Below, piece after piece: positions 1 through 64,000 of a stretch of 64,000 nt of DNA (position 1 is its first letter; each line of letters begins with the position of its first letter). The position numbers and the translations under genes are program-made. The notes under the pieces are model-generated. The model did not search any database and was not told the DNA's origin. It worked only from the letters and a program-made list of their open reading frames with translations. This DNA comes from Candidatus Melainabacteria bacterium 17Bon1m (GTDB lineage: Bacteria > Cyanobacteriota > Vampirovibrionia > Obscuribacterales > Obscuribacteraceae): assembly GCA_032128875.1 (NCBI GenBank), contig JAVLKG010000007.1, positions 1 to 64,000 on the forward strand, read 5' to 3'.

Positions 1-354
1 CGAGGATTTGTCATCGTTTCTGCCGTGGAAAACAATCGAACCCGACCAGCTCCGCATGGTTCACTGAGGTCATACACTTTAAGAACCGTTTCACTATCAA
101 GCATAGTATCGCCAGGATTTTGAAAAGGCGACCGTGTATCGAGTCCCAAAACCCTCAACGGCCGCACACTACCACGATTTGTCTCAGATACAAGAAAAAG
201 ATTTTTCGGCGAAAAATCTTTTTCGACCTTGCATGGCGTAACTCGACCTTGGCGCCCTTTCCGCTTGGGAAGCCCTGTTATGAAAGGAGAACCGCCTGGG
301 TTTTTAGGCCCAGGCGGAGAGTTCAATCGAAAGGCTAATTACTCGTAATCGGCA

Positions 355-1008
355 CTACCCGCGGTGCAGCCATCCGCCAAAGGCAATCATGGACTGCAAC
401 GAAGCAGGCGCCTTCTTGCCGGCAAGCAAATGTTCGACGCCGCCGATGTCCAGCAGGTTGACCGTATCCGGCAAGTCAGGCAGAGTCTTCAGCCCCGAAT
501 TGGTGATGAAGAGAGTCCGCAGTCCGACCGGCAGCTCGGGCAGCTGTTCGAGCTGCTTGCACTCACGCACGCACAGCGACGTGAGAGTCGATGGCAGCTT
601 GCCGATGCGCTTCAGCGAAGCACAGCGATTGAGGCTGAGCTCCTGCAAGCCTTCGGGCAGACCGTCCACTTCGACCAGACCGGAATCATCGAGGTCCAGG
701 CGCTCGATGCCGGAAGGTATGTCGGGAAGCGTCTTGAGCGACATGCAGTAATTGAGCATCAGGCGCTTCAACCCCTTGGGCAGGCGCTTCGGCAAACGCG
801 TCAGCGCGGCCGCCCCGTACAGGTTGATGGTTTCGATGCCGTCAGGCAACGAAACGCCGATGTCGAAGAGGTTGCGACAGCTTCTTACTGCCAGAGTTTT
901 CACGGATGAAGGAATGGGAGGCAACCGAGTCAACCAGCCTTGTTCGTAAAGGCTGAGAGTATCGGGCTGCATCGCGAGATGATGTGCAAGTGCTTGGTAG
1001 GTTTCCAA
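355..1008 (-). CDS. Leucine-rich repeat protein (LPxLP-type bacterial LRR)
   Basis: ~20-22 aa repeats such as LKTLPDIPSGIERLDL and LEQLPELPVGLRTLFI; TTG start with GAGG upstream. Confidence 0.8.
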   Translation of the reverse strand: METYQALAHHLAMQPDTLSLYEQGWLTRLPPIPSSVKTLAVRSCRNLFDIGVSLPDGIETINLYGAAALTRLPKRLPKGLKRLMLNYCMSLKTLPDIPSGIERLDLDDSGLVEVDGLPEGLQELSLNRCASLKRIGKLPSTLTSLCVRECKQLEQLPELPVGLRTLFITNSGLKTLPDLPDTVNLLDIGGVEHLLAGKKAPASLQSMIAFGGWLHRG

Positions 1009-1338
1009 ATCTTTTGTCCTCGTCCGTATGTTCGTTGGGAGGTTGGTAACTAGCGAAGTTCTCGTTCAATTACAGACAGGCGTAAAGCGACATGCACTGC
1101 CAAAGGTGCATGTAAAAACCGAAATTGCAAGGTAAATGTGTCGCCTGTGTGCCTGGGTCGCCTGTGTGTGTTTGAATGAGAACTGCTTTGAACCTAGCTA
1201 TTTGTGCGAGAGAACGGCAATGCGATAGCAGGAAATATACACATAAGGAAATGATTTTTTCGAAAATCTTTCGAAATGGCCCTGTACTTATTCTTCTATT
1301 ACAAAGTCCGAAAGGTATGACTGCGCAGCGCTTTCGGG

Positions 1339-2541
1339 TTAGCGCAAGTCCTGCGAGGTTAGCGAAAGTATCAGGCACAATCCTGTCGCTTCATGATTGT
1401 TACTCAGTGACCTTTTATTGTCTTTTGGGCTCGCAGTGAACTCCTTGAGCACCTGTAAATGAGACTCCATGTTCGCTTTTTTGCTCAGCGAAACATTGTC
1501 ACGACGAAGCAAACTTTCCAACCGCGCAATTGCAAACTGAGTTAACCAGCCATTCTTATCCGTCAGAAAATAAAGTGCAGCCATGACCATTAGCGAGACA
1601 AACGCAGAATAGACTGCCAAATTCACTTCCGTTTTCGGCAGAGCCTTGAGTATCATTCGCGCTTGAGAGGCAAGCGTTTGCGCATGTTGAGCTTGCCCCA
1701 TTTTCTGATATACCTTCGCGGTAACCAACATAGTATCTGCGACCTTGGAACTGCTTGCTCCAAATATTCTGCTACGCATAGATGCAGCTTCTGCAAGCGT
1801 TTTCAAAGCCTCGTCAAAATGTCCATGATCGGCCTGCAATTGACCCAATCTGGTCAGATATTTTCCACAACCTTGAGGAACCTTGATTTCGTTAGAAAGT
1901 TTGATTGCGTCAACGTAGAATTTTTCTGCCTTTTGCCAATCGCCACGTCTCTCTGCCAAGTCTCCAAAGTCAGCATATATGTCGCAGACGCGTTCGCTGC
2001 GTGCGCCAAAGTGTTTCACTCTCACATCAAGCAAAGCTTTGTACATGCGCTCTACTTCGGCATAGTGCCCGGCTTTCATCTTTGCACCGGACAAAAGCTC
2101 CATGGTGTATCCAGGATTTACGCCGACCAAGGTTGAAACTGGAAAACGAGAATACATAAACGCAGCCGCGTTATATCGACCCAAGACTGCAAGACCAAAA
2201 GACGTTGCGTCAATAATTGCGCCAAAAAGAACCAAACTTAGAATAAGCGCCATAAAAGCCGAACAAACAGAAGAAATCGTCTCACCAACCGGAATGGTGA
2301 GAAGCAAACCAGCTGTAATACTCTCGCGTGCATTGGCTGATTTCGTCTTTCGGCTCCTGATTCTGTAAGCCAGAAAAAGCAGATAAACAACAATCTCAAA
2401 GGCGACCGCACCGGTTAAAGCCGGTGAAGGAGCCGCACAAGCAAAAACCACCAGGTAGAAGAAAAACACCAGGGCAAGAGAATAACCGAGAATATCTCGA
2501 TAGTTGTTGCTCAGTAAAAAGTGCATTGCTTTTGGCTTCAC
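1339..2541 (-). CDS. Membrane protein with TPR repeats
   Basis: N-terminal hydrophobic helices, then kinesin-light-chain-like TPRs (GHYAEVERMYKALL, GDWQKAEKFYVDAI, GHFDEALKTL), then a further TM segment. Confidence 0.7.
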   Translation of the reverse strand: MKPKAMHFLLSNNYRDILGYSLALVFFFYLVVFACAAPSPALTGAVAFEIVVYLLFLAYRIRSRKTKSANARESITAGLLLTIPVGETISSVCSAFMALILSLVLFGAIIDATSFGLAVLGRYNAAAFMYSRFPVSTLVGVNPGYTMELLSGAKMKAGHYAEVERMYKALLDVRVKHFGARSERVCDIYADFGDLAERRGDWQKAEKFYVDAIKLSNEIKVPQGCGKYLTRLGQLQADHGHFDEALKTLAEAASMRSRIFGASSSKVADTMLVTAKVYQKMGQAQHAQTLASQARMILKALPKTEVNLAVYSAFVSLMVMAALYFLTDKNGWLTQFAIARLESLLRRDNVSLSKKANMESHLQVLKEFTASPKDNKRSLSNNHEATGLCLILSLTSQDLR

Positions 2542-2699
2542 GTAGAAGACCTGCTATTTTGACTCGAATTCAATGAAAAGGACTGGAGCCTCAAGATGAG
2601 CCTAACACCAGCAATTTTTCAGTCAATAAATTCAGTGGTATAAACCGCAGAAGGACTTTCCACTAGACCCTTTGACATTGCGGTTTGAGAAATTAAAAC

Positions 2700-3794
2700 C
2701 TAAACCAGCCGCCCATGCTGTTTTAAGATGCGCAGCACGCTATCGACCGGTAATTCATGACGAACATTGTTGTCGCGGCCAGTAGTTGTTTCCGCCATGA
2801 AAAGCGCGTTAATGACAGCTTCTTCTACAGCTTCGGCGGCGGCAATAAAGAGCGGTGTAACACTCTTCATACTGAGCTCAGGTAAGTTTAAAACTCTTGA
2901 TTCGTCCCTGCGATCGTACTTTCGCGTGGTTGAGAAGGCGATGACAAAGTCTCCAGAACCATTGTTAGCATTGGCTCCGGTCCTAGCAAGTCCGAGCGCG
3001 GCGCGCTTTGCTACTCGATTTAAGAGCAAAGGCGACAGCGGCGCATCGGTGGCAACAACTATGCAGATCGATCCTTCACGATGAAGAGCGACCATCTCAT
3101 CCTCGAGTTGCCTTCCTACGGGAACCCCGTCAATCAGCAATTGGCTTCTCCTGCCGTGATTGCAATTCACCAATGCGCCGACAATGTAGCCGCCGTCTTC
3201 TTCGGGTAAGCGACGAGATGATGTTCCTATCCCACCTTTGAATTCATAACAGCTCATGCCGGTTCCCGCACCCACAGCACCTTCTGCGACCAGACCGGAT
3301 TGCGCGGAGTTCAAACTCTCAAAAACATTAGCCTCTTTGACATGGCGACCGCGAATATCATTGAGTGCGCCATCATCACACTCTCCGACGACTGGCAAGT
3401 AAGTATCATCGGTGACACCAAGCTGAGAGTACTGCTGCAACATCCAGGAAATTGCCGCATCGTAAACCATACCCACAGAGTGAGTATTGGTCAAAAGAAT
3501 CGGACCTTCCAAAAGCCCGGATTCCGCCATCCAATCCAGACCTGTCACCGAGCCATTGCCGTTCAAAACAAAAGAAGCAGCACTCAAACGCTCATTCCAG
3601 ATATCTCCAGAGTGCGGAATGATTGCTGTTACACCTGTGCGGATCGGTCCAGAACCAGGAATCAGAACGCCTTCACCCTGACTTATGGTTGAATGCCCAA
3701 CTTTTACACCATCAACATCTGTGATTGCATTATTCGTACCGGGACAATAGGCGCCTAGTTTCACGCCCCATTCTCGGGCTCGCTTGCGCGTCAT
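2700..3794 (-). CDS. dmpA: DmpA-like aminopeptidase (peptidase S58/P1 family)
   Basis: NAITDVDGVKVGH, RTGVTAI, PVVGECDDG, GAVGAGTGM, FKGGIGTSSR and the NGSGD autoprocessing motif; start trimmed to ATG 3794. Confidence 0.85.
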   Translation of the reverse strand: MTRKRAREWGVKLGAYCPGTNNAITDVDGVKVGHSTISQGEGVLIPGSGPIRTGVTAIIPHSGDIWNERLSAASFVLNGNGSVTGLDWMAESGLLEGPILLTNTHSVGMVYDAAISWMLQQYSQLGVTDDTYLPVVGECDDGALNDIRGRHVKEANVFESLNSAQSGLVAEGAVGAGTGMSCYEFKGGIGTSSRRLPEEDGGYIVGALVNCNHGRRSQLLIDGVPVGRQLEDEMVALHREGSICIVVATDAPLSPLLLNRVAKRAALGLARTGANANNGSGDFVIAFSTTRKYDRRDESRVLNLPELSMKSVTPLFIAAAEAVEEAVINALFMAETTTGRDNNVRHELPVDSVLRILKQHGRLV

Positions 3795-4388
3795 TTTTGT
3801 CTCCTTTAGTCCCAACTCAATAGAAATAGCTCACTATCTTCTGTGCCCGAAATCCTCAGCCAGAAAGCGAAATGACGGAACAGTTTTCCGCGCGCTCTAG
3901 CGAGCCTGCGCGAATGTTCGCCTGGTCCATGCAATTTACCGCACCAGACGCAGGTTTCGAAACGTTGCAAAAACGCCCTTAGCAGAGCCGCATAAGCTGT
4001 GATGTTACTTCGCAATTCCTGCAACCAAGATGCCAAGCAGCGCACCTGCACTGATATCGAGCACGCCACCATTGCCGCAGGGTTGCACATTTCCCTGCTT
4101 ACAACTCAGACAGAACAAGTGAAGCTAGCCACAGAGAGCCTCTTGGCATCCACCTTTAGATCATGGCTGGAGATCACATAGTCTCAAATCATTCCCTTGA
4201 TTCTTCTTTCTTCTTCAAACAACCCCTCCAAGAACTACACCAGTTCTTCTTATCTCCAGCGCAAGACCCGAACAAAGCTCTCCAATTGAGCTTGGATTCG
4301 GCGCGCGCTCATCTACACGACGGGAGGCTCTTCTCTCCGTCGGGGAAGCATTTTTCGCTTCTCAAACCTGCAAAGAAAAGAGGTAACT

Positions 4389-5225
4389 ATGCGCAAATGT
4401 CAATCTGCCGATCGCAACCTGTGCGCAGGTGGCGACAAGATCGCGGCGCTTTTCATCGATATCGACGGCACTTGCGTTGTCTGTCAGCCCTACTGGGACG
4501 GAGCCTTCACCGAATTCGCCAAGCTCATGCAACTCTGCAGACTCGGCTCGTTCGATGACGCCATGGCCGTCCTGAGGAAGGTCTACTACGGCAGCATGCC
4601 CATGCGCGGATTCGAGCGTCATCGCTTCGGTGAAGCCCTGCACGAAGCATACAGCGAGATGTGCAAGGCCAAGCGTCGCAAGCTCGACCCCATCATCGTC
4701 GACATCTGCAAGAGCATCGGCAGCCGCCCGTTCTTCCGCAAGCCGGAAGTCTTCGAGCACTGCCTGCCTGTCCTCGCCCGCGCCCGGCACAACTTCCTTC
4801 TGGTCGCAGTCACCGTCGGTGACCGCGAAGCTCAGAAGTACAAGATTCGCCAGGCCGGTCTGGACGCACTGTTCGACCACACCATCATCACCAACGCCGA
4901 AAACAAGGCGGAACTGGTGCGTGAAGCCATCGAAGACATGGGCATCGACCCGAATGCATCGGCCTTCATCGGCAACAGCATTCGCTCCGACGGTGCCGCT
5001 CTGTCCGAGACGAACTTCATCTACCTGCCTCTGGAACTGAGCCTCAGCCGTCCCGGTGATGCTCTTCCGGAGTCGAAGTTCCGCAAGTTCGAAGCGAAGG
5101 ACTGGCGCGAAGTCGAAGAGCGCGGCATCGTCCGCCTGCTTCGCCAGCGTCAGACGCACATGGAAGGCCAGCCCGGCGAGTTCGGCAACGAACAAGAGGA
5201 AGGCTGCACCACCTGCGGTCGCTGA
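4389..5225 (+). CDS. HAD-superfamily hydrolase
   Basis: Motif I FIDIDGT, motif IV-like FIGNSIRSD; GAGGT RBS. Confidence 0.8.
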   Translation: MRKCQSADRNLCAGGDKIAALFIDIDGTCVVCQPYWDGAFTEFAKLMQLCRLGSFDDAMAVLRKVYYGSMPMRGFERHRFGEALHEAYSEMCKAKRRKLDPIIVDICKSIGSRPFFRKPEVFEHCLPVLARARHNFLLVAVTVGDREAQKYKIRQAGLDALFDHTIITNAENKAELVREAIEDMGIDPNASAFIGNSIRSDGAALSETNFIYLPLELSLSRPGDALPESKFRKFEAKDWREVEERGIVRLLRQRQTHMEGQPGEFGNEQEEGCTTCGR

Positions 5226-5423
5226 CGGATGAAACCGCGTAGGAGGGCATTTCATGCGCCCTCTTACGCTCGGATGGCAACGCACTAAATGCGTGTCCAT
5301 CAAGAGCCGCTGTAACGGCTCAAAGGGGCGGTGACAACGCCTGTCATCGCTCCTCCAGAGCTGCCCGGATGCGCGTCAAGTTTCTGGCGCCACCGCGGGC
5401 AGTGACAACCAGGAGAAAACGAT

Positions 5424-5660
5424 TTGAAAAGATACCACGAAGATCGCGGTCTTATGAGCCGCCGCCGCAAGTTCTACGCACATGTAATGCATGTGGTTGT
5501 CGATTCGGCTGGACGCTTCCGCAAGCGCAAACCGCTCGATTGCGGTCGCGCTCAGTGCAAGCTCTGCCACGGCGAAAAGCTCTTCAACCGCCCTTCCGTG
5601 AAGGACCTTCGCGCAGACGAAGCGTTTCGGTTCGAACTCCAGTTGGCTCAGGCGCAGTAA
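5424..5660 (+). CDS. Small basic protein with CxxxxCxxCH putative Zn-binding motif
   Basis: AGGAG RBS before TTG; DCGRAQCKLCHGEK; codon style matches neighbours. Confidence 0.55.
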   Translation: MKRYHEDRGLMSRRRKFYAHVMHVVVDSAGRFRKRKPLDCGRAQCKLCHGEKLFNRPSVKDLRADEAFRFELQLAQAQ

Positions 5661-5791
5661 TTTAGCGCAGCCCCTTGCTTTGCTCGCAGCAAAGTTCGCA
5701 AGTAGCAATACTTGCATGTAGCACAGTCAGACTGGAAGCGCTCATCGAAAGGTGAGCCTTCCAGCTGTCTTGCCCAAGAGGCACAACACTC

Positions 5792-6196
5792 GTGATTAAT
5801 CTCCTTGCCAGAATCGGCTTAACGGCGCTGCTGTTCAGCTACATTTTCCCAGCGCTCTTCGGCGCGTCCGTCCACTTTACTGGCAGCTTCTGGCCAGACG
5901 CCGTGCTCTACGGAGCGGCATTTGCAGGCGTCTGCTTCTTGTTCGACCTGGTGCTCGCATTCGCCATCAACGTGTTTGGCATTGCCACTCTGGGGCTCGG
6001 CTATATCCTGGTCGGCATCTTCCTGCTCTTCGGATTCTGGCTCATCCCAGCGATCCAGCTGCAGGTCTTTGCTCACTATTTCCCGAACGTTTTTGCAATA
6101 GCCGACTGGGGTCACGCCATCCTGGCCGGGTTGTTGATAATGTTCGTGAACTGGCTGACGGCACCGACCCGACCGCAGCGGCGCCCCTCGAACTAA
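5792..6196 (+). CDS. 4-TM membrane protein, YvlD/phage_holin_4-like family
   Basis: Four hydrophobic segments; ATLGLG and FAIADWGHAILAGLL resemble the family pattern. Confidence 0.6.
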   Translation: MINLLARIGLTALLFSYIFPALFGASVHFTGSFWPDAVLYGAAFAGVCFLFDLVLAFAINVFGIATLGLGYILVGIFLLFGFWLIPAIQLQVFAHYFPNVFAIADWGHAILAGLLIMFVNWLTAPTRPQRRPSN

Positions 6197-6526
6197 GAAG
6201 AACCCGGCGACATCGGCACATAATGCTGAATGTTGCTTGGGGTTGAAACGGTAACCGCCGACTAAACCCCGACAGAGCGGGAGATGCAAACAAGCGTCTC
6301 CCGTTTCTGTTTTTTGCAGCCAGTGCTACGATATGGATAAGTAGCGCCAGTTCGGATTTCTCTCCTTTCACTGAGACGAAAGGGCTCGAACAAGTCCGGC
6401 ACCGCCCCACTTTCCAAGTCTTGCCTATCCGCTATAATCGACCAGCATTTTGCATGCGCCTTTCGCGTTTCAAATCCGTCTTTTGCTGGAACGTAAGAAT
6501 GACGGACACTTTTTGGGAGTAGAAGA

Positions 6527-7552
6527 ATGGCTGACGTCCTGTGTTTGGGTGAAATTCTGGTCGATTGGGTGTCGACGCAAGTGGGCGCCGAATTAGACGA
6601 GGCAGCCACATTCACCAAGGCGGCAGGCGGTGCGCCGGCAAACACAGCAGTGGGTCTGGCCAGACAGGGCATATCAACAGGCTTCATCGGTCGCGTTTCC
6701 GATGATGAATTCGGCAGATGGCTCAAGAGCGTCCTAGAGAAAGACGGCATCAGCACCGCATTGACGGTCAGCGATCCGGAAGCGCAAACACGAATGGCTT
6801 ATGTCGTCACGACAAAAACCGGCGACAGAAAGCTTGCCGAATTCACCAAAGTCGCTTGCGCAGACGTCCGCCTGCAAGAAAAGGATTTGAATCCACAAGA
6901 ATTCGCCAAGGCGAAAGTTCTCCACTTCGGCTCTATCTCGCTCATCGCCAGCCCAGCTAAGGACGCCACACAAAAGGCAGTAAATCTGGCTCGTGAAAAC
7001 AATATGGTGGTTTCCTACGATCCAAATGTCCGCCTCGGTCTATGGCCATCACCACAAGCATGCAAGGACGCCATTTTAGGAACTCTTAAATGGGCCGACA
7101 TCGTCAAAATCAATGAAGACGAGCTCGAGTTTTTAACTGGCTCGCGCGATACGCAAAAAGCTGACGAGCTTAGAAAAGCGCATGATTTGCCGGTTCTCAT
7201 CATCACATTAGACTCGCGCGGCGCTTATGTCTGCAATAAAGAAGGAGGCAAGGTCGTTCCCGGCTTTAAGGTCAAACTGGTGGAAGCCACGGGAGCAGGT
7301 GACGGTTTTAACTCGGGTGTTATTACTGGTCTGATGTCTTTCATCACCGATGAAGAGCGACTCAAAAAAGCTTCGGGCAAGCGGCGCCAATTGATCGAAG
7401 CAATCGATCTGAATTCACTGTGCCAGATCATCGCTCGCGCAAATGCGATAGGGGCACTGACCTGCACCCGTGCCGGTGCAATTCCGGCCCTGCCGACCAC
7501 CTCGGAAATCGATAGTTTCCTTTCGGAAATGACCGCAAATGCGCCTGCATAG
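6527..7552 (+). CDS. PfkB-family carbohydrate kinase (fructokinase-like)
   Basis: GEILVD, GGAPANTAVGLARQG, YDPNVR and ATGAGDGF signatures. Confidence 0.9.
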   Translation: MADVLCLGEILVDWVSTQVGAELDEAATFTKAAGGAPANTAVGLARQGISTGFIGRVSDDEFGRWLKSVLEKDGISTALTVSDPEAQTRMAYVVTTKTGDRKLAEFTKVACADVRLQEKDLNPQEFAKAKVLHFGSISLIASPAKDATQKAVNLARENNMVVSYDPNVRLGLWPSPQACKDAILGTLKWADIVKINEDELEFLTGSRDTQKADELRKAHDLPVLIITLDSRGAYVCNKEGGKVVPGFKVKLVEATGAGDGFNSGVITGLMSFITDEERLKKASGKRRQLIEAIDLNSLCQIIARANAIGALTCTRAGAIPALPTTSEIDSFLSEMTANAPA

Positions 7553-7836
7553 CAGGATTCCGAGCAACAGTTAGCGCAACCATTTCACCCTGACAACCCT
7601 CATCCTTGCAACCAAATTACTCTTACTGATAGGGTCAATTTGTCCTCTTATTCACATCACCCTACCCAAGCATTCAAGACATCCAAGTAGCTCAGGCAAC
7701 CTTGCACAGCCAATAAAAGCCCTCTTCAGAAACCGTCCCGGTTTTTGGCTGTACACCGCGCTCTTGCCTTACTGACTTTGCGTAAATCAATTGCCGCTTG
7801 CAGTGCAGACGGCGTAAATTTCTAGTGGAGACAAAC

Positions 7837-8139
7837 ATGTCGATCACGATCTATCTCTTCATGGCGCCCCTCTTTCTTGCGTGCTTACTCTTCGCACTGG
7901 GCTGCGCCACAGTCATCTCGTCAAAACGCGGCGGGCATCCGAGGACTATCTACTGGAACAAGATCTTCAGCGGCCTCGGCTATCTCTCGCTCACTCTTCA
8001 AGGCGCCATCGTGATGCCGTACCTTCAGGGAACGCAGCTCTTTGTGTCCCTCATCGTCGACATCGCCTTCGCTCTTTTCGGTCTCTTCATGCTCAATTGG
8101 GGACTGAAGTTGCGCAAGGCAGCCAAGACAGGCAAGTAA
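7837..8139 (+). CDS. Small 3-TM hypothetical protein
   Basis: GGAG RBS before ATG 7837; three hydrophobic segments. Confidence 0.6.
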   Translation: MSITIYLFMAPLFLACLLFALGCATVISSKRGGHPRTIYWNKIFSGLGYLSLTLQGAIVMPYLQGTQLFVSLIVDIAFALFGLFMLNWGLKLRKAAKTGK

Positions 8140-8464
8140 GTGCTGAACCGAATTGCCCGGTTGATAACGTAAAAGCTGCGAAAAAATTTCGCTGCTTTCG
8201 TTTTCAAGCACACTGGAAGTAGAGCTTGAAACCAGCTCTATTTCCTTTTCTCGGCGTTTCTACCATATGTTTTAGTGAAACAAATACAGAACCCGCCATT
8301 AGCGCGTGATGAATCGATGCACTACAGTTTCGGATCAAGAAAACACCTATAATGAACGCAACATGAGCCTGCACGTTGGCAAGTGCTATGGGGCAGCGAC
8401 AACCGATTCCGAACTTGCAAAGGAAATGGAATTGGAAAAGTAGTCGGAAAAGTAGAGAGGCGCT

Positions 8465-9496
8465 ATGAGAAAAGTTGCGACAGTTCAATCGTTGGTTTCG
8501 GCAGTTCTGATTCTGGCTAGCCAGGGCGCAGCAATGCAGCCTGTGTTTGCTCAGCTCAAACAAGCACCCCCGGCAGTAGCCAATCCACCAGCCGCAGCAA
8601 AACCTGCTGTTGCCACGGACAAGGACAAGAAAGAAGACACCATCGTCGTCGTACAAGAATCCAAGCCGATTGTGCAAAGCTCTGCAAAGTGGCAAAAGTT
8701 CACCGACTACATCAATATCAAACAAGGTCAAGACACCGTGCCTTTGACCATGACTTTCAAAAACGGCTCAGAAACAGCTTTGCCGTTTGAGTCAATGCGA
8801 ATTTTCCTGGCCGGAAGACTGCTCGGCACCGAAAAGAACTTCAAGAGCAGAGTTTTGACAATGGACATGTCTGGCGCCCTGGCAGTGGGCGGAACACAGC
8901 TGATCATCGAAGCGTTCGGTCCTGCCGGCGCCTCGCTGAGCTGGCAAATCACCACGCCGAGAGTCTCAGTCTCCTCCATTGCTCCTAAAGAAGCCGCTCC
9001 CTCAGACAAAATTGTTATCACAGGTAAGAATTTCAATCGCGGCGCTCTTGTGCAAATCGGCAAGCAGTGGGCAAAAATCACTGAATTGAGCGCCACCAAA
9101 ATGACGGTTCAAGTACCTGCAGACATCGAAGGCGGAAAGCAACAACTTATCGTCACCCAAGCTACGATTAAGAGCAAAGCCCAGGAATTGACAATCAAGG
9201 CAGCTCCCTCTGTAACGGGCATAGACACTCTTTCTGCACCTCCTGGACAACCAGTCGGCATCACCGGCAAGGGCTTCTCGAAAAATGCTTCCGAAAACAT
9301 CGTTACCTTCAATGGAACGCCTGCCAGTGTCACTTCTGCCTCGGCAACACACCTTTCTGTAATCATCCCTGAAATGAGCTTTCCGCAGTGGGATGTACAA
9401 ATCAAAGTGAAAACCAACGGTCAAGAATCAAAAGACAGCGTCAAGATGAACATCCAATCGCGCGTTATCGAAAATAGCGGCGTACCTGAGCAATAG
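8465..9496 (+). CDS. Secreted IPT/TIG-domain protein
   Basis: Signal peptide; two PxVxxIxP...ITGKxF IPT repeats. Confidence 0.75.
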   Translation: MRKVATVQSLVSAVLILASQGAAMQPVFAQLKQAPPAVANPPAAAKPAVATDKDKKEDTIVVVQESKPIVQSSAKWQKFTDYINIKQGQDTVPLTMTFKNGSETALPFESMRIFLAGRLLGTEKNFKSRVLTMDMSGALAVGGTQLIIEAFGPAGASLSWQITTPRVSVSSIAPKEAAPSDKIVITGKNFNRGALVQIGKQWAKITELSATKMTVQVPADIEGGKQQLIVTQATIKSKAQELTIKAAPSVTGIDTLSAPPGQPVGITGKGFSKNASENIVTFNGTPASVTSASATHLSVIIPEMSFPQWDVQIKVKTNGQESKDSVKMNIQSRVIENSGVPEQ

Positions 9497-9525
9497 ACAG
9501 GCGACAAGCCGAATGAGTACTTTGA

Positions 9526-9552
9526 GGGCGGTGCAAATGCATCGCCCTTTTT
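9526..9552 (+). terminator. Intrinsic terminator between convergent genes
   Basis: GGGCGGTGCA-AA-TGCATCGCCC hairpin followed by a T run. Confidence 0.6.
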
Positions 9553-9587
9553 GTGTTTACGAAGCCCTCACAGACTCTCTCTCTCTA

Positions 9588-10811
9588 CTACGGACCCTTC
9601 TCGCCGGCAGATGCCAGCGCAAGCGGCCTCTTCAGCGCCTCTCGATTGACTGAGAATATTCCGGCAGAACCGCCATTGACAGCGACATTGACCAGCATGC
9701 GAGCCAGGTTGAGCCCAAAGCCCAGGCCATGCCCATTGCAGCCCACCGCGCAAAAAACACCCGGCAATCCTTCATGCTCACCAACTAGAGGTAAGCCGTC
9801 GTTCGTAAAGGCCATCAAGCCGGAGAACCTGTAATCTACCGGCGTCCCTGCACACTCAGGAAAACGGTTTTTTAGATAAGACTCGAGCGCTTGCTGCACA
9901 GAGCGCGTTACCGAGTCACCAAAACCACGCTCCTCATCCATAAATTGCTGGCGACATCCTCCCAAAAGCAGCCTGTTGTCAGGCAACTGGCGGAAATATT
10001 CAAATCCGTAATTGGCATAACAAATTGAATCCAAACCTTCGATACGCTTCTTCAACGGCCTGGTGACCAGTATTTGCCCGCGCACAACGTTCAACTTTTC
10101 CGCCAGTGCATACGAGCCGAGGGCGGCATAGGCATTGGTGCAGAGTAGGACTTTGTTGGCGACAAGCGAGCGCTTGTTGGTGGATATGACCAGCTTTCCC
10201 CCGCTGGCACTTTTCTTGACAGCAAACACCTCTTCGTCTTCGTAAACGGCGGCATTGCTCTTCTTCAAAAGCGCCCGCGCCAGCTTCACCGGGTTGATGG
10301 CAAAGTCTTTCGGGTTGAATATGGCTCCGTAATAGTCGCGGTCGATTGGGTCATCGACCAAGAATTCAACGTCAAAACCGTCTTCTTTCATGAGTTCTGC
10401 CGATTGCCTGAGATCGTCAAGCTCGTCCAATGAATTGGCAAGCAAATAGGAGCCACATTCGCTCAGCTCGAAATCGTCGCTGGTATTTTCGGCAAAAACC
10501 CTTATCTGGCGCTGGTTTTCTTCGGCGAATTTGAAAACCTCACGGGCCATCTCACGACCATACAACTTGATGGCATGGTTGTAATAAGCTTGAATACCGC
10601 GCAGCACGAAGCCTGCGCTGCGACCTGTAGAGCCGCCGGCGATACGACGACTCTCGAAAAGAGCAACTTTGAGATCACGCGTCGAATCGCCTGATTGCAG
10701 CAGCGAGGCGGCCGCACAGCCGATGATGCCACCACCAATGATGGCAATATCCACTTCGTCCAGGATCTCTTCTGCGGAGGAGCGTTCGTCGAGCCAAATA
10801 GACAATGTCAT
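9588..10811 (-). CDS. FAD-dependent oxidoreductase (DAO/PuuB-like)
   Basis: IAIIGGGIIG Rossmann motif, GSTGRSAG, DGLPLVG, GCNGHGL. Confidence 0.88.
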   Translation of the reverse strand: MTLSIWLDERSSAEEILDEVDIAIIGGGIIGCAAASLLQSGDSTRDLKVALFESRRIAGGSTGRSAGFVLRGIQAYYNHAIKLYGREMAREVFKFAEENQRQIRVFAENTSDDFELSECGSYLLANSLDELDDLRQSAELMKEDGFDVEFLVDDPIDRDYYGAIFNPKDFAINPVKLARALLKKSNAAVYEDEEVFAVKKSASGGKLVISTNKRSLVANKVLLCTNAYAALGSYALAEKLNVVRGQILVTRPLKKRIEGLDSICYANYGFEYFRQLPDNRLLLGGCRQQFMDEERGFGDSVTRSVQQALESYLKNRFPECAGTPVDYRFSGLMAFTNDGLPLVGEHEGLPGVFCAVGCNGHGLGFGLNLARMLVNVAVNGGSAGIFSVNREALKRPLALASAGEKGP

Positions 10812-10951
10812 GATTGTTAGCCGGCGGGGGATGTGGAACGCTTAGGGACCCCGGTTTTTCAAAGACCGCCGATGCCCCTATATAATAAGACCCGGATTGC
10901 CTAAATCCGTACCAAATCGTGTCCCCGATCTTAAATCGAGTCAATCTTACT

Positions 10952-12068
10952 ATGATGCTGTCTGAGCTGAAAAGAGAAGTAGAACTGGCCGAGGAGCGCC
11001 TGGCGAAAGTCAGCGAATATCTTTGACTTAGAAAAGGTAGCAGCCGATCTAAAGAAGCTGCAGGAAGAAACTCTCGAGCCCGATTTCTGGAATGACAATC
11101 GTGCCGCCAAGGCTGTGACGCAAAAAATGGCACGCCTGGAAAATTCGATAAAGCAACACGAAAGCTGGACATCGCAAATAAGCGACTTGAAGGTTTTGAT
11201 ACAGCTCGGACTGGAAGAAGGCGAAGAGTCGCTGGCCAGCGAGGTCGCGCAAGGTCTCGATAGGTTGAACAAAGAGCTCGAGACCTACGAATTCACACGT
11301 TTGCTTTCGGGAGAATATGACGACTCGGCAGCAATCGTCACTATCAATGCGGGCGCAGGCGGCACGGATGCTCAGGACTGGGCGGAAATGCTTTTGAGAA
11401 TGTATCTTCGCTGGGCCCAACAAAGAGGATTTTCGACCGAGATCATTGACCAATCGGCCGGTGAAGAAGCAGGCATCAAGAGCGCCACAGTAAAAGTAGA
11501 AGGCCCTTACGCCTACGGATATCTGTCGTGCGAAAAAGGGGTTCATCGACTGGTTAGAAAGTCTCCGTTCAAACAAGGCTCTGATTCCAGGCAGACAAGC
11601 TTCGCTGCATTGGAGGTCAGTCCGATAATGAGCGACATCGATGCGCTAGTTGAGATCAAGGACGATGACATTGAGGTGGAAACAATGCGCTCAGGTGGCG
11701 CAGGTGGACAAAACGTCAACAAGGTCGAGAGTGCTGTTCGTATCGTGCACAAACCAACAGGTATTGCAGTTAAATGCCAGCAAGAACGCAGCCAGTTGCA
11801 AAACAAAGCGTTAGCGATGGAGTTGTTGCGCTCAAAACTTCTGGCTATCCGTCAGGCCGAGCGAGAAGAAGAACTGTCGAAATTGAAGGGCGATAATGTG
11901 CAAGCGACATTTGGAAACGCCATCAGATCGTACGTTCTAGACGACCGTATGGTGAAAGATGTGCGCACCAAATGTGAAACCACTAATGTGGAAAGCGTGC
12001 TGAACGGCAACCTCGATGAGTTCATCAACTCGTATCTGCGGATGAGAGCCGCTTTAAAATCCACTTGA
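10952..12068 (+). CDS. prfB: Peptide chain release factor 2 with programmed +1 frameshift
   Basis: ATG 10952 reads 24 codons to CTT-TGA-C (11021-11027); the +1 frame (GAC 11025) is continuous with ORF 11115-12068 carrying the SPF and GGQ motifs. Confidence 0.95.
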
Positions 12069-12776
12069 TAACCGAACTGCGCGACGCGATTTTTGTCTTT
12101 AAAAGTGTCGAGGAAGTGCCCGAATACAGGGAAGCCCTCTTTACAACCACAGTCCAGAAATCAGCACATTAAAACTGCCATCGAGAGCCGCGCTAATTGT
12201 TCGCGCTTGACATCAGCGCCTTGCAACCCTCACAGCCACCGGTCTCGAAAGCCGCGCGAGCCATTGCGGCAATCATTAAGAAAACCAAAACGAGCCACCA
12301 GGGCGGTTCTTAACGGCTACTCATCAAAAAACGCACCTTACAATGTACCCCAAAAATACCATGCCGAGGGGACTCTTTTCGGTCTAATGACAACTCGGGT
12401 TTTCCCCAGCAGTTCCTTTATCAACCGTTATCAAGTGGATAGGCGATTCGGATGAAAAGTGGACTGGTTAGCCTTTCCTTTAGCTTTTCAGTAGGCGCCC
12501 GTCTTCTTATAGATCTTTATTTGGTGGTTCCATCCTTATTTGATACGGTCGAATTATCGTTTTGCATCCATTCGCATATCCCTGGAGTCCCACCCACCAC
12601 CCGTCCATCCGTTTTCCATACAGGTTTCATTGGCTTAGTCCTCCCATCAGCGTGCCGCTGTGTTGTAGACCGTCTATCCAAATCAGCAGTTTTCACACGC
12701 TGTTGAAAGGATCGGCTTGATACCACCAGTGACACCTAGCAAGAGAGATGAGTCCGTGCTTACCAGGGTGTTCAAA

Positions 12777-13128
12777 GGCGAGGGAATGCAAGGCATCAGG
12801 TTGATGGTGTTGTTATAGATTCGCGCCGTTAGCAGGAGTTACACACACATCCTCTAATAGCGTCGGATTTCGAGCACGCCTCGCCCGGTCAAAAATTGCC
12901 AGTCACAGCAACGCCCCTCAGTCGTTGCGTATATGAGTGCGAGTCAACCAGAAAACTGCTCTGCAGTTCGCGAATTGCTTCGGCAGTTTGTTGGTTGACT
13001 CGCAATCTATTGATTGGCGATTCCGACCTGACGGCCAGTTTCGCTTGAGGCGAGGCTGACATCAACCATCAATCAGAAGCCATAGGGCCTGCGGCAAAAA
13101 CCGCATCCTCCTATTGGGCTGAATTCTG
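12777..13128 (+). ncRNA. Candidate large structured RNA / 5' leader of the prkA operon
   Basis: Four consecutive stem domains, including perfect 13-bp 12938-12950/12992-13004 and 12-bp 12894-12905/13011-13022; G.U pairs favour the + strand; no ORF in the track. Confidence 0.55.
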
Positions 13129-13203
13129 TCGACCTCAATTCGGCGTACGCCTCAGAACAGTTTGAGAACGCGCGCCAACTATCCGTGTGAAGGAGGTAAG
13201 GGC

Positions 13204-15492
13204 ATGTCCCAACATGAGCTAACAAATCTGCTGAAGCTCACTCCTCTGACTGACCCTCCGCTCAATTACGCCGAGTTCCTCCTGGAGCTCAAGGATCACC
13301 TGGAACGTGCGGACACTGCGCCCGCACTCATCCTGCGTTCGATCAAGGCGATGGGCGAGGAGAAGATCGAGGATGAGCAGGACCCCGAGCGGCGTCAGTT
13401 TCTGATGACGCTGAAGGACGTGGGTATCCCGTCCCTGCTCGCGTTCAAGCATGTGTGCGGTAGCCAGCGCTTCGCACTCAGCATGCTGAACTTTCTCGCC
13501 GCGGCCGCAGGCAACGGCGCGCAGCTCAAGAAGATGATGATCGTCGAAGGTGGCCCCGGTGCGGGCAAAGACTTCTTCGGCGACGGCATCGAGCGCGCGC
13601 TGGAACTTGGCGCCAAGGTGTATGCGGTAAAGGGATGTCCCGACCACGAGAACCCCATCAACTTGCTCAAGTTGCTTGACGACAAGCAGCTGAAGCAGTT
13701 GGCTGAGGTGACCGGGCTGGGCAACACTCTTTTCGACATCCTGGCGGTCGCCGGCGATCCGTGCCAGCACTGCTACACGAACGTGAAGGGTACCCTCGCG
13801 GAACCCAAAAAGGAGCCGTCCCTCGAGTGCATCGAGGTGGAGGCCATTCACGTTTCGAAGCGCTCGGCCGGTGTTTCCGAATGGAAGCCCGGTGAGAACT
13901 GCTCGCTTATCGCGGCTCTGCGTCGCGGTAACCGCGGTTTCATTTCGCTTCCGGATGCGTTCATCAAGCGTGAACTGAAGCCGGGCGAAGCCGACGAGCG
14001 CCTCATCCTGCTGGACGCTACGCAGTATCGCCGCCTGCCGGCAGCCAGCGATGGTTGCTCGGACGCCGCCGCGGCATCGCCGCTGGATGCGTTCATCATG
14101 GCGACGACCAACGCGAAGGCGTTGTCGGAATTCCTCAATACGCTGCCGGACAAGGACGCGTTCACCGGTCGCTCGACCCTTCTCAAGTTCCCGTACAACC
14201 TCGTCCGCGTGGAAGAGGTGCGTGCGTACTTGCAGGAGATGTCGCGCTACAAGGTGACTGCCAAGTTCGACCCGCTCGCCTTGAAGATGATTGCGACCCT
14301 CGCAGTCATCAGCCGCTACGCGGTGCCCAAGGAGGGTGAGCCGTTCGTCCATCCGGTCGACCGCCTGCGATTGCTCCAGGGCGAAACCATTCAGGTGAAG
14401 CCTCGCGCCGGATCCGAGTGGTCCAGCGTCTGGGCGACGGAGAGCGGCAGCCGCAGCTCGAGCAGCTACGATGATCGCTTCGGCGGTTACGGCAGCAGCA
14501 AGCCCGCGGCGACGGCCAGCACCAACAACTACGGTCCGGAGGCCATGGCCATCCCGACCGACATGGCGATCACGTCTGGCCTGATGTGGCGCCTCATCGG
14601 CAAGGATGAGGGTCTGCAGGGTCTGGACATGCGCTTCATGCTCGGCTTGCTCAGCCAGGTCAACGAGATCGGGCTCAAGTCGAAGCACAAGTGCGTCAGT
14701 GCGCTGGATGCCATCGCGCTCCTGCGTGCTGCGATCCAGAACAGTCTCTCGACGTCCAACCTGACGGACGCTCAGAAGGCCGTCCTCAAGCGCTGCCAGA
14801 AGTGGCTGGGCGGTGAAGTCACCACCACCAACGACTGGAACAAGAGCGCGACCGACCGTCCCGAAGTCATCGAGGCGGAGTATCGCCGTCTGCTCAAGCA
14901 GCAGATTCTTCAGGTCTTCTGTGCGGACTACGCCGCGCAGGCCCAGGGTCTCTACGACGCTTACCGCGCTCACGCATCCGCGTTTGCGCAGGGCGACAAG
15001 GAAGCCAGGGTGAAGGGCGTCGGTAAGGTGCCGGTGAACACCAGCATCCTCGACGAACTGGACCGCTACCGTCTGAACAAGCGGCCGGGCGACTGGCTGA
15101 CCGAAGACGAGAAGAAGTTCCGTGGCGCTCTCGAGACGCTTCTCGACGAGGCTCGCGAAAAGTTCATTCAGGACAACCTCCCGAAGAACGCCGGCGAGCT
15201 GAAGGAAGAGGAGCTGCGCGAGCAGCGTATCGAAATCATCAAGCGTTTCGTCGAGAGCTGGGAGACCATCCCGGAACTCGCCAACGCAATCCGCGCGAAG
15301 CTCGATGAAAAGGTCGGTAAGGCAGTCGAGAAGCTGCTGACGACTGAGGTCACTTCCGACCTCACCGACATCGAACAGGAACAGCTCGCGAAGGCGAAGC
15401 AGACCATGACCGACATGGGGTACTGCGAAGCTCTTCAGAAGCCCGTTCTCGAATACGCGAAGCGTGTCAAAGTCTGGGCCTTCAAGGCCTAA
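13204..15492 (+). CDS. prkA: PrkA/YeaG-family AAA+ protein, copy 1 (degenerate Walker motifs)
   Basis: AGGAGG RBS; GGPGAGKD, CPDHENP, RGNRG, FPYNL, EGLQGLDMRF match the PrkA architecture. Confidence 0.75.
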   Translation: MSQHELTNLLKLTPLTDPPLNYAEFLLELKDHLERADTAPALILRSIKAMGEEKIEDEQDPERRQFLMTLKDVGIPSLLAFKHVCGSQRFALSMLNFLAAAAGNGAQLKKMMIVEGGPGAGKDFFGDGIERALELGAKVYAVKGCPDHENPINLLKLLDDKQLKQLAEVTGLGNTLFDILAVAGDPCQHCYTNVKGTLAEPKKEPSLECIEVEAIHVSKRSAGVSEWKPGENCSLIAALRRGNRGFISLPDAFIKRELKPGEADERLILLDATQYRRLPAASDGCSDAAAASPLDAFIMATTNAKALSEFLNTLPDKDAFTGRSTLLKFPYNLVRVEEVRAYLQEMSRYKVTAKFDPLALKMIATLAVISRYAVPKEGEPFVHPVDRLRLLQGETIQVKPRAGSEWSSVWATESGSRSSSSYDDRFGGYGSSKPAATASTNNYGPEAMAIPTDMAITSGLMWRLIGKDEGLQGLDMRFMLGLLSQVNEIGLKSKHKCVSALDAIALLRAAIQNSLSTSNLTDAQKAVLKRCQKWLGGEVTTTNDWNKSATDRPEVIEAEYRRLLKQQILQVFCADYAAQAQGLYDAYRAHASAFAQGDKEARVKGVGKVPVNTSILDELDRYRLNKRPGDWLTEDEKKFRGALETLLDEAREKFIQDNLPKNAGELKEEELREQRIEIIKRFVESWETIPELANAIRAKLDEKVGKAVEKLLTTEVTSDLTDIEQEQLAKAKQTMTDMGYCEALQKPVLEYAKRVKVWAFKA

Positions 15493-15516
15493 TTCCTCAG
15501 ATAAGGAGTCTGCACA

Positions 15517-17901
15517 ATGAATACGAACCTGCAGTTCACAAGCGAGACGCATCCCCAGCTCTGGTTGCCGGAGGATCCGTTCCCGTACTCGTTCAACGGC
15601 CTGAAGAACACCCTGAAGGACTTCCTCAAGGTCGTGCGCGCGAACCCGGCTTACGTGGAGACCACGCACGCCGCGTTCTATCGCCTCAACATCCGCGAAG
15701 GTCTCGACACCAGCCGCAGCGAAGCTCTGCTCCGCATGACCGGCAAGGAGATCCCCGGCTACAAGACCGCCTCCAAGTTCTACGGCGTGGAAGAGGCTGT
15801 TCACGAGATCGTGAACGGCTACGGCTTCCAGGCGGCTCAGGGTGGTCGTACCCGTCGTAAGGCGCTCACCGTCACTGGTGCGCCCGGCGCCGGCAAGTCC
15901 GACCTGACCAACCACTTCCAGTACAAGATCATGCGCAACCGTGAGCCGATCCCCTTCCTGGGCGGCTCGGACATGTGGGCGAACCCGCTGGGTGCGCTCT
16001 ACTTGATCAAGCTGGTCGCGCAGAAGAAGACGCAGCGCCGCAAGGACGCCACGCTGAAGGAGATCGAGCGCATCATCGGCTCGCTCGACTTCACCGGCAC
16101 CGCGGAGCTGGACTTCGACACGCCGGAAGTGCGCGCCATCCTGAAGAAGCACGACGTGTCGAGCGACAAGCCGACCGACGCCGAGCTGGCTCAGATCCTC
16201 TACGCCAACGACAAGGACTTCGTGGCCATCGTCTGCTTCGGCCTGGGCCTGCCCCAGCCGACGTTCGAAGCGCTCGTCATGCCGGATCCGAAGGCGCAGG
16301 ACGTGGTTCTCGGCGAGTTCGCCGGCGCCGCGTTCGTCAACCGTGACGTGCTCGCCGCGTCCGAAGTGAAGACCGCGTCCGGCAAGCCGGCCACCGAGGT
16401 CAAGGGCAAGAAGCGCGGCGACGCGAAGTACGCTCAGTACGACGCCGACTGCGCCATCGAGCTGGCGGACTTCCCGCTGGACAACATGTTCATGTCCGAA
16501 GGTCAGGGCATGGTGGACGTTGCCGAAGTGCAGCCCATCAACTTCGACCTGAAGGTGTGGCGTGGTGACACCGACATCGCGTCGCTCGGCCTGTACGACG
16601 ACCGCGACCCGCGTGGTGTCTCGCTCTCGGGCGTGTTCAACAAGGGCAAGTTCATCGTCCTGACGGAAGGCTTCCGTAACCCGGACGAGGCGTTCCGTAT
16701 CCTGCTCGAGGGTCTGGAAGGTCAGCGTCTGTCGCTGCCCGAGCCGCTCTCCAACTTCCACCAGCAGGGTGTGGGTTGGGAAGGCATGATCCTCATCCAC
16801 TCGAACGACGAGCAGTGGAACAAGTTCTGGTCGAACCCGGCGCACCGTGCGCACAACGACCGTCTGTTCTGGGTGTCGTTCAAGTACCCGCTCGAGCCGG
16901 AGCAGGCTGCCGCCGTCACCGAGAAGCTGTACAGCTCCTCGCAGTTCGGCAAGCCGACGGCGCGCGGTGGCGTTCACCGTGAGCCCCTGATGAAGTCGTA
17001 CATCGGCATGTTCCGCGTGGCGACCCACATCGACTGGCCGAGCAAGGGCAACCTGCCCTTCAACGCGGTGCTCAAGGCGTACTCCGGCGAGGTCGTTCGC
17101 GACTCCGGCATGGGTACCGAACTCGAGCTGCGTGCCCTTCGCGAGAAGGCGCCGTGGACCGAGGGCCTCGAGGGCATGTCGCCTCGCGAGATGGACACCA
17201 TCCTCGGTGAGCTCGCCTCCCAGGCGCGCAACGAGTTCGAGTCGGGCCATCGCTCGTCTCCGGGCTTCACCGTCGCCGAGCTGCGCGATCACATGATCGA
17301 CAAGTTCCGCAAGGATCCGCGTCTCGAGCAGAAGAAGAAGGAGCAGTGGATCAACTGGCTCCAGGGCCCCATGGAGAAGGCGCGTCGCGTCGAGCTGAGC
17401 AAGGTCTACAAGGCCGCGTTCATCCCGAACTTCGCCGACTCCTGCCAGCAGTTCTTCCGCAAGTACCAGGACTACCTGAAGGCGATCAACCTCGGGTCGA
17501 CCCGCAAGGGCTACTCTGGTTCGAGCTACATGAACCAGGCGGACATGGAGCGGTTCCTGCAGGAGATCGAACGGGCTGACAGCCTGCAGATCAACTCCGC
17601 GCAGGCCGACAAGTTCCGTACCAACGTCCTGGTGGCCATCCGCGCGTACAACGAGGAGCACGGCACGTCCGAGCCCCCGTACACCGTGCACGACGGCCTG
17701 AAGCGCTGCATCGAGGCCTACGTGCTGCGTCAGGCGAAGGACTTCACCGGCGTGATCGGTATGTCCTCGCTGTCCGAGGACGAGAAGAAGCGTCTCGATG
17801 GCGCCAAGGCTCGTCTGATCAAGGAGCACGGGTACGACGAGTACACCGCCGAGAAGCTCCTGGTCGAAGTGGCGCTCACCCGCGACTTCCTCGTCGCCTA
17901 A
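15517..17901 (+). CDS. prkA: PrkA/YeaG-family AAA+ protein, copy 2
   Basis: FYGVEE, GAPGAGKS, DPRGVSLSG, HSNDEQW, EGLEGMSPRE and C-terminal HGYDEYTA are typical of PrkA. Confidence 0.82.
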   Translation: MNTNLQFTSETHPQLWLPEDPFPYSFNGLKNTLKDFLKVVRANPAYVETTHAAFYRLNIREGLDTSRSEALLRMTGKEIPGYKTASKFYGVEEAVHEIVNGYGFQAAQGGRTRRKALTVTGAPGAGKSDLTNHFQYKIMRNREPIPFLGGSDMWANPLGALYLIKLVAQKKTQRRKDATLKEIERIIGSLDFTGTAELDFDTPEVRAILKKHDVSSDKPTDAELAQILYANDKDFVAIVCFGLGLPQPTFEALVMPDPKAQDVVLGEFAGAAFVNRDVLAASEVKTASGKPATEVKGKKRGDAKYAQYDADCAIELADFPLDNMFMSEGQGMVDVAEVQPINFDLKVWRGDTDIASLGLYDDRDPRGVSLSGVFNKGKFIVLTEGFRNPDEAFRILLEGLEGQRLSLPEPLSNFHQQGVGWEGMILIHSNDEQWNKFWSNPAHRAHNDRLFWVSFKYPLEPEQAAAVTEKLYSSSQFGKPTARGGVHREPLMKSYIGMFRVATHIDWPSKGNLPFNAVLKAYSGEVVRDSGMGTELELRALREKAPWTEGLEGMSPREMDTILGELASQARNEFESGHRSSPGFTVAELRDHMIDKFRKDPRLEQKKKEQWINWLQGPMEKARRVELSKVYKAAFIPNFADSCQQFFRKYQDYLKAINLGSTRKGYSGSSYMNQADMERFLQEIERADSLQINSAQADKFRTNVLVAIRAYNEEHGTSEPPYTVHDGLKRCIEAYVLRQAKDFTGVIGMSSLSEDEKKRLDGAKARLIKEHGYDEYTAEKLLVEVALTRDFLVA

Positions 17902-17986
17902 ACGTCGTGACCTAGTCTGACTGGTCATGATGTGAAAGCTGGGGCGTGACGCGAAAGCGTTGCTCCGGCTTTTGGCAATTAGCTTG

Positions 17987-18050
17987 AGAAACGGCAGGCA
18001 CCGGATTTGGTGGCAACACCAGACACCGGACCTGCCGTTTTTCTTCTTTT
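17987..18050 (+). terminator. Terminator-like hairpin between prkA2 and yeaH
   Basis: AAACGGCAGG/CCTGCCGTTT stem with inner GCAA-capped hairpin and a U-rich tail. Confidence 0.55.
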
Positions 18051-18114
18051 CCATCTAATCATGACAAGCTCAGGCAAGTCCTGTGCCAAGTCCAAATGAG
18101 ACTGGAGGTCAAAT

Positions 18115-19548
18115 ATGAACCGCGATGACATCAACAAGAGTCAGGACGGCGCAGAGGAGACTACCCCCGGCACGGGTGTGGTTAATCACGACGCGGCAGC
18201 CGAGAAGGCTCTCAGCGAGTGGGAGACCCAAATGCTGCGAGTACTCAACGGCGACGTTGACGTACCCGAGCGTACCCGTCCGTCGGTGGTCCTCCCGAGG
18301 CCGCCCTACTTCGACCGCACAATCACCGACCGCTGGCGCTTCATGGAACGCGCCAAGCCGAAGATCACCAAAGACGTTCTGAAGCAGATCATCCGCGGCA
18401 AGAGCGGTGTGTTCAACGAGACGTTCGGTGGCAAGTCCACCTCGACGCTCGCGCACATCTTCCTCACGCATGCGATGTTCCGTGACTGCGAAGTCGCGCG
18501 CGGACTGAACGACATCGTCTATGTTCCGGCCAAGGTGCTCGATTCGGGCTTCCTGGCTGGCGGCGATATCGAGGTGCCGATCGGCGTCGACGAACCGAGC
18601 TGGTGGCCCGGTCGCGACAAGGCTGGTGGCGGTGGCGGTGGCAACGAAGCCGGCGAAGATGACGCCGACATCGTCTACATGCCGATCACCTATGAGGAGT
18701 TCCTGGAACTTCTTTCCCTCCTGTTCGATCTGCCGTTCCTGAAGCAGACCGACATGGACAAGATGCTGGTGCAGACCATCAAGATGCGTGGTCTGAAGCG
18801 CACCGGTCCGTCTGTCCGCATGGACAAGAAGGCGACCGCGATCGCGCGTCTCGAGCGCTTCCGCGCCACCCGCAACTCGCGTCCCGACGAGTTCCCCGAC
18901 CTCGACGCCGAGGCCAACCCGACCGTGGAGCAGTTCCCCTTCCACAAGGTGGACCTGCGCTACAAGCGCATCGAAGAGCGTTGGGATCCGGACTCCAAGG
19001 CGGTCGTTTTCTTCGAGCTGGACACCTCCGGCTCGATGAGTGGTGAACCGCTGGCGATGGCCAAGTTCTACTTTCTGCTCAACCTCATCTGGCTGCGCAC
19101 CAAGTACAACGAAGTCAAAGTCGTGTACATCGCTCACAACCACCGCGCCGAGCGCATCCGCAACGAAGCGGACTTCTTCAAGACCGACGTCAACGGCGGC
19201 ACCGGCTTCGCCTGTGCTCACGAGTTGGTCTGGGAGATCATGAACATCGAATTCCCGGGCGACGGCTGGAACAAGTACTGCTTGCACGCGACCGACGGTT
19301 TCGGCGAGCACGAAAGCCAGATCACCCCGTGGATCGAGAAGCTGGTTCGAGGCGGCTTCAACTATTTCGGCTATCTCGAAGTTGACCTCGGTTGGGGCGG
19401 CTTCGGTGGCTGGGAGACGTCAGGCATGAAGGCCGTGAAGCAGACCGCTCCGGACGTCCGTGAGCACTGCGGCTGGTCCCGTGTCGCATCCCTCGATGAA
19501 ATCCCCGCGGCCATGAAGCAAATCATGACCAAGGATAAGACCGCCTAA
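18115..19548 (+). CDS. yeaH: YeaH/YhbH (DUF444) vWA-domain protein
   Basis: Gly-rich GGGGGGNEAGE segment, FDLPFLK, DLRYKR, MIDAS DTSGSM, GGT and TDG; follows prkA. Confidence 0.85.
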   Translation: MNRDDINKSQDGAEETTPGTGVVNHDAAAEKALSEWETQMLRVLNGDVDVPERTRPSVVLPRPPYFDRTITDRWRFMERAKPKITKDVLKQIIRGKSGVFNETFGGKSTSTLAHIFLTHAMFRDCEVARGLNDIVYVPAKVLDSGFLAGGDIEVPIGVDEPSWWPGRDKAGGGGGGNEAGEDDADIVYMPITYEEFLELLSLLFDLPFLKQTDMDKMLVQTIKMRGLKRTGPSVRMDKKATAIARLERFRATRNSRPDEFPDLDAEANPTVEQFPFHKVDLRYKRIEERWDPDSKAVVFFELDTSGSMSGEPLAMAKFYFLLNLIWLRTKYNEVKVVYIAHNHRAERIRNEADFFKTDVNGGTGFACAHELVWEIMNIEFPGDGWNKYCLHATDGFGEHESQITPWIEKLVRGGFNYFGYLEVDLGWGGFGGWETSGMKAVKQTAPDVREHCGWSRVASLDEIPAAMKQIMTKDKTA

Positions 19549-19564
19549 CTAAGGAGGATTTGAT

Positions 19565-21535
19565 ATGAAAAACGAATCAAACTCCACCCACACCTGGGCG
19601 GAGATTCTGTCTAATGATCCGAGGCAGGCGCAGCTCGTCCGCAACCTGAACATCATGGTTCCGCGGGTGGAAGCAGCCGGCAAGCGCTTCGGCGCCAAGC
19701 CGTGCCGCGCCCTCTTCACCATCAAGTCCGATCAGCAGGTGCTGGATGACCTCGTCTATCCGCTGGGCGTGCCGGTTTCTCGGCCCGCCTGGTGGTACGG
19801 CAAGGCCGTTCAGCAGTCGCGCAGCAAGGGTCAGGGCGGTCACGTTTTCGAATTCGCGACCGTCTCCAACCCCGCGCACGTGGTGCTCGGCGAAACCAAC
19901 GACCTGATGATGCACATCCTCGTGATCATCCACGCGTGGATGGGTCACGTGCACATGTTCACGAACAACATCTGGCACGACGAGACCGAGCGCGAAACCG
20001 CGCTGCAGCGTTTCGCCCAGGCCGAGTCGTTCGTGCAGCGTCTGGTCAACGACGAGAAGACGTTCGGGTGGGAGTGGTACGAGTTCTTCTCGGATGCCGC
20101 TCACGCTCTGGAAAACCACTCCGGCGAGCTGCCCTCCAACAAGGAGCGCGAGTCGGATGTGGAAGCGCGTGCCGCTCTGCGTCAGCGTCTCGATGACCTG
20201 AAGCACCAGCACACCCTGGCGAAGACGGACCCGGATCGGGCAACCATCGAAGCGGACATCCGCGACATCGCCAAGACGCTGTCCTGCCACCCGCTCAGCC
20301 CGACAACCGACCTGCTCGGCTTCCTGGCGTCGGAAGACAATCCGCACGCCCTCCTTCCGGAAGTGAAGGAGATTCTCGATATCACGAGATACGAGAACCG
20401 CTACTCGACTCAGGTGATCGGCCGTACGAAGACCATCCACGAGGGTGTCTCGCACTGGTTCGACGCTGAGCTGCCCCTGCAGCCCGAGCTGGACCTCATC
20501 CGGCTGGGAGCCGATCGCATCTTCGACGCCGCCAAGTACGACACCATGCACGACGCGTGGCCGATCTACTGGTACTCCGACCCGTACGCTCTCGGTCAGG
20601 AGCTGATCTATTACGTGGACTCCAAGCACAGCCGCAAGACTGGCACGGAGATCATCAAGGTTCGGCGCCTCAAGCTCCTCACGGAGGAGGACGTGGCGAA
20701 GGGCGGCAAGTACATGGAAGCGGTGCCGGATCACGTCGATGCCGAAGGCAAGACCGTGGTTCGCTACGAAGAGCGCGACATCAACGAGGAAGGCCGCATC
20801 GCCGGCGACCTCGTCGAGCTCGACGAGTTCAAGGAAGTGGAAGTGGACGTCTGGGACCGCACTGAGTTCTGGAGCGTTCTGAACACGTTCGATGACAATC
20901 GGCTGTTCACCACCTACCTGACCGAAGAGTTCTTCGAGAAGCTGCACAAGAAGGCGCTCGGCTGGGTCAAGAAGTCGATCACTTCCATCAACCGTACCCT
21001 GCGCGAAGTGCGTTGGGACCCGAACCTCATCTTCGACGGCGACCGCTTCCCGCAGACGCTGCAGGAGATGTTCCAGGTCATCCAGATCTGGATGAACCAG
21101 CTCCAGATGTCGAGCTGGATCGGTCAGTGGTTCGGTTACGGCGCGGCGCCCTTCCCGGTGTCGCAAGTCGTCCTGTGGCAGATGCTGCAGATCGTCCAAA
21201 CCGTCGCCTCGTACGACGCCGACAAGAATGAGTTCAAGCGTCACATGCTGCTCCGCACGGGGCTTCTGGCGCTGCCGAACATCAAGCTGGTCGACACGGG
21301 TCGTGAGAACAAGACTCCGTACTGGACGCTCCGTCACGAATTCGACTCTGACTTCGGTCCGCTGAAGCAGAGCCACGCGCGGCAGACGCTGCGCTACTTC
21401 TGGCGGTTCTCTGGTCCGGTGCGCATGCTCACGATGGAAATCCTGACGGATGCTTACGGGCGTCCGGTGGGTCCGCCGCGTCCGTACGAGTACTACACGG
21501 AGAACGGCAAGACGGTGAAGGAGCGTTGGCTGTAA
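19565..21535 (+). CDS. spoVR: SpoVR/YcgB-family protein
   Basis: LVIIHAWMGHVHMFTNN, TKTIHEG, DPYALG and LPNIKLVD...LRH correspond to SpoVR motifs; context after prkA-yeaH. Confidence 0.82.
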   Translation: MKNESNSTHTWAEILSNDPRQAQLVRNLNIMVPRVEAAGKRFGAKPCRALFTIKSDQQVLDDLVYPLGVPVSRPAWWYGKAVQQSRSKGQGGHVFEFATVSNPAHVVLGETNDLMMHILVIIHAWMGHVHMFTNNIWHDETERETALQRFAQAESFVQRLVNDEKTFGWEWYEFFSDAAHALENHSGELPSNKERESDVEARAALRQRLDDLKHQHTLAKTDPDRATIEADIRDIAKTLSCHPLSPTTDLLGFLASEDNPHALLPEVKEILDITRYENRYSTQVIGRTKTIHEGVSHWFDAELPLQPELDLIRLGADRIFDAAKYDTMHDAWPIYWYSDPYALGQELIYYVDSKHSRKTGTEIIKVRRLKLLTEEDVAKGGKYMEAVPDHVDAEGKTVVRYEERDINEEGRIAGDLVELDEFKEVEVDVWDRTEFWSVLNTFDDNRLFTTYLTEEFFEKLHKKALGWVKKSITSINRTLREVRWDPNLIFDGDRFPQTLQEMFQVIQIWMNQLQMSSWIGQWFGYGAAPFPVSQVVLWQMLQIVQTVASYDADKNEFKRHMLLRTGLLALPNIKLVDTGRENKTPYWTLRHEFDSDFGPLKQSHARQTLRYFWRFSGPVRMLTMEILTDAYGRPVGPPRPYEYYTENGKTVKERWL

Positions 21536-21724
21536 CAAGCCGGCGCTTCTCACTTATTGCCTGAAACGTGTGTCTAAGTCCGAGCTCGAGCTTCCCTATA
21601 TGAGGATGCGGTGCAAGCTCCTTGTTAGTCCGCTCACGCGGCCTAGCTCGGAGTGCGCGCGCGCATTCCTCTATAGGGCGAGCCGGGCGATGTCACTCTA
21701 ATCAGTCTCTAAAGGAGTACTCAC

Positions 21725-22792
21725 ATGAACAAGCGAAATCCCGGAATTCCGGCTTTGCCCTCGGGTCTTGTGAAGGTCGACAAAGGTTCGATGCGCGACG
21801 TCATCGTCGGCATCATCAATGGCGATCGCATGCCCGCAGGTGGCTTCGATGTGCACGGCCTGCCGCCCAACCACTTCCGAGTGGTGGAACCCGGCTTCTG
21901 GGGCCTCATCATCGGTGCCAAGCACGCGCTCGATGTGCGTGTCATCCAGGACGGAAAGCTTCTCATCGAGAAGCGCATCAACCCCATCGCGCCGCCGACG
22001 AATCCTTTCATGGATAAGAAGGTTCGGCAGATGATGTCCGAATCGCCGCAGCCGCACTTCGTCACCGAAGACGCGCAAGGCAAGCGGTTCGAGTTCAAGG
22101 GTCACGACAAGTCGCTCTCCGCGGCCGAAGTGGTCCACGAACAGTTCCACCCGCTGCGCAACGCAGTGCCGCCCACCATCGACATGATCGACAACGGCGG
22201 ACCGAAGACCGACGAGCTGATCGCCGACATCACGCCCGACCAGGTCGTGGCCATGATGATGAAGCAGCAGGGCATCAACCCGGCTGACATCGAGAACGCG
22301 ATCGTCGAAGTTCCCGCCGCTCCGACCGCGGATGCGACGGAACTGCTCGCCACCACGGACGGTGACCAGCCTGCGCTTCCCTTCGCGGACGCTCCGGCTG
22401 ACGAAACCGTTGTCGACGCTCCCGCTGCGGCTTCCGAGCTGAAGTGCGAGGCTGTCGACGAGAACCCGTATCCCCCGGCTCTGGACCTGACCAGCCGCAA
22501 CCTCTACTGGGCGCCGTCCAACGGCCTCATCGCGGTCGGCATTCGCATGGTGCAGAACCTCGAGGAGAACGAGCCCCCGGCTCCGCCGGACGCCTTCACC
22601 TATGTGCTGTTCCAGATGAACCCCTGGGACGTGCACACGGTGGCCATGGCTCACGCCGCCAACCGCGTCATCATGCCGAGCCGCGAGGCGATGGCTGCGA
22701 TGATGGCGGACGAGGGCTTCGACGGCGACGTTCCGTTGCTGCCGAAGGTCAAGTGCGCGTGCGCCAACATCGGCTGCCGCGGCGGTCACTAA
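21725..22792 (+). CDS. Hypothetical protein with acidic Ala/Pro-rich linker
   Basis: AAGGAG RBS, operon codon style; no family recognised. Confidence 0.7.
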   Translation: MNKRNPGIPALPSGLVKVDKGSMRDVIVGIINGDRMPAGGFDVHGLPPNHFRVVEPGFWGLIIGAKHALDVRVIQDGKLLIEKRINPIAPPTNPFMDKKVRQMMSESPQPHFVTEDAQGKRFEFKGHDKSLSAAEVVHEQFHPLRNAVPPTIDMIDNGGPKTDELIADITPDQVVAMMMKQQGINPADIENAIVEVPAAPTADATELLATTDGDQPALPFADAPADETVVDAPAAASELKCEAVDENPYPPALDLTSRNLYWAPSNGLIAVGIRMVQNLEENEPPAPPDAFTYVLFQMNPWDVHTVAMAHAANRVIMPSREAMAAMMADEGFDGDVPLLPKVKCACANIGCRGGH

Positions 22793-22867
22793 CCGCGTCA
22801 CATCGAAAATCCGAACGAGGGGTGGTGAAGCTTGCTTCCCACCCTTCTAACTACGGAGGTATACAAC

Positions 22868-23416
22868 ATGGCAAAGCTCTGTAAAGAGTGCGAGCAGAAG
22901 AAGCCGGACACGTCAGTCCGCGGAACCTGCGGTGCACCGAATTACGTGAAGAGCGGCGGTCTTCCTCAGGGGCACTTCCCCTGGACGGAGAGCCCGAACT
23001 TCACGCTTTGTGATGCCTGCGCCGACCACTTCGGTCGCTGCGCATGGTGCGGCGGTTCGCTGACCGGCTGGAACTACAGTCTCCTGCCGACCACCAAGCG
23101 ATTCTGCCAGCAGGACGACAAGTCCAACGGCGGTCACGTCGAAGGGATGTACGTGGGCGAGCAGATTCTCGTTCGCCTCACGGTCGATCTCTATTCCGGC
23201 GTGTCCTGGCGCGTTCGCTCTCTGTCGCGTGGCGTCTCGCTGGCCAACAGCCGCGTCGTCACCGAAGGCGGTCAGTACGGCTACCTGGAGATGTACTTCG
23301 ACCTCGGCGTCGTCGACTCGAAAGCGTCGATCGTCCTCGAGCAGGAAGCGTCTCGCTCCTGGGTGTCGCTGAAGAACGCCGCAACCTGGGGCATCACGGT
23401 CGAAGTGAAGCACTAA
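22868..23416 (+). CDS. Cys-rich Zn-binding domain fused to a chagasin/I42-like Ig domain
   Basis: GGAGG RBS; three CxxC; C-half VGEQILVRL..SGVSW...SRSW...WGITVEV follows the I42 pattern as recalled. Confidence 0.55.
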   Translation: MAKLCKECEQKKPDTSVRGTCGAPNYVKSGGLPQGHFPWTESPNFTLCDACADHFGRCAWCGGSLTGWNYSLLPTTKRFCQQDDKSNGGHVEGMYVGEQILVRLTVDLYSGVSWRVRSLSRGVSLANSRVVTEGGQYGYLEMYFDLGVVDSKASIVLEQEASRSWVSLKNAATWGITVEVKH

Positions 23417-23447
23417 CGTGCTGAGCTTCTAGCTTCTAACGAAGCGG

Positions 23448-23518
23448 CAAGGGGGCAGAGCGGAGGCAGTGAGAAAGCAATTTCTCGCTGCCCGAGCCTC
23501 TGCCTCTTTGTTTTTTTT
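23448..23518 (+). terminator. Intrinsic terminator of the prkA operon
   Basis: GGCAGTGAGAAA-GCAA-TTTCTCGCTGCC within a longer stem, followed by T8. Confidence 0.8.
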
Positions 23519-24101
23519 ACCATTCTACTTCCTCATATAATAAGCACAAGTTTGGCTGAAACAGCGGGAAAAAGCGAACACAGTCAGGCGTATCGATTGG
23601 GAAAGCTGAAAGAACATCATCCGCAAGGACAGCCACCAGTAAAATACACATCAAATAGAATCCTGACTATAAGCCTATAAAGCAGAGTTCGCCGACTTCG
23701 GTCTATTGCTTTTGCTGACGAAATGAACCCCTTCAGCAGATCCTTTTATACACCTCAACCGAGGAAGATTTGCTTAGAGAGTGCTCTTGCGATGATAGTA
23801 ACCGCGGCAACTTTCTCTGCAGTTCCAGATGTACATTCGATAAATTGAAAAACGACTTTGCCATTGCGCCCCTCAGAGACTCGTTTTTCATAGACGAGTG
23901 AAAGAAGCGTTTGTTTAATCGAATTGAGTGGAATTACACTATACCCTATCGTAGTCTTGACGCCTAATAATAAGGATAAGGAAAGAGCGGGGGGCTCAGC
24001 ATGAAGGTTTTACCCCTCATGCCTTGCCCCCCGTCTGCCAGGTCTATGCGACTAGTACCCAAACCGCACCAGTCGCATTATCGATTAGTGCTTGAAGTGA
24101 C

Positions 24102-24329
24102 CTACTTCTTGCACTCGCCGTCTGCCTTGCATTCCGGCTTGGCGACGGGCGCGTCGCACACTCCGGAGCACTTGGCACACTTGCCGTCGGACATCAGGAC
24201 ATTGGCGAAACTGTCGCAAGACAGACACTGGCCGCCGCCCATGTGCTTCAGGAAAGCGGAGTGTCCAACAGCGCGAAGCGGGTCGCCGAGGGTGATCTCG
24301 GGCTCCCGCGTGTCGGTGGCGTTTGCCAT
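24102..24329 (-). CDS. Small Cys-rich protein
   Basis: AGGAG RBS; CLSC, CAKC and three more Cys; hairpin at 23988-24034 downstream. Confidence 0.6.
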   Translation of the reverse strand: MANATDTREPEITLGDPLRAVGHSAFLKHMGGGQCLSCDSFANVLMSDGKCAKCSGVCDAPVAKPECKADGECKK

Positions 24330-24385
24330 TTAAGTGTTCTCCTATTGATTCAGGTGAGCGTCGAAAGACCCTTACCAGGCTTCAA

Positions 24386-25282
24386 TTAAAGCTGCACGCA
24401 AAGGCTGGCGCCGTCGCGGTCGGTGTGGTAGGCCCACGCGAACACTTCCAGTCGCTGTTCGGACGGAAAGCGATTGACTCGCGAGTTCGGGGACTTCTTC
24501 GCCACGCGCACTTGGTTCTGCGCATAGCAAATCGCACCGCCGGCGACTTCCACTTCGGTGTTTTCGACGAACCAGCCCTGCGTGGTGTCGCAGAGGGTCG
24601 CCTTGCAATTGCCACGAGCGCGAAGACGAGAGCGACCGTACGCGCGCAGGATGGCTTTGCCGGCACCGAAGATGGTGGCGTTGTCGTGGCTGTCGAAAAC
24701 GGCGTTGCCGGTGACAGTCCACTGGGAATTGCCACGAACAGTACCGCGCGCGTTGTCGCGAGCGATACCGATGACGTGGTCGTAGCTGTTGACCTTGGCA
24801 CGGCCACCGGCGTCGACATGCACGTTGTCGTGGCAGCTGAGTTGAGCATCGTCGGTGGCGATGACGCGAACACTGCCGCGCGCGACGCCCTTGGTCTTGC
24901 CGACCAAGATGAGGATGCCTTCACCGGTCATGGTCACTTGCGTGCTGTTGAGAGCGACGACAATGCCGCTCTGCACGACGTGCCTGCCGGAAGTGAGAAC
25001 GCGAAGCTGAGCCAGATCCTGGGGTTCGAGATATTCGGCGAGAAGCTCGCGAATCTCGGTTTCCGGATTGGCGGACACTGCCTTCGAAGAGACGGTGCCC
25101 AGGGCATCTCGAAGGGACGCTTCGACGACCTGGCACGGATCCTCGATGAGAATCTTGATGTCGGACGCACGCGTGGGCTCGGTCACTGCGACGAGCGGAG
25201 CGGTGTCACCCGAACGATACGAGGGAATTTCGTTCCTGCTCATACGGAAGAGCAAGCTGATACGAGACGCACTCTGATGCAT
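24386..25282 (-). CDS. Beta-helix-like repeat protein (~8-residue repeats)
   Basis: GGAG RBS; repeats such as SCHDNVHV/DAGGRAKV/NSYDHVIG/IARDNARG/DSHDNATI. Confidence 0.65.
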   Translation of the reverse strand: MHQSASRISLLFRMSRNEIPSYRSGDTAPLVAVTEPTRASDIKILIEDPCQVVEASLRDALGTVSSKAVSANPETEIRELLAEYLEPQDLAQLRVLTSGRHVVQSGIVVALNSTQVTMTGEGILILVGKTKGVARGSVRVIATDDAQLSCHDNVHVDAGGRAKVNSYDHVIGIARDNARGTVRGNSQWTVTGNAVFDSHDNATIFGAGKAILRAYGRSRLRARGNCKATLCDTTQGWFVENTEVEVAGGAICYAQNQVRVAKKSPNSRVNRFPSEQRLEVFAWAYHTDRDGASLCVQL

Positions 25283-26631
25283 AGATTACGTTCTCCATTT
25301 ACTTCTCGAGCGTCATTGCTCGAAGAAAAGGTTAATTGCGTGAAGCCCCGTTTCTTCTCGTTGTTTCACCATTTTGTCCATAACTCATTGCGCAGGGAAC
25401 ATCCAGAAACCGAGGAGGTTTCAGAACAGGGGCGGGAGTCCGTGTGGATGTGGAATACGCGAGAGTTTTTGAGGTCCTTGAACAGAATGTGGAAATAAGA
25501 GATGCGCTGAAACCCTAGTTGCGGACGCAAGAAGTGATCAAGAGGGTGCATTACATAGGGTTACACAATCATGACAACATGCCAAAGGCATCACAGGTTC
25601 AAGAAAAACCCAAGAAGTCATGTGCCCCTTTATTCTTCAGACAGCGCGTAATCACTGCGCTAGCTCTCATAAAGATTTTGTGAAACCGATATTTTCCGAA
25701 GAGCCTCTAAGGATGAGGCATACATGTTGTCAAGAAAGCGCAACTCGCACCAACTTGTTCGATAACACCCCTTGGCATGATACCGTGCGCGCCACCACAG
25801 ATTAGAGACGGCTCACAAGAAGGTCTCTCAGATGCGAAAAACACGACTCTGCTGCGTTTCCCAAAACCGCGAAACAGGCAAAATCAAGCTACCCAGTGTT
25901 CTCGCGGGCAGTTCAAATCAAGAAAGCAAAATCTGACACCAAATACGGTGCAACACCGGAAATAGTTGAACCCGGAACAAGGGCAAGTTCTGCCACCACC
26001 ACTGGTGCTGTTCAATAATGTCGCGCGAACGATGCTGTTAATGACGACAGTTATCAAGAAGCCCATCTCGTGCAAACTTTCCGGCAAACACAAGCACGCG
26101 CGATCCATCCACTTGGAAACACATTTGCCGGTTATTGGCGAGCCGCGCTAATTATCTAGATCGAAAGGCTATTTCTTGGCAGCCTTGTAAGTTCATACAC
26201 TTGACATCAAGAAGTCCAAAGAACGCATCTACTAAGAAGCCCAAGTGTCGGCGGTTTTGGGGACAAAGATCTGAGATCAAGAGCCTAGTATAGCTTTAGT
26301 GTTTAAATCACTCGCGCAAGTTACAGATGTCTCTTTATGCCTTACTCATTTGTTTTGAATAGCCTCTTTCCATATGTTTTAAGGGTTCCGAATATTCACC
26401 TTTGCTTAAGGCAACCAACCCACCAAGCCACGCGCTCCTTTGTCCCGAATTAGCAGCTTGAGACTTCACTTCCTGTGGAGTTGGCCGGAACTTTCGCCCA
26501 TTGGGGCGACTTTCTTTCCCTGACGGATAACCGTAAAGCAGCCTAGACCGAAGCAGGAGCGCTTTCTGGTCGTGCTGAACCTTTTCCGTTCGAAATCTAC
26601 GCGAAACCCTCGAACAGTAAGGAGGACGCCT

Positions 26632-27627
26632 ATGTCTACTGTGTTTTTCGCACAGCCGATGTGGTTCGCGCTCGTCTTGCTCGTGATTCCCATTCTGTGG
26701 TTTGCCAATCGCCGTCGAAAGGCGATCGGTCACTCGCAGGTGGATATCCACAAGAACTTGCGCGGTATCCCCATCGTTGGATGGCTTCAGAGCGCGTCTC
26801 TGGCCCTCCTCGTGCTCGTTATGGCGGCTCTAGTGGCTGGTCCTCTTCTGCCTGAGCAGAAGTCGATCGAAGTCATTCAGACCCGCGATTTCGTTATCAC
26901 CACGGACATCTCCGGGTCGATGGACGAAACAATCAAGGATCCGGACCAGCAGAATTTCGCTACCGGACAGAACGCGCCCACCGACGGCACCCAGCCGCCG
27001 GCGCTCAAGAAGATTGATGTCGCGGCGCGCGCCATCAAGGTATTCGTTGGTCAACGTCAGGGCGACCGTGTCGCTCTGCTCGTGTTCGACACCGAAACGT
27101 TCTACTACTGGCCTCTCAGCCGCGACTTGCGTGTCGTGATGAGCAAAGCCGAGCGTGTCAACAAGTACACGCGCGGCGGCACGGACTTCGACAGCGACAA
27201 CGGCGCCGTTCTCGGCGCGGTCAAGCATTTCCGCGAGGCATCCACGGCCAAGACCAAGGTCATGATCATCGTCACTGACGGTGAAGCCTCTATCTCTGCT
27301 GAGCGCAAAGAGCTGCTCACGCGCACGCTTACCGAGATGGGCATCAAAGTGTATGTCCTCGGTGTGGGCGACTCGTGGGTGAACAACGCGCCCATGACGC
27401 AGGACCTTCGGCAGCTTGTCGAAAGTCTCGGCGGTGTAGTGGTGACTGCGGGCAACCAGGCGCAAATGGATGCCGCATTCGCTACCATCAACAACCTCGA
27501 AAAGTCGCAAGTCGAGCTCGAGAAGTCGGTTAGCTACAAGCCTTTCGCCATGCCGTTTCTAATCGCGGCACTGGTTTTGGCTCTAGCTTACCTCGGCTTG
27601 TCGGCGCTCGTTCGTGACGACGCCTAA
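26632..27627 (+). CDS. Membrane-anchored vWA protein (BatA/MxaC-like), module 1
   Basis: AGGAGG RBS; BatA-type N-terminus FAQPMWFALVLL; MIDAS DISGS, GGT, TDG; C-terminal TM. Confidence 0.85.
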   Translation: MSTVFFAQPMWFALVLLVIPILWFANRRRKAIGHSQVDIHKNLRGIPIVGWLQSASLALLVLVMAALVAGPLLPEQKSIEVIQTRDFVITTDISGSMDETIKDPDQQNFATGQNAPTDGTQPPALKKIDVAARAIKVFVGQRQGDRVALLVFDTETFYYWPLSRDLRVVMSKAERVNKYTRGGTDFDSDNGAVLGAVKHFREASTAKTKVMIIVTDGEASISAERKELLTRTLTEMGIKVYVLGVGDSWVNNAPMTQDLRQLVESLGGVVVTAGNQAQMDAAFATINNLEKSQVELEKSVSYKPFAMPFLIAALVLALAYLGLSALVRDDA

Positions 27628-27638
27628 GGAGTCTAGAT

Positions 27639-28226
27639 ATGCGCAAGAAAAATTCTCGCCGCACGTACTGGATGATCGCGGCGCTTGTCGCGGGCATCCT
27701 GTTTTCGGGCTTCGGGCTTCACCTGGCGACGTACCAGAGCGCGCAGACCGGGTACTACAACCTCGGCCTCGCCGCGTACCAGCAGGAGAATCTCCAGCTC
27801 GCGAACGCAGCTTTTGACCGCAGCATTCAGGCCTACAAAGCCGAATCGCGTGCGGGCTGGCTGCACCGCTTCATCTACCCTGAGCCCAGCCGCGAAATGG
27901 CTGCGCTCGCATACTTCCACAAGGCGAAGGTGCTTCTGCGCGCCCGCCAGGTGGAGCCTGCAGTGGAGGCCTTCAAAGAGTCTCTGCGTCTGAACGCCGG
28001 CAACGGCTATCAGGGCATCTCGCTCACCGAAGCTCAGCGCCTGGAAGCCCAGGCGGAGGTCGTGAAGTACGACCTGGAGCTGCTCTTCAAGAACCAGCCC
28101 CAGCAGGGCCAGGGTCAGGGCAAGGGCAAGGGCAAGCCGCAGCAGGGCGACGGCAAGGGCAACCAGCAGGTTCCGGGCGACCAGCCAGGCGCACAGCCTG
28201 GTAAGGGCAAGCCGGACGACATCTAA
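27639..28226 (+). CDS. TPR protein (BatC/MxaK-like), module 1
   Basis: N-terminal TM; AVEAFKESLRLN...VKYDLELL; G/Q/K/P-rich tail. Confidence 0.75.
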   Translation: MRKKNSRRTYWMIAALVAGILFSGFGLHLATYQSAQTGYYNLGLAAYQQENLQLANAAFDRSIQAYKAESRAGWLHRFIYPEPSREMAALAYFHKAKVLLRARQVEPAVEAFKESLRLNAGNGYQGISLTEAQRLEAQAEVVKYDLELLFKNQPQQGQGQGKGKGKPQQGDGKGNQQVPGDQPGAQPGKGKPDDI

Positions 28227-28245
28227 TCTAACAGGAGGCTGAACG

Positions 28246-29340
28246 ATGGAAGCAATTCATCTAGCTCGGCCCGACGTACTGATCTGGTTGCTCGCCGTAT
28301 TGCCAGCAACCATCGCGTTCTGGTTCTTCGGATTTCGCATGCGCAAAGCCGCACGCGACAAGTTCGGAGAGGAGCGCCTGGTTGACCGCATCACCCCGCC
28401 TCTGACTTTCAAGTCGGAGATTCTGGTGCTGGCCGGCTGGCTCAGTGTCGTCGGATTGCTAGTCTTCGCTGCCGCTGGTCCTGTGGCTCCCGCTGCGCCT
28501 TCAAAAGCGCAGTCGGGTACGCTGCAGGTCATCGCAGTTACGGACGTTTCTCAGAGCATGCGTGCGGAAGACTACCGCCCCGCCATGCCCGACAAAGACG
28601 GCCTCGCGCCGTCGCTCGTGCCGGGTCCTTACGGAACTCGACTCGACATGGTCAAAATCGTCATCCAGAAGGAAATCCTTCCGGTGGTTCAGGGCAACGA
28701 GTTCGAGATTGTGCTCTACATGGGCAACTCGGTCGCGTTCCCTGATTTCCCGACGGACGACTTCCAGACTCTGGACTGGATCTTCCGCAACTGGGTCCGC
28801 ATCGGCAACGCGCCGGGCGGCGGCTCAGACTTCGTGGAAGGTCTCAACGAGGCCGTCGCCTCCTTCAAGCGCAGCCCGAACCAGAATATGGAACGGGTGA
28901 TTGTGCTGTTCTCGGACGGTGGTTACACCGGCAAGCCCGAGGACCTGCAGAAGGCGATTGACGAGATCAAGAAGCTGGACATCCGGCTCATCATCGTCGG
29001 TGTCGGCACGCCCGAGAACGTTCCCATCCCCGAGTATTCCGCATCCGGTGAAATGACCGGATACAAGAAACTGAAGGAAGGTCAGTCGACCGCCCTTCAG
29101 GAGCAGAATCTCGTTGCTTTGCGTGATGCAGTGGGTGACAAGGCGGAATACGTCTTGCTCGGCCCCGACGCGAAGCTGAACATCAACTGGGCTCGGACAC
29201 TTGCCGGGTCCAAAGTTGAGCAGCGCGAAAACCCGCTGGACGGCTATGTCGTCATGGCGGCGCTTGCGATTCTGCTCATCCTATCTCTGCGTGGCGCTGC
29301 GACGGGACTCGTAAAGGGTCCCCGTAAGCCGCGCCAGTAG
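28246..29340 (+). CDS. Membrane-anchored vWA protein (BatB/MxaL-like), module 1
   Basis: DVSQSM, TRLD and LFSDG; N- and C-terminal TMs. Confidence 0.85.
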   Translation: MEAIHLARPDVLIWLLAVLPATIAFWFFGFRMRKAARDKFGEERLVDRITPPLTFKSEILVLAGWLSVVGLLVFAAAGPVAPAAPSKAQSGTLQVIAVTDVSQSMRAEDYRPAMPDKDGLAPSLVPGPYGTRLDMVKIVIQKEILPVVQGNEFEIVLYMGNSVAFPDFPTDDFQTLDWIFRNWVRIGNAPGGGSDFVEGLNEAVASFKRSPNQNMERVIVLFSDGGYTGKPEDLQKAIDEIKKLDIRLIIVGVGTPENVPIPEYSASGEMTGYKKLKEGQSTALQEQNLVALRDAVGDKAEYVLLGPDAKLNINWARTLAGSKVEQRENPLDGYVVMAALAILLILSLRGAATGLVKGPRKPRQ

Positions 29341-29473
29341 TTCTCTCGCAATTCACCCGGCAGTGGCACCGCGTGCGGTGTCACTGATAACAGGCAGAAT
29401 CCCGCGCGGGAACTGCCCTGGACCTTCCCTATACACGCCGTACTGCAATGTGCGGCAAAACGGAGAAACAACC

Positions 29474-30520
29474 ATGTCTACCAAGTGGACCCCGAAGGTT
29501 GAGAAGGCCGCGGCGCTCTTGAAGGAGCTCGACAAGGTCATCGTCGAGTACGACCACATCAAGCGCCAGATCCTTCTCCTGCTCATCGCGGATCAGCACG
29601 GCTTGCTCAAGTCCATGCCCGGACTCGGCAAGACCATGCTCGTCAATACCCTGCAGAAGTGCATCAAGGGCTCTCGCTCTGCCCGTCTGCAGATGACCCC
29701 TGATATGAAGCCGTCGGACATCCTCGGCTTCGAGTACTTCAACCCGAAGACCGGCGAGATGATGCTCAAGAAGGGGCCGATCGTCGACGCCGACATCCTG
29801 CTCGCGGACGAAGTCAACCGTACCACCGCCAAGACGAACTCTGCACTGCTTCAGGGCATGCAGGAGCGCAAGGTGATGGTCGGCGACGTCTCGTTCGACC
29901 TGAGCCAGATGTTCCTGGTGCTCGCCACCATCAACCCGGCCGAAATGGGCGGTGAAGGTACCTTCACCCTGCCGGAAGCCATGCTCGACCGCTTCACCGC
30001 GTCGCTCGACATGGACTACATCAGCCGCGCCGGCGAAATCGAGATGCTGCGTCGCACCTCGCTGCACGGCCGCGCCGCCACCTCGCAGGTGCAGGAAGTC
30101 CTCACCGTCGAGGACGTCTTCGCCATGCGCGCGGAGTTCGCCCAGGTCGTGGAAAACACGGTGAAGGCGGGCACTCTGCTCGAGTTCATCGTTGACCTCG
30201 TCCGCTCCTCGCGTCCCGGCAAGCCCGAGTTCAAGGCGCTCATGGAGCGCTGCGGCAAGCCGCTGGACGACTACGTGAAGTTCGGCATGTCGCCCCGTGC
30301 GGAAATCGCTTCGCTCAATCTGGCGTGCGCCCTGGCGTACCTGGATGGTCGCAGCGTCGCTACGCCGGACGACGTGAAGGCGGTCTTCCGTGACATCGCC
30401 CGCCACCGCATCATCATGCGGGAGACGGCGGAGATGAACGAGATCACCTCCGACCACGTGATCAACGAGATCCTCGGCCCCGAGAAGGGCGTGCCGATCA
30501 TCGAGCCTCGGGCACGGTAA
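29474..30520 (+). CDS. moxR: MoxR-family AAA+ ATPase, module 1
   Basis: PGLGKT, QMTPDMKPSDILG, LADEVNR, GTFTLPEAMLDRF, SPRA; GGAG RBS. Confidence 0.92.
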   Translation: MSTKWTPKVEKAAALLKELDKVIVEYDHIKRQILLLLIADQHGLLKSMPGLGKTMLVNTLQKCIKGSRSARLQMTPDMKPSDILGFEYFNPKTGEMMLKKGPIVDADILLADEVNRTTAKTNSALLQGMQERKVMVGDVSFDLSQMFLVLATINPAEMGGEGTFTLPEAMLDRFTASLDMDYISRAGEIEMLRRTSLHGRAATSQVQEVLTVEDVFAMRAEFAQVVENTVKAGTLLEFIVDLVRSSRPGKPEFKALMERCGKPLDDYVKFGMSPRAEIASLNLACALAYLDGRSVATPDDVKAVFRDIARHRIIMRETAEMNEITSDHVINEILGPEKGVPIIEPRAR

Positions 30521-30762
30521 GCCGGCTGACTGAGGGAATTTACGGACCCCGCGCCGTGCATGTCACCAGTAATGGTGGCATGCCGGTCGGGTTCTGCAAG
30601 TCTCCAAAGTTCGCTGAATTACCTGCTCTCGCCTCAATCTATAGCGTTTTCACAGACGAAAGCGCTTGTATATCGCATGCATGCGCACGCGTCTTTCACG
30701 AGATGCGTGTGCTTAACATGCGCTTGTTTCTAAGCGCATAGTCCTAAACAGGAGCAATTCCT

Positions 30763-31716
30763 ATGGTGAAGAAATCGACAATGGAGGCGATCAACGAAGC
30801 TCTTCGTATGGTGGCCTCCACACCAATCCCGACCGGCTGGCGTACCACGCAGCCGTACCCGGGCGGAGGCGCGCGCAAGAGCAGGGCTCGAGGTTCAAAC
30901 GGCTGGGAACTGGCCACGCGACTGGAATATGAACCGGGCGACAACGTCCGCGACATTGACTGGCCCGCGACCGCCCAGACCGGTGGACAGCAAGTGCTTG
31001 TCTCGCACAAGCTCGAGCCGCGCGACCTCAAGATCTACATCCTGGCCGACGTTCAGCCGACCATGGATTTCGGTACGTTCCGCACCACCAAGCGCCTGCT
31101 CGGAGTCGAGCTGGCGGCCTCGGTGATGAAGAGTGCGGCCAAGTCCGAAGACAAAGTCGCTTTCATGGCGTTCTCACAAGAACGCGTGGAAGCTCTGGTG
31201 ACGCCTCGTGCACCGCAGAAGGCGATGTTGCCTGCCCTGGTCTCCATGATCGAGGGCGGCAATGTTCCGCGCTGGGGCAACGAGAAGCAGCCGATGTCGG
31301 GTCTGCAGCGGGTTCTGAAGAACCTGCCCACCCGCAAGGCTCTCGTCGTCATCATCTCTGACTTCCTCAACATGACCGACGCCGACCGCGAAGCACTGCG
31401 GAAAACCGCTCAGTTCCATGACGTGATGTGCCTGTGCGTACAGGACCGCCGCGAGCGCGAGCTCCCTGCGGGCATCAAGGTTCTCGGAATGGAGATTGGC
31501 GGACTGTACACGCTGCGCGATTTGCGCACCGGTCAGCGCAAATCGATCTGGCTGTCGAAGGGCAACCGCGAGAAATTCGCGGAGAACTTCCGCCAGCATC
31601 AAGAAGCGTTGGAGGATTTCTTCCGCAAGTCGCACATCGACTTCGGCATCTTCTCCACCGAGGAGGGTGTCGCCGGCCTGCCCAAGGTCGTGCGCCTCTT
31701 CTCGAACCACCGCTAA
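30763..31716 (+). CDS. DUF58 protein (MxaS-like), module 1
   Basis: EYEPGDNVRDIDW, MDFG and IISDF; directly after moxR. Confidence 0.88.
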   Translation: MVKKSTMEAINEALRMVASTPIPTGWRTTQPYPGGGARKSRARGSNGWELATRLEYEPGDNVRDIDWPATAQTGGQQVLVSHKLEPRDLKIYILADVQPTMDFGTFRTTKRLLGVELAASVMKSAAKSEDKVAFMAFSQERVEALVTPRAPQKAMLPALVSMIEGGNVPRWGNEKQPMSGLQRVLKNLPTRKALVVIISDFLNMTDADREALRKTAQFHDVMCLCVQDRRERELPAGIKVLGMEIGGLYTLRDLRTGQRKSIWLSKGNREKFAENFRQHQEALEDFFRKSHIDFGIFSTEEGVAGLPKVVRLFSNHR

Positions 31717-31728
31717 AGGAGCAGAACC

Positions 31729-32919
31729 ATGCGTTCACCTAAAATCTGGTCCGCCCTGCTCCTGGCTGCTGTCGTCTCCGTCTTTTCGGTGACGACTCAG
31801 GCGCAGCAGGTCCCGGGCGCGTATCGTTTCCAGGCTGTTCCTGGTGGCACCACTGGTGTCACCACCGGTCAGCCGAATATGAATGCCGCCGGCGCTGCAT
31901 CGCAGTCCTGCGGTATTGTCTCGACCCCGACCGCTATCGCGCAGGTGCCTCCCGGCTTCCCAGGCTTCCCTGGTGAAGAGGAGCCGCCTGCCGCGGAGCC
32001 GGAAGATCCCAAGCCGGCTAACCCCGTGCAGAAGGTCTGCGAGGACGGTCGCATCATCATCCAGGTCGGCAATGGTCAGCACTTTGGCCATCGCATCATG
32101 GACCTGGTGGAAGTGACGGTTCTCATCGTCGCGGACGAAAACGTCAAGTTCGACTTCAGTTCGCTGGAGAAGGGCGTGATTGGCTTCGAAGGCCAGGACT
32201 TCGATCTGGCGAAGCCGTACCCTCTGGGTGCGCTCGCTCCGGGTCAGGCTCCGGTCAAGATTCAGAGTGCGCCTTACAAGAAGGGTCAGACGATCTATCG
32301 GATCGATCTCATCGTTCAGAGTTCGGTGCCGAAGAAGGCCATTCCGTTCCAGCTCGACCTGCGCTATGCAGTCGACACCGCAGCCGATGGCAAGTCGCCA
32401 AACTGGAAGCGGCTGACTACCCCTGACTTCGTTATCACCACGTCGAATACCGCGGACAACGGCGACGAGCTGCTCGAGGGCGACCTCGAAGCCAAGCCGT
32501 CGACGATGCCGTGGATGATGTGGCCGATGCTGGTCGGCGGTATCTTCCTCACCCTCCTCTGGCCGGGGTTGGTGATTGTGCGTCGCATCAACCGCGAGAA
32601 GCCGATTCGCAAGAGCCCGCCCAACGAGGTGGCCTGGCGCGTTTACCTGCGAGTTCAGAAGCAGGTGGCCGAAACCGGTTGGCAGGAGAAGCACTACAAG
32701 CTCCTGGCCGCTGCCATTCGGCAGTACTTCGGCGTCGATCCTGCCACCATCAACGAAGTTGGTGAGCGGCTCAAGGATCACCCGCAGTTGGAGACGATCA
32801 TGTCGGCTCTGGCCAAGTGCGAAGCGGTGCTCTTCCAGCAGCGTGCACTGTCGGAACACGAGATCAACGAGCTGTGCGAACAGTTCGAAGACCTCATTCC
32901 GCGCCCGATTCTCCTCTGA
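31729..32919 (+). CDS. Signal-peptide + single-TM protein (BatD/MxaA-like), module 1
   Basis: Signal peptide, beta-rich ectodomain (HFGHRIMD), TM, cytoplasmic helical tail; paralogous to 40241-41428. Confidence 0.6.
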   Translation: MRSPKIWSALLLAAVVSVFSVTTQAQQVPGAYRFQAVPGGTTGVTTGQPNMNAAGAASQSCGIVSTPTAIAQVPPGFPGFPGEEEPPAAEPEDPKPANPVQKVCEDGRIIIQVGNGQHFGHRIMDLVEVTVLIVADENVKFDFSSLEKGVIGFEGQDFDLAKPYPLGALAPGQAPVKIQSAPYKKGQTIYRIDLIVQSSVPKKAIPFQLDLRYAVDTAADGKSPNWKRLTTPDFVITTSNTADNGDELLEGDLEAKPSTMPWMMWPMLVGGIFLTLLWPGLVIVRRINREKPIRKSPPNEVAWRVYLRVQKQVAETGWQEKHYKLLAAAIRQYFGVDPATINEVGERLKDHPQLETIMSALAKCEAVLFQQRALSEHEINELCEQFEDLIPRPILL

Positions 32920-33213
32920 GAATCGTAATCGAGGCTACTCGGCACCGCACAGTCACAGCAATGTGGCTGTGCGGCATGCCGTGTGAGCCACGTCTTCAAA
33001 GTACTGCAAAACACTCGCTTAGAACCTCCCTGCTGGCCGCCACCACATGCGGTGACTGGTCAGTAAGGCAGTTCTCCTTCGGCACTAGCTGATTGTGCGG
33101 GAAGTTCGTTGCGTGCTGAGACGAATGCAAATGAATGAAGACTGCCCGAGCGCATGGAATGCGCTCCATTGCAGGATCTCCTGCGGATGCATGGGCAGCA
33201 AGGAGTCCTACCC

Positions 33214-34728
<1,515 letters not shown>

Positions 34729-34876
34729 TTCCTCAAACGCAAAAGAAGCAGTGCTGTTGGTCTTGCACCACCGGCACTGTTTCGCGTTTATGCGCTTGCC
34801 GAAACAAGCGTACATCTGAATCGGCATTACGCGCCGTTCGCAAAGGCGCGTGCCTAACTCTAACTGGAGAACACAA

Positions 34877-36523
34877 ATGCGCAAGATTCTCACGAGTCTG
34901 CTTGTGCTGTGCTTCACGCTTGCCGGTCCCCTGGGCATCGCTCAGGCTGAGACCACGAGCAAGCCGGCCAAGCAGGTGAATCCGATCATCATCATCATGG
35001 GCGCCGATTCCGGGACGCAGGTTCCGGACCCGAATGCCCCTGTCCAGGCGGTTCCTGATGAGAAGGCCAAGCCGGTCAACCCGCTCGATAACGGCGGGCC
35101 GATGCCGGCGGACCTCCAGGAATTCTTCCAGCATCTGTTCGGTCAGATGCAGGCGCAGGTGGCACCACCCACGCCCAAGCAGCTGGAAGACGTCTATAAG
35201 AGCGTCTGGTATCGCATCAACGCCACGTACTACGACCACGACGCGCTGAAGAATTTCGGTCAGTGGAAGAACAAGTACGACGGCAAGCTGACCACGCCGG
35301 CCGAGCTCGAGACTGCCATCAAAGAGATGGCCGGATCGCTGAACGACCGCTGGACCAGCTACACCACTTCCGAAGAGATCAAGCAGTCGATGAGCCAGCA
35401 CAACGCTGGTCTCGAGCCGCTCGGCATGATGTTCAAGCAGCATCAGGACGGCTCCTACGTCATCGATTTCATGGTCTACGGAACGCCCGCGCAGAAGTCG
35501 GATCTTCGCAAAGGCGACACCGTCAAGTCCATCAACGGCAAGGACCTGACCGGACTGACTGCCACCGAGGTCGAGAAATTGACTCTGGTGAAAGCCGGTG
35601 ATGAAGCGACCATCGTCGCTGTCATCGACGGCAAGGACGTCACCGTCACGCTCAAGTCGGCTCCCGCCGACGCGCCGGATTTCGCGGCCAAGCTCCTGCC
35701 GGGCAACATCGCCTACGTGCGACTGCCGAGCTTCGAGAGCGAAGAGATGGTGGCTGGGCTGGTCGGCAATCTGCAGGAGCTCTACAAGGCTTCCGGCGGC
35801 AAGCTCAACGGCCTCGTCCTCGACCTGCGCGGAAACCCTGGCGGCGTCTTCGATTACGCGCGTCAGGTTGCTTCGCTCTTCCTCTCGCAGGGCGTCATCG
35901 TGACCAGCACCACCCGTCAGGGACTGGAGCTTCACGAAGAGCGCTTCAGCGTCGTGAAGGCATGGCCGCATGACTTCGGTGATGCGCCGCCTGAGGCCAT
36001 CGCATTTCTCCACACCCTGGAGACTGTGCCGATGACCGTCCTCACGGACGGCAGCTCTGCCAGCTGCTCTGAAATCTTGACCGGTGCCCTCAAGGACAAC
36101 GGTCGCGCAGTCATCGTCGGTCAGACCACTTACGGCAAGGGCGTCGGATACCAGTCCGGTCGTCACCGTGCCGGTGGCTGGCTGTCCGTGACGTCTTTGA
36201 GCTATCTGACTCCGTCGGGCTACAACCTGGCCAACAAGGGTATCGACCCCGATATCCCGGTTGCTCAGCCGCGTGGCGCTGCTCTGGACGTTCAGCTTGA
36301 CGCTGCCGTGAAGGCGGTGAAGTCGCAGCAGATGACGCCTGCTAAGCCCCAGGGCCAGCAGAGCTCGCCGCTCGCCTTCATCGATCCGAATGGCGTTGTC
36401 GTCAAGGCGGCAATGATTGCTGTCTTCTTCCTGGCCATCGTGCTCTTTGGTGTGCACCTGCACATGCGGGCGCAGGCTGAGGAGAAGAAGAAGAATCCGC
36501 CGCAGAAGAAGGACGGCAAGTAA
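34877..36523 (+). CDS. S41 C-terminal processing protease with PDZ domain and C-terminal TM anchor
   Basis: DLRGNPGG, SASCSE, TYGKG; signal peptide; hydrophobic C-terminal helix plus charged tail. Confidence 0.92.
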   Translation: MRKILTSLLVLCFTLAGPLGIAQAETTSKPAKQVNPIIIIMGADSGTQVPDPNAPVQAVPDEKAKPVNPLDNGGPMPADLQEFFQHLFGQMQAQVAPPTPKQLEDVYKSVWYRINATYYDHDALKNFGQWKNKYDGKLTTPAELETAIKEMAGSLNDRWTSYTTSEEIKQSMSQHNAGLEPLGMMFKQHQDGSYVIDFMVYGTPAQKSDLRKGDTVKSINGKDLTGLTATEVEKLTLVKAGDEATIVAVIDGKDVTVTLKSAPADAPDFAAKLLPGNIAYVRLPSFESEEMVAGLVGNLQELYKASGGKLNGLVLDLRGNPGGVFDYARQVASLFLSQGVIVTSTTRQGLELHEERFSVVKAWPHDFGDAPPEAIAFLHTLETVPMTVLTDGSSASCSEILTGALKDNGRAVIVGQTTYGKGVGYQSGRHRAGGWLSVTSLSYLTPSGYNLANKGIDPDIPVAQPRGAALDVQLDAAVKAVKSQQMTPAKPQGQQSSPLAFIDPNGVVVKAAMIAVFFLAIVLFGVHLHMRAQAEEKKKNPPQKKDGK

Positions 36524-36639
36524 AACTCAAAGACAGGAGCGCTCTCTTTCGAGGAGCGCTCCTGCTCTTCGAGTATCTCTGAGAACCGCTGCGTATGCGG
36601 TTCGAGCTCGGCCAACCGAACAAAACGGAGGGCATAGAA

Positions 36640-36681
36640 ATGGTCAACACGAAAGGAGATCCCATGAAGCTAACTAGGTAG
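36640..36681 (+). promoter_or_regulatory. Candidate leader peptide MVNTKGDPMKLTR
   Basis: GGAGG 8 nt before ATG 36640; AGGAG 5 nt before in-frame ATG 36664; stop overlaps the 5' arm of a long stem. Confidence 0.45.
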
Positions 36682-36836
36682 AGGCGCCGGCGCGCGCTAA
36701 TGTTTTTTGCACAGGACATGCGGCATCTAGCAAATGCTTCGGTCTGTGAAACACGCTCGTCTGCGTGTTTCTAATTCTGTGTGCGAACAGTCACCCTTCA
36801 ACAACTGCGCCGGTGCCTCCTACCAAAGGAGGCATC

Positions 36837-37139
36837 ATGGGCAAATCCCACCGTCACAGCTACAAGAGCTACGATCGCGACGACCACGAAAACCGTGGCA
36901 CCATCTTCGTCAACCTCTCTGAGGTCTACATCACCGACTCCACCGTGCAGAAGCTCCTCGATCGCGATGGCGGTCAGATCGAGCAGATGCGCCGTGACTT
37001 CGAGGATGGGCGTGAGATGTTCCGCTGCGTTCTGCGTCCCCGCGTTGGCGGCGGCTACAACATCGAAGACGGCCGTCACCGCATCATCGCCGCGAAGCTC
37101 GCTGGCGTGTGCTTCATCGAAGCGCTCGTCATCGGCTAA
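36837..37139 (+). CDS. Stand-alone ParB/Sulfiredoxin N-terminal-like domain protein
   Basis: YNIEDGRHRIIAAKLAG motif; AGGAGG RBS; 100 aa, no HTH. Confidence 0.75.
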   Translation: MGKSHRHSYKSYDRDDHENRGTIFVNLSEVYITDSTVQKLLDRDGGQIEQMRRDFEDGREMFRCVLRPRVGGGYNIEDGRHRIIAAKLAGVCFIEALVIG

Positions 37140-37149
37140 CCAGAAAGAG

Positions 37150-37208
37150 AAAGCCGCAGGGACAACTCAGCATCACCGCTGAATCCCTGCGGCTTTTTCA
37201 CCTTTTTG
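37150..37208 (+). terminator. Intrinsic terminator of module 1 operon
   Basis: AAAGCCGCAGGGA/TCCCTGCGGCTTT stem plus T runs. Confidence 0.75.
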
Positions 37209-37293
37209 CTGCGGTTTTTGCCGAGCAAAAAACAGTCTTCATAAATCTCATCGCGTTTCCAAAAACAGAAACGCTACAAACAGGAGTTTCCCT

Positions 37294-37611
37294 ATGAATC
37301 GCGGAACACTGCTGACAGTCATCGGCACCATCCTCAGCGTTGGTGCGCTTGCCGCCTGGGCGTTCGTCGCTCCGGCTGCCGGTTCGGGCTGGATTCTCTT
37401 CGTCGCCTTCATCGGCGCGATGAACCTGCTCAACTCCATCAACAACAGCACGCTCGCCACCATCTCCGGTGTCGTGATCGCAGCTGCATCGGGCTTCATC
37501 TGGTTTACGCACCAGACGCTGCCGGACGTCGGTTGGGTCGGCTTTCTGGCCATCCTTACGGCGCTCGGTGCGCTCAATGCGCTGAACTCGGGCGTCAGTC
37601 GCAACACGTAA
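37294..37611 (+). CDS. Small 4-TM protein with internal duplication
   Basis: AGGAG RBS; GWILFVAFIGAMNLLNS versus GWVGFLAILTALGALNALNS. Confidence 0.65.
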   Translation: MNRGTLLTVIGTILSVGALAAWAFVAPAAGSGWILFVAFIGAMNLLNSINNSTLATISGVVIAAASGFIWFTHQTLPDVGWVGFLAILTALGALNALNSGVSRNT

Positions 37612-37648
37612 CTAGCGTTACAAGTTGCGCTCACCCAGGGAGATAACA

Positions 37649-37954
37649 ATGGACCTTTTCCTCTACATCTTTCTGATCGCCTTTGCGGGCGGTGTTGGGT
37701 TCTTTCTCGGCAGCGGCAATCGCCGTGGACTTCAGGGTTCTCTTCTGCCTGGGCTGATTCCCGGCGTGATCATCAGCTTTCACTTCTGGACGGACGCAAT
37801 GTACCTTCCGGCAGCGCTGATGATCGTTTCGGCAGTAGTCGGCTCGATTGTCTCCAGCCTGACACCCGACTCGAACCGCCTCAAGCGGCTCAGTCGCGAG
37901 CAGTCCGGCTTGAACATCAAGGTCGGATCGTATCGACTGGGCAGGAAAGCCTGA
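37649..37954 (+). CDS. Small 3-TM hypothetical protein
   Basis: GGAG RBS; hydrophobic Gly-rich helices. Confidence 0.6.
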   Translation: MDLFLYIFLIAFAGGVGFFLGSGNRRGLQGSLLPGLIPGVIISFHFWTDAMYLPAALMIVSAVVGSIVSSLTPDSNRLKRLSREQSGLNIKVGSYRLGRKA

Positions 37955-38057
37955 GCGTCTGAAACCGGCGAGGTGGCTGGGATTGTTGCGCTTAAGCGTG
38001 CACACAATCTCAGTCACTTCGTTTTTGGAAATTTTATACTATCTTTTATAGTTTCTC

Positions 38058-38105
38058 AAATCGAAAAAGTGAACGGCTCAGGGCGTCGCGCCAAGAACCG
38101 TTCAC
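38058..38105 (-). terminator. Terminator between the convergent operons
   Basis: GTGAACGG/CCGTTCAC stem with an A run on its left (U tail on the - strand). Confidence 0.55.
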
Positions 38106-38235
38106 CTTCGCAATCGATGGAAGGCCCGCACGCATCCACCCATTGGTGAAAGTCGCGCGCGAGCCTTCGCAGGTTCTCTCAGATAATGCGGCCATTTTGT
38201 CGGGTCAGGTAGCCGCAACCGTTGTCGGCTCCCCA

Positions 38236-39651
38236 TCACACGCTCGTGACGGAAAGCCGGTTTCTCAGGCGGTCATAGCCGACGAACAACCGCTTGCCCA
38301 GAACATCGAGCCTGAGCAGACGAGCCAACTTCAGCATCAGCACCAGGTAGCCGACGACCAGGAACCAGACGAACTTCACCAGTCCGCCCAGCACCGTCTG
38401 CACACGCGCGGGCGTATATTGCCGGTAGCCGGAAGCCACCGCCGCACCGCCCACACCGAGCCAGCCCCAGATGTAGCGGCCGCCCACGACAGCGAGGTCG
38501 CGCGCAGCCACGAACTTGGATGCGACCAATCGGAAGAAGCCAACCAGAAGGTCAGCAACAACTTCCGACAACAGCCGGTCTTCGCTCTTCGGCTGAGGCA
38601 CCGTCACCGACAACTTCTTCACCACCGGCAGTCGCCTTGCGGCAATAGCGATGACGACCGACGCCAGCATGACGAGCATGCACACGCCGTAGAAGTTGAG
38701 GCTCTGGATGAAACCGTTGTTGCGCTGCAAGGCCGCTACGAAAAGCTGCCCGGCAGTCAGCGACATTGCCGCCACGATGGTGGTGACAATCGGCGTCCAG
38801 AGACGTTTCCACCAGCTACTCACCGACGACTGGAAGAAGAACATCCAGATGGCGCAGACGACAGCCAGCGAACAGCTGAAGCGCACCGGATAGCTGCCGA
38901 TGCCGGAAGCCATGGTGACAAACGCCATTGCGCAGAACGCCAGAGCGTAGAACGCACCATCACGCCAACGCAGCCGCCCGACATCGCCGAGCAGCATCAG
39001 TGCCGCCACGGCAAGACCGAAGGCCATGCCGCCGATGTGAGCGGAGAACGCCACACCTGCAGCTTCCTCGGCACCACCGAGCTGCGCCCAGAGCGACATC
39101 CACTGCATGACCATGTACTCACCCAGGAAGAACACGCTCAGGGTGGTGATCAGGTTGAAGGTCGGCGTCATCCCGTCCACGCGAGCGCGCGGATAGTACA
39201 GGACATAGGCGCCGAGCACTCCACCGATGGCACCGGAAGCTCCCAGAATGTGCCCGGTTCCCGACGTGTCGGTAGCCAGGAAGGTGAGCGTCGCCGCAAT
39301 ACCCGAGAGCAGGTAGAAGGCGGCGAACCGGCCGTGACCCATCCTCGCTTCGAGCGCGGGCGCGAAGCAGAAGAAGAACCACATGTTGCCGAAGATGTGC
39401 GAGAAGCTGCCGTGCAAGAACATCGCCAGGAAAACGGCGATGATGCTCCTGCCGATCAGCCACGGATCGCCTGTGGCGATGCCGGTCGTGAGCACGTCAC
39501 GAACGGGCAGCCAGCTGGTGATGGTGGTGTTCATCACGCCGCTGGTGTCGAGAGTGATCTGCCCGATGTACATCAGCACATTGAGCGCGAAGATCGTCAC
39601 CGACACCCAGGCGAACTTGGTATAGCGCAGATTGTCCTTGAGAGGAATCAT
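38236..39651 (-). CDS. Rhomboid intramembrane serine protease with long C-terminal extension
   Basis: MIPLKD start, FLHGSFSHIFGNM, GASG, AHIGG. Confidence 0.92.
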   Translation of the reverse strand: MIPLKDNLRYTKFAWVSVTIFALNVLMYIGQITLDTSGVMNTTITSWLPVRDVLTTGIATGDPWLIGRSIIAVFLAMFLHGSFSHIFGNMWFFFCFAPALEARMGHGRFAAFYLLSGIAATLTFLATDTSGTGHILGASGAIGGVLGAYVLYYPRARVDGMTPTFNLITTLSVFFLGEYMVMQWMSLWAQLGGAEEAAGVAFSAHIGGMAFGLAVAALMLLGDVGRLRWRDGAFYALAFCAMAFVTMASGIGSYPVRFSCSLAVVCAIWMFFFQSSVSSWWKRLWTPIVTTIVAAMSLTAGQLFVAALQRNNGFIQSLNFYGVCMLVMLASVVIAIAARRLPVVKKLSVTVPQPKSEDRLLSEVVADLLVGFFRLVASKFVAARDLAVVGGRYIWGWLGVGGAAVASGYRQYTPARVQTVLGGLVKFVWFLVVGYLVLMLKLARLLRLDVLGKRLFVGYDRLRNRLSVTSV

Positions 39652-40142
39652 GGCCGCACCTCCTTGCCGTCGGAATCGGCAACGATGCCGAACTCAATTT
39701 CTGCAGCCGAGGGGTGACGATTTTGCTCCGCTTCCAGCAGATTGCGCTGCTGGCGACGGAAGTGATACAGCACGAAGAACGCCAGGAAGATGAGCAGTGC
39801 CGCCGCGCGGAAAGGCGTCCACAACTGCGGCAGGACGGACACGAAAGTGCCGATCCCGGGCAGCTTCTTCAGCCACTCCAACGTCTCCTTGAGGTATTTC
39901 TGCACGGTGGCAGTTTCCTCGTCGATGTCGGCAGTCCGCTCGGCCTTGGGCCGCTTCTTCGCCTGCTGAGCCAGATAGACGTCGGGCTGACTGTCCGACG
40001 CCACCAGATGCGGTGACAGCTCGGTCGCCGAGAGCGCCGGTTGTGCCATCGCGGGAGATGCGATGCCGACCAGCGCAACAGCCGACGCGACCGCCAGTGA
40101 GAGCAAGACCGCTCTCACGCGCAAGACGATTCTGTTGATCAT
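39648..40142 (-). CDS. Signal-peptide + C-terminal TM hypothetical protein
   Basis: AMA|Q signal, TM AAALLIFLAFFVLY followed by HFRR; ATGA overlap with rhomboid. Confidence 0.7.
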   Translation of the reverse strand: MINRIVLRVRAVLLSLAVASAVALVGIASPAMAQPALSATELSPHLVASDSQPDVYLAQQAKKRPKAERTADIDEETATVQKYLKETLEWLKKLPGIGTFVSVLPQLWTPFRAAALLIFLAFFVLYHFRRQQRNLLEAEQNRHPSAAEIEFGIVADSDGKEVRP

Positions 40143-40240
40143 TGGAAGCTCCTAACTATGTTCTGAACGGCTACACGCCGCCCGTTTCTGCAACCGGCAC
40201 AATTGCCGATCGCCAGTTGGGACGGCAGGGCTGCCGTCCG

Positions 40241-41428
40241 TTACATCGAATAGGGCCGCTTGATCAGCTCGTCCACCTCCTTGAGGAGCTGGGCTTGCTC
40301 GGCGGCCGACAGAGGACGATCGGTGATCAGCACGCGGTCCAACTTGCGGAACACGCTCTTCACCAGGTTCGCCTGCGGATCATCGGGCAGAGCCTCGATT
40401 TCCGTAAGCGTCATGCCCTCCAGCCCCGGGTAGACCGGCGCCAGGAACGTACGCACGACACTGCTCATCCGCTTGTAGTGCGTCTTGCCGAAGCCGATTT
40501 CCTTGCCGGACTTGACGGCGGAGTGCATGGCCAGCCAGGCTGCCGCTTCACGCGAGATGTTCTTGCGCGCGCGGACCCGGTTGACGTAGCGCACCGTAGC
40601 CATGACAGGCCAGCTGGCGAACAGCAGGAAGCAGAGGATGCCGAGCAGCGGAACCGGCCATGCCGAACGCGGCTTGACCATCTCGGTGTTGCCCATCACC
40701 ATCGGACGCTTCATGTTCTCGTAGCCGCCGTCGATGTTGTTCAGAAGAACGAACTCGGGCGTCACGAAAACCTGATGGCGCGGCGTACCGTCCGGGTTGT
40801 TGTCAACCGAGTACGGCAACTGCATGGTGAAGCGCAGGTGCGGCTTGATGGTGAACTGACGCACCAGGATAGTGACATCATGGGTGGTGACACCGTCCTT
40901 CGTGGTCGTCGTGATGACCGGCTTGCCGGCCAGCTCGAACGACTGCTTGAACGATTCCTCCAGAGCGATCTTGCCCTGACGGAGCGGGTCGAGATTGACC
41001 GTTGAGCCGGACGCCACGATGAACTTGATGTTCAGCGGAATGGCGTCGCCGATCTGCCAGCCGAAGACGCGGGCGGAGATGACCACCTTGATCTTGCCGC
41101 CGCCGCAGTCCGCCTTCATTTCCGGCAACACCACCAGCGGTGGCACGACCGGAACTTCGGGAACGGCTTCCTGATTGGGCTCGGCTTGCGCCTGCCCGTC
41201 GGCAGCCGGCGTCTTGGGAGGCGCCTTGGCCGGATCGGCAGCACCAGCCTGCGCGGGCTTCTTCTCTTCCTGCACGACGCAGAAAGGCGGCGTCACGGTC
41301 GGTGTCGTGTTGACCACGCCGGTGTCCTCACCCGCCTGCGCGTACACCGCAGTCGTGATGGGCATTGCCAGAGTTGCGGTCAGCATCGCGGCCGCCGCGA
41401 AAGTGAGTCTACGATTCAGACGATTCAT
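40241..41428 (-). CDS. Signal-peptide + single-TM protein (BatD/MxaA-like), module 2
   Basis: GGAG RBS before ATG 41428; RVFGWQIGD, TPEFV, TM, AAW...KTHYK shared with module-1 paralogue. Confidence 0.6.
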   Translation of the reverse strand: MNRLNRRLTFAAAAMLTATLAMPITTAVYAQAGEDTGVVNTTPTVTPPFCVVQEEKKPAQAGAADPAKAPPKTPAADGQAQAEPNQEAVPEVPVVPPLVVLPEMKADCGGGKIKVVISARVFGWQIGDAIPLNIKFIVASGSTVNLDPLRQGKIALEESFKQSFELAGKPVITTTTKDGVTTHDVTILVRQFTIKPHLRFTMQLPYSVDNNPDGTPRHQVFVTPEFVLLNNIDGGYENMKRPMVMGNTEMVKPRSAWPVPLLGILCFLLFASWPVMATVRYVNRVRARKNISREAAAWLAMHSAVKSGKEIGFGKTHYKRMSSVVRTFLAPVYPGLEGMTLTEIEALPDDPQANLVKSVFRKLDRVLITDRPLSAAEQAQLLKEVDELIKRPYSM

Positions 41429-42356
41429 GTTCATTCTCCATTGGCCGGTGACCGGAGTAGATAGGCAGAATGGTCTCATTGAGACCGTCGACATCCTGGT
41501 CGGTCCAGAACTCCTGCATGGAGCATCCGAAGTCGACCAGAGTTTTGCGCAGCTCCTGACGCTGAGCGTCGAAGCTTTCACGCCATTGACGGCGGGTCTT
41601 GTCACTGAGGTGAATGCCGGACACACCACCCGTGCCGAGATCCTCGAGATCACGGAAGCCGGAGCCTTCGGGCAATTCGCGCTCACGGCGATCGCCGACG
41701 ACGAGGGCTATCACGTCGTGCATCTCCGCTGCAGCCTCGAGCGCATCCTTGTCGGCGGCGCTGTAGTTCTGCCAGTCGGAGATGATGAAGACGAGGCAGC
41801 GCCGGTCCGTGGGCAGCCGCTCGAGCGACTGAACCAGACCCGACTGCTCCTCGGCATCGAAGCCGTCTTCTTCGGAATCCTCGTCGAGGTATCCGAAAAG
41901 TCCTTGCTGAAGCAGACGTCCCGCCGGACGATGCGAGCGGAACTGATGAATTTTGTTGCCCTGCCAAATCGAGTAGCCGAGCAAGTCGTTGGTGCAGGAC
42001 GTGTTCTGCAACACGGAGCCCATCAGCCACGCGCACAACTCCTTCTTGGTGTGGCGAACGACACCGAAGTCGACCGACTTCGAGTTTTCCACCAGCACGT
42101 AGACGGTGAGGTCGCGGGGCTGTTCGAAGACCAGCGTGTACTTCGTACGCCAGCCGGTTTTCGCAGTGGGGCGGGGCGCCAGCCTGTCGCCGGGTTCCCA
42201 CTCCTTGATGCCTGCCAGGTCAAAGCCGGAATCGCCCAAAGTCTCGCTGTCACGCTCGCTGCCCGAGTAATCGGGAGCGTTCGTACGCCACGGGACTTCG
42301 ATGCCGACCGACATGACCCCGGACAAGATGTCCTGGATTAAGTCTTCGACAGTCAT
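41409..42356 (-). CDS. DUF58 protein (MxaS-like), module 2
   Basis: KEWEPGD, SKSVDFG, IISDW, DRRERELP (identical in module 1); start trimmed to ATG after AGGTG. Confidence 0.82.
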   Translation of the reverse strand: MTVEDLIQDILSGVMSVGIEVPWRTNAPDYSGSERDSETLGDSGFDLAGIKEWEPGDRLAPRPTAKTGWRTKYTLVFEQPRDLTVYVLVENSKSVDFGVVRHTKKELCAWLMGSVLQNTSCTNDLLGYSIWQGNKIHQFRSHRPAGRLLQQGLFGYLDEDSEEDGFDAEEQSGLVQSLERLPTDRRCLVFIISDWQNYSAADKDALEAAAEMHDVIALVVGDRRERELPEGSGFRDLEDLGTGGVSGIHLSDKTRRQWRESFDAQRQELRKTLVDFGCSMQEFWTDQDVDGLNETILPIYSGHRPMENEHESSES

Positions 42357-42464
42357 GATTCTATCCACCTTTGTTTGAGTGAAATTGCCTGTGCCCGCAT
42401 GTCTTGAGCACCGGATTGACCGGGCTCGGTGAAACACGCGGGCAGCACGCTTCATAGACGACCA

Positions 42465-43523
42465 TTACGGCTGGGTGTGGACCAGGATCGAAGTGATCAG
42501 GTCGTCGACCTTCACCTTCTTCTTGCCGAGCGACGCGGTCTGACCCATCTTGGTGTGGGCGCGCGCGACCTCGGGGAAGACGGCCTTGACGTGCTCGGGA
42601 CGCACGGTGTCCTGGTCCATCGCGTGGGCCAGAGCGGCAGCAGCCATCTTCAGGTCCATGGCGCAGCGCGGCGAGCCGCCGACTTCGACCATGTCCTTGT
42701 ACGACTTGCCGTTCGGGGTCTCCCACTTGTCCATGAAACCAACGTAGGGGTTGGTGCCATAGGACAGGCGAGCGATGTACTCGTTCACCGACGAGCCGAC
42801 GCCGACCGCCAGCTCATGCACTTCGCCGCGCATCTTGAGCAGCTCGGTGACGCTGGTGACCGGACGAACCATCTGCTTTTCGCCGCGCGGCATGCGCAGC
42901 ATCTGAGCGTTCTGGACGATCTCGGTCAGACCTTCCAGCGTGGGGTAGCCCCACTGGATGTTGAACATCAGCCGGTCGTAGGCTGCGTTCGGCAGTTCCA
43001 CCGTGCCCTGGCCGGGAGCGGGGAAGTTGCAGGTGATGAGGCCGACGAACAGGTCCGGCATCTCGATGGTGACGTCTTCGACGGTCTTCTCCCGCTCTTC
43101 CAGCATCTGCAGGAAGGCAGCCCAGAGACGGGGCGTGTAGCGAGTGCCCTCGTCGACGAGCAGGAAGTTGGCGCCGTCCGGACCACCGGGGACCTGACCG
43201 TGACGCCACACGCGCGAACCATCGGCGGTGTCAATCGGATAACCGATGACCGTCGACGGCAGCGCATCCGGCGTGCCCTGGCAGCGGGCTTCGCGGCAGC
43301 CCTCGATGATGAGCGGCATGACCTTGGCGATCTTGGTCTTGCCCAGACCGGAGTTGGCCATCAGGATGGCGTGACCGGCGGCGGTGAAGAGCAGGTTGAT
43401 GAGCACCAGCTCGCGCTTGTACCCGACGATGACCTTGCCCTCTTCTTCGAGCAAAGCCCTGTGGACCCGGTTCTTGATCATGTCGATGTCGAAGACCAGG
43501 CGGTGATTGCTATCGAACTTCAT
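42465..43523 (-). CDS. moxR: MoxR-family AAA+ ATPase, module 2
   Basis: SGLGKT, QGTPDALPS, LVDEGTR, GTVELPNAAYDR, SPR. Confidence 0.88.
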   Translation of the reverse strand: MKFDSNHRLVFDIDMIKNRVHRALLEEEGKVIVGYKRELVLINLLFTAAGHAILMANSGLGKTKIAKVMPLIIEGCREARCQGTPDALPSTVIGYPIDTADGSRVWRHGQVPGGPDGANFLLVDEGTRYTPRLWAAFLQMLEEREKTVEDVTIEMPDLFVGLITCNFPAPGQGTVELPNAAYDRLMFNIQWGYPTLEGLTEIVQNAQMLRMPRGEKQMVRPVTSVTELLKMRGEVHELAVGVGSSVNEYIARLSYGTNPYVGFMDKWETPNGKSYKDMVEVGGSPRCAMDLKMAAAALAHAMDQDTVRPEHVKAVFPEVARAHTKMGQTASLGKKKVKVDDLITSILVHTQP

Positions 43524-43642
43524 GGCGATATCCTTTGTTCACTTGTGTCATGAGGAAAGCCGACTCGCCCAGGTTGGCAAAGCTGGATGCTTCCAGCGAT
43601 GTCAGCCTTTGCGAGTGCGGCGGTTTCAGTTGGAAGTCACGT

Positions 43643-44839
43643 CTAAGCGCGACCGTCATGGCCGCGCTTCTTTGCGCCTGTCGCGACGAACGCACGAGCG
43701 CGCGTCACCAGTGGGCCCACCAGCCAGATGAGCATGAGGACGCCAAGCATGCCGGCCACCAGAGGCTGGTACCAGTACTTTTTGGCGACCTCGACTCGCG
43801 AGCCGGCCAGTGACCGGGGCCAGTCGATGTCGACTGACTTGCCCGGCTCAGCGATGACATAGCGACCACCGGTCGCTGCCGCCAGCTCGTTGAGGAACGC
43901 GTCCACACGCACCGTCTGGGCAACCGACCCATCCGACATCATGTGATACGCCCGCTGCCCGTCCTTGTAGATGGGCTTGCCTGCGCCGTCGTAGAGCGGG
44001 ATGTACGACGGTTGGGTCGAGCCGATGCCGACGATGATGAAGACGGTGTTGATCTTCTTCGCCGCATCAATCGCCGCCTGCAATTCCTCCGGCTTGCTGT
44101 GATTCTCGCCGTCGGTGAAAAGCAGGATGACGTTGGTCTCGCCGTTTTCGGCCGGGTCGCGCTCGAACATCTTCACCGCGGCATTGATGCCGTTGTGCAG
44201 ATACGTGCCATCGCCCATCGCCGTGCCCACATCAACCCACCCGTCGTCCAGGATGTAGTTGATCGGGTCGAAGTCGTTGTTGAGGAACGACTTGGTCACG
44301 GGAATCATCGAGTAAACGATGATGCCCAGCTGGTTGCCGGAGATTGCAGGCATGATCTGCTTCTGCAGAATCATGCGCGCCGTCTCAACACGCCTGCCGC
44401 AAGGACCTTCCACCATCGTGCAGCTCCTGCCTCCGTAGAGAGCAGGGTCATCGCGATTCTCCGCGCCCATACTGCGGGACACGTCGAACAACGCCACCAC
44501 ACGAAGCGAGCCTGCCGGCACGCTGACGGCGCCCTGGCTCTGGTACGGCATGGTGGCGGCGGTGAAGCCGAGAACCAATATGAGCACCAGACCAGACAAA
44601 ACGACCGCAGCGGAACCCAGCCTGGGAAGCGTCGTCCAACGCTCCACCAGCTCCGTGGTTCCGTAGTCTTTGATCGCTTGCACGCGCCCGCGATACCACA
44701 ACCACCAGAGGGCGGCCGTGGCACCGATACTGATCAAGAGCAGAAGGCATCCGAAACTTACGGGACTCCTCCACCAAATGAAGTGGGGATTCTCGAAGTG
44801 GATGCTCTGCAAAAACTGCCAGAGTTGATCCATGATCAT
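43643..44839 (-). CDS. Membrane-anchored vWA protein (BatB/MxaL-like), module 2
   Basis: DVSRSM and LFTDGE; IDWPRSLAGSRVE matches INWARTLAGSKVE of module 1. Confidence 0.85.
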   Translation of the reverse strand: MIMDQLWQFLQSIHFENPHFIWWRSPVSFGCLLLLISIGATAALWWLWYRGRVQAIKDYGTTELVERWTTLPRLGSAAVVLSGLVLILVLGFTAATMPYQSQGAVSVPAGSLRVVALFDVSRSMGAENRDDPALYGGRSCTMVEGPCGRRVETARMILQKQIMPAISGNQLGIIVYSMIPVTKSFLNNDFDPINYILDDGWVDVGTAMGDGTYLHNGINAAVKMFERDPAENGETNVILLFTDGENHSKPEELQAAIDAAKKINTVFIIVGIGSTQPSYIPLYDGAGKPIYKDGQRAYHMMSDGSVAQTVRVDAFLNELAAATGGRYVIAEPGKSVDIDWPRSLAGSRVEVAKKYWYQPLVAGMLGVLMLIWLVGPLVTRARAFVATGAKKRGHDGRA

Positions 44840-44847
44840 CGCCTCCT

Positions 44848-45546
44848 TCAGATGGCGTCGTTATTGTCCTGACCGGGCTGTTTGCCGGTCTCGTCACCGG
44901 GCATCGGCTGACCCTTTCCGGGCTGACCGGGTCCCTGACCGGGAGGTCCGAGCTTGCCGGGTTCTTCCAGCATCTTGGCCAGTTCCGGATGTTCCGACAG
45001 CAGCGACAACAGGTTGTTGCGCGTGTCGTCTGCCTGCTTCTCCAGGCGGAGCAACTGGCAGTCGTCGCCCGAGACCGGGCGAGCCATGCCCACCTTGTCA
45101 CCCGGCGTCACGCAGAAGTCGCGCGCGTACTGGTGGCTGCCGTCATCACGCGCCGACACGCCGACCAGCATGCGCTGACCGGCATTGAGGCGAAGCGACT
45201 CGACGTAGGCCTTGAGCGCGTCTTCGTTCTTGTTGGCGGCACGCAGCATGTTGCCGACGTGGAACATGGCGAGAGCGGCCATCTCCTGGTCGCCCTGCGG
45301 CAGGATGTAACGCTCCGCCCAGGTCTTGGGTTCGAGACCCTTGAAGGCCTTGTACGACTCCATGAAGGCCTGCAGCGCCTGACCGGCGACATTGGGGTCT
45401 TCGTTGGAAGCCATATCGATGGCCTGGTCGTAGAGGTGGGTCTGCACGTCGGTGTACTGCGCCAACTTGATGACCGTCGGCGTCAGATAGATTGCGATTG
45501 CCCAGGCCACGACGAATGGCAGGGTTCGCAGTGCGAACTTTTTCAT
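44848..45546 (-). CDS. TPR protein (BatC/MxaK-like), module 2
   Basis: EMAALAMFH and ESLRLNAG shared with 27639-28226; G/Q/P/K tail. Confidence 0.75.
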   Translation of the reverse strand: MKKFALRTLPFVVAWAIAIYLTPTVIKLAQYTDVQTHLYDQAIDMASNEDPNVAGQALQAFMESYKAFKGLEPKTWAERYILPQGDQEMAALAMFHVGNMLRAANKNEDALKAYVESLRLNAGQRMLVGVSARDDGSHQYARDFCVTPGDKVGMARPVSGDDCQLLRLEKQADDTRNNLLSLLSEHPELAKMLEEPGKLGPPGQGPGQPGKGQPMPGDETGKQPGQDNNDAI

Positions 45547-45562
45547 GTCGTAGTTCCTCCAG

Positions 45563-46621
45563 TTACAGGGTCGAGCGCCGAACGACGCTCAATCCAATCC
45601 ACGTTGCGAAGCTGATCGCCGCCACCATCAGGAGAAACAGCAGAGAGTCCTGCCGCTCCTTTGTGTAGACGGTACGCACGCTCGCGCGAGCGAGCGCATC
45701 GATCTGCGTGAGTGCCTGCTTGAACGCTGCCTCGTCCTGCACGCGGACGACGGTGCCGTCGACCGATTGCGCGAACTTGATGATCGGCTGCAGGCTCGAG
45801 TTGTTCAGGTCCTTCCAGGGAGTGTCGACACCGAATACGAAGAAGTGGATGCCCAGCTCCTTGTACGCGGCGGCGAGTTCCTTCGCGCGATCTTCGTTAA
45901 TGCTGGCCATGCCGTCGGTGACCATGATGTAGATACGCGTGGCGTTGCCGTCCTCTTTGTTGAAGACGCGCAGCGCCCCCTGCAAAGCACCGTCTTCGCC
46001 GGCCCCGTTGACGGGACCATCGAAGTTGGTGCCGCCGCCGTACTTGTCGGTGTACGTGCGAATCTGGTCCAGAACGCTGATAGCGACTTCCGGAGTCTTC
46101 GTCGCCGGGTAGGTGAGGAAGAACTTCGAGTCGAACACCGTGAGACCAACGCGCAGTCCGCCGGCATTCTCGATGAACACCTTAGCGGCGCCGAGTTCGG
46201 CATCGATCGGTTGCACCGCTCGAGCAGCGTCTTCCGGCTTGTCGGTCTTCGGCTTGTATTCCGGATTGGTGCGCGGGTCGAAGTAATACGAGAGATAGCG
46301 CTCGTAGTCGAAGTGCACGCCGCCAGTTTTGGTCGAGCCGGACGTGTCGATCGTCATGTAGATGACGCCGGCCGAGTCCGTACCGACCTTGTTGAACGGG
46401 AAGACCGTGCCCGCCAGACCAAGCACAAGCGCAGAGTAGAGACTGCCCTTGCTGAGCCAGATGAGCGCGGTCAGCGCTGTTCCGGCCTTGGTACTGACTC
46501 TGACGCGCGAAACCTGTGTGTTCTTCAGCGTATGGGAACGACGTCCCCAGAAGAACCAGACCGCGAAGGCTGCAGGCAGCGCCAAAAGCAACCACAGATA
46601 GACTGGGTTCATGAATTCCAT
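45563..46621 (-). CDS. Membrane-anchored vWA protein (BatA/MxaC-like), module 2
   Basis: FMNPVYLWLLLALP N-terminus; DTSGS, GGTNF, VTDG; GGAGG RBS. Confidence 0.85.
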   Translation of the reverse strand: MEFMNPVYLWLLLALPAAFAVWFFWGRRSHTLKNTQVSRVRVSTKAGTALTALIWLSKGSLYSALVLGLAGTVFPFNKVGTDSAGVIYMTIDTSGSTKTGGVHFDYERYLSYYFDPRTNPEYKPKTDKPEDAARAVQPIDAELGAAKVFIENAGGLRVGLTVFDSKFFLTYPATKTPEVAISVLDQIRTYTDKYGGGTNFDGPVNGAGEDGALQGALRVFNKEDGNATRIYIMVTDGMASINEDRAKELAAAYKELGIHFFVFGVDTPWKDLNNSSLQPIIKFAQSVDGTVVRVQDEAAFKQALTQIDALARASVRTVYTKERQDSLLFLLMVAAISFATWIGLSVVRRSTL

Positions 46622-46813
46622 AGTTTCCTCCATGGAAATACGAGTTAGAACACCGCAGGGTGAGCCGCGATGTCACTGGTCATTAAGGGCGGGTACTGTT
46701 TCAACCAACCCTGGAAAAACGCGCTGATTAGCGAAGCTCTCCCACGAACGTCGCGGAAAAACAGAAAGCATCGCGTCGCGTTCTCATGTGTGGCTTACTA
46801 GGTCGCGCAAGCC

Positions 46814-46939
46814 ATCACTGTTTCGGGCAAGTCAGCTCAAGCGTTAAACACGCACCTGGAGAACTGCAGAGAGCGGCTCTTCAAGGACGTGTGCGGCTAA
46901 TCCCTGGGGAAGGGAGGCTAAATTGCCCGAAACAGTGAT
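46814..46939. repeat. Perfect 17-bp inverted repeat upstream of module 2
   Basis: ATCACTGTTTCGGGCAA (46814-46830) / TTGCCCGAAACAGTGAT (46923-46939). Confidence 0.85.
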
Positions 46940-47655
46940 TGTTATGTCGAGTACTGGGAAGAAAATGCCAAAGGAAATCTTAAGGAATGATGAATTCAAC
47001 CTACCTGACACCCATGGATATTCAAAATCGAATGAATTCCATATGTTTCAGACTTTGAAGCAAACCGCTCAGAGAGCTAATTAAGGACAAAGCCCAAATC
47101 GCGCACTACATGACCCTCTTCGAGGGCCGATCTGAATGAGAAAGCGAAGCTTCTCTCTAGTGAACTCCCAAACCGGTTGATGAGTAACGTTTGTAAAGGG
47201 ATTAAGTCCCAACATGATCGATAGCGCAGCTCGTCGAAACCTCGAAACCACCGCCGACAAAGGTAAAATGCAGACAGTTTTTGACCGTCGCTTCCTTTCA
47301 TATCGAGGGAAAAGCCGACCAAAAGCGAAATCACGTAACTTTTGTGACGCTCCTTGGTGGCACATGTGATACCGCAGAAAATCGCGTCAAAAGTGGTCCA
47401 GATCATCTCCGGGGCATGGTGCTAGCCGCGCCAACATTTCCACGCCATGTCGAGAACTCAAAACCTCATGCTAGCCGCGCTTTCCATATCGGCGACGTTC
47501 ACGATCTCTTCACGCAATAGCTTGCACGATTGAGACTACAAAAGAAAAACGTACTCGCGGCTGCAGCAACGAACTGCCAGTCGCCATCAGTGTTTGCCAG
47601 GCAACCCATGAGATCGCACACACTGTTCTGTGCAGTGCTTTTTCTACTTCGTTTT

Positions 47656-48921
47656 CTACTGCGTTTTCTTCTTAGCCGCTTTATTCAAATCAGCACCGAC
47701 ATCATCGAATGTCAGTTCATCGACTTCTTCATCAACTTTCGCTTTTACAGATTTGGCAGCAGCCTGAACCTGCGTTTCGCTTTTTGTGATTTTGCGCGGT
47801 CTCTTTTTAGCCGTTTCTTTCGCTTTTTCGAGCGCCTTTTCCAGCACTTCCTCGCCTTTTCCATCTCCGGCTTCTTCCTGCCTCGACTCGGTTTGCGAAT
47901 TTATCGGCTGCATGCCCGGCACTTCTTCACCCGGCAGCGGGACATAAAGAGTATTGGCAATTGCTTCTGCCTTAGCGGCTCGCGCATCTGCCACTAACTT
48001 ATCGATTGTGCGAGCGCGATTTTCAGACACCTTGCGCATGAGTTCTTCCATAGCCGATTCATCATCGACACCGCGAGAAAAACGCGACCCGGTTCTGACT
48101 TCGATAGAACTAGCATCCGATTCCAACGATTCAGCGATTTTGTCGAGAGAGACCTGATTTTCTTTAAGATGCTGCGCAAGCTGTGCTGTCTCTTCATCAT
48201 GATTGCTGAGTGACACGGGATTTTCGGCCGGCGATCTTTTGTTTTCAATTTTTTCGGCAACAGGCTTTTGATCGCATAGTTCGCCTGGTCCGTGACTGCT
48301 GTGGCAAGATTGCATCTCGACTGGTTTTGCACCTTGCATTGACCTGGCAATTCGCGCTTCGTTTTCGCGAATATCCAAAACTTCGAATTCAATATTCGAG
48401 GGACAGCAATCTTTGATGTCGCGCAAGTGGCTGCCGATGCGATGTGCCGCCTCCCGCAAATGAGTGAGTGCGCGCTTGCTCATCTCCAGCGACTCGCCGG
48501 ATTTCTGCTGCTTTAAGGCCACGACCGACTTGACCAGATTGTCGCAGCCGTCGCACATCTCGGTCAGACCATAGTTGATCTCGCGGACTTCAATCGGGTG
48601 ATCTTCGTAGTACTCACCAAGATCGACAAGCGCATGTCTTATAAGGTTGTAGCTGTCTTCGAAAATCTGCAAAGATCGCAAAAGTTGCGCGTAAGCGACG
48701 CTGTAATTTCCGGCGCGCGTTTCTTCGACCAAACTTTCGACATAGACGAGACCCTGTCTCAGTCCGGTATGTCCCATCATCAATTCCTGAATACCGCTGG
48801 ATCGAACAACCAGCCGATAATCAAAAAAATCGACGTCGGACATTTGATTCACGACGTGTTTGACTTCGCGTGAACGTCCATGAATTCTGTCGTCGTCTGA
48901 GGGCTTTTTGTCGTTGGCCAC
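47656..48921 (-). CDS. Hypothetical helical protein with charged C-terminal half
   Basis: 421-aa ORF, GTG start after AGGA; no family recognised. Confidence 0.65.
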   Translation of the reverse strand: MANDKKPSDDDRIHGRSREVKHVVNQMSDVDFFDYRLVVRSSGIQELMMGHTGLRQGLVYVESLVEETRAGNYSVAYAQLLRSLQIFEDSYNLIRHALVDLGEYYEDHPIEVREINYGLTEMCDGCDNLVKSVVALKQQKSGESLEMSKRALTHLREAAHRIGSHLRDIKDCCPSNIEFEVLDIRENEARIARSMQGAKPVEMQSCHSSHGPGELCDQKPVAEKIENKRSPAENPVSLSNHDEETAQLAQHLKENQVSLDKIAESLESDASSIEVRTGSRFSRGVDDESAMEELMRKVSENRARTIDKLVADARAAKAEAIANTLYVPLPGEEVPGMQPINSQTESRQEEAGDGKGEEVLEKALEKAKETAKKRPRKITKSETQVQAAAKSVKAKVDEEVDELTFDDVGADLNKAAKKKTQ

Positions 48922-49071
48922 GCCGGTGTCCTATGGGTTTCCCGCCCAAATAGGTTATACCCACCGGATTCAGCGCGGTTGAAAGCGTGGCGAAATATTT
49001 AAGAAAGCGTCTCTTTTGAAAGCCTCTAAATACGCTGCCGAACAGCTCTTGATAGAAACTTGATGCGAGAC

Positions 49072-49443
49072 TTACCTTATTTGCAAAAGTCTTCTTGCGA
49101 TTCTGGCAATCTTTCTGGTCAGCAATTTTAGTTCGTGACCGAGAGTGACGGTTTGATCGTGGACAAAATTCGGATGTATGCCCGTGCCCTTGTAATGGCT
49201 ATCAGAGGCGGCTGAGAGGGCGGCCAAGGCGGCGGATGTGTCGCCATGGGTAAAAAGTCTATCCGCATCACGGTGATACAACAGCTTGCCGTTAAACCCT
49301 ACGTATTCAACTTCTATTCCGCTGCCGCATGTGGTGTCACGGTCGAACCTTAGTAAGTTGGTTTGGTCGTGAGAGAAAAGATCGGAATTTACTTTCTCAT
49401 TCATTTCGATGGCGATCATGGAGTTCATCGAGCGCTCCTGCAC
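49072..49443 (-). CDS. Hypothetical protein
   Basis: 123-aa ORF co-oriented with neighbours; start uncertain. Confidence 0.45.
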   Translation of the reverse strand: MQERSMNSMIAIEMNEKVNSDLFSHDQTNLLRFDRDTTCGSGIEVEYVGFNGKLLYHRDADRLFTHGDTSAALAALSAASDSHYKGTGIHPNFVHDQTVTLGHELKLLTRKIARIARRLLQIR

Positions 49444-49885
49444 AAGAATGTGAGTATGACTGGGATGCGTCTATCCGGGAATTGGTGCCAACCAGTTCAT
49501 ACTCGTTACAAACCGGGCTCTTGTCAAGGACCACTTTAAGTGTCGATCCGCAGGCCGCTTGATTAAACACGACTCAGAAAACAGCAAAGACCGAATGGCG
49601 CCCGTGCTTACAAAAAAGCGCAGGCGTCAAAAAACCGCCTGGAGAGCCAGGTTTAACGTGGTTTAAGAGAAGGAGGGCAAGTGTGCGGGTGCAAAAAGCA
49701 GAAAACACGAACGATCGCAAAGCACGCATTTGCGTCCAAGCGAGCATTCGAAGAACGAGTGTTTATCGAACACCACGTAAATCGAATTCAATGAATTCAT
49801 AGGTTTGAATTCAGCAAAATATTTTTTTCGAGTTTAAATCAGGCGCCTTTGACGACACCGTTTCTCCTATCACCTCCTCGGTTGA

Positions 49886-51250
49886 TTATGCCTGTGGATC
49901 GCAGCCCAAGCGCTTCAACGAACGATCGAGAGTTTCCAGCTGTGATACCAATTTTGATACCAGAGCCAGACTGCCTTGACCGCGTACACGCTCGAGATTT
50001 TCGAGAAGCTTCTGCCTCTCCTTCCACAATTTCTTCACTTCGAGTGAATCGTTCTTTCTGGAAATCGCATGTGCATTAGCTGCTTCGGCAGCCACAAAAC
50101 GATTTACACGAACCTTTTCGGCTTGCTCAGCCTTGGCGGACTTCTCGGAGATTTTCTCCGATTCATTCGATTTGAACTTGGTGTTGTTCGCGTCAGAAAC
50201 ATTGGACAAATTGGTAGGATTCGTAAGGTTATTACGCTCCACCATCTCGTTGAACTTCTTGTCTGCTTGACGGCGAGCGTATTCGCTCAGCTCCATCTGC
50301 TGCTGATTTTTCTTGCGCGCCTCAAGAATTGCCGGGTTTTTCTTCCCGCCGGCAAAATTGTCGAATATCGACATTGCAGCGCCCATGCCGAAAAGCATCA
50401 GTGGCGAACAGAACGCAATTGATGTAAGAGACAGTTCGCTGCGGGCAGAGAAAGCTCTGGCCTCCTCATCCTTAGCCAGTTGCTCCGGAGTCTTGGGAGT
50501 GTTCTTAGCCGCATCTTTAGGCGCGTTTGACGCGGCCTTCTTGTCAGTCGCAGAAGGTTCTTTCTCAGTCTTATTGAGCTGCTCGCGCTTGGTTTGCTCT
50601 TGCTTCAGCTGATTGATGCGCTCACGCTCTTCTTTCAAGCGTGCGGCCAGAAGTAATTCTTTTTGATGTTGAACCTTTTGCTGTTCTTCGCGCAACCTCT
50701 CTTGCTGCGCACGATCTTTTTGCATCTGCTCCTGGCGAGCTTTATCGCGCAGTGCTTGTTCTTGTTTCAAACGAGCTTGCAACTGTTGTTCGCGCTGCAA
50801 TTGTTCTTGCTTCAAACGCGCCTGCAATTGCTGATCGCGCTGCATTTGTTCTAAACGACGACGCGCCTGATCCTGCTGATCGCGCTGCATCTGCTCCTGC
50901 TTGAGCTTTGCTTGCTGCTGTTCATACCTTTGAATTTGCTCTTGCCGGAGCTTTGCTTGCGATTGACTGTCGCGCTGCGTTTGCTCCTTGAAAGAACTGA
51001 CATTCTTCGCCTGTTCTTTGTACGCCAGTTCGCTGCGCAACCGTGCTTGTTCCATCTGGTCGCGGATCATTTGATCCTGGTTTTGTTTCACCTGCTGGAT
51101 CAGATCTTTCTGCAGATTGTCCTTTTGCATCATCTGCGATGCGAGTGTCGCTGCTGTCGCGTCGCCAACTTGAGGCGCTTTCGCCAACAACTTTTCTATG
51201 GAAGCTTCAAGAGCCTGGATTTGCTGTGAGGTATCTGGTGAGTTCATCAA
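49886..51250 (-). CDS. Gln-rich coiled-coil protein with 15-aa repeats and one hydrophobic segment
   Basis: EQMQRDQQLQARLKQ-type repeats; FCSPLMLFGMGAAMSIF. Confidence 0.7.
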   Translation of the reverse strand: MMNSPDTSQQIQALEASIEKLLAKAPQVGDATAATLASQMMQKDNLQKDLIQQVKQNQDQMIRDQMEQARLRSELAYKEQAKNVSSFKEQTQRDSQSQAKLRQEQIQRYEQQQAKLKQEQMQRDQQDQARRRLEQMQRDQQLQARLKQEQLQREQQLQARLKQEQALRDKARQEQMQKDRAQQERLREEQQKVQHQKELLLAARLKEERERINQLKQEQTKREQLNKTEKEPSATDKKAASNAPKDAAKNTPKTPEQLAKDEEARAFSARSELSLTSIAFCSPLMLFGMGAAMSIFDNFAGGKKNPAILEARKKNQQQMELSEYARRQADKKFNEMVERNNLTNPTNLSNVSDANNTKFKSNESEKISEKSAKAEQAEKVRVNRFVAAEAANAHAISRKNDSLEVKKLWKERQKLLENLERVRGQGSLALVSKLVSQLETLDRSLKRLGCDPQA

Positions 51251-51485
51251 GTAAATTTGCCGCGTGCGCTTGGGGTGTCTCTCTCTAATTGGCGCACGCT
51301 CGCCCTGGTGACCATATTCTGGGTTTGCCGAGGGTAAAAGTCGATGGGAAAAATACCCTCAGAAGTTTTGACTGGAACGGAGTTTGGGCTTTTTTTCCAG
51401 CTAAAGTGGGGATTTTCCCATGCTATGACACAGAATAGTAGAAACAGTTCGAAATAGAAATGGCTTAAACAGCATCAAATGGCAT

Positions 51486-51557
51486 GAACGGCGCGGAAAT
51501 GCTCTGCGAAACCCACATTCGGGTATCGCTTCTGTATGAGCATATTCCGCGCCGTTC
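51486..51557. terminator. Long hairpin downstream of mgtE
   Basis: GAACGGCGCGGAA/TTCCGCGCCGTTC plus ATGCTC/GAGCAT. Confidence 0.55.
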
Positions 51558-51578
51558 GCCTACTACTGTCGGGGTCTG

Positions 51579-52832
51579 TCATAGCAGCTTCCCCATAAGG
51601 ACGGCGCTGGCAACGCTGAAGTAGATGACCAGTCCGGTCACATCCACAAGCGTTGCAACGAACGGCGTCGACGCGCTGGCCGGATCGAAACCGAGCCGAC
51701 GCAGCAAGAATGGCAGAACGCTGCCGGTGACGCTGCCCCAGAGGACAACACCAACCAGGCTGACTGCCACGGTGAGCCCGATCAGCACGGAGTGCGGACC
51801 GTAGATGTGGAACATCTGCTCCCAGGCGACGACCCGGACGAATCCGAGCATGCCGAGGATAAGTCCCAGCGAAAGACCCGTGACCAACTCGCGCTTCATG
51901 ACACGGAACCAGTCGCGCAGCTTCACTTCACCCAGCGCCATGGCGCGAATGACGAGCGTGGACGCCTGCGAACCGGCGTTGCCGCCCGACGAGATGATCA
52001 GCGGAACGAAGAGCGCCAGGATTACCGCCTTGGCGATTTCGTCCTGGAAGTGAGCCATCGCGCTCGCCGTCAGCAGTTCGCCGATGAAGAGCATGACCAG
52101 CCAGCCACCACGCTTGCGAATCATCGTGGGCAGCTTGGTGGTCAGATAGGGCATGTCCAGGGCTTCGGAACCACCCATCTTCTGCATGTCTTCGGTGGCT
52201 TCGGAGCGAACGACGTTGACGACGTCATCGGCGGTCACCACACCCTTCATGCAGCCGTTGCCGTCGAGGACGGGAATGGCAATCAGGTGATTGGTCGCGA
52301 AGATATTTGCGACTTCGTCCTGGGCGCAGTTTTCCGGCAGCGTCACGAGCTTGGAGCGCATGATCTGCTGAATTTCACGGCTGCCTTCCACCATCAGAAG
52401 CTCCTTCATGGAAATCACTCCCATGAGCTTCTGCTGGCTGTTGAGGACGTAGACGTAAGACGAAGTGGCCGGATTGGCCGTAACTTGCTTGCGCACGTAC
52501 ATGATCGCTTCTTGAGCGGTCATGTGGGGGCGAACGCGGATGTAGCGGGGATTCATCAATCCGCCGGCGACATCTTCAGCGTATGCGAGCAATGCCGTCA
52601 CTTCCGCACGGGCGCTGAAGTCCAGCAGCGCCAGGAGCTTTCCGCGCTGTGCGTGATCCAGCGACTGCAGCAGGTCGGCCGCATCATCGGGATCGAGCAC
52701 GCGCATGGCGAGACGTTGAGCATCCGGGGAGAACGTGCCGATGAGGTCAGCCTGTTCGCGCACCGAGAGCTCCTCGAATGCCGTTCCGGCAGTGTTGCTG
52801 TGCCGGAAGAGATTGTTTTCAGTGGTGGTCAT
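51579..52832 (-). CDS. mgtE: Magnesium transporter MgtE
   Basis: CBS pair (AGGLM, GVVTADD), SSGGNAGSQ, DPASASTPFVATLVD; GGAGG RBS. Confidence 0.93.
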   Translation of the reverse strand: MTTTENNLFRHSNTAGTAFEELSVREQADLIGTFSPDAQRLAMRVLDPDDAADLLQSLDHAQRGKLLALLDFSARAEVTALLAYAEDVAGGLMNPRYIRVRPHMTAQEAIMYVRKQVTANPATSSYVYVLNSQQKLMGVISMKELLMVEGSREIQQIMRSKLVTLPENCAQDEVANIFATNHLIAIPVLDGNGCMKGVVTADDVVNVVRSEATEDMQKMGGSEALDMPYLTTKLPTMIRKRGGWLVMLFIGELLTASAMAHFQDEIAKAVILALFVPLIISSGGNAGSQASTLVIRAMALGEVKLRDWFRVMKRELVTGLSLGLILGMLGFVRVVAWEQMFHIYGPHSVLIGLTVAVSLVGVVLWGSVTGSVLPFLLRRLGFDPASASTPFVATLVDVTGLVIYFSVASAVLMGKLL

Positions 52833-53301
52833 AATTCACCTCCGATTATTTGAGAGGTTGAACAGCGGGCTGCAAGAAAAACGCAACCCAGCGAGAATGC
52901 ACAAGCACAAGGGCGCCGTGTTGATGCGAATTAGTAGAAACCTTTCGACCGAACCTCAGCCAACCAAACGAACCTGCCTTTCGCCGAGCGGAGTCTCTGG
53001 CGATCGCGGCGCGATCAGGTCAAAGACTCTAAGAGCAGACTAGAGAGGAATTTGGGCTTGTGTGAAACGCGGACTGGGTTGGTGAAAAACGGTATGGTTG
53101 CAGCCTTACATAGATGCAAAGAGATAAGCTAATTGAGCTTATTTAAGAACACGCGTCATAGAACTATAAATAGAGAACGTTTGAGGCTAGAACGTTCATG
53201 AGCGTTCTTGAAACGCTCATAGAGCGCTCTAATAGCACTGGTTCGTTTTGATCTATGAAACCGGCCTAGTCTTCGCCGCGAAAAAAATAGACCTCGCGAA
53301 T

Positions 53302-54294
53302 CTATCGCGAGCCGTCTTCCTCTTCGTCAGTGAAAGCTTCGTGGTCAGGCGTGTCACGGTGATATTTCATCACTGATTCCTTTTGCTTTGCCGGCATCAT
53401 GTTGATGGCTTCATCGTGTGATAGCCAGTAGAGATATCCGAGCATGCCCGCCAAACCGAAATATGCAATGCCAATCATCGACTTCTGCGCCAGAGTTGCT
53501 GGAGTTTGAACCTGACCCGCACGCATAGGTCTTTGATCAGGGTTTTTGAACTGACCGACGGCGCTCATGAAGGCAATAATTCCGATGATCGCAAAGATGA
53601 ACGAATGGAAGAAGAAAGCATATGCAAAAACCAGTCCCACTCCCGGAATCAACAACCACTTACTGATTGCGTTGACGACAAAACCGCCGTCCAGTGGCTT
53701 TGCAGGGATGAGCTGCAGTAAGTTCAAGAACAGTCCAACGCTGCCGGCCGCAACAAAGAAAAGATTTTGCGTGGTAGCGCCGTAGTAGTAGAAAGCAGCG
53801 GAAGTGACACCGCCTAACAATGGTCCTGCTAATGAGACCCAAGCGTCAGTAGCTTGATCCGCAGGCATCTTTTCCATCTCGACGTAAGCGCCAAGGAAAG
53901 GAACAAACATCATCGGCTTAGGATTTAAGCCGTTAAACTTCATGCAAATGTAGTGACCAAGCTCGTGGATGATAATCAAACCCACGACAATCACCGCAAA
54001 AATTGGTCCAAAAAGCATCCAATAAGCTGCAAGTGAAACGAAGAGCATGAAAAAGCTTTTGAACAACCAACCTAACTTCAAAAAGCTCAGTCCCTTCAAT
54101 GCAGCGAAGAGGTAGAACTTGCCTTTCAGCAGAAACACACCGAGAAGGCCCAGCCCTCCCCACATCCCGGCTTTGCCTTTTTTCTCGGAACCTTCGTCGG
54201 AAGGCGCTTGCTGTTGGAAGTGTGCCTGCCCATGGTGAGTTTGCTGCTCGGCTCCGATTTCGCGATTGGATTCCGGTTGCTCTTGTGCGGACAT
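53302..54294 (-). CDS. Site-2 (M50) membrane zinc protease
   Basis: HELGH, SLAGP, NLLQLIPAKPLDGG. Confidence 0.9.
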   Translation of the reverse strand: MSAQEQPESNREIGAEQQTHHGQAHFQQQAPSDEGSEKKGKAGMWGGLGLLGVFLLKGKFYLFAALKGLSFLKLGWLFKSFFMLFVSLAAYWMLFGPIFAVIVVGLIIIHELGHYICMKFNGLNPKPMMFVPFLGAYVEMEKMPADQATDAWVSLAGPLLGGVTSAAFYYYGATTQNLFFVAAGSVGLFLNLLQLIPAKPLDGGFVVNAISKWLLIPGVGLVFAYAFFFHSFIFAIIGIIAFMSAVGQFKNPDQRPMRAGQVQTPATLAQKSMIGIAYFGLAGMLGYLYWLSHDEAINMMPAKQKESVMKYHRDTPDHEAFTDEEEDGSR

Positions 54295-54588
54295 TCAACA
54301 TTCCTCGTTTTGGTCGCTCGACCAATAGTTTCCTACCCGATGACTCGACACATATATGAAGCGTATCACCGTTGGAAATCTATCGCAGGGACGCCAAGAA
54401 CCGCACAAGAAGCCAAGTGTTACAACCAACACTTTCGCATCTGTTGGTTTTGGAGGATCATGAAACCCAAATCATGGAACCAGCTGGGGTTTCGAGCGTC
54501 TCAATCTTCTGTGCCAGTGCGTCCCCAACAAAATCTAAAACGCTCTGAACATGTACTGAAGCCCGTTAGTCGCTAAAATATTTGGGTT

Positions 54589-55398
54589 ATGGTTTCATCC
54601 GTTCGTTCTCGCAACAGCATATTTCGCCCCATCGACATCATGGTCGAGCAGTTCGGCAAAGCTTGCCAACTGCTCGGGCAATGCCTGATTCTCCTGTTTC
54701 ACACACTCAAGTACATAGTGCGCGGCGAGATCGACTGGCGCGAAACCTGGCGCCAGAGCTACAAAATTGGCGTCGAGTCTTGCATAGTCGTTTCGCTCAC
54801 CGCTCTATTCACCGGATTCGCTATGTCGCTGCAGATTTCGCGCGAGTTGGTGCTTTTTGGCGCCGACACCGCAATTGGCGGCGTCGTATCGCTGGCGCTG
54901 GTCAGGGAAATCGGTCCAATCACTGCCGGCATCATGGTCGCCGGGCGCGTCGGCTCGTCCGTCGCAGCCGAGCTGACCACTATGATGATTACCGAGCAAA
55001 TCGATGCTCTTAAGGTTATGCGCGTCGATCCCGTTCAATTCCTCGTTGTTCCGCGCTTCGTGGCAGCAATGCTGATGATGCCTGCGCTCACTGTTTACGC
55101 AATGGCGCTCGGACTTGTCGCCGGAATTCTTATCGCTTACTCAGCCGCAAACGTGCCTGCTGCAACCTTTCTCGACTCTGTCAAACAAACCATTCTCGAC
55201 CGCGATTTCGGCACGCACTTCTTGAAGGCGTGGACAAATGCGATTCTTATCATCGTAATTTCCTGTGCAATCGGGTTGAGAACCAGAGGTGGCGCGGAAG
55301 ACGTCGGTATCGCCACAACGCGCACGATCGTGTGGACTATGACGATGCTTTTCGTCTGCAACTACATCATCACCGCTGTCACATACGCGCCGAGGTGA
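54589..55398 (+). CDS. mlaE: MlaE-family ABC permease
   Basis: REIGPITAGIMVAGRVGS, TEQIDALKVM, GGAEDVG. Confidence 0.92.
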   Translation: MVSSVRSRNSIFRPIDIMVEQFGKACQLLGQCLILLFHTLKYIVRGEIDWRETWRQSYKIGVESCIVVSLTALFTGFAMSLQISRELVLFGADTAIGGVVSLALVREIGPITAGIMVAGRVGSSVAAELTTMMITEQIDALKVMRVDPVQFLVVPRFVAAMLMMPALTVYAMALGLVAGILIAYSAANVPAATFLDSVKQTILDRDFGTHFLKAWTNAILIIVISCAIGLRTRGGAEDVGIATTRTIVWTMTMLFVCNYIITAVTYAPR

Positions 55399-55409
55399 TC
55401 AATTTGCAG

Positions 55410-56162
55410 ATGGTTCGTCAAAAACAGCCTCCGAAAATAGACAGCTCAACTCAACCTATGGTTGAAGTCAAAGACGTGTACAAAGCGTTTGGCGACAAAG
55501 CTATTCTCAAAGGCGTCACCTTCAACGTTTACCCAGGCGAAATCCTTGGCTTGGTCGGCAAATCCGGCTGCGGAAAGTCCACCATACTCAAGATTTTGTG
55601 CGGACTGCTAGAACCAGACTCGGGCACGATCCGCATGCACTCCGACGAAGTCGGGCTTGTATTCCAAGGCTCTGCGCTTTTGAACTCCTATACGGTCAAG
55701 GAAAACCTGGCCATAGCGCTGCGCAGACGCAAATTGAGCAAGCAAGAACAAGAGCGAATTATCGCCGAGAAGTTAGAGCTGGTCGGGCTGCGCGGTTTTG
55801 AAAACAAGTATCCGACCCAGCTTTCCGGCGGTCAGCAAAAGCGGACGAGTTTTGCCCGCGCCATCGTCAACGATCCGAAAATCATTTTTTATGATGAGCC
55901 GACAACCGGACTCGATCCGGTCATCTCGACCGTCATCGAAGACTACATGAACGAGCTGGAAGACAGGCTCAACGCTGCATCCATCGTCGTTACGCACCAA
56001 TTATCCACATGGACGCGCACAGCCGATCGCGTGCTTCTGATGCACGACGGGCGCATCGAGTGGGAAGGAACACCTGATGAGGCGCTGATTTCATCGAATC
56101 CGTACATCCAACAATTTGCGTATGCTAAGCGGGAGGGACCTCTGCTTGATAGCACTATTTGA
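55410..56162 (+). CDS. mlaF: MlaF-family ABC ATPase
   Basis: GKSGCGKS, LSGGQ, YDEPTTGLDP; lies between mlaE and mlaD. Confidence 0.9.
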   Translation: MVRQKQPPKIDSSTQPMVEVKDVYKAFGDKAILKGVTFNVYPGEILGLVGKSGCGKSTILKILCGLLEPDSGTIRMHSDEVGLVFQGSALLNSYTVKENLAIALRRRKLSKQEQERIIAEKLELVGLRGFENKYPTQLSGGQQKRTSFARAIVNDPKIIFYDEPTTGLDPVISTVIEDYMNELEDRLNAASIVVTHQLSTWTRTADRVLLMHDGRIEWEGTPDEALISSNPYIQQFAYAKREGPLLDSTI

Positions 56163-56196
56163 ACCGAAGACCAAAGAGAAAGACAGGACAAAGCAA

Positions 56197-57507
56197 TTGA
56201 ATTCAACACCTATTCAGAAGAAGCCCGAGGAGTCCATTCATTATGAATGGCGGGTCGGCTTCTTTGCTTTCGTCGCTTTCTGCCTTTTGACTTTTGGCTG
56301 GGGCTGGCTCAAATCTTTCTCAATGGAAGCGCCTCAGCGTTTCGGCGTCAGATTTGCTGACGTCGCCGGACTGGCGAACAACGCGCCAGTCAACCTCAAT
56401 GGTGTTCGCGTAGGCGTGGTCGAAAAAATCGATCTCAAAGGAAAGAGCGAAGTCATCGCGCACTTGAAGATCACAACAACTGATGTACCGATCACCGAAG
56501 GTTCCAAAGTCACGATTCAAACACTTGGTTTGGTGGGCGCCAAGTACATTGAAATCAACCTGCCCGACATCAAAGAAGGCGAACCTGCACCCCCAGTTAT
56601 TCCCACAGATTCAATCGTCGAAGGTGAAAACCCGGTTCGCACCGAACTTTACCTCAACAAGATCGCGACCAACTTCAGCAGTTTCACAGATGATATTGCC
56701 GCTGAAAAGTCGAGAACAAGCCTTAGAACGGCGCTGGAAAAATCCGGCGCGACAATGACCAATATTCAGTCTGCGGCTGAGAAGCTCGACAAGAACATGG
56801 AAAAGCTCTCCTCCGCTACCGAAAGTTTGAAGGGCACCTCCGACAAATTCGGCCACACTTCGCAGTCTGCAACAAGATTTTTCGACGAAGGCTCAAGCAC
56901 TCTCAAGGACGTGAAGGGCGTATCGACACGCATGAAGAAGATTCTCGACAATCCGGCTCTGACGACCGATTTGAAAGAAACAGCTCAAATGGCGCGCGAG
57001 ACCTCGGAAAATGTCAAAGCGGCCCTCAACAATCTGACCAATACTCTTCAAGACAAGCCTCTGCGCGACGACATGCTTAATATGATGACGAAGCTCAGCT
57101 CTTCGACTGAAAGCATCGCTGTCTCCATGAAGCAGGTCGATAAACTGACCGGCGATCAAGCGCTGCGAAGCGACCTCAAGCAGATTACAGAAAACGCTAG
57201 AGATGCGGTCAACAAAGCAAACAAGCTGGTTAGCGACACTAATTTCGGAGCTGATATCTCGTCGACCATGCAGTCGGTGAAGAAAACATCTAATGACCTC
57301 GATATAGTCGCTAAACAGCTCAATCAGGTACTCAACAAGCGCAATCCTCTTTTCCACTTGATGTTCGGCAAGCCCGGCTACATCAAAGAAACAAAAGTAA
57401 AAGAAGAGAAAACCGAGAAGAAAGAAGGCGCGGAGACGAAGAAGACGGTTGAAACGACCACGACAGAAACTCCCGCGCAGCCTGCCGAGCCACCCAAGAG
57501 CGAATAA
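56197..57507 (+). CDS. mlaD: MlaD/MCE protein with long helical domain
   Basis: TM, FADVAGL...VNLNGVRVGVV, GLVGAKYIEI; start uncertain (TTG 56197 chosen). Confidence 0.85.
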   Translation: MNSTPIQKKPEESIHYEWRVGFFAFVAFCLLTFGWGWLKSFSMEAPQRFGVRFADVAGLANNAPVNLNGVRVGVVEKIDLKGKSEVIAHLKITTTDVPITEGSKVTIQTLGLVGAKYIEINLPDIKEGEPAPPVIPTDSIVEGENPVRTELYLNKIATNFSSFTDDIAAEKSRTSLRTALEKSGATMTNIQSAAEKLDKNMEKLSSATESLKGTSDKFGHTSQSATRFFDEGSSTLKDVKGVSTRMKKILDNPALTTDLKETAQMARETSENVKAALNNLTNTLQDKPLRDDMLNMMTKLSSSTESIAVSMKQVDKLTGDQALRSDLKQITENARDAVNKANKLVSDTNFGADISSTMQSVKKTSNDLDIVAKQLNQVLNKRNPLFHLMFGKPGYIKETKVKEEKTEKKEGAETKKTVETTTTETPAQPAEPPKSE

Positions 57508-57539
57508 TACCCAAAGCGTGGCGCTCCGGTTCTCTTAAC

Positions 57540-57678
57540 GTAGGGGCGATGCCATGCGTCGCCCGGTTTATTAGGGTAAAATAGTCGGTCCCCAATCGGG
57601 TTATGGTGTCGGCGTAATGTAGAGTCGACGCCATGCGTGGAGTTGACTTAATGTAGGGTCGACGCCATGCGTCGACCG
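57540..57678 (+). repeat. Cluster of three GTAG-type REP-like palindromes
   Basis: GTAGGGGCGATGCCATGCGTCGCCC (57540), GTAGAGTCGACGCCATGCGT (57619), GTAGGGTCGACGCCATGCGTCGACC (57653); variants at 59171 and 62539. Confidence 0.75.
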
Positions 57679-57695
57679 CACAAGAGAGACTGGCT

Positions 57696-59129
57696 ATGAA
57701 ATACGACACAGTTATCGGGCTGGAAGTTCACGCCCAACTGAAAACAAAGACCAAGATATTTTGCTCCTGCCCAACCGAATTCGGGCAGGGTCCAAACGAT
57801 CAAGTCTGCCCAATTTGCCTGGGAATGCCGGGCGTGCTGCCGGTTTTAAATAAGCGCGCACTCGAACTTGCAATTCGCGCGGGTCTCTCTCTAAACTGCG
57901 AGATCGCCGAAACAACTAAGTTTGACCGCAAAAACTATTTCTATCCTGACTTGCCGAAAGGCTATCAAATCTCGCAATACGACAAACCTATTTGCAAACA
58001 AGGGCATCTGACCGTCAAAGGAAAGAAGGTTCGCATCACGCGTGCGCACCTTGAAGAAGATGCTGGAAAGCTCGTTCACGCTGGCGCAGAAGGCTTGCAC
58101 GGCTCCACGCACTCTTGCCCGGACTACAACCGTGCCGGTGTTCCGCTTTTGGAAATCGTCAGCGAGCCGGACATCACATCCGCTGAAGATGCGCGCGAAT
58201 ACTTAACTGAGTTGCGCACACTGCTGCGCTATGTGGATGTTTGCGATGGAAACTTGGAAGAAGGAAGTTTTCGCTGTGATGCAAACGTTTCCATCAAACC
58301 CGCTGGTTCTGCGGAACTCGGAACACGCACCGAAATCAAAAACATGAACAGCTTCAAGGCTGTTGAGCGCGCAATCAACTCCGAAGTGGAACGCCAAATC
58401 CAGCTCGTAGAGGGCGGCGGCAAAGTCGTGCAAGAAACACGCTTGTGGAACGAAGCCACAGGAAAAACTTTTGCCATGCGCTCGAAAGAAGATGCGCATG
58501 ATTACAGGTATTTCCCAGACCCAGATCTAATTCCCTTCACGGTCAGCCGCGACTGGGTGAAAGAAGTTGAAGCCGAGATGCCGGAATTGCCTGAAGCACG
58601 CCGCGCTCGTTATATCGAGAAATGCGGCATGTCAGCGGAGGACGCTTACATTCTTGCAGAAAACAAAGACATGAGCGACTTCTATGATGAGGTTTTGAAA
58701 CTCGGTGCCAACGCAAAAACCGTTGCAAACTGGCTCTTGGGACCAGCTCTCGCTTTCATGAATGAAAACGGGCTTGATTTCACCCAACTCAAAGCAACAC
58801 CGCAAACGATTGCGGACCTCGCTAATGTCGTCAACAAAGGCACAATTGGCACCACGACTGCAAAGCAACTGCTTCCGGAACTCCTTAAAGACGGCGGCGA
58901 TGTGAATCAGATCATCAAAGATAAAGGGCTCGCCCAAGTTTCTGATGAAGCCGGCTTGAAAACTGCAGTAGAAGAAGTTATTTCCAAATTCCCCGATCAG
59001 CTCGCCGAGTTTCGCTCAGGCAAAGTCAAAGTACGCCAATTCTTCTTCGGCGAAACGATGAAATCGCTCAAGGGCAAAGGCAATCCGCAAGTCATCAACA
59101 AACTTCTGGACGAACTTCTCCCCGGCTAA
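57696..59129 (+). CDS. gatB: Asp/Glu-tRNA amidotransferase subunit B
   Basis: VIGLEVHAQL, RKNYFYPDLPKGYQISQ, DYRYFPDPDL. Confidence 0.97.
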   Translation: MKYDTVIGLEVHAQLKTKTKIFCSCPTEFGQGPNDQVCPICLGMPGVLPVLNKRALELAIRAGLSLNCEIAETTKFDRKNYFYPDLPKGYQISQYDKPICKQGHLTVKGKKVRITRAHLEEDAGKLVHAGAEGLHGSTHSCPDYNRAGVPLLEIVSEPDITSAEDAREYLTELRTLLRYVDVCDGNLEEGSFRCDANVSIKPAGSAELGTRTEIKNMNSFKAVERAINSEVERQIQLVEGGGKVVQETRLWNEATGKTFAMRSKEDAHDYRYFPDPDLIPFTVSRDWVKEVEAEMPELPEARRARYIEKCGMSAEDAYILAENKDMSDFYDEVLKLGANAKTVANWLLGPALAFMNENGLDFTQLKATPQTIADLANVVNKGTIGTTTAKQLLPELLKDGGDVNQIIKDKGLAQVSDEAGLKTAVEEVISKFPDQLAEFRSGKVKVRQFFFGETMKSLKGKGNPQVINKLLDELLPG

Positions 59130-59235
59130 AATCGTGGGGGCGCGTTGCACGCCACCTTTTCCAATTTTGATTGGAGCGATGCCATGCATCGTACGGCTTA
59201 ATTTGCCGTGATAGATTGGAGAAACTTCTCTCTCC

Positions 59236-59754
59236 ATGCAAATGCTAAACAACCTCAAAAATTGCTTCACTGTTTCCGTCCTAATGCTGCTGCTTTGCGG
59301 TTCAAATTGTTTCGCAAAAACGCCTGACACCGAGAGTAGAACAAATCAAACCAGTACAAAACCCACTGACTCTAAGCTACGTGAAACGAGCACAAGAACT
59401 GCAAAACAAGCTCACGCGGAGCCTAAGAAAGCGCTCTTGGACGACGAAGCCGCCAAAAGCAGTGTTTCAGATTTTGCAAAAGAATACGCTGCTCTCATGA
59501 AGAAGGCGACATCAGCTATCCATATAAACTGGCCTTTGAAAATGAACGCAGAACAAAAACTTTGGAGCGACTACAAGTCAGGAAAGTATGCGAAGAACAG
59601 AGAGTTCATGCGGAATATGAAACTGGCTGAGCCATATCACAACAGGCTTCGTTCCATCCTGCACATATTCGAAGATCAAAAGCTCGAGAAGCTCGATTTT
59701 TCGCACTCGTCTAACGCGAAGCCCAACGTGAAGAAAAATAGCTCGGTCAGATAA
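59236..59754 (+). CDS. Hypothetical secreted protein
   Basis: Signal-peptide-like N-terminus. Confidence 0.5.
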   Translation: MQMLNNLKNCFTVSVLMLLLCGSNCFAKTPDTESRTNQTSTKPTDSKLRETSTRTAKQAHAEPKKALLDDEAAKSSVSDFAKEYAALMKKATSAIHINWPLKMNAEQKLWSDYKSGKYAKNREFMRNMKLAEPYHNRLRSILHIFEDQKLEKLDFSHSSNAKPNVKKNSSVR

Positions 59755-59832
59755 TTCGATAACAAGTCAGTAACAACGTACCGCCGGATACAAACTACAA
59801 TAGACACCTCTTCGATGTTTGGAGGTTCGTCC

Positions 59833-60747
59833 ATGAAAGCTTTTGGCGCAGTTGCAGCCCTTTTTCTTCTTTGCACTACCGCAAGTTTCGCGCAAATTTC
59901 CGTACAAGGTGAGGACGGAAGCACAATTACCATTGGACCTGGCGGCATCAATATGAATGACCGCAGCTCGGGAAGCAAATCACACGTGCGGATGGGCGCT
60001 GGCGGAATACAAATAGACAGCGCAAATGGCGCAAATCGATCGCGCGTCAACCTCGGACCAGGCATCAATGTTCAAACAAATCGAGGAGTTGGGACTAGCG
60101 TAACCTCGACCACAAAACACATCGGCACAAACACTGTAAAGACGACCACAGTCACACAAACTGCTGGCGGTGCCGGTCAGCAAATTTCACTCATCGAACT
60201 GAAAATCTACGGAAAGACCTTTCCGGCAATGCCTTTGATGGCTCGCGTTGAAAAACTCGAAGTAGACAACCTGGGCAAGAAAGGCGCTGGTCCGCTGAAA
60301 ACTCGAATCAGCATTTTAGCGAAAGAACTCGGCGTTAACCTGGCGTCGACCACAACGACTACCTCCACGACCGTCGTCAATCCCGGCAATACCATACACA
60401 TAAACTCTGGACGACCAGAAGCTGCCACAATCAGCGTCATCGACGGCGCTTCGAGAGGATCAATCATCGCCAATGAGTTGAATGATCTAGTGATTAACGA
60501 AAACAATCAAATTATCAAAGGACACTGCAACGGCAACGCCATTGTGATCAATGGAAACCACTGCCAGCTTCATCTTTCAGGCAAGTTAGGAAGTGTCACT
60601 ATCAATGGTAATCACAATATCGTAAAGTCGGAGCGCATCGAAGAAGTTGTCACCAACGGCAATTTCAACGCAGTCACCTGGGCGCATGGACAGGCAACGC
60701 CGGACATCGCTAATAACGGCAAAGACAACACCATTCGCCAGCAATAA
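59833..60747 (+). CDS. Secreted protein with beta-repeat C-terminus (DUF3060-like)
   Basis: GGAGG RBS, signal peptide, INGNHC/INGNHN/TNGNFN repeats. Confidence 0.6.
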   Translation: MKAFGAVAALFLLCTTASFAQISVQGEDGSTITIGPGGINMNDRSSGSKSHVRMGAGGIQIDSANGANRSRVNLGPGINVQTNRGVGTSVTSTTKHIGTNTVKTTTVTQTAGGAGQQISLIELKIYGKTFPAMPLMARVEKLEVDNLGKKGAGPLKTRISILAKELGVNLASTTTTTSTTVVNPGNTIHINSGRPEAATISVIDGASRGSIIANELNDLVINENNQIIKGHCNGNAIVINGNHCQLHLSGKLGSVTINGNHNIVKSERIEEVVTNGNFNAVTWAHGQATPDIANNGKDNTIRQQ

Positions 60748-60824
60748 AGTAAAAACTCAAAAGCGGCCGTGCATGATAGATTGATTGAAGGCATCCCGGC
60801 TCCCTTGCCTTCAATTTTTCTAGA

Positions 60825-61241
60825 ATGACAAATCCAATATCAGATGGTGAAGGCATTCTCCTCAATCGTCCGCAAAATGCTGCGCGGACGGATGAAGCGG
60901 TCGCAGCCGAACGAAAGAAACTACTGATCATTTACGGATCGTTTGTTGGTGTGCAGCTGGTCGTGTACTTGTGCACTTATTTGACTGTCCCTGGGTTCAT
61001 AACCCCCTTTCTCAACCACCCTATTGCACGCATTGTCATTTCAACGTTTTTTCTTTGGGAAGTTGGTTTGTGCGCACTGCACTTGTTTTTGGCACCCATA
61101 AGCAACTTTGGTCGTGCCGCAACTATTGCCGTGGTTGTGCTGATCGGGATTATTCCGAATATTATGCTTCCCATGCTCGGCCCGGCTTGCATCGTAATTC
61201 TCAGCGCGCTGGGACCAGCTATACTAGCCCCTTTTCTATAA
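60825..61241 (+). CDS. Small membrane protein
   Basis: Three hydrophobic segments; paralogous to the next gene. Confidence 0.6.
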   Translation: MTNPISDGEGILLNRPQNAARTDEAVAAERKKLLIIYGSFVGVQLVVYLCTYLTVPGFITPFLNHPIARIVISTFFLWEVGLCALHLFLAPISNFGRAATIAVVVLIGIIPNIMLPMLGPACIVILSALGPAILAPFL

Positions 61242-61249
61242 GACAGGAA

Positions 61250-61684
61250 ATGAAAGAGCGCTTATCCGAGCCTGTTCGCAACGAACTACTAGCAATCCGA
61301 AAAACTTACACTCGCATAGTTTTGGTCCAATGCACTTTTTTCATACTCCTGATCATTGCGTCGCCGTCGTACCTAATTCCCCTGCTGAAACATGAAAAAG
61401 CCATTCCATGGGAAATTGGGATCGTGTGCGCTGAAGCCCTTTTGATTTGGACACACGAAATGTTGAGACCAATCTCGAGATGGAAGCGAATCTCTTGCTA
61501 CGCAATCACACTAATGTTTGGAGTCGCACCCACAAGCCTTATTCCTTTGATTGGGCCTGCCATCGTTACTGTTTCAAACTCTCTCTGTAACGGACTCGTA
61601 GGTGGCGGAAGTCTCCAGTATTTTGAAACCAGCCAGCGAGACAGCGTTTCCAAGACCAGGAAAAGTGGCGGCTCTTCGTGGTAA
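61250..61684 (+). CDS. Small membrane protein, tandem paralogue
   Basis: PSYLIPLLKH / PGFITPFLNH and LIPLIGPA / MLPMLGPA shared. Confidence 0.55.
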   Translation: MKERLSEPVRNELLAIRKTYTRIVLVQCTFFILLIIASPSYLIPLLKHEKAIPWEIGIVCAEALLIWTHEMLRPISRWKRISCYAITLMFGVAPTSLIPLIGPAIVTVSNSLCNGLVGGGSLQYFETSQRDSVSKTRKSGGSSW

Positions 61685-61705
61685 GACATATAGTGTCTAC
61701 CTTCG

Positions 61706-62518
61706 ATGCACCGGAGTTTTATAGTGGCATCCCACGGACGCAACCAAATTGCGCATCCGCTTTCAAATTCGAATCGTCGCATTAAGCGGCGATTTTCTGC
61801 GTTTTTGCCAACACTTCTAGCGTTGGTTAGTTTGCCTGCACTTTCGGTTGCAAGCCTTGCTGGTTCCTACACCTCTCCGCACGGACCCGAACCGTTTTAC
61901 CCGCGCTTCCTCGTTTCTCCCATGCGCGACGATATTCCATATTCGCCGGTTGGTATGGGTTTGGTCACATCGAAAGCTGGATTTAGAATTCACCCCGTGA
62001 CAGGGCGTGGCGACTTTCACTCGGGCGTCGACTTGGGCGCGAATCTCAATCAAGAAGTCTACAACTTGCTCGATGGACAAGTGATTCGTGTCGGTTGGCG
62101 AGGCGCGCTCGGATATCACGTCGAAGTCCTTCATCCATATCCTTATCCTGGCATTCGCACAATCTGCGGTCACTTGAACGCATTTTGCGTACGACCCGGA
62201 GAATGGGTTTGTCGCGGTCGCGTTTTGGGATATGCAGGAACGACCGGACGCTCTACTGGCGTACACGTGCACTACACGGTCGTTAGAGCGGACACGAAAG
62301 AATTGATCGATCCGATGGAATATTTACAGCTCGTACCTAAATATGTAAAAGCGCTGAAGACTGCGCAGTATCAAGCGGCGATTGCATTCTACAAACAGAA
62401 CGCGAAGAAAAATCTGGACAAGGTAAAACCTCTTGACTTGGGCGATGAGGAAGAAGAGCCCAAGGAAGAGGAGAAAAAACCACCTAATAAAAAGGAAGAG
62501 CCTTACGAAATTCCGTAA
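61706..62518 (+). CDS. M23 peptidase
   Basis: RIHPVTG, HSGVDL, GRSTGVHVHY; start uncertain. Confidence 0.88.
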   Translation: MHRSFIVASHGRNQIAHPLSNSNRRIKRRFSAFLPTLLALVSLPALSVASLAGSYTSPHGPEPFYPRFLVSPMRDDIPYSPVGMGLVTSKAGFRIHPVTGRGDFHSGVDLGANLNQEVYNLLDGQVIRVGWRGALGYHVEVLHPYPYPGIRTICGHLNAFCVRPGEWVCRGRVLGYAGTTGRSTGVHVHYTVVRADTKELIDPMEYLQLVPKYVKALKTAQYQAAIAFYKQNAKKNLDKVKPLDLGDEEEEPKEEEKKPPNKKEEPYEIP

Positions 62519-62601
62519 GGTGATTTCTCTAAATTACCGTTGGGTCGCCGTCATGCGTCGACCGTTTTTTAGCACCATGCGTTTTGTCACCAATCTGATC
62601 C

Positions 62602-62653
62602 ATGTCGGCGAGCCGCCGACATATCAATGATCAATGTCGGCGAGACGCCGACA
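62602..62653. repeat. Two tandem hairpins between convergent genes
   Basis: TGTCGGCG-AGC-CGCCGACA and TGTCGGCG-AGA-CGCCGACA. Confidence 0.65.
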
Positions 62654-62660
62654 CCTATGA

Positions 62661-63974
62661 TCAATTGATCAAATACAGATTGCCGTCTTGCGAACCAACG
62701 AAGACTCCCGAAGATGAAATTGATGGCGAGCTGACGATCGGTCTTTGTGTTTTGTACTTCCATTTGATTCCGCCGTTGCGGCAATCAATCGCGTAAAGGT
62801 TCGCGTCCGAACTTCCGACATACAACATATTACCGGCGATTGCGGGCGACGATGAAAGCAGAGGCACTGGACTATTCAATTGGGTTTTCCAAAGCATTTT
62901 TCCAGTTTGCGCATCGAGACAATACATTTTCAAATCGTCATTGCCGACAAAAACTTTTCCATTTGCACCTACGGGCGAAACGCTGTAACTCTCAGCCCCT
63001 GGCACTTTCCATTTCAACTTGCCCGTTGTTAGATCGACGCAGTAGAAATTTTTGTCCCAGCCGCCAGTGTAAACATGCCCATCCATTATTAGTGGAGACG
63101 AGAAGATTTTGCTCCCTGTCTTGAATTGCCACTCGAGCGTTCCATCATTCATGCTCAATTTATAGATGTATCCTCCGTGCGAAGTGACGATGATCGAATC
63201 ACCGGTCATTCCAGGTGACGACGTAATGCGCCCCTCGCCTTGGAATTTCCACTTCACCGCACCGCTGTGAATATCGACAGCATATACATTTCCATCCCAG
63301 CCACCGACATACGCGACTCCACTAAACACTGAAGGAGAAGATGAGATGCGGTCTTGCGTGTCCATCGTCCACATGATCTTTCCGGTCTTCGCGTTGACGC
63401 CATACAATTTTTTGTCTTCGCATCCAACAACGACCACATCGTCATCGACTGCCGGTGAGGATTTCACCTTGTCGCCCAGTTTTGCTCTCCAGACCAATCG
63501 GCCGGTATTTTCAGCAAGCGCATAAAGGTAGCCATCATCGGAGCCCACATAAACAGCGCCCTTATAGACTGCTGCGGAAGTGTCGACAGCACCCTCGGCA
63601 GGAAAACTCCAACGCAAATTTCCTTTTGGCACAAAAGACATGAGCGAACCAAAGCCGGTATGGTTCGGATTTTGCAGATACATCTGCCAACCGTTTTTAA
63701 AATGCTCTTGCAGATTAACTGACGACTTAGTCACTTGGGCCTTATGAACATCGGCCGGAATAGGACTTGCGGGTTTTGGCTCTGCACCTGCCACAGGGGC
63801 GGCCTTCTTAACTTGTGTGATCGAAGTTTTTGCAGGATCGTTTGAAGGCTTTGCAGACTGGGTAGTCGCAGTCGTTTTATCTTGCGATTGCGCGAATGCA
63901 GCACAGGGACTGAATCCGCAAACTATCGTCACAATTGAAGCGGTGATGATGCGATCAAAATCACAAGTTGTCAT
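62661..63974 (-). CDS. Secreted PQQ-like beta-propeller repeat protein (BamB-like fold)
   Basis: Signal peptide; repeated SSP....VYVGSxDGxLYAxDxxTGxxxW units. Confidence 0.88.
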   Translation of the reverse strand: MTTCDFDRIITASIVTIVCGFSPCAAFAQSQDKTTATTQSAKPSNDPAKTSITQVKKAAPVAGAEPKPASPIPADVHKAQVTKSSVNLQEHFKNGWQMYLQNPNHTGFGSLMSFVPKGNLRWSFPAEGAVDTSAAVYKGAVYVGSDDGYLYALAENTGRLVWRAKLGDKVKSSPAVDDDVVVVGCEDKKLYGVNAKTGKIMWTMDTQDRISSSPSVFSGVAYVGGWDGNVYAVDIHSGAVKWKFQGEGRITSSPGMTGDSIIVTSHGGYIYKLSMNDGTLEWQFKTGSKIFSSPLIMDGHVYTGGWDKNFYCVDLTTGKLKWKVPGAESYSVSPVGANGKVFVGNDDLKMYCLDAQTGKMLWKTQLNSPVPLLSSSPAIAGNMLYVGSSDANLYAIDCRNGGIKWKYKTQRPIVSSPSISSSGVFVGSQDGNLYLIN

Positions 63975-64000
63975 GAGAATTTTCCTTCTTCGCGCAGGCA

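Follow-up and report, generated by a model that had tools for sequence, protein, structure and literature searches.

An element within the gene-free region upstream of the prkA1-prkA2-yeaH-spoVR operon of Candidatus Melainabacteria bacterium 17Bon1m (GCA_032128875.1) is a real, undescribed, structured 5′ leader that is restricted to one genus and probably regulates in cis. The PrkA/YeaG-YeaH-SpoVR/YcgB module is widespread in bacteria and is tied to starvation survival and sporulation. The host lineage belongs to the non-photosynthetic Melainabacteria (Obscuribacterales), which are relatives of the cyanobacteria. An earlier note, made from this DNA, had suggested an undescribed non-coding RNA or cis-regulatory leader of a stress or dormancy operon. 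That suggestion is borne out by the lack of an Rfam match, a conserved core with covarying arms, the PrkA-PrkA-YeaH-SpoVR genes downstream, and contigs from RNA libraries that run into prkA. No clear match to a known family, no transcription confined to the DNA downstream of the element and no loss of structural conservation among relatives was found, these being the findings that the note had named beforehand as contrary to its reading. The motifs it quoted are all where it placed them in the sequence.

The window, a stretch of 64,000 nucleotides, is the start of contig C7 of a 7.55-Mb genome in 35 contigs. The studied stretch lies inside a 1.1-kb gene-free gap, with prfB on the left and the first of two prkA genes on the right (Table 1). 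The prfB ORF at 11115-12068 matches Pfam PCRF and RF-1, and a programmed +1 frameshift site, CTTTGAC, is present at 11021 (TAT CTT TGA C), where frame 0 ends in SEYL and a stop and the +1 frame goes on; this is a known feature, and the gene is intact. A perfect 14-nt inverted repeat, ATCCACTTGATAAC/GTTATCAAGTGGAT (12059-12072 and 12427-12440), has one arm over the prfB stop codon and the other 354 nt downstream, and is only partly kept in relatives. To the right, the ORF of prkA1 carries PrkA domains and its product is a divergent PrkA (AAA_PrkA, Pfam E 8e-16). The tandem paralogues (13204-17901) differ in this respect, the first being far more divergent from the Pfam models (E 8e-16 and 5e-9) than the second (9e-30 and 1e-23).

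Table 1. Features of the prfB-prkA1 gap and its flanks, in window coordinates. Block identities are to G000, in G004, G012, G006 and L028.
Feature	Position	Strand	Basis or remark
prfB (release factor 2)	11021-12068	+	left edge of gap
Motif A	12345-12395	.	TACCCCAWAAATAG, ~25-nt spacer, (C)ATGACAAC
Ultra-conserved non-coding block	12440-12600	+	holds GGTTAGCCTTTCCTTTAGC and TATAGA; alignment
Upstream hairpin domain	12633-12753	+	RNAalifold; base helix GTGYCGCTG/CAGTGACAC, invariant G.U, variable tip
H1 5′ strand, CGAGGGAATGCA	12779-12790	+	predicted to pair with 13120-13131; consensus fold
H2 5′ strand, GGCATCAGGTTGATGGT	12792-12808	+	predicted to pair with 13065-13081; inverted repeat I5
H3 arm	12811-12876	+	helices 3-6 of pair count
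H4 5′ strand, GCCTCGCC (GCCTTGCC in relatives)	12878-12885	+	predicted partner 13049-13056; alternative GGCGAGG, 12777-12783
Domain B long arm	12886-13047	+	base stem, optional GCAACG/CGTTGC hairpin, long hairpin 12935-13007
H4 3′ strand, GGCGAGGC	13049-13056	+	consensus fold and forced-pairing energies
H2 3′ strand, ACCATCAATCAGAAGCC	13065-13081	+	within invariant word GCTGACATCAACCATCAATCA; block 85-97% identical
H5 hairpin	13085-13109	+	GCGG/CCGC core, A-rich loop
H1 3′ strand, TGAATTCTGTCG	13120-13131	+	consensus fold; block 94-100% identical
Hairpin between domain and ribosome-binding site	13142-13176	+	every minimum-free-energy (MFE) fold inspected; sequence varies, 14-25% identity in distant relatives
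Conserved word ATCCGTGTGA (ATCCATSTAA in relatives)	13181-13190	+	predicted anti-Shine-Dalgarno in some relatives
Shine-Dalgarno (SD) sequence and start codon of prkA1	13191-13206	+	AGGAGG 13191-96, a strong ribosome-binding site; ATG 13204
Operon prkA1, prkA2, DUF444/yeaH, spoVR	13204-21535	+	ORFs and Pfam
Identity block	12777-12815		90-93%
Identity block	12875-12888		79-93%
Identity block	13049-13081		85-97%
Identity block	13117-13132		94-100%
Identity, domain B			28-40%; rich in indels
Identity, H5 region			34-46%; rich in indels
Identity block	13133-13190		14-25%; rich in indels

A BLAST search of 60 relatives with the whole gap gives matches in 7 of the 12 other genomes of the genus and in none of the 24 genomes from other genera of the family. 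Of these seven, two can be aligned over the full length at 84%, three match across 12069-12885 and in the 3′ core, and the remaining two match in the 5′ part only, at a contig end. In two fragmented genomes of the genus, G001 (contig C286) and G002 (contig C297), the contig breaks within the conserved gap, at ~12440 and ~12260, respectively. One metagenome scan with an invariant 21-mer yields six loci, three of them new, and relatives and metagenome loci together thus provide nine distinct sequences, apparently all from one genus. The prkA1 protein (E ≤ 1e-100) is present in 6 of 13 genus genomes, which are the same six that carry the full element. A covariance model of the 5′ core (12762-12892) has one match in its own 7.55-Mb genome and, of 104 family genomes, matches only these six, all of one genus; it detects no closed-domain homologue beyond them among the 104. 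The element is therefore single copy, confined to the genus and strictly linked to this prkA.

The element is also non-coding, and is present only before this prkA. Its length ranges from 311 to 392 nt with differences that are not multiples of three, and a candidate coding gene was rejected: the nine sequences have their longest stop-free stretches on differing strands and in differing frames, with no shared ORF and no Pfam match. The small ORFs (three in the gap and three within the studied stretch) likewise lack a Pfam match. An origin as a genomic repeat or MITE was also dismissed, as BLAST of 12700-13200 against its own genome returns only itself and its own inverted arm. The core words occur once or twice each in the genome, and the 16-mer GGCTGAATTCTGTCGA in the 3′ strand of H1 occurs once.

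We used RNAalifold to derive a consensus fold from eight of the sequences, all of one genus. The consensus has 73 pairs, and 94.2% of 569 cells are standard pairs. Fourteen of the 73 pairs are changed on both sides, compared with 4.3 ± 1.6 in shuffles (0 of 500 reached this count) and 2-8 when partners are slid by 1-3 columns, with the proviso, which holds here, that pairs were counted on the same eight sequences and that a structure derived from the sequences being counted tends to beat its controls. The predicted fold is one closed domain of 353 nt (12779-13131), in which H1 would close the domain and H2 would stack inside it; the junction would then bear the H3 arm and H4, with H4 holding a long variable arm, and the H5 hairpin would be located between the 3′ strands of H2 and H1. 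The domain map of the earlier note needs redrawing: comparison gives a single closed domain with long-range helices.

Of the three long-range helices (H1, H2 and H4), 85-100% identical across species, H1 and H2 hardly vary. H1 has 9 pairs, of which 7 never vary (98.6% paired; 5′ block 90-100% identical), and H2 has 15 pairs (99.2% paired) with one compensatory change, C-G to A-U in G012, and one gain of a pair, A.A to U-A in G004 and L028. Both helices, so, rest on conservation plus one compensatory change; the weight of covariation lies in H3, H5 and the long arm. By rough arithmetic, a long-range pairing of 17 nt with two mismatches and G.U allowed is expected about once per 352 nt, and H2 alone is therefore not beyond chance. 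The note had proposed a long-range pair between GGTTGATG (12799-806) and CATCAACC (13060-67). The comparison supports this pair in a register that is shifted and longer (12792-12808 with 13065-13081).

Two of its local elements have counterparts in the consensus. The irregular hairpin of its domain A corresponds to the H3 arm, with 8 of 20 pairs changed on both sides, and its domain D corresponds to the H5 hairpin, with 3 of 8. Its domain C (13036-58) is not conserved in the four relatives with insertions there. Indels are limited to hairpin tips and arms in the alignment; G004 and L028 have insertions after H5. An extra hairpin is inserted in the H3 arm of L028. Short palindromic GC-rich insertions of the form TGCGC-N2-4-GCGCA are found at hairpin tips at three variable leader sites in L007 (G004) and L028, and the same form makes up the loose end of a contig from the sediment library X12 at 13105; their sequences suggest that those genomes have a small family of dispersed palindromic repeats.

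The strand GCCTYGCC has two potential partners, because GGCGAGG occurs at both 12777 and 13049 and CCTYGCC is able to pair with either copy. The earlier note had domain A closed by GGCGAGG (12777-83) and CCTCGCC (12879-85). Both the MFE and the eight-sequence consensus instead pair CCTCGCC with the downstream copy, and forcing each pairing in turn makes the downstream partner better by 2.4-10.2 kcal/mol in all nine sequences, with an energy equal to that of the free MFE in five. The closure originally proposed is the weaker alternative. The variable position of H4 appears as C-G, U-A and U-G across sequences. The upstream pairing is nevertheless a legitimate alternative in the model and would form first during transcription, and two possible partners for GCCTYGCC would permit a switch.

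The long arm held by H4 is variable. Its stem, GGTC/GACC plus AATTGCCAGTCA/TGATTGGCGATT, closes a junction with the small GCAACG/CGTTGC hairpin and the long hairpin 12935-13007, whose 25-nt arms are 88% complementary and whose tip is C(UUCG)G (12978-12983). The conserved words near 13001-13014 and 13029-13039 are single-stranded. We folded the segment between the H4 strands (129-173 nt) singly for each sequence by MFE, and an arm forms in nine of nine. In eight of these it is a long arm with a base stem of lineage-specific sequence: GGUC/GACC plus AUUGCCAGUCA/UGAUUGGCGAU in G000, a GGUGCGGUCG-type stem in G007, and a GGCCGGCGCCG/CGGCGAGCCGG-type stem in G004, G012 and L028. The arm also folds in G008 and L024, but there it is closed by a different 4-bp pair at the ends of the segment. 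The small hairpin is confined to G000 and, as GCAGC/GCUGC, to G008 and L024 among the nine. The tip loops are UUCG (G000, L023 and G004), UCCG (G007 and G008), GAAA (G006) and GCAA (G012). Exchange between families of stable tetraloops is a classic indication that RNA structure is under selection.

Synonymous sites of the adjacent gene provide a neutral reference. Four-fold sites of prkA1 are identical to G000 at 80% (G007) and 76% (G008) in near relatives, and at 61% (G004) and 62% (G012) in more distant ones. In G004 and G012, the core blocks are 85-100% identical to G000 and the arms 28-46%. Judged by these comparisons, conservation of the helix-forming core strands far exceeds the neutral level, and the arms change in sequence and length and are still predicted to pair. 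Close kinship alone would be an insufficient cause of such a pattern.

Folding energy points in the same direction as the alignment. On the + strand, the studied stretch folds at -144.4 kcal/mol, compared with -108.95 ± 5.01 over 100 dinucleotide shuffles, none of which did as well (z -7.08), and the - strand gives a z of -4.56. A separate control with 60 dinucleotide shuffles each puts the element at z -6.2 and the 420 nt that precede the SD sequence at -7.9; four 420-nt stretches of prkA coding sequence lie between -2.9 and -4.8. The background in these genomes is therefore not zero, and the fold excess of the element is real, yet smaller than the raw z implies. The consensus energy is -56.5 kcal/mol for the + strand and -40.7 for the reverse strand, which agrees with the earlier argument that a G.U bias towards the + strand indicates RNA.

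These results bear on the view that the element has no function and is recently diverged spacer with a chance palindrome or inserted hairpin, its conservation reflecting close kinship. The nine sequences do share a single genus, much of the folding energy is due to the long hairpin 12935-13007, which is the least conserved part, and the coding controls likewise fold better than shuffles. Even so, the view is unlikely because of the selection and arm-covariation results: core blocks exceed four-fold sites in the distant relatives, indels fall only in hairpin tips and arms, covariation is above both controls in the closed domain and in hairpin 12633-12753, and the hairpin is not a genomic repeat.

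Structure and conservation extend upstream of the studied stretch. The earlier note had the structured region begin at 12777, a boundary that does not hold given a further covarying hairpin at 12633-12753, in which 34 pairs are formed (87.5% of cells paired) and 11 are changed on both sides, compared with 5.3 ± 1.7 in shuffles (1 of 500 reached this count) and 3-7 in slid controls. The block at 12440-12600 is 89-98% identical within the genus and is the best-conserved part of the gap; four-fold sites stand at 61-62%. This 160-nt block exceeds the synonymous sites of the flanking genes in conservation, and its TATAG box and GGTTAGCCTTTYCTTYAG are shared with other genera. Every candidate reading frame of the block is broken by stops or indels in the alignment, and an ORF at 12452-12706 was rejected owing to a stop in G004, frame-breaking indels and the lack of a Pfam match. 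The block may belong to the RNA as its 5′ part, or be promoter or operator DNA.

Beyond the genus, eight genomes from seven other genera have a prkA1 orthologue (47-57% identical), in each case preceded by a gap of ~590-1100 nt. The closed domain is not found by profile in these eight leaders, in which nhmmer detects motif A only, and their structure is uneven (z -0.06 to -5.1). A whole-gap nhmmer profile matches five of the eight loci with E values of 1.8e-5 to 0.03, and motif A (TACCCCAWAAATAG ... TGACAAC) is the sole part of the gap that can be detected by profile ahead of prkA1 outside the genus, and may serve as a promoter or operator. Motif A lies ~480-650 nt before prkA1 in L034-L038 and is present also in L039 and L041. 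By eye, the other-genus leaders share GGTTAGCCTTTYCTTYAG and repeated GTTGTCATG-like words, and in L041 the latter occur four times with tandem spacing. Near-palindromes of the form TGTCA-Nx-TGACA are located near the start codon in several genera. Taken by their sequences, motif A, the GTTGTCATG-like words and the near-palindromes look like an array of regulator sites.

Two further candidates were not supported. A stem around GGTTAGCC is not consistent across genera, and TACCCCAWAAATA as a regulon word occurs three times in the genome, once inside a coding sequence and once between two genes on the other strand. Overall, the 5′ module (12345-12600) is probably promoter or operator DNA or a set of primary-sequence RNA signals, and the closed domain would be a genus-specific elaboration of a long leader. 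A broader alternative joins these parts, taking the prfB-prkA spacer as one multi-domain sensor RNA of ~0.5-0.85 kb (5′ module, hairpin 12633-12753 and 353-nt domain) that reads a starvation signal, either a metabolite or one of the PrkA/YeaH/SpoVR proteins, and gates translation of the dormancy module. We regard this as improbable, to the same degree as an element with no function.

Another possibility is a complex promoter region in which the conserved words serve as DNA sites for transcription factors and the RNA would fold only incidentally. Short words in the best-conserved stretch of the gap (12345-12600) recur in other genera (TACCCCAWAAATAG, the GTTGTCATG-like repeats and GGTTAGCCTTTYCTTYAG), no cross-genus stem is found around one such word, and H1 and H2 are nearly invariant. 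This account is nonetheless doubtful, slightly more so than the two just considered, and is weakened by the same selection and arm-covariation results. Across 250-340 nt, the conserved words of the closed domain complement one another, H2 stays intact through one C-G to A-U double change, and G.U pairs favour one strand. DNA sites also leave unexplained how the arms keep pairing despite replaced sequence and tetraloop switches, and contigs from RNA libraries cover the region.

The evidence from RNA consists of contigs assembled from RNA libraries, which carry no strand and no true ends and may include DNA carry-over. From a bioreactor metatranscriptome (X16), a 1133-nt contig of a relative matches 12716-12858 and 12963-13868, with 74 other letters replacing 104 at the variable arm; the span of this contig thus joins the element to the prkA coding sequence. 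A sediment metatranscriptome (X12) contributes two near-identical contigs, at 12641-12897 and 13042-13260, the second of which crosses the start codon, and a lake metatranscriptome (X15) contributes a 510-nt contig that starts at 12507. The contig starts differ (12507, 12641 and ~12693), and X12, X15 and X16 have contig-free stretches, such that no 5′ end is defined. A 17.6-kb contig from X1 has flat depth and is uninformative. Together, the contigs are consistent with co-transcription of the element and prkA, short of proof.

Signals for the start and end of transcription are scarce. No terminator-like site is found in 11900-13300, nor is a terminator or U-tract present after H1, and a consensus scan of the same interval gives no sigma-70-like promoter. 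Several candidates were rejected because their spacing is not kept across genera: a promoter assigned by hand (TTTTCA-N17-TATAGA, 12485-12513), TGACAA as a -35 box, a sigma-B-like GGGTAY on the - strand, and a sigma-54 box. A replication origin was likewise discarded, with 0 DnaA boxes (≤1 mismatch to the E. coli consensus) in 12069-13203 and the extreme of the contig's cumulative GC skew elsewhere, at ~150 kb.

Least likely of all the alternatives is a free-standing or processed non-coding RNA with its own job, such as a stable trans-acting or protein-binding fragment of the leader, for even though the domain is compact and closed by its own helix, both near-identical X12 contigs lie within the leader, and its 353 nt exceed the size of typical riboswitch aptamers, no terminator or U-tract follows H1, RNA contigs continue into prkA, linkage to prkA1 is strict with a single copy, and no promoter was found directly upstream.

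Between the closed domain and prkA1, the SD sequence AGGAGG and the ATG are invariant in nine of nine sequences. The word preceding the SD is predicted to pair with it in some relatives, with pairing probabilities of 0.94-1.0 in G004 and 0.84-0.97 in G012, the central A being unpaired in both; pairing in L028 and G006 is partial. In G004 and G012, the pairing between word and SD spans a further covarying hairpin. This hairpin is absent from the G000 group (five of nine), in which the word lies immediately next to the SD and is unable to pair with it, and the SD has diffuse partners only, including ACCUC just after H1. The expression platform is thus not uniform across the nine sequences. The word ends in TGA or TAA in all nine, and an upstream ORF ending at ATCCGTGTGA was considered. 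Such an ORF has no shared start codon, varies in length from 17 to 73 codons and is not conserved, and so was rejected.

The reading we favour, and hold to be fairly likely, makes the studied stretch the principal structured portion of a long leader at the 5′ end of the prkA1-prkA2-yeaH-spoVR mRNA, a cis-acting domain that tunes translation initiation or messenger stability, possibly by way of GCCTYGCC. We infer action in cis on operon expression, most likely at one of these two steps, from the lack of a terminator after the domain and from the word before the ribosome-binding site that is predicted to pair with this site in part of the relatives. The conserved, folded leader offers a concrete and testable handle on post-transcriptional control of the PrkA module and contributes one more candidate family of structured RNAs, with a reach limited to one uncultured genus and nine sequences.

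The earlier note recognized no known RNA class, and database searches agree. With Rfam 15 (4227 models, including riboswitches, T-box, ribozymes, OLE/ROOL/GOLLD/HEARO/raiA and 6S), the whole window has 0 matches at gathering thresholds. At E ≤ 10, the interval 11900-13400 gives only three plant or animal microRNA models on the long hairpin, at 16.6-23.1 bits against gathering thresholds of 48-100, and six relatives' loci give 0 matches at E ≤ 1. A T-box was specifically dismissed, with no RF00230 match at E ≤ 10 and no terminator/antiterminator pair in 11900-13300.

In E. coli, yeaG is induced by nitrogen starvation and other stresses and is activated by NtrC (PMC4664914; bioRxiv 10.1101/254623). 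The element shares with this system the same gene module and the same starvation setting; control of yeaG, however, is described as activation of transcription, and an RNA leader goes unmentioned in the accessible portions of these two sources (PMC4664914; bioRxiv 10.1101/254623). A literature search covering sources available in part returned neither an RNA leader for prkA or yeaG nor an RNA regulator from Melainabacteria.

The favoured leader reading invites comparison with established classes as they are generally known. Like riboswitches and T-box leaders, the element stands in cis before an operon, combines a conserved core with variable peripheral arms, contains a strand (GCCTYGCC) with alternative partners, and in some members has a ribosome-binding site that is predicted to pair with a conserved upstream word. 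Unlike them, it has no Rfam match and no terminator/antiterminator, its expression platform is non-uniform, and its closed domain is larger than typical riboswitch aptamers. In contrast to OLE, ROOL, GOLLD, HEARO and raiA RNAs, the element is fixed before one operon in one genus, lacks its own terminator and matches no Rfam family. It nevertheless resembles these large RNAs in being a multi-helix RNA of several hundred nucleotides whose core is conserved and which came to light through comparison in uncultured bacteria.

Follow-up and report, generated by a model that had tools for sequence, protein, structure and literature searches.

Inverted repeats at the 3′ ends of chloroplast mRNAs and the hairpins of the puf operon and the malEFG REP elements are exonuclease barriers or processing signals rather than efficient terminators, and stem-loops of this type located after coding regions lead to segmental mRNA stability. 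Clustered hairpins have also been described in the context of termination; the portion of Gupta and Pal (2021; PMC8355165) used here reports single or clustered hairpins up to 80 nt past stop codons, spaced less than 15 nt apart and mostly without poly-U. Conversely, the part of PMC3993855 considered here reports that mycobacterial RNA polymerase requires a U-tract, which counts against hairpin-only termination in general. In the sections of a Synechococcus preprint (10.1101/2025.11.10.687660) drawn on here, non-canonical 3′ ends are broadly without strong structure, suggesting that structured ends are not a general cyanobacterial habit; by the same sections, transcript ends and the segmentation of operon mRNAs in a Rho-less cyanobacterial lineage are an open question.

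The genome analyzed here belongs to the Obscuribacterales (Melainabacteria), a non-photosynthetic relative of the cyanobacteria. Its GC-rich contexts (at least 57% GC) contain intergenic hairpin clusters that resemble the units in the cited portion of PMC8355165; at least one strong hairpin was found in 76 of 87 tandem spacers, with the first starting a median of 22 nt past the stop codon, 42 of 75 gaps between hairpins were shorter than 15 nt, and only 4 of 151 strong hairpins were followed by a T-rich tail (six or more T within the following 10 nt). [quoted passage not shown] Canonical Rho-independent terminators are likewise GC-rich stem-loops 3′ of genes, but the U-tract is missing here in the great majority. 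The clusters also share with the chloroplast and puf stabilizers a location after coding regions, in a host lineage related to cyanobacteria and plastids; however, they form arrays of several hairpins. In contrast to the malEFG REP elements, which form repeated families, each hairpin is unique, and while REP/BIME and MITE-like repeats are also GC-rich palindromes in operon spacers, the hairpins identified here are single-copy, lack a consensus, occupy fixed orthologous positions, and covary.

The window analyzed is a stretch of 64,000 nt, in which the initial annotation had described most long spacers of one gene block (17902–43640) as hairpin arrays. Genes were called uniformly with a crude caller based on open reading frames and amino acid composition; because this gene map is crude and uses longest-ORF starts, the ends of the spacers (80–300 nt) are approximate. 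Folding z-scores were computed on the transcribed strand against just 25–30 dinucleotide shuffles per spacer (30 for the nine spacers in the block). Eight of these nine folded far better than their shuffles (−9.3 ≤ z ≤ −3.7), the individual values being −6.73, −7.06, −6.54, −4.59, −3.72, −1.71, −9.31, −4.06, and −4.03, and every hairpin named in the initial annotation folded as stated there (Table 1). No Rfam 15 family matched the 64-kb window at the gathering score. In a sliding-window scan of the gene-poor stretch at 23.4–26.6 kb, which contains a minus-strand gene (24386–25282), only the windows at 23351, 23426, and 23951 fell below z = −3.5, and these coincide with two terminator hairpins.

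Table 1. Spacers, hairpins, and terminator-like elements of the block (positions in the 64,000-nt window).
Feature	Position	Strand	Folding
Spacer between prkA and DUF444 (yeaH-like) gene	17902..18114	+	z −6.73
Spacer after SpoVR-like gene	21536..21724	+	z −7.06
Canonical intrinsic terminator (predicted), closing the prkA gene string	23446..23518	+	predicted fold
Spacer between second VWA gene and MoxR, provided that the MoxR start is ATG 29474	29341..29473	+	hairpins 29361–29386, 29437–29456
Spacer between MoxR and DUF58	30521..30762	+	z −7.42 plus, −3.45 minus (200 shuffles)
Spacer between 396-aa gene and first S41 peptidase gene	32920..33153	+	z −4.59
Spacer between two S41 peptidase genes	34729..34849	+	z −3.72
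Hairpins directly 3′ of second S41 gene	36524..36603	+	36525–36574 (21 bp), 36583–36603
Terminator-like hairpin with T-rich tail, after small ORF	37147–37199	+	predicted fold
Second hairpin after 37147–37199	37203–37231	+	predicted fold
Spacer inside MoxR/DUF58/VWA gene string	40143..40240	−	hairpin apex 40190–40213
Hairpin 3′ of MoxR stop codon	42391..42464	−	predicted fold
Spacer between VWA gene and MoxR	43524..43642	−	hairpin 43560–43620; z −4.03 sense, −3.95 antisense

The spacer between prkA and the DUF444 gene starts with two hairpins (17902–17933 and 17934–17973, the latter with a GAAA loop), followed by a long terminator-like hairpin with a T-rich tail (17986–18043) and a conserved leader; the 3′ half of this spacer is nearly invariant among five genomes. 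The first hairpin covaries in relatives; G008 has lost the second by deletion, and G012 has another hairpin, with a UUCG cap, in place of the second. Downstream of the SpoVR-like gene, the approximately 105-nt hairpin at 21584–21688 reaches −66.0 kcal/mol, and a short GNRA-capped apex is found in place of its apex in G007, G008, and G012. At the end of the prkA gene string, a GC-rich, GCAA-looped hairpin precedes T8.

For the spacer upstream of MoxR, the later MoxR start is favored because homologues align only from MoxR residue 12–47 onward; its hairpin at 29361–29386 has 11 bp (−18.0 kcal/mol), and the orthologous spacers have a z of −4.3 in G007 and G008 and fold more weakly in G017, G018, and G020. 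The hairpin at 30558–30583 (11 bp, GTAA loop, −18.0 kcal/mol) caps a 30-bp helix (30534–30605; −41.8 kcal/mol), and the MoxR–DUF58 spacer contains further hairpins at 30643–30666, 30683–30712, and 30716–30742. Similarly, the hairpin at 32945–32974 (13 bp, GCAA loop, −23.6 kcal/mol) forms the apex of a 24-bp helix (32933–32989) within a multibranch fold that extends to about 33110. The three hairpins proposed between the S41 genes (34736–34851) map to 34745–34783, 34791–34812, and about 34823–34845; orthologous spacers presented z values between −3.6 and −9.2 even though their sequences are mostly unalignable. Structure had also been proposed for 36533–36824; the two hairpins directly 3′ of the second S41 gene bear this out, with a −31 kcal/mol hairpin at the 5′ end of the spacer, but the spacer as a whole (36524–36764) is not significant (z = −1.71), and 36765–36824 may be coding or may represent the leader of a small ORF. 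The spacer at 37140–37293, which follows, presented the lowest z (−9.31). On the minus strand, the hairpin placed at 40193–40214 by the initial annotation folds at 40190–40213, and its spacer is structured on the transcribed strand (z = −4.06) and not on the complement (z = −0.43). Part of the next element (42391–42433) may be located inside the DUF58 reading frame if the DUF58 start is at 42455. The hairpin at 43560–43620 is the exception it had been described as, with the plus strand more stable (−39.3) than the transcribed minus strand (−31.7).

Five genomes of the same genus and four of the same family share the block in syntenic, GC-rich form. Across these nine relatives, which are not independent samples, 27 of 30 orthologous spacers had a z ≤ −3.6 despite changed lengths and sequences. 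Compensatory changes were found in four aligned hairpin regions. In the alignment of the MoxR–DUF58 spacer, which covers 31 pairs, 95.4% of cells are paired, and that of the spacer upstream of the first S41 gene includes 16 pairs, seven of which changed on both sides; in both alignments the covariation score was reached by none of 500 shuffles, and slid-partner controls left only 33–63% of cells paired. For the hairpin after the SpoVR-like gene, 8 of 42 pairs changed on both sides. Relatives also showed one hairpin swapped for another at the same site. Selection on RNA structure, as proposed in the initial annotation, is thus well supported, since the hairpins are single-copy, fold better than controls, show compensatory pairing, and are biased toward the transcribed strand.

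The same pattern extends beyond the block. All 91 spacers of 80–300 nt in GC-rich contexts had a median z of −4.44 (79% below −3), as compared to −0.92 (18% below −3) for 91 spacers drawn randomly from the 1313 in contexts with <52% GC, and −0.82 (2.7% below −3) for 74 windows of 170 nt within the coding sequences of GC-rich genes. Spacers matched for GC content (0.50–0.58) still differed between GC-rich contexts (median z = −4.62; n = 55) and the others (−2.03; n = 20). The z of a spacer was correlated with upstream-gene GC3 (Spearman rho = −0.57; n = 195), with a step from about −1 at GC3 < 0.6 to about −4.4 at GC3 > 0.7; this GC3-rich class includes 268 of 2933 longer genes (GC3 0.7–0.9) in approximately 58 blocks totaling 0.5 Mb. 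Of 87 tandem spacers, 66 folded better on the transcribed strand than on the complement (Wilcoxon p = 1e-9), and at least two strong hairpins were present in 47 of 87 spacers in GC-rich contexts versus 32 of 228 in low-GC contexts. Loops were spread evenly over successive fifths of the spacers (58, 65, 66, 70, and 57), indicating that structure is not limited to the zone right after the stop codon. The structure is real, specific to spacers, stronger on the transcribed strand, covarying, and tied to the GC3-rich gene class genome-wide. The feature is shared by every GC3-rich gene in the genome and family, a wider scope than that of the initial annotation, whose observation is confirmed for the block and whose interpretation is supported in part; of the functions it listed, RNase III processing, segmental stabilization, long-lived mRNA, or protein binding may each apply. 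GNRA loops, which it had also emphasized, are enriched (14 of 65 tetraloops, as compared to 4 of 65 with the reverse-complement pattern, across all GC-rich contexts) but are not the rule.

Three elements with T-tracts in or beside the block (17986–18043, 23446–23518, and 37147–37199) are, by their predicted folds and tails, ordinary terminators or attenuators. A simple terminator scan found no excess of sites (15 versus 17.7 expected), and this 93%-complete genome yielded no Rho RNA-binding domain. RNA-library contigs stop at three U-less hairpins and two terminators; these ends, located at 30545–30575, at 32951–32993, at 36536–36560 (in two of three RNA runs, with the third bridging the site), and within the 23446..23518 terminator, may be artefacts, given the flat depth and possible DNA carry-over.

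The clusters look like lineage-specific mRNA punctuation because the same pattern occurs in every GC-rich gene block of the genome. We consider it somewhat probable that single-copy RNA hairpin clusters, with pairing under purifying selection, punctuate one-directional GC3-rich gene strings in the genome and family. The mechanism we infer is that these U-tract-poor clusters most likely form or protect mRNA ends. Hairpins starting about 20 nt past each stop codon would form or protect 3′ ends, through pausing or termination independent of a U-tract or by blocking 3′–5′ exonucleases after cleavage, while hairpins closer to the next gene would shield the 5′ end of that gene and mask part of its ribosome binding site; each gene or gene pair may thus become a separately stabilized mRNA segment.

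It is rather improbable that the long irregular helices serve chiefly for cleavage by RNase III, by which polycistronic transcripts would be cut into segments. An RNase III gene is present in the genome, and the three helices of 21–30 bp (30534–30605, 32933–32989, and 36525–36574) are exactly those inside whose stems or loops RNA-library molecules end, but these ends may be artefactual, and the median stem of the strong hairpins (11 bp; n = 151) is under the usual substrate length of about two helical turns. Similarly little credence is given to the hairpins being historical baggage of a GC-richer genome, with palindromes renewed by template-switch mutation at the DNA level and little present function. 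The block is losing GC (27 GC-to-AT versus 7 AT-to-GC polarized synonymous changes, at 393 GC and 79 AT sites), its 396-aa gene was not found in 150 sampled genomes from 29 other families of the phylum, relatives at the family level have a GC-richer background (0.53–0.57), and hairpins have been gained by insertion, lost by deletion, and exchanged for others. However, structure is retained at each orthologous position, down to a protein identity of 40%, and neither the sense-over-antisense asymmetry nor the conserved G.U pairs are expected of DNA palindromes; in addition, synteny with G007 spans both GC-rich and low-GC parts, suggesting that the mosaic was inherited vertically within the genus.

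Slimmer still is the chance that translational control or protein binding is the main role of the hairpins, which might, for instance, mask the next ribosome binding site or serve as operators; most are remote from start codons and no motif is common to them, although, according to the predicted fold of G000, a purine-rich GGAG directly upstream of the DUF58 start codon is base-paired, with a conserved UUCC complement after it in all five aligned genomes, and the near-invariant 3′ half of the prkA–DUF444 spacer would fit such a role. Copies of REP, BIME, or MITE-type mobile palindromic repeats are a highly improbable source of the spacers. One element (23446–23516) has a 71-nt copy with 91.5% identity on contig C3, but BLASTN against the 7.55-Mb genome found no match >24 nt for the other 12 of 13 spacers, in agreement with the initial annotation, which had considered the hairpins unrelated in sequence; no apical motif common to the 151 strong hairpins was found, and orthologous hairpins sit at fixed positions, which contradicts mobile repeats. 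Just as hard to credit is a by-product of GC-rich composition. Spacers in GC-rich contexts are indeed richer in GC (mean 0.56) than the other spacers of the genome (0.47); however, folding is far weaker in dinucleotide shuffles, GC-matched spacers, and GC-rich coding windows alike, and z is uncorrelated with spacer GC within either context class, so that composition, too, is already contradicted.

Approximately 90 single-copy, covarying, U-tract-poor hairpin-cluster spacers thus stand beside an internal control class of unstructured spacers, making the question of transcript ends testable in one genome. The tight coupling of a spacer's folding to the GC3 of the neighboring gene constitutes an unusual within-genome dichotomy, which is relevant to the question of whether compositional islands bring their own expression signals. 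Because composition-based binning of metagenome-assembled genomes may lose exactly such GC-rich regions, reported absences of blocks of this kind need care. A more far-reaching reading, which we regard as speculative and on balance unlikely, is that two mRNA regimes exist side by side in the Obscuribacterales, with unique, covarying U-less clusters in every spacer of the one-directional GC3-rich strings acting as terminators or processing stops that need neither Rho nor a U-tract. If true, this would represent a punctuation system not described before, in a lineage without Rho, and would provide a natural test set for transcript ends in relatives of the cyanobacteria.

The draft genome comprises 7.55 Mb in 35 contigs (93% complete, 4.5% contamination, GC ~49%). 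The window spans the initial 64 kb of contig C7, and its portion at 13.2-46.6 kb forms a 60% GC block with GC3 values of 0.75-0.95, flanked by sequence of 49-52% GC. The two PrkA-family genes of this block form a tandem pair (13162-17901), 24 nt apart, with AAA_PrkA and PrkA C-terminal domains in both. Paralogous strings of VWA/BatA, MoxR, DUF58, and 396-aa-family genes face each other within the same block (26572-32919 on the plus strand and 39648-46633 on the minus strand); contigs C3 and C13 carry more paralogs of the 396-aa gene, of which two contain an in-frame stop. Two small ORFs without Pfam match (36837-37139 and 37294-37611), the second of which resembles a small membrane protein, are located between the convergent gene strings. 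The sequence at 37.0-38.2 kb is strongly structured, with z values (folding scores against dinucleotide shuffles, more negative for more structured sequence) of -4.5 to -6.9. No tRNAs were found in the window.

Gene map of the window, obtained from Pfam
Feature	Position	Strand	Basis
PrkA gene 1	13162-15492	+	Pfam
PrkA gene 2	15517-17901	+	Pfam
DUF444	18115-19548	+	Pfam
SpoVR-like gene	19565-21535	+	Pfam
Two genes of unknown function	between the SpoVR-like gene and the first VWA	+	
VWA, TPR, VWA, in that order	upstream of MoxR	+	Pfam
MoxR	about 29474-30520	+	Pfam
DUF58	30763-31716	+	Pfam
396-aa gene	31729-32919	+	
S41 peptidase 1	33154-34728	+	Pfam
S41 peptidase 2	34850-36523	+	Pfam
Second BatA/VWA, VWA, MoxR, DUF58, and paralog string	46633 down to 39648	-	Pfam
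Rhomboid gene, end of the minus-strand string	38236-39651	-	Pfam

Every hairpin named in the initial annotation, which had described hairpin arrays in most long spacers at 17902-43640, folds as reported there, and the hairpins mostly start 8-50 nt 3' of a stop codon. The nine block spacers presented z values on the sense (i.e., transcribed) strand of -6.73, -7.06, -6.54, -4.59, -3.72, -1.71, -9.31, -4.06, and -4.03; with 200 shuffles, the MoxR-DUF58 spacer (30521-30762) presented a z of -7.42 on the plus strand and -3.45 on the minus strand. The pattern is not uniform, as had also been remarked; the hairpin at 43560-43620 is more stable on the non-transcribed strand. A sliding-window scan of the gene-poor region at 23.4-26.6 kb, including a minus-strand gene (24386-25282), found no hairpin array; windows with z < -3.5 start there only at 23351, 23426, and 23951, which are the sites of two T-tract terminators.

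Stretches with a GC of 57% or more number 58 in the genome and total about 0.5 Mb; on the contigs that carry them (C2, C3, C5, C7, C8, C12, C13, C15, C18, C19, and C23), they alternate with sequence of 49% GC. Gene GC3 is bimodal, with one mode near 0.52 and the other at 0.70-0.90, the latter represented by 268 of 2933 scored genes >600 nt. Genes were called genome-wide by one crude method (ORFs and amino-acid composition) and all spacers of 80-300 nt were taken. All 91 spacers in GC-rich contexts together presented a median sense z of -4.44 (antisense -3.07) with 79% below -3, as compared to a median sense z of -0.92 with 18% below -3 for 91 random spacers out of 1313 in low-GC contexts, and a median of -0.82 with 2.7% below -3 for 170-nt coding windows of GC-rich genes (n = 74). 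Among spacers with a GC of 0.50-0.58, median sense z was -4.62 in GC-rich contexts (n = 55) and -2.03 in low-GC contexts (n = 20). The spacers are thus structured beyond their controls, and the alternative raised at the outset, that they would be no more structured than these, fails. The density of strong hairpins (at least 7 bp and at most -9 kcal/mol) is 10.8 per kb in GC-rich contexts versus 4.4 per kb in low-GC contexts, and two or more of them were present in 47 of 87 versus 32 of 228 tandem spacers, respectively. Co-directional neighbors make up 89% of gene pairs in GC-rich contexts and 61% elsewhere, with median tandem gaps of 126 and 85 nt.

Spacer z follows upstream-gene GC3 (Spearman -0.57 for 195 tandem spacers), with a step from about -1 at GC3 <0.6 to about -4.4 at GC3 >0.7, and contig has no effect on z once GC3 is controlled. 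The idea of a mosaic replicon was rejected; structure is linked to gene class, and contig is not the factor. The median z of tandem spacers in low-GC contexts on the mosaic contigs was intermediate at -2.5 (n = 60); where both flanking genes have a GC3 <0.6, medians did not differ between mosaic and other contigs (-1.65 vs. -0.96, p 0.28). In the relative G007, the four low-GC-context spacers adjoining the block are structured as well (z -3.9 to -5.6), a small sample that does not fit a clean dichotomy.

The hairpins are not one repeat family, as had been proposed from their dissimilar sequences. BLASTN of 13 spacers against the genome returned matches of 15-24 nt only, apart from one of 71 nt at 91.5% identity (23446-23516 vs. 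contig C3 11301-11371), so that an explanation by multicopy repeats fails. [quoted passage not shown] Rfam gave zero matches in the window, and, taken together over all GC-rich contexts, the 151 strong hairpins have no apical motif in common.

In GC-rich contexts, 66 of the 87 tandem spacers fold more strongly on the sense than on the antisense strand (Wilcoxon p 1e-9); no significant difference was found in low-GC contexts. Of 65 tetraloops, 14 were GNRA, as compared to four of 65 with the reverse-complement pattern. A test of G.U pairs against A/C mismatches in predicted stems (470 vs. 37) was rejected, as the low-GC control is equally skewed (1296 vs. 63) owing to a preference for G.U in the folding algorithm itself; the paired comparison of sense and antisense z was used in its place.

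Synteny and high GC (0.56-0.64) of the block are shared by five same-genus and four same-family genomes, with protein identity down to about 40%; seven further genomes of the genus gave weak matches only, which in these incomplete MAGs does not imply absence. In the nine relatives, 27 of 30 orthologous spacers have a z of -3.6 or lower, although they vary in length (55-705 nt) and many are mutually unalignable. In alignable regions, pairing is kept through changes on both sides of the stem, and the covariation that the initial annotation had proposed looking for was found as compensatory changes in all four alignments of orthologous spacers. For the MoxR-DUF58 spacer (30521-30620, seven sequences), 95.4% of cells in 31 pairs are paired, versus 33-52% in a slid-partner control, with a covariation score of 0.266 as compared to 0.170 in shuffles (0 of 500 as high). 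The spacer between the 396-aa and S41 genes (32920-33004, eight sequences including metagenome loci) has 16 pairs, seven with double changes, and a score of 0.384 versus 0.176 (again 0 of 500 shuffles as high). Eight of 42 pairs show double changes in the SpoVR spacer (five sequences), where the apex of the 105-nt hairpin is swapped for a short GNRA-capped apex in three genomes. In the prkA-DUF444 spacer (five sequences), hairpin 1 covaries, one genome has lost hairpin 2 by deletion, another has a different hairpin in its place, and there is almost no variation in the T-tract hairpin and the subsequent leader. These alignments are small and the related genomes are not independent samples; the counts are compatible with selection on pairing, short of formal proof.

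Two conserved segments were observed within these spacers. The 3' half of the prkA-DUF444 spacer (17986-18114), comprising the long T-tract hairpin and the leader as far as the ribosome-binding site, is almost unchanged among five genomes with differences at 3-14% of positions overall, and is a candidate attenuator or regulatory leader within a prkA-yeaH-ycgB-type gene trio. Between hairpins 1 and 2 of the MoxR-DUF58 spacer (30618-30640) lies a predicted single-stranded stretch of ~19 nt whose sequence is conserved across all five genomes of the alignment (two differences in one of them), with variable surroundings.

A T-rich tail is present after only four of the 151 strong hairpins, and a simple terminator scan of 17.5-37.4 kb found 15 sites with 17.7 expected. 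No Rho RNA-binding domain was found in this 93%-complete genome, nor in a Synechococcus control; a promoter scan (four sites, 3.9 expected) was uninformative. Three RNA-seq runs, which all come from one sample, possibly the one from which this DNA originates, contain 98% of the words sampled. Their contigs end at 23460-23484, 23988-24071, 30545-30575, 32951-32993, and 36536-36560, within two T-tract terminators and three U-less hairpins, and contigs of the DNA run pass through all five stops. The loose ends are sequencing-adapter letters at four of the stops (none are listed for 36536-36560), one of the three RNA runs bridges 32951-32993 and 36536-36560, contig ends of both orientations occur at 30574/30575, and the hairpins at 17902-18114, 21584-21688, 29361-29386, and 34736-34851 are bridged by RNA contigs. 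Depth is flat at 24-48, even between two convergent terminators, suggesting carry-over of DNA in the RNA libraries, and the same pattern would result if reverse transcriptase stalled or switched templates at the most stable helices. The RNA-library contigs are thus suggestive but ambiguous, and given the flat depths, ends in both orientations, single sample, and possible reverse-transcription artifact, their ends were not counted as evidence.

Synteny with G007 spans GC-rich and low-GC parts alike; the mosaic is thus inherited within the genus. Family-level relatives have a GC-richer background (0.53-0.57) and a median z of about -3 in spacers near the block (n = 11 each). Polarized synonymous changes in the block (27 GC-to-AT vs. 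7 AT-to-GC, at 393 GC and 79 AT sites) would imply, with small counts and biased parsimony, that it is slowly losing GC. The GC-rich class may derive either from an old acquisition or from retained ancestral composition. The 396-aa gene was not found in 150 sampled genomes of 29 other families of the phylum. Membership in the class is not a matter of high expression, as ribosomal-protein and RNA-polymerase genes (GC3 0.55-0.63) fall outside it. By Pfam, other GC-rich blocks of the genome contain a Ter (tellurite-resistance) operon, aconitase and malate dehydrogenase, many peptidases (M1, M4, M13, M17, M24, S41), acyl-CoA dehydrogenases, and hydrolases, and no common functional theme emerged. 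One such block (C5 115001-132000) carries a full tellurite-resistance-type operon (three TerD, TerC, StiP/PELOTA, PRTase_2/TRSP, C-C bond lyase, ATPgrasp_Ter) with spacer z values of -3 to -10.

Inverted repeats at 3' ends and intercistronic stabilizers are known from plastid and proteobacterial operons, and the hairpin clusters described here resemble them. The clusters start about 20 nt 3' of stop codons, and 42 of 75 gaps between hairpins are <15 nt; both features agree with what has been described for hairpin-cluster termination units (PMC8355165). In mycobacteria, a U-tract is reported to be needed (PMC3993855), and in a Rho-less cyanobacterium transcript ends are reported to be mostly non-canonical and without strong structure (10.1101/2025.11.10.687660). 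Melainabacteria are not mentioned in a survey of RNA structures across 202 cyanobacteria (PMC12873609), and the literature naming the lineage contains, among the matches listed, nothing on its RNA structure or GC mosaic.

The hairpin clusters are single-copy, spacer-specific, sense-biased, conserved with covariation, and linked to strings of GC3-rich genes, and they probably act on mRNA. Rival explanations are processing by RNase III, whose gene is present in this genome together with that of RNase E/G, as well as translational control, and historical baggage. The reading we lean towards is that the clusters form or protect mRNA ends, which would stabilize the segments of these transcripts separately.
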